From: Paraphysomonas bandaiensis
Taxonomy: Eukaryota; Protista; Chrysophyceae
Assembly (NCBI GenBank): GCA_965644295.1
Contig: CBFFRP010000656.1
Location: forward strand, 1 to 27,545
Reading direction: 5' to 3'
Length of the DNA: 27,545 bases
Below, in pieces: positions 1-27,545 of the stretch. Below the pieces are notes generated by a model. That model did no database searches. It was not told the DNA's origin and saw only the letters and a list, made by a program, of their open reading frames with translations. Positions within the stretch are counted from its first letter, which is position 1; every line of letters begins with the position of its first letter. The position numbers were made by a program, and so were the translations under genes.

Positions 1-42
1 ACGTACTTGTATACATAACAGTCAGACAGACATATGAGCGCT

Positions 43-540
43 TTATTCATACCTTGGAGTAAATTCCAAAGACACTGTCCAGTGCGTAAAATCATTATGA
101 TTTACCATATTTTCTTTAAATGGTTCACCGTTTATATCATATAATCTGAATCGTATTTTTTTCGGACTACAACTATTATCAACCTTAAACCTGTTGTTTT
201 TATTTTTACATGGCGGTAAAGCCCCGCTCCCATCAGAATACATGCAACATAATAAAAAATGGTCTGATCCTTCGGCTAAATTATCCGCATACAAACCCAT
301 TTTTTTAAAATCAGCCCTACGAAAACTCATTTTTTCATCATCATCCTGAGGAATTGCAGATATATTCAAAGTTTCAATATTCATACAAAACCCGATGCAT
401 TCAACTTCATAATAATCACAATCATCACAAGACAGAACTGGTAAAATTAATGTACAATCGTGAGCGCTTTCATTCATAGCATTTATAGACGTAAAATTAT
501 AAATAAAACTTTGGTTTCTGGGGAAATCCATCATAAACAT
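43..540 (-). CDS. Putative small virion protein (single jelly-roll / minor capsid-like), 165 aa
   Basis: Beta-rich pattern ending KIRFRLYDINGE...WTVSLEFTP, resembling penton-like C-termini; TATAATG start context. Function is tentative. Confidence 0.45.
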   Translation of the reverse strand: MFMMDFPRNQSFIYNFTSINAMNESAHDCTLILPVLSCDDCDYYEVECIGFCMNIETLNISAIPQDDDEKMSFRRADFKKMGLYADNLAEGSDHFLLCCMYSDGSGALPPCKNKNNRFKVDNSCSPKKIRFRLYDINGEPFKENMVNHNDFTHWTVSLEFTPRYE

Positions 541-575
541 TATATAATATATGTTATATAATAATTTAAAATTAA

Positions 576-749
576 TTAAAGCTTTTTCTTAATTCTCTTT
601 TTCACTGATGTAGCCTTTTTGTTTATCTTCTTGGCTACCTCCTTACGCTTGTTCTCTGCGTGCTTTGTTACGTCCTGTTTAGCTTTGTTTACTGATGCTC
701 TAAGAGCTTTGTTAATCATTTTGTTAACTTGTGCTTGATTCTTCGGCAT
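576..749 (-). CDS. Small highly basic protein, 57 aa (possible viral core/DNA-condensing protein)
   Basis: Manual translation (not in the ORF track): MPKNQAQVNKMINKALRASVNKAKQDVTKHAENKRKEVAKKINKKATSVKKRIKKKL*; TATATATG start context like its neighbours. Confidence 0.7.
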   Translation of the reverse strand: MPKNQAQVNKMINKALRASVNKAKQDVTKHAENKRKEVAKKINKKATSVKKRIKKKL

Positions 750-868
750 ATATAATAAGTGTATATATTTTTTTACAGGATAATAGGGAGTAAATACGGC
801 ATGTCTATATATAGTGTTAAACAGGTCTGTTGTTCCGTCTATCTGTTGTAATTGTTCGGTGTTTAAGT

Positions 869-946
869 CAGGGTCGGTATATCGTTTGGTTAATAGGGTT
901 GGTTGATCGTTTGGTTAATAGGGTCGGTTGATCGCTGGGGTTAATA
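869..946. repeat. 25-bp tandem repeat (ATCGTTTGGTTAATAGGGTYGGTTG), about 3 copies
   Basis: Copies at 881-905 and 906-930, partial copies at 931-946 and 869-880, inside the long divergent intergenic region. Confidence 0.8.
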
Positions 947-1434
947 TGTATAGTATTATTTTATTTTGATTGCATTTTTTTTGACATTTTTGTTGAAAAT
1001 ATTTATTTTGGAATTTATTTTTTTAGAAAAAAGTTTTTTTTAAAGAAAAATGTTGTAAAAAATGTAGTGTATACAGTTGCAAAATTTGTGAAAATAAGAT
1101 TTTTTTTGCATTTTTTATTGTGAAAGGTGACACGACATTTTTTATGTAAAAAAGTGTATAAAAAAATGTAATGTACAATATTGGAAGCACTTGTACGTGA
1201 TACACAGCGATACCATAGGGGTAAGGGTCAGTATAAATTAATAGTTTTTATGGTCACGGTTAACACGGCTAGGGTCGAAGACCCCCCCCCCTCTCTCTGT
1301 GTGTGTCTCCAACTGAAATATTAAAAGACTATTCCGTTTTTTTTCAAAATGTGTGTTGATGAGATCACAAGCCGAATAATAAAACATTGTATAAAAATTA
1401 TTATTCCATTAATTTTAATAGCAATATAATATAT

Positions 1435-2280
1435 ATGTCAACATTAGCAGATATTAAAAAACAACTTGGTATTAATGAAAAATTAACATCAGTATCAAAG
1501 AAGAAAAAGAAACATAATAATTTTAGGGATAATGTACCACAACACGAGCATTATAATTATATGGCCGATATCATGTATTTGCCTACTGCTAAATTTGGAT
1601 ATAAATACCTTTTAGTATGTCTTGATTTAGCCAATAATGAGTTTGATATGGAGCCTATGAAACATAAGGACGCGGATACAACACATAAGGCAATAAAAAA
1701 GATGTTTAAGCGTGAGTATCTAGATAAACCTAAATACTCTTTAACAACTGACGCAGGTACAGAGTTCCGAGGTATATTTAAGAAATGGTTATATGAAGAT
1801 AGTATTTATCATAAAGTAACAGTACCAGGCAGACATAAGCAGATGGCACCAATAGATAATTTAATTAATCAATTAAACAGCTTGTTTAATGGAATAGCAA
1901 ATAAATATGAGGAGGAAACAGGAAAGCCTTATAAACAGTGGACTGATCATATTGACGAAATACGTATATTATTGAATAAGTCCCGTAGAAAGAAACTTGA
2001 CCCCGATAAATATGAATTGCCTACAACAACAACAAAAAAAGGCAAATTAATAAAACCTAAATTTAAAATCGGTGATAAAGTCCATGTTATATTAGATAAA
2101 CCTAAAGATGCATTAAATAAGGTTCAATCTGGTAAGTTTAGAACTGGAGATTATCGCTTTGATTCTAAAGTTAGGGAAATAGAACAGATATTAATATATA
2201 GTGGTAAAGTATTATACCGTTATATGGTGTCTGGTATTAAGAATGCGTCATACTCAGCGGAGGAGTTAATTAAAGCTTAA
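1435..2280 (+). CDS. Polinton/virophage-type retroviral (rve) integrase
   Basis: YMADIMYLP..YKYLLVCLD, LTTDAGTEF, QMAPIDNL (third acidic residue appears to be D), and PKFKIGDKV C-terminal motif. First ATG is at 1435 after TATATAT. Confidence 0.88.
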   Translation: MSTLADIKKQLGINEKLTSVSKKKKKHNNFRDNVPQHEHYNYMADIMYLPTAKFGYKYLLVCLDLANNEFDMEPMKHKDADTTHKAIKKMFKREYLDKPKYSLTTDAGTEFRGIFKKWLYEDSIYHKVTVPGRHKQMAPIDNLINQLNSLFNGIANKYEEETGKPYKQWTDHIDEIRILLNKSRRKKLDPDKYELPTTTTKKGKLIKPKFKIGDKVHVILDKPKDALNKVQSGKFRTGDYRFDSKVREIEQILIYSGKVLYRYMVSGIKNASYSAEELIKA

Positions 2281-2295
2281 TCAATCTCTCCGAGC

Positions 2296-3534
2296 CTAAC
2301 GGGTCTCTCCAATATCTCCGAGCCTTTCAGGTTTCTTGATAACACTTTCCCATCTTAAATAACCTGTTGTACCTGCTTCGGGTTCTATCTTCCTATTTTT
2401 CATTTTTTCATCTTTGTTACATTTAAATGTCACATTGTCCGTATGTATTCTTATTACGTCATCTATACCGCCATATATTGCTGTTTCTGCCATTCTATTA
2501 CGTGCGAACGATGACATAAACGATTTTATACGCGCTTCACCCATTTTATAGGGGTCTTTAGCTGAATATAGTTTATAATAATCTTCTGTAGGTGTTATAT
2601 GATGGTCTAATACTACATAATCACTTTTTAGTGTTGGTCCTACATCTAAACCCTCTTTTTTTATGTCTGAATATGTTTTATATATGGCTTTATAACTGGT
2701 TAACTGACCCCATGCAGAGCTTAATAAGTGTTTTAATAATTTGTTTTTAGGGTATTTTTTACGTAATTTAGTCAGCTTATTTTTCCAATTACCAAAAACA
2801 AGCGACCCTTGCACTAAATCTGCCTCATCATATACATAACAGTTATTTTGATCTTTATCATAAAATTCAAACTCAAAATTAAACGTGTCTTTATATTTCC
2901 ATGCGAATTGAACCGAATAATGGGTATATAAATCTTTTTTTGAGAATGAAAATATCTTTTTAGCGTGTGGATTCTTAGACGTGATTCCGACGAAATAAAA
3001 ACCATATGGCAAATTTTCACCATCAGAAATTATTTTTTCTGTATCAAGGGCCATAGCTTTACCTTTTTTAGTGGGTACTTGAAAAGTTTTAGCAGCTAAA
3101 ATAGTTGGGTAATACTGTTTATAATCATATCCAAAACATAGCCCTTCATATTTCTCGCAATACATTAAAGGTCCATTATTACACATTGTAAAATAATGAT
3201 GTTCTGTTTTACCTATTTTACTAAATGTTATTTCCTTTACATTTTTAAACTTATTCGTTTTCATGCGTTTATATGTATTTCTCACTGCGTATGAATGAGA
3301 AACATAATTAGAATAGTCTATAGTAAGAAAATTTTCAGGGTCCTTTAGTTCATCGCACCACTTTTTAAAATCCTCTGCGTATCTTTTTAAGTCTTCGTCA
3401 GTTGGTTCATATCCTTTCATCAATTCAAAGCTGTGATGTTCACTAGGATATTTATTTATAGTCTTAAATTCTTTAATGCTTGTGTCAAATATTCTAAAAC
3501 CGGAAAGCAAACGACAAAATAATATATAGCTCAT
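2296..3534 (-). CDS. Shortened/divergent protein-primed family B DNA polymerase
   Basis: Motif A GYDYKQYYP, motif B KHLLSSAWG, motif C RIHTDNV; only 412 aa with no recognisable exonuclease motifs. Confidence 0.8.
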   Translation of the reverse strand: MSYILFCRLLSGFRIFDTSIKEFKTINKYPSEHHSFELMKGYEPTDEDLKRYAEDFKKWCDELKDPENFLTIDYSNYVSHSYAVRNTYKRMKTNKFKNVKEITFSKIGKTEHHYFTMCNNGPLMYCEKYEGLCFGYDYKQYYPTILAAKTFQVPTKKGKAMALDTEKIISDGENLPYGFYFVGITSKNPHAKKIFSFSKKDLYTHYSVQFAWKYKDTFNFEFEFYDKDQNNCYVYDEADLVQGSLVFGNWKNKLTKLRKKYPKNKLLKHLLSSAWGQLTSYKAIYKTYSDIKKEGLDVGPTLKSDYVVLDHHITPTEDYYKLYSAKDPYKMGEARIKSFMSSFARNRMAETAIYGGIDDVIRIHTDNVTFKCNKDEKMKNRKIEPEAGTTGYLRWESVIKKPERLGDIGETR

Positions 3535-3568
3535 TAATATATACTATATATTATTTTTTAAATATTTA
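3535..3568 (-). promoter_or_regulatory. Conserved upstream motif TATTTAAAAAAT(A/T)AT...TATATTA-ATG (also at 3920-3951, 4207-4240, 5852-5884)
   Basis: Near-identical motif directly before the ATG of four consecutive minus-strand genes. Confidence 0.75.
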
Positions 3569-3589
3569 ATTTTTTAATTTTTTAATTAT

Positions 3590-3919
3590 TTATTTTTCCA
3601 TAAAAACAGATATGTCAATAAATTCAAACTTCTCAAATTTATCCATTTCCTCAACTGTGCCTTTATAATAATTTTCAAAATCCTGAACCCTTATATTATA
3701 GCTGTTATACCCTTTAAATGTAAAGTATCTATGACCATTTAACGCTCTAACCATTGTATTGGCATCTTCGGGTAAGTTTTCCTCAATCATATCATGTAAA
3801 AAGTACATATCAGGAACGTCTAATTCTTTCCCTTTCTTTTTATGTCTAAATCTGATCGTAATTTCAACTGAGTTTGTAAAGTCCTTCTCATCAATCTTTT
3901 CAAATTTATATTTGTCCAT
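3590..3919 (-). CDS. Hypothetical viral protein, 109 aa
   Basis: Intact ORF preceded by the shared TATTTAAAAAA...TATATTAATG motif. Confidence 0.75.
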   Translation of the reverse strand: MDKYKFEKIDEKDFTNSVEITIRFRHKKKGKELDVPDMYFLHDMIEENLPEDANTMVRALNGHRYFTFKGYNSYNIRVQDFENYYKGTVEEMDKFEKFEFIDISVFMEK

Positions 3920-3951
3920 TAATATATACTATATATTAATTTTTTAAATAA

Positions 3952-4206
3952 TTAAATTTTTATTTTTTTAATATCATAGCTATCTATATTATTAATATCA
4001 TAAATTTTTATTCTGTTAATCAGTCGCTTTAATGATGGATGTAAGTATTTACATGTTGTACGTGACTCACATAAAGCGTTAAGTTTCCTAGCTTCTGAAT
4101 ATTGTATATCATATTCCTGTGCTATTGCCTTATAGGATGTAAAGTTTTGTGATGTAATCAGATTATTATTATTATCATATATTTCTACTATAAATTTATC
4201 TCTCAT
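3952..4206 (-). CDS. Small putative helix-turn-helix DNA-binding protein, 84 aa
   Basis: FTSYKAIAQEYDIQYSEARKL fits an HTH (NUMOD1-like) pattern; shared promoter motif upstream. Confidence 0.6.
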   Translation of the reverse strand: MRDKFIVEIYDNNNNLITSQNFTSYKAIAQEYDIQYSEARKLNALCESRTTCKYLHPSLKRLINRIKIYDINNIDSYDIKKIKI

Positions 4207-4255
4207 TAATATATATTTATATATTAATTTTTTAAATAAATTATTTTTTATTTTT

Positions 4256-5851
4256 TTAAATATTTATTCCGTAAGTTTTCATTATATCCTTTACTGTCTT
4301 CTGACTTACACGGGGTGTTTCATCTTCATCATCATCTTCATCATCATCTTCATCTGTATCTTCATCTGTATCTTCATCTGTATCTTCATCTGTTTTATCG
4401 CTTTTTTTATTGCTAATCTTTTTAATAGCGCTTGCAATAGTATTAGTATTATTACACTGATCACTGTGTTTATCACTTTGATTACACTGATCACTGTGTT
4501 TATCACTTTGATTACAACGTTTTTTAATTTTATCTTTAATATTATATTCTACATCAGGGCCATCATCATATTCATCTAATTAATGAACCCAATAATGTAA
4601 AGATTCAGAAACTTTATTTAATTCGTCTAATGTAACATTGTACACATTACGCCTATCTTTATTTTTTTTGTGAATAAAATTTAATTCACTCATGACCTTA
4701 TTAAAATCAATTGTATGTTTAACTGGTTTAATATTATTTTGAGTGCAATACTGGATATAATGGTTAAATATTTCTTTAACAAGTATATTATTTATATCCA
4801 ATCTCTTTAATATAAATTCATCCTTTAAAAACATTTCAACGCTTCCCAATCTCTTTGCGTATGCATCTAATTTGTTTTTTGTGATGGGGAAATTTTGACT
4901 ATAAAATTTTTCTGTGTTGTATTCCATTAAATAACAGTAAAAAGCATGTCCTACCTCGTTATTAAAGCATAGATTACGTAGCCATCCAAAATATTTTAAG
5001 TCATTGCGTTTTTTACAACAAACATCACAAATAAAATACCTTCTTCCGCATTCCTCATTTAAACTATAATTTGCATTGATTAAGTAATTATTAATATTTG
5101 CAGCCTGATATGTTGCCTCATGCTTTTGATTTATTATATAAACGTCGCTCGTCGTATATCGTTTTAATTTAGTATTGATTGCGTCCCAGTCAGCCCTGCT
5201 TTGTTTTTCTAATTCTTCAAAATATACAAATAATTTACCTCCTAGATCTGAATTAAATTTAGATGTCAACACGTCCGCGCCAGCCTCTAAACACAGGTCA
5301 CGGCCAAGTACGTAAGTATTCATAAATAGGGATATGGTTGATTTACCTATGCCCTGAGGGCCTTTTAAAAATATAATGGATTCATTTTTATTACCCTTTG
5401 TCATATTGGCAAACCACTTTAATAAATATTCATATTGTGCCTGATCATCAGAAGCCAATATTTCTTTAATATATGATAAAAACGCCTTAACACCTTCCTT
5501 ACTCTTATCATCAAAATCTTCATATGGTTTATAGTCGTGTGTAAACTGAGCGGCTAAATTTAATTTCTTTTTATCAGGGAATATACCTTTGCCAAGCTCA
5601 TAAACCATTTTACGAAGCCCTTTAAATTCAGTGAAATAATATTTTGCTATCCGTTTATCCATTCTGTTAAAATACGTTTCTTTAATTTTTTTGTGTTCCA
5701 TAATGCTAAATGTTTTATGTCCTGTTCTATATGCATGTGCACCGCTTGTAAGTGGGAAAAAATAATTTGTTACATAAGCTTTGGACTGTTCATAAGTCAG
5801 GTTATCAAGGTGTTCTAAATCAAACTCTTCAAAACTCTCTTTTGTACTCAT
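4256..5851 (-). pseudogene. D5-like superfamily 3 helicase with one internal TAA (4580-4582) and an acidic C-terminal tail
   Basis: Walker A GPQGIGKS, Walker B FVYFEE, motif C YLINAN, GRRYF arginine finger. The frame continues past TAA (HYWVH*LDEYDDGP...) for 107 more codons to TAA at 4256. Confidence 0.82.
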
Positions 5852-5934
5852 TAATATACAAATATATATTATTTTTTAAATAATAAATTTTTTAATTTTT
5901 TTTTTTTTTAAAAATCTAAAGGTTTTTTATAAAT

Positions 5935-7221
5935 TTAATATTGCAATGTTGCAAAACCGTTTTCAATTAAAATGACTTGATCAAAATAAGCGTATGTGTC
6001 TATGCGTGCGGACACAGTGGGGGCACTTGAGGAAAAACGAGGCATAAAAAATATGTCGTCAGTACTTGAGTTATAACCCTGGTATACTGTTTCCATGCCT
6101 GAGCTGCTGTAACTTTCTAAATCTAAACCTAAATAAAAGTTGGATGATGCTGCACACCCGTTATAATCGGCTGCTGTCTCGCTATTGGCTGCTGACGCTT
6201 GCATATCATAAGTATTTATATTAATGCTTGGTTCATGATTCAAATCGCTTACGCTTCCAATTGCTCTGATCAATTCGCCGAAAAATTCAGGAAGGCAACT
6301 AGGTGCTTTAGTTGGTACGGTCTTACTACCTAATCTAACACTGTATGACTCTAGACCGAAATGATTTGATGACAGAGGGAAATAGGTGACTTCTCCAGCG
6401 TGTTTATCGCGCATACTGAAAAATAGAGATCTTAAAGAGTTATATTTAGCGGGTACGGGAACACTAAGTTCAACGTTAGCGGCAATATTTCCAGTATGTG
6501 AATAATTTCTGTAATCTTGTACAACCCACCTTAAAGGTCCATTTGATGCCAAATTAATTTTATTCATTGCGTCATCTGATAACTCCATAAAATTACAAAC
6601 ATATTCAACGTCATTAATAGCTATTGAATCTATGGCTTTATCGCAACAAATGCCCTCTAATGGATTATTAACCAGAACTATTTCTAGACGTAAAGGCGCG
6701 CCGGTCATTGCGAACAGTGGGATATATTTATCACTGTAGCTTAAAAAATTCATTATTGGTACTGTATAATATCGTTTAGTTGTACTGCCCCCATTCACAA
6801 CTTGTGTGAATTCATTAAGTCTTTCACCAACAATTAAACCCTCGTTTGTGCTTGTTGCGCTGTCAACAATACTGAAACTTTCCGTTCCTGTTAAAATTGT
6901 ATGTTTGTTAATAAAAGAGTCGTTGGACTGCTGCAAAGCCATTAACTGACCAACTAGATTATTATAATTCTGAATATCTGAAAGTAAAGTAGAGCCATGA
7001 AATACTCGCACTCTAGAAATTAGGGAATGAATACCGGCCTTATCCAGTCTAACGTATTCCGCTGTGGTCGCAGGGTCAGATGTTTCTGTGTTTACTATTA
7101 AGCTTAATTTTAAAAGTGAATCAGCGCCCGACATTACGAGATTACGACCGGTAGGAACATTAATAATTATGGTCTCTCCTGCACCATATGGCCCTAAACC
7201 ATTCTGTGGAGCTATATATGG
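5935..7221 (-). CDS. Major capsid protein of Polinton-like virus type, 5'-truncated
   Basis: Frame is open upstream of the 7134 ATG (YIAPQNGLGPYGAGETIIINVPTGRNLV) with no Met before the junction. HSLISRVRVFHG, IQNYN, YIPLFAM, LRLEI and FYLGLDLE are typical of PLV MCPs. Confidence 0.8.
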   Translation of the reverse strand, partial: PYIAPQNGLGPYGAGETIIINVPTGRNLVMSGADSLLKLSLIVNTETSDPATTAEYVRLDKAGIHSLISRVRVFHGSTLLSDIQNYNNLVGQLMALQQSNDSFINKHTILTGTESFSIVDSATSTNEGLIVGERLNEFTQVVNGGSTTKRYYTVPIMNFLSYSDKYIPLFAMTGAPLRLEIVLVNNPLEGICCDKAIDSIAINDVEYVCNFMELSDDAMNKINLASNGPLRWVVQDYRNYSHTGNIAANVELSVPVPAKYNSLRSLFFSMRDKHAGEVTYFPLSSNHFGLESYSVRLGSKTVPTKAPSCLPEFFGELIRAIGSVSDLNHEPSININTYDMQASAANSETAADYNGCAASSNFYLGLDLESYSSSGMETVYQGYNSSTDDIFFMPRFSSSAPTVSARIDTYAYFDQVILIENGFATLQY

Positions 7222-7374
7222 AAGAAATTAGTAAAAAATATTATAAATAATACTTTTCACACTGTTATTAACTTCATAGTTACTTATTGTGCATAGTTAT
7301 ACCCTTTTCCGACCATCACCAAAAATTTCACCAGGTTTTACATCAAAACCCAGGTTTTGGTATTACCTCGACTT
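7222..7374. mobile_element. Orphan end of an AAGTCG-type TIR DNA transposon
   Basis: Ends ...CCCAGGTTTTGGTATTACCTCGACTT, similar to the TIR ...GACCAGGTTTTTACCTACCATCGACTT at 15020-15046. Authentic RT coding sequence starts right after it. The left limit is approximate. Confidence 0.7.
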
Positions 7375-8891
7375 TTTTGCTTCAATACATCAGGATGAAG
7401 GAATAGTGTACCAAGATGATGTGGCCATTCATTCCAGGACTTTTAAAGATCACTACAGAACCTTGGGAAAGGTGTTCCGATGTCTGGAAGCAAGAGATCT
7501 GACATTCAAGAGGTCGAAGATGCATATAAACCATCCACGGATCGCTTTCTTAGGATATATCATCGATGAACATGGGAAATACCCGAATCCCGAAGCAGTG
7601 AAAGCGATTAGGGAACTAGCATACCCACAAGATGTGAAGGCTGTGAGATCGTTTATAGGAATGACCATCTACTATCGAAATTTTATAGATGGTTATGCTG
7701 AGATGGTAGCGCCACTACATGAGCTGACGAGAAAAGGGGTAGTGATAACAGAAAGATGGGGAGAGCGTCATGAAAAGGCGGTAGACGAGTTAAAAGAAGC
7801 GTTGACGACTGCGCCCTGCTTGATGTTAGTTGACAACCGAAAACCATTTGAGATCAGAGTAGATGCCTGTAGGAAGGGACATGGAATGGGAGCAGTAATG
7901 CTGCAGCCAGATGAAGAAGAGAATAGACGACCAGTTGGCTATTGGAGTAAAGGATTGACGGCGACGGAGAGAGAATATGCGCCGACGGAGATAGAGTGCA
8001 AGGCATTACATGACTGTTTGATGTACTGGGATGTGTATGTAAGGGGGGCGTTAGAGGTTGATGTGTATACCGATCACAATTGCCTGGTATACATGTACAA
8101 GGGACAAACGGCTTCTAACAATGGAAGGTTGATGAGATATCTACTGGATTTGATGGGTTTAAGTTTTAGACTACACTATAAGCAAGGAACGAAGCATATG
8201 GATGCGGATGCAGTGTCAAGGCTACTACAACGAGGGGAAGAACCAGTATACCTTACTGCTGATGATCTAGAATGGGATAAAGGAACGGTAACAGAGGAAG
8301 ATCTATTGTTGGCTAAAGACTTAGAGATGAAGAGACGTAAGATGATAGAGAGGGCACAGAAGAGAAAAAAGAAGACACCTGAGAGGAGTCAGGATAAAGA
8401 AAAACAAGAGAACAAAGATGAAGAAGAAGTGATCAAGATAATAAATGCACTGACTAGGAGAAGGAATATGGGAAGTAAGATGGAAGGTGAAGAGAATATG
8501 AAGAAGTATTTGAAGAGGTTTGGAAAATCGGATAGAGTGTTGAGACCAAAGAAGAAAGGAATAGAGCCGGTGAGGGAAGCACCACATAGGGCCGATTGGG
8601 AGACGTTGGATAGTCCAGAAGATTTGAGTGATATGAGACGGAAGAGAAAGAAGGGATATAATAGAGTGAAAGTGTTGAAGTCGACAATCGAAGGAGCAGG
8701 CGAAGGACTATTCGCGACGAAGTATATGAAGGAAGGGTCCATAGTGTGTGATTATGAGGGTGAGAGACCATCGCAGGATGAAATAGAAAAAGAAGAGTAT
8801 GATAAGGATTACGTCTTTTCAGTACCTATGGGGGGAGGAGAGTATGCATATATAGACGCTAGAGACAGGAATAGTTGTTATGGGAGGTATT
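7375..8891 (+). pseudogene. pol: Pol A part 1: RT C-half, RNase H, charged linker, SET domain N-part
   Basis: VYQDD, FLGY, VRSFIG; RNase H VDAC/EIEC/YTDH/DADAVSR; SET KSTIEGAGEGLFA, DYEG, YIDA, YGRY. The first ~29 codons of the tracked ORF (7289) come from the transposon end. Confidence 0.9.
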
Positions 8892-9171
8892 AAGTCGATG
8901 GTAAGTAAAAACCTGGTCTAAGTACTAGAATCTGGTCAAACTACTACTTTTGTGTACGAATATGTAAAACGAACATGGAGAACGTGTTGTGATGAGTGCA
9001 TATCGTCTTGGAATCGCTTTGTGTTACTGTGTTGCATTATATTTTAAAAGGATATTTTATTCTGGCCGTATTTCTGAGTACTATAAGTGTAGTTACGTAA
9101 CTACTTATAATCAATAATCATTATTGCTTTTTATAAAAACAAATTACATAATAATATATATATAACATAAT

Positions 9172-9401
9172 ATAACAATTATCACTACCTTCGATTTCTT
9201 TTCCCACTGATAACAACATTAAAATACCATATATAATGTTCCTGTATCTCTCAATTTCTCACTCTCACTGACAATAACCATTTCATAATATATAAACAAT
9301 TATCACTACCTTCGCTTTCTTTTCCCAACGATCACATTACTACCATCTAATGCCCCTGTATCTTTCCATTTCTCACTCTCACTGACAATAACCATTTCAT
9401 A
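9172..9401. repeat. Imperfect ~120-bp tandem duplication downstream of the transposase
   Basis: ACAATTATCACTACCTTCG...CTCACTCTCACTGACAATAACCATTTCATAA occurs twice. Confidence 0.75.
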
Positions 9402-9458
9402 AGTAGGTCGTCGTGTATTCTTTGAAGTTGTTCTGACAGTTTCTAGATTACAAAAAAG

Positions 9459-12400
9459 TTAATTAACACTAATAACTATAACATGCGACGTACCTTTGCA
9501 TGGCTTCAGAAATCGTTGTTTCACTCCTTCGTCTGTTCCATGCAATGCCTGAATGTACTTGATGTCGTAAGTGCCGTTCCTATTTACTGATTGCACAGTG
9601 GCAACTAGCCCATGAGTGGTTCTCACTTTCTGGCCCACTTCAAAACGAAGTTCACTGAAATTTACTCCACCACCATCCTCCAAATATTCAGTCAAGTCAG
9701 TCAAATCGTCTCCACATTCGTCGGAACTGTCATTGCAATCATCAGCAAGAAGTGGTGTAGTAGAGAGCGATTTCTTTGGAACGGTTTTCTTCCTACTGGT
9801 AGTATTCTTTGACTTCCTCACAGATTTTTTTCTAGGAGGACCATCAGGTTGAGCTTTGGCAGTTAGTCCAGCATCAGACACATCATTTCCGTCCACATCT
9901 TCTACAATACGTCTTGCGGGCTGACCTTTCTTATTACCAGAATGTCTTACAGATGAAGTAGATTCCACAACTCTCATTGGAGGAATGGTAGTCCCACACT
10001 TTAATTTCCGACTTACTTTCTCCTTGGGTCCAACTTCATATTCCGAAATAGTAGGACCGTTGAACAAGACATCGAAAAAAGGAATGTGCAATGGATTCTC
10101 TGCAATATAGTCAGTCGCAATATTCGTCTTAGGAGTTACTTCGTCACGCCACTTAATCCAGTCTCTGGCAACAGCGGGGTTTTTATCCTTGTACGTGTTT
10201 ATCATACGGTCGCAGCAATCCGTGATGATCTCACGAGAGCCTTTTATGAAAGGGTCAACAGTTATTTGGTGAGACTTGGGGGGAAGGGACTTCAAAATAA
10301 GCAGAGGCTCCTCAGTGTCGAGCGGACGTTGAGTTACCCTCGTCAACTGCGGAATCAAACCGGTGATGTTCTCTTTCTCTCCAGTCGGGCAAATGACATC
10401 TTTCTTTGGGTCATCAACAATTTCAATAACTTCCTGCTGAGCATATGCCTGGTAAGTGGACTTCACGAAATGCGGATATCTGTCGCCCTCGGTGTCACCT
10501 ACTCGTTCAAATGTAAATTGCAATTGCGTCCAATTGGTTTTGGCAAAATTGGTTCTCACTTTCTGGCCCACTTCAAAACGAAGTTCACTGAAATTTACTC
10601 CACCACCATCCTCCAAATATTCAGTCAAGTCAGTCAAATCGTCTCCACATTCGTCGGAACTGTCATTGCAATCATCAGCAAGAAGTGGTGTAGTAGAGAG
10701 CGATTTCTTTGGAACGGTTTTCTTCCTACTGGTAGTATTCTTTGACTTCCTCACAGATTTTTTTCTAGGAGGACCATCAGGTTGAGCTTTGGCAGTTAGT
10801 CCAGCATCAGACACATCATTTCCGTCCACATCTTCTACAATACGTCTTGCGGGCTGACCTTTCTTATTACCAGAATGTCTTACAGATGAAGTAGATTCCA
10901 CAACTCTCATTGGAGGAATGGTAGTCCCACACTTTAATTTCCGACTTACTTTCTCCTTGGGTCCAACTTCATATTCCGAAACAATTGGTTTTGGCAAAAT
11001 AGCCTAAGCTAAGATCTATGAATGGTGCAACCCAATCAGCATAATTAGGGAATGCAAATACATCAATAACTTTCACATCATCAAACTTTTCAAACGCCAT
11101 CATAATCATTGTCTTAAATTCTGAAGGGGAGTAAACGAACTCATTTCTCAACAAAGTCCACAACAATGCAAATAACGCATCTATATCTTCATGAGTGTGT
11201 CCAGGAAGGAGTCTTGTCAATACCACTTTTGACACCAAACCACACGCAACAAGTAAATAACAGATGGCTAAATATAAGACATTCGCATTCTCAGACCCTC
11301 CATCAATTTGATGAAATATCGTGTTCGGAAGTCTTCCTTCTAGGTATTGCTCTTCCAAACTGAGTAGCCACGTATGGACATAATAGCTAGCATTCACAGA
11401 TACATTTGCAAAACTCCTGTACATTCTGATATTGCGACCATGCATAAGAATACCTTGTAAGTGCTGCTTGATATGCTGAGAAGGCATTCTACTGTGTCCA
11501 AACCAGGGCAAAAGACACCTATTCTGCTGCATACCGTCAGTGATTGTGGACATGTACTTCCATTTCTGATCAAAAGCAAGTTGTCGCCGACTATAGTACG
11601 CTTCGCGTTCCCCCATGTAAGTTAGACGATGCAAAATGAAAAGCATTGTGACTTCTTGCCTCCCACGGGAATCATTAAAGCTTCTTCGCAATTCTGACAA
11701 CGCCGAGCAGAGGTTGCATTTCCCACAACAGTGTTTAAACTTTCGAATTTTGACATGCGGAAAACAGTCTTTCCAAACTTGCAAGAACTGCTTAATCGTC
11801 AAAGGTTTCATAGCACCATCACCGTATGACTCAATATCGTGTTTATATTCATCATAAATTTCCTTCTTAGGTATAGGCTCCAGGTGCAATTCTTCGCAGC
11901 GATTTGGGGGGTTATCACCCACAAGTTTGAAATAGTATCCCATCCATGCACTTGAAGTTAAAGATTGCACCGAATTTGGAAGGCTTGCGCGGCCATACTG
12001 TTGACGGGAGAGGGATATTCCAAAGTGCTGACAGAATTTGCTAAGGTTTTGATCATTTACACCAAGTGTTCTTGTAGATGTCCGATCAATAAAATCCTTG
12101 GCTGTATTTCTCTCTCCTGACTTCAATCGACAGACAAGAGAATCAGTGTACCAATGAGAAATTCTGTACGCTGCTTCAAAAGCTTCACGGCAAATATGAA
12201 CAGCCTCCGGTCCTTCGCCTAATTGATAGTTTATGAAGTACTTATTGGTAAGAGTGACACGCATCGGAAATCCCGCTATTTTGGCAAAGAGAAATTCCTT
12301 CTTCTCAGCTGGTTTCAAACGGGCTAAGTCATTGATACACTTGAAAAAGAGTTTCTTGGCCTCGAATTCGACACCAGGGTTTAAATAACGGTATATCACA

Positions 12401-12477
12401 CACCCTTCACAAGGACATGATATAACACAAACAAGGCAGCAACAAGCTTGAGTGTGAGTTTTCAGCATTGGCTTCAT
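9459..12477 (-). pseudogene. DDE transposase with C-terminal Tudor-like domain, frameshifted by a 451-bp internal insertion
   Basis: CGKCNLC, ITDGMQQ, QIDGGSEN, LPGHTHEDIDALF. The two tracked ORFs join as ...GYFAKTNWTQLQF... once the insertion is removed. A possible splice acceptor near 12488 suggests an upstream exon. Sola assignment is from motif recall. Confidence 0.8.
10550..10981. repeat. 432-bp copy of 9617-10048, flanked by a 19-bp direct repeat
   Basis: CAATTGGTTTTGGCAAAAT at 10531-10549 and 10982-11000. Confidence 0.92.
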
Positions 12478-12645
12478 TTGAAGTATTCTGAAGCAAAAAA
12501 AAATATCATCATCCAAAAAAATGACAGTGTGCAATCATATAAAATCATATATATCAGCACTGAAATATATACAGTTTACTGTATGATGAACAATCACATA
12601 ATATAATAATATGCATGTATAAAAACACAATACATTCTGCCACTC

Positions 12646-12861
12646 AGTCACTTCGTAGCGAGCCGTCGCTCAGCCCGGAAGGTATTCCTTGTTTGAAATG
12701 TATGTATCTTTATTAAAATCACTTAATCATGATATATAGTCACTTCGTAGCGAGTGCGCCGCTCAGCCCGGAAGGTATTCCAATTCATGTTTGGTAAGTG
12801 ATGCAAACAGCTTCTTGTGTGTGAGTTATTGCCGTCATAGCGAGCTGCCGCTCAGCCCCGA
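12646..12861. repeat. ~43-bp GC-rich motif, two copies plus a partial, in the transposon intergenic region
   Basis: AGTCACTTCGTAGCGAG...CGCTCAGCCCGGAAGGTATTCC at 12646 and 12738, partial at ~12838. Confidence 0.75.
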
Positions 12862-13324
12862 CAGACAATATCAACGCAACACAAGCGCATGTCATCGTAT
12901 ATAATATACATATATAATAATATAATACTCTAGCAGCAACTAAACGAACCTTGAAATGAAACACACTCCCAAATCTCAATTGTTCTATAACTATTCAACA
13001 GAGTAAACCAGAGTAATATACATGCGCCATTGCTTGCTATTATTATTATGTATGAACAATCCGCTTGTCATGCATGCGTCTGTCTTTCAAAATAAACTCA
13101 CGCACCCTCATTTCAAAAATAGATACGGTGTTGTGCGTATACGTGTATACCTATACTATATACCGGCATAGTGTTCGCAAAAATATCTTTTTTATGCATT
13201 TGAAATGTGTGCAGCAGTATGACTACATATCTATCTGATGTAATTTTAAAATAAATATATACTTAATTTGGTTAAACCAAGACTTGTTATAAGAGAGAAG
13301 TATATATAAATATTGTCAACAACA

Positions 13325-14861
13325 ATGGAGGATGGGTTGACGAATTTTGCTTTTGATTCTGATGACGATAACTCCGACGAACGAATACAACTTATTACAT
13401 ATGTGCAATGTGTAAAGCAACGTTTAATTCAAATGAAAAAGGGGTTTCCATTTTGAAGTTGCAATGTGTTAGTTGTTGCAGGAAGTCTAGATTAGATATG
13501 CTTGCTGCACTTGGTGAATCCGAAGTTGATGATAATTCTGAACTGCTTGATGAGAGTGCTGTGCCACAAGAAAGTGGTTCCAGTATTTTGTCACCAGAGA
13601 GAGGCAACAAAGACGAAGAGGGTAATGAGATGGGAAGCATCCTGCACCAGTTTAATTGCAATGAGGACTCCTTCACAGTTAACATTGGTGGTTACAACCA
13701 AACATACTGCCGCAAGAAGTTCATTTCAGATGGTGGTTCTTCTGTAAAGTGTTTCTTGGATTTGGAAATGCTATCGATGATCCCTTTATTGTTCAATTAC
13801 TATGTACTTTCAGCTGTACTTGGCAAAGACGGTTCATATGTTAACTATTCTCGCTGTTGGGTGAGTAAAAACTCTGATGGAAAACAATACGTTGTTCTCT
13901 GTTACCTTCGGACCAAATGTAACAAATGGCGCTGTGACAGTGTTCTGTATGATCCCACTGAAAGTGGAAAAATTTTTCTGCTTACAGGTTTATCAAAAAT
14001 GAAGCAGTACACTTTCCTTCCCGAAGTATCTCTCGACCATGACTGGGCGAAGTCAATTTTGGAAACCTATCTCCGCGACCCAAAGAACAAACTTGCATGG
14101 GACCCACAAGGAGATGTTCCGAACAAGGATGAGACGGGAAACTGGATTCTTGATGGCTGGGATCCTGTAGAAGAAGGGTTGAAAGCAGCATTTGATCTCA
14201 GCAGCAAGAAGAGGCTTAGAAAGCGAAAGGCCTCTGTTCGATTTGCGGATGAAAATTTCAGTTCTGGCACTGGCAAGAAACCGAGAAAAAAGCAAACAAA
14301 CCAAGTCAGCGTGCTGTTGCGGTACGTATATACAACTGAATTAATTTTGTTATAACTGACCATAAAATATCTTGTGTAATACAGAAGAAGGCTGTTAGTG
14401 CAGTTGCTGCAACGGAAAATGATGAGAGAGATCGTGGCGAAGATGATCCTGTTATCATTGTCAAGCCAGCAGAGCCAAAGCGTCAACATCAAGCAAGAAA
14501 CACTCTTCCAAAGAAACCAGATATTCAAGAAGAATTGGAGGCCCAGAAACGGCGAACTGCTGAATTGGAGCAGTTGCTGATGAGTAAGACTCAGCCAACG
14601 AAAGCTTCTGCCCCTGCTGCTGTTGTGGGTGATAACTCTTTGTCTACGCAGACTACTGAAGTTCATCAGCGGACACCCTCTGCTGTAGGTCACAGTTACG
14701 AAATGACTCAACCGCCAATTTCTCTTCATGCGATGAATGCGATTAGATATGTTGAAAATGTAAAATTTGCAGATGCATTGCGCATGGCAGATCAGAATGC
14801 CTACTTGCAGCGGGAAAATATTATTTTGAAACAGTCAATGTTTGGTAGTGGCAATCAGTAA
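13325..14861 (+). pseudogene. Second, divergently transcribed transposon gene of unknown function (CxxC..CxxC N-terminus, one intron, two apparent frameshifts)
   Basis: ATG at 13325 (MEDGLTNFAFDSDDD), main ORF 13408-14321, GTACGT...CAG intron 14322-14384, open exon 14385-14861. Frameshifts are needed near 13380 and in the A-run near 14290. Confidence 0.55.
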
Positions 14862-15048
14862 GTAGTAGTAGTGATGTAACGATTTCGTAGTGACATAATC
14901 TTATTATAATATAATAAATGTTTAGAATTAGTCCAATTATCGTGTTATTTGCTAGTATATACCAGACTTTCTCAAATATACCCTATATATATAGTACACA
15001 TCACCTGGTCAAAGTACTTGACCAGGTTTTTACCTACCATCGACTTAT

Positions 15049-16373
15049 TGCAACGACCCTATTGATGATTCGTTGGTGAATGCGAGAGTAAAAGTGAAGG
15101 GAAAGAAATTGTTGGTGATAGCGACTACAACGATTAGACCGGGAGACGAAATCTTTTTATCATATGGAGAGGAGTATTGGAAAGATCGGCTGCATTTGTT
15201 GACATCAGAACAGTCTGCCAAGATTCAGCAAGAGAGTAGGAGGAAGAAGATCCAGGAACAGAGGGAAGAACGGAGTAAGAAGACGGTCGAAGAGACATCA
15301 GGAAATAATGGTGAAGAGCGAGTAGGGGAGGCAGCAAAGACTAAAGCGATAAGAGTCAAGGAGGCGGTACAAGGCCTAAGCGAGTTGGAAGAAGAGAAAT
15401 ATGTGTATGATAATCAGCTGCAGTGTCCGGAGTTGGCCGAAAAGTTGCAGTATTTGGTGGGAAAGAAGTTTATAGATGATGAGAATGGGCAACTGTATGA
15501 GGTGCAGAAGATTTTCTATTCACATTCGGAGAAGGCAGTGTTGGGATATCGTAGGTCGTTGACAGGAAAGGCGCACAAGTATGACGATGACCCGTTCTAT
15601 GTACATGGACCTTCAGGACTTTTGATGCTGACAGACTTATATGATGTAGAACATGAGGATGATGATGCTAAGTGGCCGACGACACCTTTACAATGGAGAG
15701 CGGAACAGATGAGAGATGAACAGTTAAGAGAATGGAACAAAGAGATGAACGAAGGAGAAGTTAAAGAAGTGGAAAAAGGTTTGGTCATAAGCAAGCGCGA
15801 TATGGGTGAAGGAGTATATGGAATCCATAGACGATGGACACCTGCGGGAAGGACTATATGGCAAAGATGGGTACCTGAGAGGTTGAAGCGTACATGTATT
15901 AAGATCTTTCATGAAGGTCTAGGACATGCAGGAGCAACGAGAGCAGTGAATACCATGGCTCTGCATTACTATGGGGAAAACATGAAAGAAGAGTTGGGTG
16001 TGCACTGTAGGACTTGTATATCATGTAAGCTTAGACAGGCGTACTACAGGAGGCCAAAAGTCCCGACAATGGAGTATCCGGAGGTTAAGGAACCCATGGA
16101 AAGATTACATATCGACTTGGTAGTGGACCTTCCAGAGACAGATAATGGCAACAAGCATATATTGGTGTGTAAGGATTCTAAGAGCAAGTTTGTATGGTTA
16201 TTCCCATTGGCAGATAAGGAAGCTGAAAGTGTAGCGCAAGCTCTAGTGAAAGGGGTGTATAATGCATTTGGAGTACCAAAGATGGTGGTATCCGATCGAG
16301 GAAGGGAGTTTAGAAACCAGTTGGATACGAAATTAGCTGAGTTGTATAGAATTCACCGAGTATGTACTACACC
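15049..16373 (+). pseudogene. pol: Pol A part 2: SET C-part, unknown domain, integrase zinc finger and core
   Basis: CNDP..VNA..IATTTIRPGDEIFLSYGEEYW; HEGLGH...CISC; LHIDL; SDRGREF. Confidence 0.9.
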
Positions 16374-18405
16374 AAGTAAACATTATGCAATCGTGGGATT
16401 TTTTTTTCCCACGTTTTTAGGAGTATTTGAGGAGTATTTGAGGAGTATTTGAGGAGTATTTCTCGTATACCGGTATATTGTACTATACTATACTGCTGTA
16501 CTGTATATGTATTCGTTTGTACGAGTAGTACTCTACTATGCGCATAGAGGTGTATGTATGTGTGCGAGGAGGATATTTGAATTCTTGTGCACAGATCAGC
16601 ACCCACACACATAGCACAGACTCCTCTGATATGCGGTCTCATCTCCAGCAGAAGAAGGTTGTTCACTATTAATCAGGTTAGTTTTCAGGCGTGAAGTGGT
16701 CTGTTGCGTGTGTCGCATGCTACCAACTCACACTCTCTGTTCACATGTGTCTGATCAGCACTGTGCGCACTGATGTGAGTTGAATGGTATAAGTGGGTCT
16801 TGGGGGCGCAGTGGGGTGCAGGTCTTCTCTCCGGTAACACGGATATGAGATATAAAGGCACCTCCCTAAACGGGGATTTGTCAGCACTTAACGAGAGTTT
16901 TGTTGCTGGCAATTAAGACGCGCTTCTCTGCTCAGCCTTGTGCTGGGTTAGAGTGTAAGACGACGGCCCTCGCATCACTGTACGTGAGCCAGTTTTCTAG
17001 ATTAATGGCAAAACCGCATATAGCTGTACATTCCCACTGTACCTGTAGTGTATGACGTGCATGTCAATATATATTATGTCAATACTTATGATTGACACTG
17101 TCCTAATACACTGCTTTGTTGCGCCTGTATCGTAGATCGGTCAGCCATATATTAGCGAGCAGGAGTCTAAACGTGATCAGGCCGCATTGCTTCTTACCCC
17201 CTGCGTAAAGTACACGTGTGATCTCTTGTTGAGCTAATAGCCTGCTCTATGCTCATCTTGTACTGAGAGTCAATAGTGTATGACGTGTATTGCTTGTGTG
17301 ATGGGTATATTATGTTGTACACTTATACTGCTGCTGCGTGTGTTAGCTGAGTGAATATAGTATGCTCAGACAGGGTACATCGAGAGATAGTGTATGGCGT
17401 GTATTATTGGTTGTGTGATGGGTATGTTGTATATGGTTATGCTACACTTATATTCTCTCGTTCAGGCAGGGTGTATCGAGAGATAGTGTATGACGTGTAT
17501 TGGTTACACAGTGTTTATATGTTGTACAGTCATACTACTGCTACGTGTGTTAGCTGAGTGAATATTTTAGTATGCTCAGGCAGGGTGCACCGAGAGATAG
17601 TGTATGACGTGCATTGGTTGTGTGATGGGTATGTTGTATATGGTTATGCTACACTTATATTCTCTCGTTGAGCCGAGTTCGTGGGAGAGGCTCATGTTGT
17701 ACTGGGAGACAATAGTGTATGACGTGTATTGGTTGCACAGTGTCTATATTATGTTGTACAGTCATACTGCTGCTACGTGTGTTAGCTGAGTGAATATAGT
17801 ATGCTCAGGCAGGGTGTATTGAGAGATAGTGTATGACGTGTATTGGTTGTGTGATGGGTATATGTTGTATATTGTTGTGCTACACTTATATTCTCTCGTT
17901 GAGCCGAGTGCATGCAAGAGGCTCATGTTTTACTGAGAGACAATAGTGTATCACGTGTATTGTTTGTGTGATGGCAATGGGGTGAACTACAGTTCAATTG
18001 AGTGAGAAAGTGATAAATATTCATGGACTTAGTGTGTGTTGTTCATACAGTGAAACTAAAGTTACATGATGTAATGTATTCATGATCGTACGTAAGTTGT
18101 ATTTTTAAATCACAAGTGGCTAGAAACAATGTAGCTACGAGTAGGGCAATGACTGCTGGCATCATGATGATCAATGGGTTGACAGTGGTAGTATGAGGGC
18201 AGATAACGTGGTTGCTGGTAACCAAAAAGGCGCTTCTGTTACATCCTATGAGACTTAAAATTATAATAAAATTAATATTTTTTGTTGTCTCTAACCCTAA
18301 TACCACCAATAGAATTGTTTCTTTAACATTTCTACTTAAATACTGTAAATACTCCTAAATTTCCCAAAATATCGTAAAATTCCCACGTTTGCATAATGTT
18401 TACTT
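16374..18405. mobile_element. Non-autonomous TIR DNA transposon, 2032 bp
   Basis: TIR AAGTAAACATTATGCAA(T/A)CGTGGGA; ACC duplicated at 16371-16373 and 18406-18408; subterminal GAGTATTT repeats at both ends; removal restores CTTP-QNPRSNG. Confidence 0.92.
17265..17975. repeat. Internal minisatellite-like array, ~100-120 bp alternating units
   Basis: ATAGTGTATGACGTGTATTGGTTG core recurs about 7 times with two alternating unit types. Confidence 0.85.
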
Positions 18406-18408
18406 ACC

Positions 18409-19091
18409 ACAGAATCCAAGATCTAATGGGTTGGTAGAGAATATGAACAAGACATTGAAGGATCAACTACACCATTACATTAATGCACGACAATCTGATT
18501 GGGATGTTTTCTTAACAACGGTGCAACTGATGTATAATTCAACGGTGAATGCTGCTACAGGATATACACCTTTTTATATGATGTTTGGAAGAGAGTCATC
18601 TACACCTGAGAGAGTGGGAATGTGTGAACTAGAGGAGCAGAATAGTGTAATGGGTGAAGAACGGGACGTAGATGAGGCTTGGGTAGATAAGTTAACTACA
18701 GCTTTGCAGTGGGCATGGGTAGTTACTACTCAGAGGACGAGGAACAATTGGTTGAGGATGAATAGAGACACCCACACTCATGCGGCAGAGATACGGCATG
18801 AAGAGGGAAGGAAGGATTGTAAGATAAGACATCTACCGTTTAAGGAGTACCAGGTTGGGGATCTATTCTTCAGAAGGAGATGTCCAGTAAGAGCATTTTC
18901 ATCGGCATCGGATAAAGAGAAATATAAGGTGTCCATGAAGCTACAACCAAGATTTGAGGGTCCATACAAGGTGACGAAGAGGATTAACCCAGTATTGTAT
19001 GACTATGATTAATGGTAAGACTGTAAGGGTACATGCGACTAATATGAAACCCGACAGTTATGTCGAGAGACCTATTCAGGTCTCGGATTAG
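18409..19091 (+). pseudogene. pol: Pol A part 3: integrase C-part with GPY/F motif; frameshift near 19005
   Basis: NPRSNGLVE, YNSTVNAATGYTPFYMMFGR, KLQPRFEGPY; continues in another frame as INGKTVRVHATNMKP...QVSD*. Confidence 0.85.
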
Positions 19092-19099
19092 GGGGGAAG

Positions 19100-19792
19100 T
19101 GTAGCAATCTTGGGTGTAGTGGAAATGGTGGGTTATAAGGTTGTTGTGATATGAGAGCCAAGGTGAAGTAGTATAAGAATAACATGAGATAAAAGGTAGA
19201 AGATGGTTAAGACAAGGTCACGAGATATGAGTATTAAGGCCAGATACAGGGTTGGAGTGTACCGGGACTATCCGTATATACGGACGTAACGGACGTTTAT
19301 TGTAGCCCGTACAGTATTATGGTAGTATGAGTAGCATGTAGACGTTATAGGAGACAGTATGGAGTAGATAGTAAGATGATAAGAGATTGCTGTAGGGATA
19401 TTTCTGGAAGTGGAAACTAGCTATTTATGGCTAAAAACCCATTTCTAGAACCGCTATGGAAAAATAGGCTAAGTTATACGAGTTTTTAGATAGGGCAGAA
19501 TTATAAGATAAAAGGATATATATAATCAGCACAGTTAAGTGTTAGTGAAATTAAGCGCTATCTATCTACCTACTATCCAGTGCACGCATGGATAAAGAGG
19601 ATATATATGTCTACTGATACCCATATGGATGACACTCAATCATCCGACATCGCCACATGTTCAGTGAAATATATCATAAATAAAGAAGTGATCTTAGTAA
19701 TAGTAAAACAATGTTGTGATTATTAGAGTGTAAGTAATGAACACGATAGAGTTCATTTTAAATGGTAAAAACTTCGTGTAACTCAAACTAGC
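19100..19792 (+). repeat. 3' LTR of element A (interrupted by element B)
   Basis: PPT AGGGGGGAAG followed immediately by TGTAGCAA; no partner LTR in the window. Confidence 0.7.
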
Positions 19793-21186
19793 TGTACACA
19801 AACCAGACTTGCTGGTTTGCTCCCAACAAAATGTATAATAAGGTATGAGTAAACACTTATTATTACTGTTAAATCACCTAACACGGCCAACGATATCCGC
19901 TAGATAACGCCGCGCAGTATTCCCTCTAAGAATAAAGGTCGCTGTTAAGACAGTGTCAAGTAACTTAAACAATGACATGCAAGGAATAACATATAGAATG
20001 GTACGCATCTACAGAATGAACCAAGTTCATTTTATATCACACACACCACACCGCATGCATTCTTGCATACACCGTGTATACCACACGTATTATGACAATA
20101 AAACAAAACTGAATAACAGCGTATGAAACTGAATAACTGCGCATAAAACTGAAATAAAACAATAGTGATAAAACTGAAAAACCGCTTATCTAAATAAGTA
20201 CTAGAGTACCGTATACTCTGTACTCGAGTATGTGCTATAAGACTTGTGCAATTCAAGACATAGACATTCCACTTTGCCCAAAGCTTACGGGTCTGCAAAA
20301 CACATGCCCAGACGTAGCTCACGCTTGGCAACTAAGACCCCGCTTGCTAAAGGTGCTTTTCCAAGCCTGCCAGTCTTTATACCGAGCTCAGAAACATGCT
20401 GTAAGTCTAAGTCTAAGCCTGGCAAGGTACGTAGGGGTCAACCTTCCCTGAAGGCTAGGAATCATGCACGCATACAGGCTTACAATGCTATGGCCATTGA
20501 ATTGGATCTTGAAGCGCTTTTGTCTCGGTGTCCAGAAGGCAACGCTAAAGGTGTAGTCTCAGTACCTTTCTGCCACACGTCTAATCCTGCTTCGTCGACT
20601 GAAGTGTGTCCCTTTTTCCTGGATTGGCATGCTGAACATGCTAATTCTGATAACCCCTTTGTCCACGTGATATCCGGTCCTAATGTTGCTAACCCTGATG
20701 GCTCTGGTTCCGAGAAGGGAGTGGGGGCTTCTATTGCTCTCGCTCCTAGTGATACTGTGCCTGTATGTTTCTATGTGGGTGAGTTGTATACTTGTGCTCG
20801 TAGACCTCCTCGTGGTCGTTATACTCTTGAGGTAGCACCTGGCAGTGGTATCTTTATTGATGCTGAATACGATTCCCGTGATCCTGCGTACCATATGTTC
20901 CATGCACCCACTGAATATATGCGTGTGCCTCCTAATTATGCTCGCTATATCAATACTCTTAGCGAGGAGGATTTGGCCGCGGGAAGGCAATTCAACTGCC
21001 GTTTTGCCGGTTGTCCCTGCGGTCATAATTGTATTGCTGTTTTTGTTACTCGCAATATAGCTGTTAATGAAGAATTGTTGATTCCGTATCCCTTGTTGCG
21101 TTGACTCTCAGTAATTAATTTCATTGTCTTTTAATGCCTTGTACTACTTGTTCTTAGAAGCTACTCTATAAACCCCTAGGGTTACA
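19793..21186 (-). repeat. 3' LTR of element B (1394 bp, TGTAAC...TGTACA on minus strand)
   Basis: PPT GGGGGGAAGAGGTAG (21187-21201, minus strand) abuts 21186; 19793-20176 matches 27162-27545. Confidence 0.9.
20304..21104 (+). CDS. SET-domain protein encoded inside the LTR, antisense to gag-pol
   Basis: EKGVGA, FYVGE, FIDA, YARYINT...NC, VTRNIAVNEELLIPY; basic N-terminus. First ATG is at 20304 (tracked start 20244 is TTG). Confidence 0.8.
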   Translation: MPRRSSRLATKTPLAKGAFPSLPVFIPSSETCCKSKSKPGKVRRGQPSLKARNHARIQAYNAMAIELDLEALLSRCPEGNAKGVVSVPFCHTSNPASSTEVCPFFLDWHAEHANSDNPFVHVISGPNVANPDGSGSEKGVGASIALAPSDTVPVCFYVGELYTCARRPPRGRYTLEVAPGSGIFIDAEYDSRDPAYHMFHAPTEYMRVPPNYARYINTLSEEDLAAGRQFNCRFAGCPCGHNCIAVFVTRNIAVNEELLIPYPLLR

Positions 21187-21246
21187 CTACCTCTTCCCCC
21201 CTTTTTTTTTTTTTTTTTTTTTTTTCGAAATAGAATAAAAGTGAAG

Positions 21247-24200
21247 TCAAACTTGATGCTGTTTGACCTGGGGAAAACGTAGCGCAAAGTCGGAATCTAC
21301 CAGTACCATGGTTGTCGGATCGAAGTCGCGGTGTACAAAACATTTCACGTGATAGTTATCAAATCTGTATGTGGCTTTGGTCATGGGATTCTTGACAGAA
21401 ATTAGCTTCTTGCTGGTTTTATGATACCAGTGAGTAAGCATAAATTGCATCACATATGTAACAGTGGGCGAATCTGGTAGTTGTAGGGCATCATACCAGT
21501 CATCTCCGAATACTCTGATATCTACATACACCTCGTCACCCGGTTGAACCGTAGTTATTGACTGCTTCCTCTTCTCACTGATATATTTGGCGGCCCCATC
21601 CGTGGTATAAATAAGATGATGTAGATAAGGCTTGCTGCTACAGAATTCCTCATAGGCTATGGAATCAAATAAATCCTGGCTGTAAGGTAGCTCTCGGATA
21701 TCTCCATCCTTGAAACGTACTGTAAACAACATTGTTGAACGCCGTTCCCTGTCTCCAGTGTAATATAAAATAGTGTCGATCTCATGCTGATCATGATCTC
21801 GCATAGCCATTTTATAGGCTTGTTCCCTGTCTCCGGGATATAATTTTACATCCCGTACGTCTACTTTTGTTACAACTCCGGTCACCAAATGTTTGCAGTC
21901 AATATCATTCTTATATTGCGATATAACCTGAAATGGTCCTAGGTATCTATGAGACATTTTAGGGTAAACCTTGGCCCCTTTGTCAAATAAAACAAAGTCG
22001 CCCGGCTGATACTGATTCTGTCGCTGAGGAGATATGCCTTTACTGAAACGTTTGGCCTTCAACTTATCTTGATATTCTCTCGAACTGCGTTGCAACAGAG
22101 CTAGATTATCATTGAGTTTATGTAGTCTGGCATGGGCTTTCTCTGGTACTTCATCCCTTCCCATATTGTTATACCTCTCACTCTCAGAACCAAATGTTAA
22201 CTCAAAAGGCGAATGTCCCGTTTCAGATGATACTTCAGAATTCAATACATGTGCCACTGTAGGAATCCAGCTGGGGTCTTCAAATACATCTCGCTTCTCT
22301 TCTTTCTCACTGTAATCGAATACTAATGCTCTTAAATGCCGCACTACCTCTCCTATGATCCTCTCGCATCCATTGGCATGTCTATCCGCTATGCTGAATG
22401 TGTGTTTGACACCAATATATGAGCAAAGTTGGTCAAATAATTGGGATTTTAGATCAGGTCCTTGATCCGATATGATCACATCAGTATGACCAAATTGACT
22501 CCAATACTTCCATACAGTATTAGCAAGGTTTATGGCAGTGACTCCCTTCACTGGTTCGAGGAAGACATGTTTTGTAAACAGATTTACCACCACGTTAATA
22601 TGCGTGTAGCCTTCTTTACCGTGGGGTGTAATTTCCACTGCATCGATACCGATGGCACTACGAGCTGAAGGTGGTTTTAAACTGCGAGGTATAGCTATCA
22701 AAGCTTCTTGCATTCCGAGTCGTGTCTTAGCACAGTTGGGACATTTATTGATCATCTCGGTGACTTCTTCAAAAGATATCCTGTGTCCCGGGCATTTCTT
22801 ATTCAATTTTACCCACGTGGCATAAGCTCCTTTGTGACCTTGTCTGGCATTATGAACTGCTTGAAAACATTCCTCTTTGGATAAATACAACGGTTCCAAC
22901 TCTTCTTCCTTGTCATCCGGATCCATAAAATTGTTAAGATAGATGTCTAAGTTGCCAAACATAGTTTCATCAATGTATTCCTCAATGTCCATATCAGGAA
23001 ATATACCAGCCAAATGTTGCAACTTATGTGCTCTGGAGAGCCAATCTGCTAACCAATTTTGAGAACCTGGAATGTGCCGAATCATAAAGTTAAACGATTG
23101 CAGGTATATACGCCATCTCACAATTTTCGGTACTTCAGATGCCTCCATCCACACTAAATTGTTATGATCGGTCTCAATAATAAACTCCTTGCCCACTAAA
23201 TAATATGCGAGGTTTCTGACAGCATAATAGATACCGTAGCCTTCCTGCTCTATCGTAGCCCATCGTTGTGCTTGCGTTGAGAATTTTTTCGATATAAATG
23301 CTATTGGTTGTAACTGAACAGTACCATCCTCTAAAATTTTCTTCTGTAATAATACTGCTCCTACTCCTAGCTCGCTAGCATCAGTTCTTAGGATCCATTC
23401 TAACGAATAGTCGGGATAAAATAACTCACAGGCATCTTGTAGACCCTTTATGAATCTTCGATACTCCTCTTCATAATCATGCTTCCATGTAGATTTATCC
23501 CAGTTGAAAGTTTTCTTGGTCATGTCCGGAAGATGACCTACCAAGTCAGAATATCTAGGTGTGAACCCTGAGAAGAAAACTCCTTTTCCTAGTAAGCTTC
23601 TGGCCGTCTTAGTACTCGTAGGCATTGGAATGTTAGCCAAAGCTTCCTTCTTATCAGGACTGACCTCATACGATTTGTGTCTGCACACGTAGCCAAAGAA
23701 ATTCACTTCCCGGAATCCCAGCCAACTCTTAGGCATTTTGAGTTTTACATTACGTTCAATACACCGGTCAATTATCATTTCGAACTTCTTATAGGCGTCT
23801 GTGGCATCCTCCGCTAAGATTAACATATTATCAAAAATTACGATGGCCCAGTCGCTGAAGTCCGAAAACAAATCTCTTACAACTTCTTGAAGAATTCCAG
23901 TGGCAGGTGCGATGCCTTCAGGCATAAACTTCGGAGCGAACTGTCCCCATGGTGTTTGAATAGATAATCTCTCCGATGTTTCTTCATGCAATGCTACTTG
24001 ATGGAACGCATTTGTTAAATCAATATCCATGTATAACGGGAAATTTGTAATCTTTTGAATTTCATGTCGCACATTTGGGATTGTGTGGTTGCCAACTTCC
24101 ATATGCTTGTTTATCTGGACGTAGTCCCCACAGAATCTTATGTAGGGTGGCGTAGCCTTTGGTGCAACTACTAAACATGATGCCCATGGCGATCTACTTT

Positions 24201-25254
24201 TACCATAGAAATAACCACATAGTCTATGAAATTCCTTCTCCGACGCTTCCCAGAGTTTCGGATTGATAGGTCTCGCCTTCGGCTTCATACGTTCCGGTAA
24301 ACTCTCTTTCCATTTTAAACGTAACGGCTCTATTCCTTTTATACCGCTCCATTCCTCTGGAACAAAAACTTTCTCCGCTTTACCTTTTAATAACGCTACT
24401 ATATCCGTGTTTGTCCTAAGTTCCTCACTGACATGTTTGTCAATAAGGTCGTGATAATCCTGCACGGCTTCTTGCCGTGGCTTTCCCAAAAACGTTAACG
24501 CATCTCCAAAGTTCACCGGCAATTCTACTTCAGCTTCTTCAGGTGCTTCATCATCATTCGATTTTAACCATGGTTTAACCAAACTACCTTTTGTGACAGA
24601 ATTTAATCTCCTCTGTTCAAGATCATTCGTATTTTGCATCTCATCTATCTGGTTCAGCTCCACTTCATAACCACCACTATCCTTTAGCTCCTGATTGGCT
24701 TCTCTGAGCATCTGATCCATGAATGGGTATAATTTTCCTGTGAGAGCAGGTAAACCTAATATAATATCCTGACTCTTCATGTCTAAGACGAAAAATTCAC
24801 CAGTGTAAGTATGGGTCCTGGCTCTCTTGTCTTCAACTTTCAAATTTAACTTCACTGCCTCCTTCAAAGGTTTCACTGTTCGACTGTCCGCCAATATGAC
24901 TCTGCACTTGGTCTTCATAATATCTTTGTCATCTAATCTACTTCGTATTCTTTTGATTAAATCCGCACTAACATAATTTGCTGACAAGGCTCCAGTATCA
25001 CATAATATATATACTAATTCTTCAATGTCCATTTTTCTGTCTAGCACTACTCTTCCTACCGTGTGACTACTGGATAGAATTTTCTTATCTGGATAACTGG
25101 CGTATAAAACTGAAAACCTATTGTCTTCTTGCTTCAGTCTACGTAAATCAAAATCCTGTGAAAGCGTTCTCCTCTTATCATCTTCACTCTCGCAAGATTC
25201 TTCATGCTCGACTTTTTGCCTACTATGTACATATTCAGTGTCTCTACTTCCTAG
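21247..25254 (-). CDS. pol: Pol B: protease, RT, RNase H, integrase, chromodomain-like C-terminus
   Basis: CDTGA; IDLTNAFHQ, MPEG, VIFDN; TDAS/EQEG/TDH/ADWLSR; H..GH..CPNC; GIDA, SDQG, CER; YLGPF. The frame is open up to the gag stop. Confidence 0.93.
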   Translation of the reverse strand, partial: LGSRDTEYVHSRQKVEHEESCESEDDKRRTLSQDFDLRRLKQEDNRFSVLYASYPDKKILSSSHTVGRVVLDRKMDIEELVYILCDTGALSANYVSADLIKRIRSRLDDKDIMKTKCRVILADSRTVKPLKEAVKLNLKVEDKRARTHTYTGEFFVLDMKSQDIILGLPALTGKLYPFMDQMLREANQELKDSGGYEVELNQIDEMQNTNDLEQRRLNSVTKGSLVKPWLKSNDDEAPEEAEVELPVNFGDALTFLGKPRQEAVQDYHDLIDKHVSEELRTNTDIVALLKGKAEKVFVPEEWSGIKGIEPLRLKWKESLPERMKPKARPINPKLWEASEKEFHRLCGYFYGKSRSPWASCLVVAPKATPPYIRFCGDYVQINKHMEVGNHTIPNVRHEIQKITNFPLYMDIDLTNAFHQVALHEETSERLSIQTPWGQFAPKFMPEGIAPATGILQEVVRDLFSDFSDWAIVIFDNMLILAEDATDAYKKFEMIIDRCIERNVKLKMPKSWLGFREVNFFGYVCRHKSYEVSPDKKEALANIPMPTSTKTARSLLGKGVFFSGFTPRYSDLVGHLPDMTKKTFNWDKSTWKHDYEEEYRRFIKGLQDACELFYPDYSLEWILRTDASELGVGAVLLQKKILEDGTVQLQPIAFISKKFSTQAQRWATIEQEGYGIYYAVRNLAYYLVGKEFIIETDHNNLVWMEASEVPKIVRWRIYLQSFNFMIRHIPGSQNWLADWLSRAHKLQHLAGIFPDMDIEEYIDETMFGNLDIYLNNFMDPDDKEEELEPLYLSKEECFQAVHNARQGHKGAYATWVKLNKKCPGHRISFEEVTEMINKCPNCAKTRLGMQEALIAIPRSLKPPSARSAIGIDAVEITPHGKEGYTHINVVVNLFTKHVFLEPVKGVTAINLANTVWKYWSQFGHTDVIISDQGPDLKSQLFDQLCSYIGVKHTFSIADRHANGCERIIGEVVRHLRALVFDYSEKEEKRDVFEDPSWIPTVAHVLNSEVSSETGHSPFELTFGSESERYNNMGRDEVPEKAHARLHKLNDNLALLQRSSREYQDKLKAKRFSKGISPQRQNQYQPGDFVLFDKGAKVYPKMSHRYLGPFQVISQYKNDIDCKHLVTGVVTKVDVRDVKLYPGDREQAYKMAMRDHDQHEIDTILYYTGDRERRSTMLFTVRFKDGDIRELPYSQDLFDSIAYEEFCSSKPYLHHLIYTTDGAAKYISEKRKQSITTVQPGDEVYVDIRVFGDDWYDALQLPDSPTVTYVMQFMLTHWYHKTSKKLISVKNPMTKATYRFDNYHVKCFVHRDFDPTTMVLVDSDFALRFPQVKQHQV

Positions 25255-26904
25255 TCAAGCTCGAGTACCCGAGGGTTCTCTTCGCATGATGGAAGTTTGG
25301 GACGCAGCACCTGAGTCCGAGGTGCCTTGAACAAATTTATCAATCTTTAATTTCATTTCCTTGGCTGCTTTAACCAATTCTGGACCATGGTGCAAATACT
25401 TGCAGTTGTCTCTCTTGCAAGTTCCCGTGAGTATCTTCTGTAAGCATCCATACTTCTTGTCCGAGTTGGTAGGTGGTCCCACCGCATGTAGATGTTCAGG
25501 AATCTCATCTTCCTCCTCATCTGACTCATTTAGATCAATACTCAAAGAAGCATCTGGTTTTAAATCCGCAGAAATTGCCACGGTAGGTGCTGCTGGTTCT
25601 GGTAAATAATTCCTCCAGTCATCTTCTTCAACTGGTGATTGCTCCGCATCACTATCTGGAACTTCATACGCTCCTTCCTCGATGGCATTCAGAGGTTTCA
25701 AGACGCGTGGTTTTGAAAATATCTTCTTCTCATTTGCCTTTTTTTCTCTGTAGACTCTCAACCTCTCCTTGTGTTCGGTTAAACATTTGTAGGGGATTTC
25801 CTTAACGGCTACACTCAACTGATACTCATCAGAAATAATTTCGGTGTACTGATCAAAGAATTCCTGCATGTTCTTAAACTTAGTTTCTGTCATGCAACTC
25901 CATACATGTTCGAAGTACTCTGCATCATTACACGTTTTGAAAAGCCGAATAAGTCCTCCTGGCTTGTCATCAATTCTCGGGCACCAGTCCTTGTTGCCCT
26001 CCAACATAATGTTAAGCATTCTTCCGAACTCCGATATCAATTTTAGCTGTTGATGGTAGAATGTCTCGTGGTTCACGGGAGACACAACAGCCCATCCCAT
26101 GACTCTGGAATGTCGTAGGGCTTCCTCTAATTCCTTGTAAAACGCTGGTCTAGAAAACACTTTGGTCTCGTTGGCTATCACTCTAATAAGATCTGTAATA
26201 CCAAGCGATCCCAGTTGTCCCTGCGTCAACTGGTATTTGGAACGCAGGTGCTCCTTGCATGCTTGAGAGAGAATTTTCTGAACTCTGACTTTCGTGTTCT
26301 CTTCTTCCTGAAAATTCATGATTGCTTTGATAGCTTTCGTCACCTTCGATAGCTGGAAACTATCTATTCTGACATTGCACTCCTTAGCCTGTCGCATCAC
26401 CACTTCTCCACTCGAGGCTACCTGTCTCTCGCTGCTGGCAATCTCTCTGAATATAGAACCTTTGACTGACTTTACATCGAATGGATCTGATTCATCGTTG
26501 GTTGAAGTTCGCGTTGGAATGATTGCGTCGATAGACTGCCTTCTAGACGCCTGAGCAATCTCATGTAACACGGAAGGTCTACCCTTCTTTTGCTTCTCAG
26601 CAGGTCCTTGTTTCGGCTTTGCCTCTTCTACGGCTTCTTCCTGGCTAAGTTCACTGGCAGGTGCTGGTGAATTTCTAGGAGGAGATGGTTCCGGAAATGA
26701 ATAAGTCCCTTCCAGGACAGCTACTCTTACTCTCAATTCCTTGAGCTCATCGCTGACCTCAGCTACGTCGTGCTTGAGCCCAGCTACATCATCTTTTACC
26801 CCAGCTACTGTCTCAGTTAGAGTATTTACAGCACCCGTTATTTGCTCTACGAATCCCTGCATTAGACGCTGCAGGTCTGTGGCTTCGTCTTGATTGACAT
26901 CCAT
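25255..26904 (-). CDS. gag: Gag-like protein with N-terminal coiled coil and CCCH-type zinc finger
   Basis: Position directly upstream of pol; C-x8-C-x4-C-x3-H (CLQKILTGTCKRDNCKYLH). Confidence 0.82.
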   Translation of the reverse strand: MDVNQDEATDLQRLMQGFVEQITGAVNTLTETVAGVKDDVAGLKHDVAEVSDELKELRVRVAVLEGTYSFPEPSPPRNSPAPASELSQEEAVEEAKPKQGPAEKQKKGRPSVLHEIAQASRRQSIDAIIPTRTSTNDESDPFDVKSVKGSIFREIASSERQVASSGEVVMRQAKECNVRIDSFQLSKVTKAIKAIMNFQEEENTKVRVQKILSQACKEHLRSKYQLTQGQLGSLGITDLIRVIANETKVFSRPAFYKELEEALRHSRVMGWAVVSPVNHETFYHQQLKLISEFGRMLNIMLEGNKDWCPRIDDKPGGLIRLFKTCNDAEYFEHVWSCMTETKFKNMQEFFDQYTEIISDEYQLSVAVKEIPYKCLTEHKERLRVYREKKANEKKIFSKPRVLKPLNAIEEGAYEVPDSDAEQSPVEEDDWRNYLPEPAAPTVAISADLKPDASLSIDLNESDEEEDEIPEHLHAVGPPTNSDKKYGCLQKILTGTCKRDNCKYLHHGPELVKAAKEMKLKIDKFVQGTSDSGAASQTSIMRREPSGTRA

Positions 26905-27161
26905 TACTGTCTATATGCTAAGACAATTGTATCTTACTATCAGACTAGCTACTGGTGGTTGTCTTTGTCCTATGTGAATGCTAAGCTCTCTGTAACAAAT
27001 CTACTGTCTTGACGTGCTTGTCCGCAGGCACAGTACAAGATGAGATATTGTTGCTTCAAACTTCGCTCCCACAATGGTCAATGACTTCCAATGTAGATGA
27101 TAATTTTCTATTACACTACTACGCAATATAAAAGGCCTTGTGGGACTAAAAGTAATATTAC

Positions 27162-27545
27162 TGTACACAAACCAGACTTGCTGGTTTGCTCCCAACAAAA
27201 TGTATAATAAGGTATGAGTAAACACTTATTATTACTGTTAAATCACCTAACACGGCCAACGATATCCGCTAGATAACGCCGCGCAGTATTCCCTCTAAGA
27301 ATAAAGGTCGCTGTTAAGACAGTGTCAAGTAACTTAAACAATGACATGCAAGGAATAACATATAGAATGGTACGCATCTACAGAATGAACCAAGTTCATT
27401 TTATATCACACACACCACACCGCATGCATTCTTGCATACACCGTGTATACCACACGTATTATGACAATAAAACAAAACTGAATAACAGCGTATGAAACTG
27501 AATAACTGCGCATAAAACTGAAATAAAACAATAGTGATAAAACTG
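27162..27545 (-). repeat. 5' LTR of element B (partial, runs out of the window)
   Basis: 384 bp with no differences seen against 19793-20176. Confidence 0.93.

What the first reader, a model, noticed from the sequence alone, without database searches (positions are those of the whole stretch)
7375..27545. Two distinct SET-carrying retrotransposons nested in each other: possible retrotransposon chromatin-writer system
Seen: elements A (YQDD RT, SET in Pol) and B (IFDN RT, SET in LTR) are clearly different families with dissimilar SET sequences, and B is inserted into the LTR of A. B also has a chromodomain-like IN tail and the DNA transposon has a Tudor-like tail. Inference: independent SET captures point to selection for writing histone marks (anti-silencing or self-regulation) in this host, possibly paired with reader-guided targeting that builds TE nests. 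I do not know of a description of this, but cannot check the literature.
Basis: inference. Interest (0 to 1): 0.8.

Follow-up and report, generated by a model that had tools for sequence, protein, structure and literature searches.

The report
Retrotransposons carrying their own SET methyltransferases
Two unrelated jumping-gene lineages in this marine protist genome (probably Paraphysomonas) each carry a SET-type lysine methyltransferase, one fused into the polymerase gene and one as a backwards-facing gene inside the terminal repeat, so these elements probably bring their own chromatin-marking enzyme, though no activity has been shown.

Summary
The core observation holds. Element A (Ty3/gypsy, YQDD RT) has a SET domain in-frame between RNase H and integrase. 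Element B (a distant gypsy lineage, IFDN RT) has an intact 266-aa SET gene lying antisense wholly inside its 1,394-bp LTR.

Three details fail. B is not inserted in A's LTR: it starts 135 bp after that LTR ends. The chromodomain-like and Tudor-like tails are weak leads only. The real nesting is two DNA transposons inside A, one of which splits its SET.

Both SET types are multi-family, multi-copy and selected:
- A-type passes Pfam SET in three families.
- B-type has dN/dS 0.08-0.14 between families and gives a confident SET-fold model.
- The same antisense arrangement recurs in marine metagenome elements whose pol is only 60-71% identical.
- B-type SETs also sit beside Helitron genes, and A-like SETs precede the endonuclease in at least 37 LINE copies here.

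Separate acquisitions are supported by architecture and by profile scores. A SET tree cannot formally exclude a shared source (AU p 0.375). Histone writing and any anti-silencing role remain inference.

The scan had already noted both architectures on other DNA of this genome. TE-SET fusions are only listed generically in the literature, and I found no description of an LTR-borne antisense SET gene.

The parts
7376..8891 (+). Element A, left piece: end of RT (YQDD), RNase H, linker and the N-terminal half of the SET domain (about 8636-8891). The copy is 5'-truncated, with no gag, protease or 5' LTR.
   Evidence: Pfam RT_RNaseH_2 at 3e-26, RVT_1, and SET N-half at 18.3 bits. 99.3% DNA identity to the intact paralogue L037. 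SET query residues 1-88 map to 8636-8899.
8892..15045 (-). A 6.15-kb TIR DNA transposon inserted in A's SET domain. The transposase ORF 10969-12534 carries DUF7869. ORF 9459-10997 contains an exact 432-bp internal duplication and a small beta-barrel-like tail.
   Evidence: Breakpoints come from alignment to L037, with a 3-4 bp duplicated target and ~26-bp inverted termini read from the sequence. DUF7869 at 4.9e-23. Duplication 9617-10048 = 10550-10981. The tail has only SH3-like leads.
15046..16374 (+). Element A, middle piece: C-terminal half of SET (about 15046-15243), a conserved ~80-aa module of unknown fold, the integrase zinc finger and the start of the rve core.
   Evidence: 98.9% identity to L037. 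Pfam Integrase_H2C2 and rve. SET query residues 84-150 map to 15043-15243.
16375..18405 (.). A 2-kb non-autonomous TIR element with internal tandem repeats, inserted in A's integrase.
   Evidence: Breakpoints from alignment to L037, with ~24-bp inverted termini read from the sequence. Repeat families at 17191-17966.
18406..19099 (+). Element A, right piece: integrase C-terminus (SH3_Tf2-1-like), stop codon at 19010-19012, and polypurine tract at 19090-19099.
   Evidence: 97.5% identity to L037. Pfam SH3_Tf2-1 and rve_3. Sequence read.
19100..19657 (+). 3' LTR of element A (558 bp, TG..CA).
   Evidence: The A-family LTR copies elsewhere in the genome start near here and align no further than 19657. 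Termini read.
19658..19792 (.). A 135-bp spacer between A's LTR and B. It shows that B is adjacent to A, not inside A's LTR.
   Evidence: No A-family copy extends into it. Sequence read.
19793..21186 (-). 3' LTR of element B (1,394 bp). The terminal 394 bp (19793-20186) are shared with higher-copy LTR variants. The rest is a 1-kb cassette holding the SET gene.
   Evidence: 100% repeat of 19792-20176 at 27161-27545. TG..CA ends and adjacent PPT. Loose ends at 19792/19793 and 20186, with a depth step, in public runs.
20304..21104 (+). B-type SET gene, antisense inside the LTR: 266 aa from the first ATG, with a basic N-terminus, a long helix, a conserved N-terminal extension and a SET core (RYINT; EELLxxY).
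   Evidence: ORF. Pfam SET 19.6 bits here and 29-31 bits in sister families. The 75%-identical homologue P0001 starts at the same ATG. dN/dS 0.14 against L052. AF2 pLDDT 87.5 with Foldseek hits to SET7/9, LegAS4 and G9a at prob 1.0.
21189..21226 (-). Polypurine tract of B (a run of A, then GGGGGGAAGAGG on the - strand), immediately upstream of the 3' LTR.
   Evidence: Sequence read.
21247..25254 (-). B pol: protease (DTG), RT with IFDN, RNase H, integrase and a conserved C-terminal tail. It is in frame with gag behind a single TGA.
   Evidence: Pfam RVT_1, RT_RNaseH and rve. One in-frame stop across 1,885 codons. IFDN is invariant in the lineage.
25255..26904 (-). B gag (549 aa, CCCH zinc-finger-like motif).
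   Evidence: ORF and a weak zf-CCCH hit. 99% aa identity to the gag on metagenome contig L052.
27162..27545 (-). 5' LTR of B, cut by the contig end after 384 bp. Its SET cassette is therefore not assembled here.
   Evidence: The window is the whole contig C656. The relative L052 shows the SET ORF in the 5' LTR position.

Best explanation
The window is a transposon-rich contig of a chrysophyte-like protist, probably Paraphysomonas. It holds members of two distant Ty3/gypsy lineages that each acquired a SET-domain lysine methyltransferase and kept it under selection.

In lineage A the SET is a domain of the Pol polyprotein, between RNase H and integrase. It is therefore made with every round of Pol translation. 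Inference: it travels with, or fused to, integrase to the new insertion site.

In lineage B the SET is a separate small protein with a basic, nuclear-localisation-like N-terminus. It is encoded antisense in the U3-like part of the LTR, so every full element carries two copies and every solo LTR one. Inference: it is transcribed divergently from the LTR and acts in trans.

The function I think most likely is methylation of histone lysines, or of another chromatin protein, to shift local or global chromatin in the elements' favour, that is, counter-silencing.

Shown: the architecture, homology, fold, copy number, selection, and recurrence outside this genome.
Inferred: catalysis, substrate, direction of the effect, and the antisense promoter.

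The window's A copy is dead: it is 5'-truncated and hit by two DNA transposons. The B copy looks young and intact.
For: ARCHITECTURE.
-, as detailed under parts.

A-TYPE SET.
- It passes the Pfam cut-off in three families (44.1, 51.4, 31.0 bits).
- Those families are only 36-58% identical in Pol and have long intact ORFs in many copies.
- A profile hits EHMT2 at 1.5e-12 and EZH2 at 1e-10.
- The GAGxGLFA motif, the Asn of RYxND and the C-terminal Tyr are invariant.
- The same RT-RH-SET-IN domain set occurs in external proteins P0003 and P0004.

B-TYPE SET.
- The ORF lies inside both LTRs of complete elements (C599, C70, C338).
- pN is far below pS between families: dN/dS 0.14, 0.08, 0.08. Recent copies give about 1.
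- The model has pLDDT 87.5 and matches solved SET enzymes.
- There are 89 cluster representatives at E<=1e-10.
- Marine metagenome elements L053 and L054, with pol 71% and 60% identical to B, keep the antisense SET between the gag start and the pol end.
- A Paraphysomonas transcriptome peptide is 98% identical.

SEPARATE ACQUISITIONS.
- The positions and strands differ.
- B-type has a conserved N-terminal extension that A lacks.
- Reciprocal profile scores are 0.5-17 bits, while each profile scores other SETs at 41-97 bits.
- The careful ML tree separates {A + ND-type SETs} from {B family} with 100/99 support. A interrupts the ND-type group in all 200 bootstrap trees.

TRANS ACTION OF THE B-TYPE SET.
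- Elements with 99%-identical pol and 100%-identical LTRs carry only half of the SET ORF (C645, C153). This is what one expects if a diffusible product can be supplied by relatives.
Against: - No enzymatic, substrate or chromatin data exist.
- Both SET types lack the His of the canonical NH(S/C) motif (A has ND, B has NT/NS). B's GxG motif is degenerate, and the window's B copy scores below the Pfam cut-off (19.6 against 22.4). Pseudo-enzymes cannot be excluded.
- The truncated-SET elements with identical LTRs show that the SET is not needed in cis.
- Expression evidence is unstranded. The transcriptome peptide could be read from the sense genomic RNA's complement, and read laying gave only contigs.
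- No conserved TATA-like element was found upstream of the ORF.
- The AU test does not reject A and B SETs forming one clade relative to the sampled ND-type SETs (p 0.375).
- The outgroup sample was drawn from hits to the B profile and is not a balanced sample of SET families.
Confidence: 0.5

Rival explanations
1. Writer-reader self-targeting. The SETs deposit a repressive mark such as H3K9me on or near the elements. Reader domains in integrase or transposase then steer new insertions to marked DNA, so that nests of transposons build up and genes are spared.
For: - The A-type profile's best solved relatives are the H3K9 methyltransferases EHMT2 and EHMT1.
- The contig is a dense TE nest.
- B's Pol tail resembles Chromo clusters in ESM Atlas at 0.82.
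- A conserved ~80-aa module lies between SET and integrase in lineage A.
Against: - Neither reader domain is confirmed. Pfam and PDB profile searches are blank for B's tail and for the A module. The DNA-transposon tail gives only generic SH3-like leads.
- B is not inserted in A's LTR.
- The nearest solved relative of a SET domain does not predict its substrate lysine.
- A small repeat-only contig says nothing about insertion preference.
Confidence: 0.15
2. The SET domains do not act on chromatin marks. Either they methylate a non-histone substrate (the element's own Gag or integrase, or a host restriction factor), or they are catalytically dead peptide-binding modules that tether integrase or a small adaptor protein to histone tails.
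For: - The canonical His of the NHxC motif is absent in both types, and GxG is degenerate in B.
- In A the SET sits next to integrase, where targeting domains of other elements sit.
- Many SET enzymes have non-histone substrates (general knowledge).
- Among B's closest solved matches is SET7/9, which also methylates non-histone proteins such as TAF10, ER and Dnmt1, as the titles of those PDB entries show.
Against: - The SAM-pocket Asn and the catalytic Tyr are invariant in both families over deep divergence. A pure binding module would not need them.
- LegAS4, the best sequence match of B-type, also lacks the His and is an active histone methyltransferase (general knowledge, not tested here).
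Confidence: 0.2
3. Single origin. One SET was captured once by a transposable element and later moved between TE lineages (gypsy Pol, gypsy LTR, LINE, Helitron). On this view A and B are not independent captures from the host.
For: - The AU test does not reject A plus the B family as one clade (p 0.375).
- Both lack the His of NHxC and share the R(Y/F)xN core.
- hhalign aligns the two profiles at 96% probability.
- Both types recur in other TE classes: LINEs for A-like SETs and Helitron neighbourhoods for B-type. SETs therefore do circulate among TEs.
Against: - The ML tree and all 200 bootstrap trees keep A inside ND-type SETs, apart from the B family. The split has 100/99 support.
- Reciprocal profile scores are near noise.
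- The B-specific N-terminal extension is absent from A.
- Even a shared source would still need separate insertion events into Pol and into the LTR.
Confidence: 0.25
4. Passenger DNA. The SET sequences are captured host gene pieces with no role for the elements, and the LTR ORF is open by chance or through constraint on the overlapping sense-strand LTR signals.
For: - Truncated SET ORFs persist in apparently young elements (C645, C153).
- The window's B copy scores below the Pfam cut-off.
Against: - dN/dS is 0.08-0.14 over about 190-266 codons between families.
- The ORF is retained in elements whose pol is only 60-71% identical.
- The SET-fold model is confident.
- The A-type SET is retained in-frame in three families 36-58% identical in Pol.
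Confidence: 0.05

Closest known systems
DNMT-carrying retrotransposons of dinoflagellates and charophytes (de Mendoza et al. 2018, PMC5890265) and the MBD-carrying Copia of arthropods (de Mendoza et al. 2019, PMC6673714)
   Same: Autonomous retrotransposons that took up a host-type epigenetic writer or reader domain in their coding region and kept it in many copies. Acquisition was recurrent and independent across lineages.
   Different: There the cargo is a DNA cytosine methyltransferase or a methyl-CpG binding domain. Here it is a SET lysine methyltransferase, and in lineage B it is a separate antisense gene in the LTR rather than a polyprotein domain.
The catalogue of chromatin-domain/TE fusions in Grau-Bove et al. 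2022 (10.1101/2021.11.30.470311)
   Same: It reports 823 gene models with both chromatin and TE domains and names SET methyltransferases among the fused classes. It proposes evasion of host suppression.
   Different: SET cases are only counted, and SETMAR is the one named example. No RH-SET-IN gypsy architecture and no LTR-borne SET gene is described in the text I read. An unfused antisense ORF would not be found by a fusion screen.
SET gene carried by the proto-Helentron of Phytophthora infestans (Thomas et al. 2014, PMC4067079)
   Same: A small stand-alone SET protein of about 153 aa encoded as an accessory gene of a mobile element in a stramenopile. It parallels the B-type SET found next to Helitron Rep/PIF1 genes in L055-L058.
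   Different: The carrier is a rolling-circle DNA transposon, not an LTR. That SET is described as Clr4-like. I did not compare its sequence with B-type.
Chromoviruses (Ty3/gypsy elements with a chromodomain at the integrase C-terminus, e.g. MAGGY), as cited in Grau-Bove et al. 2022
   Same: Gypsy elements that carry a chromatin module next to integrase.
   Different: That module is a reader, not a writer. A chromodomain in B's tail could not be confirmed here.
Viral and bacterial exported SET enzymes: vSET of chlorella virus PBCV-1 (PDB 1n3j, a hit) and Legionella LegAS4/RomA (PDB 5czy and 8sr6, best sequence hits of B-type)
   Same: Minimal SET proteins encoded by a genetic parasite and used on host chromatin. 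LegAS4 also lacks the His of the NHxC motif in the alignment.
   Different: Those are encoded by a virus and a bacterium, not by retrotransposons. Similarity to B-type is marginal (E about 1e-3 by sequence).
Genes encoded in or from retroviral LTRs: MMTV sag (ORF in U3) and HTLV-1 HBZ (antisense from the 3' LTR). From my own knowledge, not checked in the library.
   Same: An accessory protein is encoded within the LTR (sag) or transcribed antisense from the 3' LTR (HBZ).
   Different: sag is on the sense strand. Neither is an enzyme. Both are vertebrate retroviruses.

Membership tests
SET-domain lysine methyltransferases (Pfam PF00856) | Sequence match to the SET profile above the curated cut-off (22.4 bits) | tested here: met
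   A-type scores 44.1, 51.4 and 31.0 bits in intact copies of three families. The window's split halves score only 18.3. B-type scores 30.8, 29.9 and 29.1 bits in sister families. The window's own B copy scores 19.6, below the cut-off, but aligns to the sisters at E about 1e-32.
SET-domain lysine methyltransferases (Pfam PF00856) | SET fold | tested here: met
   The AF2 model of the window's B-type protein has mean pLDDT 87.5 and pTM 0.78. Foldseek against the PDB gives SET7/9, LegAS4, G9a, MLL1, SETD8 and ATXR5 at probability 1.0 over about 150 residues. A-type was not folded, but its profile hits EHMT2 at 1.5e-12.
SET-domain lysine methyltransferases (Pfam PF00856) | Cofactor and catalytic motifs: GxG, NH(S/C)xxPN, ELxF/YDY with the catalytic Tyr | tested here: inconclusive
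   A has GAGxGLFA, R(Y/F)xNDP (Asn kept, His replaced by Asp) and E(I/V)xxSY (Tyr kept). B has KG(L/V)xA (weak GxG), R(Y/F)(I/V)N(T/S) (Asn kept, His replaced by Thr or Ser) and EELLxDY, which is EELLIPY in the window (Tyr kept). Neither has a post-SET Cys cluster.
SET-domain lysine methyltransferases (Pfam PF00856) | SAM-dependent lysine methylation | not testable with these tools
   This needs recombinant protein and a methyltransferase assay.
Ty3/gypsy LTR retrotransposons | Pol domain order PR-RT-RNase H-IN, with gag upstream | tested here: met
   A shows RT-RH-(SET)-IN. The window copy lacks gag, PR and the start of RT. B shows gag, TGA, then PR(DTG)-RT-RH-IN.
Ty3/gypsy LTR retrotransposons | Direct LTRs with TG..CA ends, and a polypurine tract before the 3' LTR | tested here: met
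   For B, 19792-20176 equals 27161-27545 at 100%, with the termini and PPT read. For A only the 3' LTR (19100-19657) is present, bounded by genome-wide copies and a PPT.
Ty3/gypsy LTR retrotransposons | RT motif C YxDD | tested here: not met
   A has YQDD. All nine B-lineage Pols examined, including the metagenome relatives, have IFDN with Asn in place of the second Asp. B is still filed as gypsy-like on domain order and Pfam matches. The deviation is reported as an oddity.
Chromoviruses | Chromodomain at the C-terminus of integrase | tested here: inconclusive
   Pfam gives no Chromo hit at E<=1 on B's last 217 aa. A five-sequence profile finds no PDB chromodomain at E<=10. ESM Atlas features point to Chromo clusters at 0.82, below the tool's trust level. 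I do not file B as a chromovirus.
Retrotransposons with a captured epigenetic-modifier domain (de Mendoza 2018 type) | Modifier domain in-frame in the polyprotein of an autonomous element, in several intact copies | tested here: met
   In lineage A, at least 8 copies of A3 have 1,526-aa open frames. A2 has frames of 1,947-2,252 aa. A1 is intact in C654 and C75.
LTR-encoded accessory genes | Complete ORF within LTR boundaries, present in both LTRs | tested here: met
   In the window the ORF (20304-21104) lies inside the LTR (19793-21186). Both-LTR copies are seen in C599, C70 and C338. The 5'-LTR position is seen in L052 and L053 and the 3'-LTR position in L054.
LTR-encoded accessory genes | Own transcript, here antisense to the element | not testable with these tools
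   Only unstranded evidence exists: a 98%-identical peptide in a Paraphysomonas transcriptome, and contigs of runs that may be RNA.

The most novel reading that the evidence does not exclude
The LTR-borne SET is a trans-acting chromatin effector expressed divergently from the LTR promoter. It would be made by full elements and solo LTRs alike, and shared as a 'public good' among transposons of marine protists: gypsy LTRs, Helitrons and, with a second SET type, LINEs and gypsy Pol. It would rewrite a host silencing mark. The truncated-SET elements would be cheaters that rely on it. That would be a transposon-encoded counter-defence against histone-based silencing, maintained across TE classes.
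Probability: 0.3. Interest if true: 0.85.

Novelty: new variant of a known kind. Interest (0 to 1): 0.66.

Why it matters
Transposons are usually pictured as targets of histone methylation, not as sources of the enzymes. Three TE classes in one small protist genome carry SET domains: gypsy Pol, gypsy LTR and LINE. Related marine elements carry them too, including next to Helitron genes, and at least half of the genome's Pfam-SET matches lie in TEs. If the enzymes are active, this extends the DNMT and MBD captures described by de Mendoza and colleagues to histone-lysine writers.

It would also give a tractable system for asking whether mobile elements manipulate the histone code. The B-type protein is small (about 240-270 aa) and soluble-looking, and could be expressed and assayed directly.

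The LTR-embedded antisense gene is also a new way of packaging cargo. It is duplicated at every insertion and survives as a gene in solo LTRs. This matters for genome annotation, because such SET genes would be counted as host chromatin genes.

Tried and rejected
- A first AF2 run on a 7-sequence alignment gave pLDDT 36 and was discarded. A 72-sequence alignment was needed.
- A quick ML tree plus AU test gave p 0.79, with the constrained tree scoring better than the free one. The quick search was inadequate, so I repeated it with the careful search. The result is still inconclusive for one versus two sources.
- My 'generic SET' outgroup turned out to consist mostly of ND-type SETs that resemble A. 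It is not a balanced outgroup.
- Read laying returned only assembled contigs. It gave no strand, starts or ends, so antisense transcription could not be tested. The two small GT..AG joints in pol came from one contig each with short sides, and I ignored them.
- A search for a conserved TATA-like element upstream of the SET ATG in eight elements found none.
- I first suspected that C206 was the missing continuation of the window's 5' LTR. I rejected this because C206 is 97-98% identical and runs on into pol before another TE interrupts it.
The LINE-type SET copies and host SET genes of this genome could therefore not be fetched, and the LINE association rests on coordinates only.
- PHROGs gave nothing for the capsid-like ORF of the neighbouring virus-like element.
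A's intact SET was read from a natural paralogue.

Full report
WHAT THE WINDOW IS

The window is the whole of contig C656 of a 62.6-Mb, 669-contig assembly. A peptide from the MMETSP1103 transcriptome (taxid 36769, genus Paraphysomonas, a chrysophyte) is 98% identical to the B SET ORF. The genome is therefore probably a Paraphysomonas or a close relative.

The contig is almost entirely mobile DNA:
- a low-GC polinton-like or virophage-like element at 43-7134, outside the finding;
- element A, from about 7376 to 19657;
- a 135-bp spacer;
- element B, from 19793 to the contig end.

ELEMENT A

The open frame from 7289 shows the end of an RT (YQDD), RNase H and the first half of a SET domain. The frame 15073-16452 shows the second half of SET followed by the integrase zinc finger and core. 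The frame 18389-19012 shows the integrase C-terminus.

Alignment to a 97-99% identical paralogue on C654 (L037) gives three collinear blocks: 7376-8891, 15046-16374 and 18406-19657. Two insertions therefore interrupt A:
- A 6.15-kb TIR DNA transposon with a DUF7869 transposase (8892-15045) sits exactly inside SET.
- A 2-kb TIR element full of tandem repeats (16375-18405) sits inside integrase.

In L037 the SET is uninterrupted and scores 44.1 bits against Pfam SET, cut-off 22.4. Two further families with the same RT-RH-SET-IN order score 51.4 and 31.0 bits. They are only 58% and 36% identical to A in Pol.

The 36% family (A3) has at least eight copies with intact 1,526-aa frames. A six-sequence profile of this SET type finds EHMT2 (1.5e-12), EZH2, EHMT1, NSD/SETD2 and KMT2 among solved structures.

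The motif GAGxGLFA, the Asn of R(Y/F)xNDP and the C-terminal Tyr are invariant. The canonical His is replaced by Asp.

A's 3' LTR is 19100-19657. A polypurine tract (AGGGGGGAAG) abuts it, it begins TG and ends CA, and the A-family LTR copies elsewhere in the genome align no further than 19657. The window copy is 5'-truncated and dead.

ELEMENT B

B lies on the minus strand as one 1,885-codon frame with a single TGA between gag (549 aa) and pol (1,335 aa). Pol contains a DTG protease, RT, RNase H and integrase.

The stretch 19792-20176 is repeated at 100% at 27161-27545, where the contig ends. A long purine run (a run of A, then GGGGGGAAGAGG on the minus strand) at 21189-21226 is followed by TG. 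The other end of the LTR reads ...CA at 19793. The LTR is therefore 19793-21186, or 1,394 bp.

Contigs of public runs break away from the window at 19792/19793, as expected for other insertions of the same LTR. They also break at 20186, which divides a high-copy terminal 394 bp from a low-copy 1-kb cassette.

The cassette holds the ORF 20244-21104 on the plus strand, antisense to gag-pol. A 75%-identical homologue from a metagenome (P0001) begins at the ATG corresponding to 20304.

THE LTR ORF IS A REAL SET GENE

- Sister families in the same genome carry a homologous ORF in both LTRs of complete elements. Examples are C599 (LTR 1,430 bp, ORFs of 241 and 266 aa), C70 (245 aa in each LTR position) and C338.
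- These sisters pass the Pfam SET cut-off at 29-31 bits. The window copy itself scores only 19.6.
- Between families, non-synonymous change is far below synonymous change. Window against L052 gives pN 0.157, pS 0.612 and dN/dS 0.14. C599 against C338 gives 0.08. Recently diverged copies give about 1, the usual post-insertion decay.
- An exhaustive profile search found 281 cluster representatives at E<=1e-3 and 89 at E<=1e-10. Nearly all of the 150 listed are small proteins of about 60-470 aa, with one of 887 aa.
- With 72 of these as an alignment, AlphaFold gave pLDDT 87.5 and pTM 0.78 for the window protein. Foldseek matched SET7/9, LegAS4, G9a, MLL1, SETD8 and ATXR5 at probability 1.0.
- The family signature is a basic N-terminus, a long helix, a conserved extension (RCP...NxANP), then KGLFA, R(Y/F)(I/V)N(T/S), NCxF and EELLxDY.

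THE SAME ARRANGEMENT OUTSIDE THIS GENOME

- Contig L052 carries a gag 99% identical in protein to B's. Upstream of it is a 5' LTR whose SET part is only 77% identical in DNA. The SET ORF therefore sits in the 5' LTR too, and LTR cassettes have been exchanged between close relatives.
- L053 (a Tara Oceans marine metagenome) and L054 are elements assembled as collapsed circles. Their Pol is 71% and 60% identical to B. The SET gene lies on the opposite strand between the start of gag and the end of pol.
- A more distant member of the family (P0017, E 1.5e-32) lies in four metagenome contigs in conserved synteny, about 1.2 kb downstream of Helitron-like Rep and PIF1 helicase genes.

GENOME-WIDE PICTURE

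A six-frame scan with Pfam SET gives 136 matches. By coordinates they include:
- 14 in the A-type gypsy families;
- at least 7 in B-lineage LTRs;
- about 48 in a group of 315-nt hits inside open frames of 800-3,700 aa.

For 37 of that last group, an APE-type endonuclease (PF03372) match lies about 200 nt downstream on the same strand and in the same frame. Examples are C644 (7658-7972 then 8171-8899) and C440 (9648-9962 then 8739-9452, minus strand). These are non-LTR (LINE) elements with a SET ahead of the endonuclease.

The A-type SET finds these LINE SETs at 24-33% identity, but not the B-type. At least half of this genome's recognisable SET domains therefore lie in transposable elements.

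ONE CAPTURE OR TWO?

The two SETs occupy different places (in-frame in Pol, or an antisense ORF in U3). They sit in lineages whose Pol is 23-26% identical, and only B has the N-terminal extension. That requires at least two insertion events.

On sequence the evidence is mixed:
- Each profile scores the other type at 0.5-17 bits, while scoring many other SETs at 41-97 bits.
- hhalign relates the two profiles at 96% probability, as expected for any two SET families.
- A careful ML tree of 63 domains separates {A plus ND-type SETs} from {B family} with 100/99 support. A interrupts the ND-type group in all 200 bootstrap trees.
- However, the AU test does not reject a tree that holds A and the B family together (delta lnL 5.9, p 0.375).
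- My outgroup consisted mainly of ND-type proteins resembling A.

My reading is that separate acquisition events are well supported, and separate source genes are likely but not demonstrated.

WHAT DOES NOT HOLD

- B is not in A's LTR. It is 135 bp beyond it.
- The contig ends inside B's 5' LTR, so B's target-site duplication and far flank cannot be seen.
- The 'chromodomain-like' tail of B is conserved across the lineage. Pfam gives no hit, a PDB profile search gives none, and ESM Atlas gives only a 0.82 lead.
- The 'Tudor-like' tail of the DNA transposon gives only SH3-like-barrel leads.

HOW IT MOST LIKELY WORKS

Shown: two TE lineages maintain SET genes under selection.

Inferred for lineage A: the SET is translated as part of Pol. 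Unless it is cleaved off, it accompanies integrase into the nucleus, which places a methyltransferase at the pre-integration complex or the new insertion.

Inferred for lineage B: the cassette sits in the part of the LTR that is copied from the 3' end of the genomic RNA, so it is inherited at every cycle and doubled in the provirus. Its orientation suggests divergent transcription from the LTR. Its basic N-terminus suggests a nuclear protein acting in trans.

Elements with Pol 99% identical to C70 and 100%-identical LTRs carry only the N- or C-terminal half of the ORF (C153, C645). The SET is therefore dispensable in cis, which fits a diffusible product that relatives can supply.

I favour chromatin manipulation in the elements' interest (counter-silencing). 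It is the simplest common benefit for Pol-fused, LTR-borne, LINE-borne and Helitron-linked SETs. It also parallels the DNMT and MBD captures (PMC5890265, PMC6673714) and the exported SET enzymes of a chlorella virus and Legionella. Catalysis, substrate and direction of effect are untested, and both types lack the canonical His.

COMPARISON WITH WHAT IS KNOWN, AND NOVELTY

- Grau-Bove et al. 2022 count SET methyltransferases among 823 TE-chromatin fusion models, but describe only SETMAR.
- Thomas et al. 2014 describe a 153-aa SET gene in a Phytophthora proto-Helentron.
- De Mendoza et al. describe DNMT and MBD captures.
- Six further full-text searches found no description of a SET domain between RNase H and integrase of a gypsy element, or of a SET gene inside an LTR.
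- The scan itself had already noted both architectures at several other places in this genome, and the LINE association too.

I class the finding as a new variant of a known kind: retrotransposons that capture epigenetic machinery. The LTR-embedded antisense gene is its most original feature.

VERDICT

The biology is interesting and testable, at 0.66.

Noticed in passing
window 43-7134: A low-GC (26-32%) polinton-like or virophage-like element. It has an rve integrase (1387-2280 +), a D5/primase-helicase (4580-5851 -; DUF5906, PHROG DNA primase at 8e-23) and a 399-aa ORF (5935-7134 -) that looks capsid-like to the eye but has no Pfam or PHROG hit. Another first-reader note covers it.
   Followed up: partly
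window 23830-23841 (- strand) and all B-lineage Pols (L040, L042, L046, L047, L053, L054): RT motif C reads IFDN instead of YxDD, with Asn in place of the second catalytic Asp. It is invariant in nine Pols, including metagenome relatives only 60-71% identical and copies with 100%-identical LTRs. An apparently active RT lineage therefore has a non-canonical motif.
   Followed up: partly
L055 10001-10714, L056, L057 and L058 (marine metagenome contigs): A B-type small SET protein (P0017, 237 aa) lies about 1.2 kb downstream of DUF6570, Helitron_like_N and PIF1 helicase genes. The gene order is the same in four contigs, suggesting a Helitron that carries this SET family.
   Followed up: partly
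G000, e.g. C644:7658-7972 then 8171-8899; C440:9648-9962 then 8739-9452 (-); C433, C426, C143 and about 32 more: At least 37 loci have a SET domain about 200 nt upstream of an APE endonuclease in the same long open frame (up to 3,731 aa). These are LINE-type elements with an N-terminal SET. C644 and C566 have a second SET match further upstream. Sequences could not be fetched.
   Followed up: partly
L042/L043 (C645) LTRs 1731-2790 and 9283-10342; L051 (C153) LTRs 1094-2150 and 8644-9701: Elements whose Pol is 99% identical to C70 have LTRs about 350 bp shorter that keep only the C-terminal half (C645) or the N-terminal half (C153) of the SET ORF. Their LTR pairs are nevertheless 100% and 99.7% identical, so these are young deletion derivatives.
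   Followed up: partly
L037:4455-4700 (-), L038:4627-4872 (-), L039:6714-6959 (+), P0003:880-965; in the window about 15400-15650: A conserved ~80-aa module (LQYLVGRKFIDDENGxLYEV...GYRRSLTG...YDD) lies between SET and integrase in all A-lineage families. It has no Pfam or PDB sequence match.
   Followed up: partly
window 19793-20186 versus 20187-21186; C206:1; window end: B's LTR is a mosaic. The terminal 394 bp are high-copy in read-derived contigs and shared with other LTR variants. The SET cassette is low-copy. Assembly breaks coincide with this boundary: contig C206 starts at the equivalent of 20187, and the window ends at the equivalent of 20176. L052 pairs a 99%-identical gag with a 77%-identical SET cassette, which suggests cassette exchange.
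   Followed up: partly
window 9617-10048 and 10550-10981: An exact 432-bp direct duplication lies inside the second ORF of the DUF7869 DNA transposon. It duplicates a 144-aa segment of the protein.
   Followed up: no
L040/L041 (C70:1-14740): A tandem LTR-internal-LTR-internal-LTR array of a B-lineage element. The second unit lacks about 1.7 kb at the gag end.
   Followed up: no
window 25255-25257 (- strand): gag and pol of B are in the same frame, separated by a single TGA. C70-type elements show the same arrangement. This implies stop-codon read-through rather than frameshifting.
   Followed up: partly

Follow-up and report, generated by a model that had tools for sequence, protein, structure and literature searches.

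A dead Ty3/gypsy copy with nested insertions

The window is a 27,545-nucleotide stretch of DNA from Paraphysomonas bandaiensis, and it holds the remains of a Ty3/gypsy LTR retrotransposon together with several insertions (Table 1). The domain order is that of Ty3/gypsy elements, namely RT, RNase H and integrase, the last comprising an H2C2 zinc domain and a DDE core. The 5′ Pol fragment matched the Pfam models RT_RNaseH_2 (91.8 bits) and RT_RNaseH (82.8 bits), as well as RVT_1 at positions 148-205 only, and it is 99.3-99.6% identical to two other copies, C654 and C75. Homology to the window is lost exactly at 7375/7376 both in the sister copy C75 and in the Pol of a second gypsy family of the genome. 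Judged from this comparison, the 5′ part of the element is removed by a third TIR transposon that ends at 7375. In the integrase core, the 2-kb TIR element is flanked by ACC target duplications at 16371-16373 and 18406-18408 and is missing from C654, C247, C528, C133, C476 and C661. Homology between C654 and the window runs out at 19657; the possibility that C654 is a second allele of the locus was rejected, since the flanks past 19657 differ and C654 does not have the 2-kb insertion. The copy in the window is dead, with its 5′ end cut off and two interruptions. The preliminary description of this DNA had left out that the copy is dead, the cut at 7375/7376, the insertion at 16374-18405 and the second conserved module.

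Table 1. Features of the gypsy copy and of the insertions in it (window coordinates)
Feature	Position	Strand	Evidence
TIR of another, related DNA transposon	7350..7375	-	ends ...cctcgactt at 7375; similar to the TIR of 8892-15046
Gypsy Pol fragment: C-terminal RT, RNase H, charged linker, SET N-terminal half	7376..8891	+	Pfam
SET N-terminal half (GYNRV...GAGEGLFA...CDYEG...YIDA...GRY)	8654..8890	+	Pfam SET 1-56/105, 21.9 bits
TIR DNA transposon inserted in SET, 6,155 bp	8892..15046	-	27-bp TIRs, ATT TSD
SET C-terminal half (CNDP...VNA...PGDEIFLSYGEEYW)	15049..15192	+	Pfam SET 74-105/105, 20.7 bits
Second conserved module, ~100 aa, small beta-barrel, between SET and integrase	15376..15696	+	alignment, pN/pS, AF2
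Integrase zinc-binding domain and start of catalytic core	15871..16373	+	Integrase_H2C2 37.9 bits, rve 41.3 bits
Second insertion, 2-kb non-coding TIR element in integrase core	16374..18405	.	TIR AAGTAAACATTATGCAA, ACC TSD
Remaining integrase (rve_3, Tf2-1-type SH3), stop at 19012, element 3′ non-coding end	18406..19657	+	Pfam

A DNA transposon splits the SET domain

On the plus strand, an ORF at 7289-8893 terminates in ...NSCYGRY and a stop, and the Pol frame that is halted at 8890 is reopened at 15049 with CNDP...PGDEIFLSYGEEYWKDR. The two halves on either side match complementary parts of the Pfam SET model (PF00856). The intervening transposon has TIRs at 8892-8918 and 15020-15046 that differ by one mismatch (chance expectation 0), and the ATT target duplication lies at 8889-8891 on the left and 15047-15049 on the right. 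C654 has the empty site, in which both flanks are adjacent and share a single ATT, with the overlap at C654:18015-18017, and thus the insertion proposed in the preliminary description is demonstrated without manual joining. The SET domain is hidden in the window because the transposon splits it. At least six copies on other contigs are 100% identical across the first 509 bp of the transposon. In its ORF at 10969-12534 on the minus strand, DUF7869 (82 bits) is the sole domain matched in the transposase, and DUF7869 was found together with DDE_Tnp_ISAZ013 in one Atlas cluster. Zator transposons produce a 3-bp TSD. By its sequence features, the element is probably of the Zator/ISAzo13-like kind. 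In this copy, a Zator-like transposon has entered SET at ATT, a second TIR element has entered the integrase and a third has removed the 5′ end.

The Pol-borne domain has a SET fold

All analyses of the intact domain were performed on natural copies such as C654; the halves in the window were never joined, and no mended or consensus sequence was used. C654 is 99% identical to the copy in the window and encodes RNase H, SET and integrase in a single open frame. Its SET domain matches the full Pfam model (1-105) with 43.9 bits (E 3.4e-11), above the cut-off of 22.4, which bears out the earlier claim of a complete SET domain inside a gypsy Pol between RNase H and integrase. Pfam PRDM2_PR scored 26.2 bits on C654, marginally below its cut-off of 27. 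A PDB sequence search (best 60 listed) gave G9a first (E 3e-7), followed by GLP, EZH2, PRDM9 and SETD8, with the G9a alignment confined to the SET core. The AF2 model has pLDDT >90 across SET (residues 1-150), and among the best 50 Foldseek matches listed, the top match was PRDM9 4c1q (E 7.6e-8, rmsd 2.3 Å, 124 columns), followed by SETD8, MLL1, G9a and SET7/9, with probability 1.00 for all five. The PR domains of PRDM5, PRDM3, PRDM2 and PRDM12 were also among the top structural matches. These results show that the Pol-borne domain, as modelled, has a genuine SET fold. Among the matches listed, the closest relatives with a solved structure are G9a/GLP, EZH2, PRDM9 and SETD8.

The alignment of 47 relatives shows that the domain retains the SAM-binding glycines of GxG (G16 and G18), the Asn of the NH motif (N81, which is N in 40/47 and Q in 7/47) and an invariant catalytic E...Y (E113 and Y118). 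G18, L19, Y34, G36, Y53, R78, D82, N90 and W123 are conserved in at least 90% of the sequences. The preliminary description had also listed RFxNH among the matching motifs; GxG and E...Y stand, and RFxNH does not, as the counterpart of RFINH(S/C) is GRY.(N/Q)D, in which Asp replaces His in 46/47. Owing to this change, cofactor binding may differ. Active PRDM9 likewise has no His in its NH motif. The Cys-rich pre-SET and post-SET zinc clusters that define the SUV39/G9a subfamily were not found in the flanks of SET, nor was a recognisable substrate-binding extension, and histone specificity is therefore not inferable for this domain.

Linkers and a beta-barrel module

The insert between RNase H and integrase comprises ~500 residues, in the order charged linker, SET, second charged linker and barrel. 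As described earlier, SET is flanked by charged linkers; they are rich in K, E and R, and AF2 draws them as long helices (132-160 and 172-186), with the confidence dropping to pLDDT 45-55 at residues ~160-200. The barrel module is conserved in 10/10 SET-bearing gypsy sequences (3 families and 7 metagenomic clusters) and has pLDDT 81-93 in the long AF2 model. It had no Pfam match, Atlas scores of at most 0.81 and a best Foldseek E of 0.13, and a structure search (VIA) returned chromo, Tudor and CAP-Gly barrels at Z of at most 4.9, which is not significant. A Tudor/chromo-like identity of the predicted barrel is a lead only, and a reader role is a guess, since no structural match was significant.

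SET-bearing elements in the genome and in metagenomes

The genome contains at least 77 SET matches, which were worked from loci of 3-5 kb with the ORFs read for a minority. Three diverged gypsy families, only 39-59% identical, have SET ahead of the integrase, and Pfam SET was matched at the same Pol position in family 2 (52.5 bits) and family 3 (31.5 bits). Family 1 is low-copy, its copies lie at contig ends, and no complete copy was found in the assembly. Ty3/gypsy elements also have long terminal repeats, Gag and an aspartic protease; the 706 aa upstream of RT in family 2 gave no Pfam match, and the copy in the window has no 5′ part. Seven metagenomic protein clusters also have SET ahead of the integrase: P0016, P0018 and P0027 have the full order RT-RH-SET-IN, and P0007, P0010, P0017 and P0054 have SET followed by integrase domains. 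All gypsy members whose sequence extends back to RT/RNase H show the complete order. In P0037, P0045 and P0115, a SET of the same subfamily is joined to PRMT5/DOT1 or a kinase.

The retroelement context in 7/150 SET relatives is a lower bound, since short proteins make up most of the nearest SET relatives; all ten short SET-only relatives that were looked up lie on short metagenome contigs. A word-indexed search of proteins for the SET region of a 980-aa ORF gave no match and is uninformative, as an exhaustive search gave 1,975 relatives. Marine samples of 15 studies contain near-identical copies of the element. The SET-bearing gypsy lineage is thus widespread, in marine samples and, as related sequences, in metagenome assemblies.

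Two LINE groups of the same genome also carry SET, placed before the endonuclease. In a SET tree of 47 sequences, the backbone is poorly supported and a long branch leads to the LINE SET, so that the tree is compatible with one acquisition as well as with several. A single acquisition by gypsy elements is argued, since the position of SET and the barrel are common to the members.

Purifying selection on the SET domain and its coverage in RNA libraries

Selection was estimated from a within-family pair, because dS is saturated between families and bars a between-family dN/dS; at that distance dN is 0.39 in SET vs 0.5-0.8 in the linkers. Between C476 and C661 (pS ~0.17, unsaturated), 15 synonymous and 3 non-synonymous changes fall in SET (pN/pS 0.06, Fisher p 4e-8), and the barrel module has a ratio of 11:1 (pN/pS 0.03). 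In the same pair, pN/pS is 0.07 in the integrase and 0.35 in the second linker. Between the window and C654, 17 synonymous and 6 non-synonymous changes were found. These results show that purifying selection on SET, as estimated from codon changes, is as strong as that on the integrase. The preliminary description had named three outcomes that would speak against it, namely no SET HMM hit, sibling copies without the domain and neutral evolution of the segment; none was observed, because the HMM match covers the whole model, the uninterrupted sibling C654 and the diverged families keep SET, and SET is under purifying selection. In addition, polyA metatranscriptome contigs from marine samples span an intact SET across the insertion site, in libraries that may include DNA carry-over.

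Possible function of the SET domain

We read the window as a dead copy from a Ty3/gypsy lineage whose Pol carries a PR/SET-type minimal lysine-methyltransferase domain, putatively active near the integration complex, and we give this reading a probability of roughly 0.6. The domain would be an active S-adenosylmethionine-dependent protein-lysine methyltransferase produced within Pol, and it probably accompanies the integrase, since it adjoins the integrase N-terminus. Its substrates, at the integration complex or close to it, would be chromatin proteins, with histone tails as the most plausible ones. The purpose may be to choose or tether to target chromatin, or to set the state of the chromatin at the new copy, and the modelled barrel may serve as a reader or tether.

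A more specific proposal, in which an active SET writer and a barrel reader form a self-contained integrase-borne device that methylates histones at the integration site for targeting or anti-silencing, is tentative. Equally tentative is its combination with independent gains of the same kind of minimal SET by LINEs (here) and Helentrons (literature). If true, element-encoded histone methylation would be a recurrent transposon strategy. Transposons are usually regarded as targets of histone methylation; if a lineage encodes a selected SET enzyme beside its integrase, elements would themselves be able to place marks on proteins or chromatin. This would be a protein-level counterpart to the DNA methyltransferases of dinoflagellate and charophyte retrotransposons, and the SET domain is small enough for direct expression and assay.

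It is unlikely that SET is catalytically inert and works as a binding or scaffold module, through histone-tail or SAM-dependent docking, that tethers the integrase as a chromodomain does. The change of His to Asp in the NH motif agrees with such a role, as do the near-threshold PRDM2_PR score and the presence of PRDM5, PRDM3, PRDM2 and PRDM12 among the top structural matches, several of these PR domains being weak or inactive enzymes; however, the invariant E113/Y118 and the conserved GxG and N81 are what is expected of an active site, beyond the fold alone, and the best structural match, PRDM9, is an active enzyme.

Rather improbable, too, is an active SET with a non-histone substrate. This would be one of the element's products (Gag, integrase or RT) or a host factor involved in restriction or silencing. 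SET domains that are minimal, as this one is, and are not flanked by histone-recognition modules often modify non-histone proteins, and members of this SET subfamily occur in fusion with PRMT5/DOT1 or a kinase in P0037, P0045 and P0115. The LINEs place SET beside an endonuclease and not an integrase, so the common partner may be other than integration chromatin. Against this, every neighbour named from the sequence and structure searches is a histone lysine methyltransferase, an argument of little weight given how far the PDB is dominated by histone enzymes. That SET is a passenger (a host fragment that was captured and does nothing for the element, or an artefact arising from assembly or nested insertion) agrees with the occasional transduction of host sequence by retroelements and with the family 1 copies at contig ends, but it is contradicted by the position of SET before the integrase in three diverged families and seven independent metagenomic clusters, by its low pN/pS, by the lack of TIRs or duplications on either side of SET and by reads of the element in 15 studies.

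Comparison with known systems

In the literature searched, where coverage is thin for subscription journals and Repbase, we found no description of SET inside a retrotransposon Pol. A comparable arrangement is that of the chromoviruses, Ty3/gypsy elements in which a chromodomain at the integrase C-terminus is a reader thought to link integration to chromatin state. Both are gypsy Pols with a chromatin-related accessory domain attached to the integrase, whereas the present element has a writer-type SET and a barrel on the N-terminal side of the integrase. No chromodomain was matched at its integrase C-terminus, where SH3_Tf2-1 and Integrase_p58_C gave only weak, sub-threshold matches.

Among proteins, PRDM9, SETD8 and G9a have the same fold with 23-27% identity (among the matches listed), and G9a shares the C-terminal YG..W motif; unlike them, the present SET has (N/Q)D for NH and is without pre-SET/post-SET regions and zinc fingers. 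The comparison with chlorovirus vSET made earlier holds loosely: both are minimal SET domains without zinc clusters, but vSET is absent from the best 60 PDB and best 50 Foldseek matches. SETMAR/Metnase is a host gene with a captured dead mariner transposase (PMC2847698); like the present Pol, it joins SET and a DDE-type transposase/integrase-fold enzyme on one polypeptide, but it is not a SET-carrying mobile element.

Mobile elements have acquired other enzymes as well. Orchid Ty3/gypsy elements with an AlkB m6A demethylase domain (PMC9289625) are similarly a case of rare fixation of an additional enzymatic domain in a gypsy lineage, with a different enzyme, an RNA substrate and another host group. 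In Phytophthora, Helentron and proto-Helentron rolling-circle transposons carry SET and OTU accessory genes (Thomas et al. 2014, PMC4067079). They resemble the present case as protist transposable elements with a minimal SET protein of ~150 aa, next to OTU-like proteases, but their SET has its own ORF within a DNA transposon, whereas ours is an in-frame domain of Pol. Retrotransposons of marine protists and algae have repeatedly acquired cytosine DNA methyltransferases (de Mendoza et al. 2018, PMC5890265). These likewise combine a retroelement with an epigenetic writer enzyme; theirs is a DNA C5-methyltransferase, in a paper that makes no mention of SET, while the writer of the present element is a SET of the protein-lysine methyltransferase type.

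A SET domain split by a transposon in a decayed gypsy copy

The genome searched was a eukaryotic assembly (62.5 Mb, 669 contigs), in which the window makes up contig C656 in full. In the left Pol ORF, the SET half reads GYNRV...GAGEGLFA...CDYEG...YIDA...NSCYGRY and is followed by a stop, and the Pol frame is picked up again at 15049 as CNDP...VNA...PGDEIFLSYGEEYWKDR. Downstream of the right half, a second charged linker and then the integrase zinc domain and core follow in the same frame, so that SET lies between charged linkers as the preliminary description had it. The inserted DNA transposon has ATT on either side. Its left flank (8300-8891) maps to 18015-18606 of another contig of the assembly, C654, and its right flank (15047-15700) to 17367-18017, on the minus strand. 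Since the two flanks are adjacent in C654 and have one ATT in common, the insertion is proven without joining the halves, and the earlier claim that a transposon plus one ATT splits an in-frame SET domain is exact to the base.

Features of the window and its mobile elements
Feature	Position	Strand	Description
AT-rich block	1-6000		GC 26-32% vs ~40% elsewhere
Integrase ORF in AT-rich block	1387-2280	+	rve-type, 32.7 bits
Primase-helicase ORF in AT-rich block	4580-5851	-	D5/DUF5906-type, 54 bits
Gypsy Pol ORF, left part	7289-8893	+	end of reverse transcriptase, RNase H, lysine/glutamate-rich linker, SET N-terminal half, stop
TIR elements starting AAGT	7350-7375, 8892-8918, 16374-16390		three different ones in 10 kb
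Inserted DNA transposon	8892-15046		6,155 bp; 27-bp inverted repeat at both ends, 1 mismatch, 0 expected by chance
ORF of inserted transposon	9459-10997	-	contains the 300-bp direct repeat
Perfect 300-bp direct repeat	9617-9916, 10550-10849		933 bp apart
Conserved module of Pol	15376-15696		~100 residues
Second insertion	16374-18405		2-kb non-coding TIR element, ACC duplication; breaks integrase core
Degenerate tandem repeats	17191-17966		~207-439 bp, within the 2-kb non-autonomous TIR element
LTR of second gypsy element	19792-20220, 27161-27545		repeated
ORF with SET-like domain	20244-21104	+	286 aa; in second gypsy element, between LTR and Pol end, opposite strand

An uninterrupted copy, which the preliminary description had proposed to seek, was found in C654, where SET is whole in a single open frame that spans 1,005 codons up to the end of the contig (980 aa from first start codon to stop) with the order RT-RNase H-SET-integrase-SH3. 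This copy is 99% identical to the window over the element. Because it is divergent past window position 19657 and is without the second insertion, it is a paralogous copy, and the other allele of the window locus is ruled out. The intact domain was analysed throughout on natural copies (C654 and others), with no mended or consensus sequence.

The window copy itself is dead: the terminus of a related TIR element truncates it on the 5' side at 7375/7376, the 6.2-kb transposon interrupts its SET and its integrase core is broken. The large transposon is young: six or more copies elsewhere match it at 100% identity across the first 509 bp. Zator transposons make 3-bp target duplications; a Zator/ISAzo13-like kind is suggested here by the DUF7869 protein, by the length of the duplication (3 bp) and by Atlas neighbours that have DDE_Tnp_ISAZ013. 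The AAGT elements show 3-bp duplications wherever both ends are visible, and one transposon superfamily has struck this gypsy copy repeatedly. The AT-rich block resembles an integrated element of the polinton-like or virophage-like kind.

Identity of the SET domain

The Pfam search that the preliminary description had proposed recovered SET in Pol: the C654 copy scored 43.9 bits (E 3.4e-11; model 1-105 of 105; cut-off 22.4 bits), and the separate window halves scored 21.9 bits (model 1-56) and 20.7 bits (74-105). The closest solved proteins by sequence are G9a/EHMT2 (E 3e-7), GLP, EZH2, PRDM9 and SETD8. An AlphaFold2 model from a 47-sequence alignment has pLDDT > 90 over residues 1-150, and Foldseek matched it to PRDM9 (4c1q; E 7.6e-8; rmsd 2.3 Å over 124 columns), with other PR domains, SETD8, MLL1, G9a and SET7/9 as further neighbours. 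All 47 relatives have E113 and Y118, which make up the E...Y of the catalytic motif, and the GxG glycines, Y34, G36, Y53, R78, N90 and W123 are at least 90% conserved. The motif match proposed earlier stands for GxG and E...Y and fails in part for RFINH, which here is GRY.(N/Q)D, with the Asn kept and Asp in place of His in 46 of the 47. No pre-SET or post-SET zinc clusters are present around the domain, and Pfam PRDM2_PR scored 26.2 bits, slightly below its cut-off. The gypsy SET forms a minimal SET subfamily of its own, with PR-like traits.

Spread within the genome and selection

The SET peptide had 77 matches in the genome, the majority in open frames of 1,000-3,700 codons, and Pfam scans of the loci showed three gypsy families with RT-RH-SET-IN order. 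Relative to family 1 (window, C654, C75), SET is 53% identical in family 2 (C476, C661, C339, C463) and 39% in family 3 (C432, C252, C201, C210, C119, C123, C238, C191). From RNase H to integrase, the three-family alignment contains two conserved islands, SET and the ~100-residue module, separated by variable linkers with indels. Families 1 and 2 have reached saturation at synonymous sites; their non-synonymous divergence is 0.21 in RT-RH, 0.22 in integrase, 0.33 in the module, 0.39 in SET and 0.5-0.8 in the linkers. In the unsaturated pair C476 and C661 within family 2 (pS ~0.17), synonymous to non-synonymous changes are 15:3 in SET (pN/pS 0.06, Fisher p 4e-8), 11:1 in the module (0.03, p 3e-7), 31.3:7.7 in integrase (0.07) and 5:7 in linker 2 (0.35). 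Between the window copy and C654, 17 changes are synonymous and 6 non-synonymous. None of the three findings named beforehand as contrary to a SET domain in Pol (no SET HMM match, siblings without SET, neutral evolution) was obtained, and a passenger sequence is very unlikely.

The module, a small beta-barrel, had no Pfam family, no Atlas neighbour and no significant Foldseek match. Its top VIA-align rows (Z <= 4.9, a level common among unrelated small barrels, per the tool's note) are chromo, Tudor, BAH, CAP-Gly and KOW barrels; that it is a reader domain is a hypothesis only.

Other SET-bearing elements

Two LINE groups in the genome carry SET immediately N-terminal of the APE endonuclease. 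Group one comprises C143, C146 and C477; group two is abundant, with 25% identity to the query SET (for example C440, SET-APE-RT in one frame). The SET phylogeny proposed earlier was built, with its base unresolved and the LINE SET on a long branch. Within gypsy, the position and barrel common to the families argue for a single gain of SET. The C-terminal SET-like domain of the 286-aa ORF is divergent (FYVGE...IDA...ARYIN...NEELLIPY; Pfam SET 19.6 bits, below cut-off; hhalign against the SET alignment E 4e-5, probability 70%), and this segment has two more copies, in C206 and C491. Three SET matches at G000:C505:58003-62733 recur at intervals of exactly 2,178 bp, as a tandem array of a unit that bears SET.

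Relatives beyond the genome and transcription

When 1.84 billion representatives were searched exhaustively with HMMER, 1,975 SET relatives reached E <= 1e-3. Of the top 150, seven are metagenomic protein clusters with SET beside retroelement domains, in the order RT-RH-SET-IN (P0016, P0018, P0027) or SET then integrase (P0007, P0010, P0017, P0054); all seven have the barrel module, and the assemblies they come from are marine or other metagenomes. Symbiodinium microadriaticum is the label on one related SET fragment. The remaining neighbours are mostly short SET-only proteins (10 of 10 looked up were on short contigs), which makes seven a lower bound for retroelement contexts, and a few look like host proteins in which SET is fused to PRMT5/DOT1 or a kinase. 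In P0016 and P0018, an Exo_endo_phos (APE-like) domain lies upstream of gypsy-type RT-RH-SET-IN in one ORF of ~2,500 aa, and at locus L045:2206-8475 the two are in adjacent genes; a LINE-type endonuclease in an integrase-bearing element would be unusual, and a gene-model fusion is possible.

Public data contain near-identical copies of the C654 element in 20 runs (15 studies), among which are three polyA or cDNA metatranscriptomes. Metatranscriptome contigs span the insertion point of the intact SET (locus L002, 1452-1710 and 1464-1651; site 1501-1503), which suggests that the SET-bearing element is transcribed, with DNA carry-over in RNA libraries possible.

Proposed role and known systems

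These results show that Pol has, adjoining the integrase, a SET domain that is under selection, sound in structure and intact in its active-site signature. We infer that the domain is a putative active lysine methyltransferase, which would stay with or near the integrase and act on chromatin at integration, either in targeting or in setting the state of the new copy. As rival readings, its substrate may be a non-histone protein, or the domain may be an inert docking module.

A full-text literature search found no description of a SET domain inside a retrotransposon Pol. A review of accessory domains, which itself deals with RNA helicases and DNA methylases, names the chromodomain and a DnaQ-like exonuclease as the familiar examples in LTR elements and leaves SET unmentioned. 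The closest precedents of the SET-gypsy lineage are chromoviruses, the host gene SETMAR, Phytophthora Helentrons with SET and OTU as separate genes (PMC4067079), retrotransposons carrying DNA methyltransferases (PMC5890265) and orchid gypsy elements with AlkB (PMC9289625). The SET-gypsy lineage belongs with the LTR retrotransposons that have an accessory domain.
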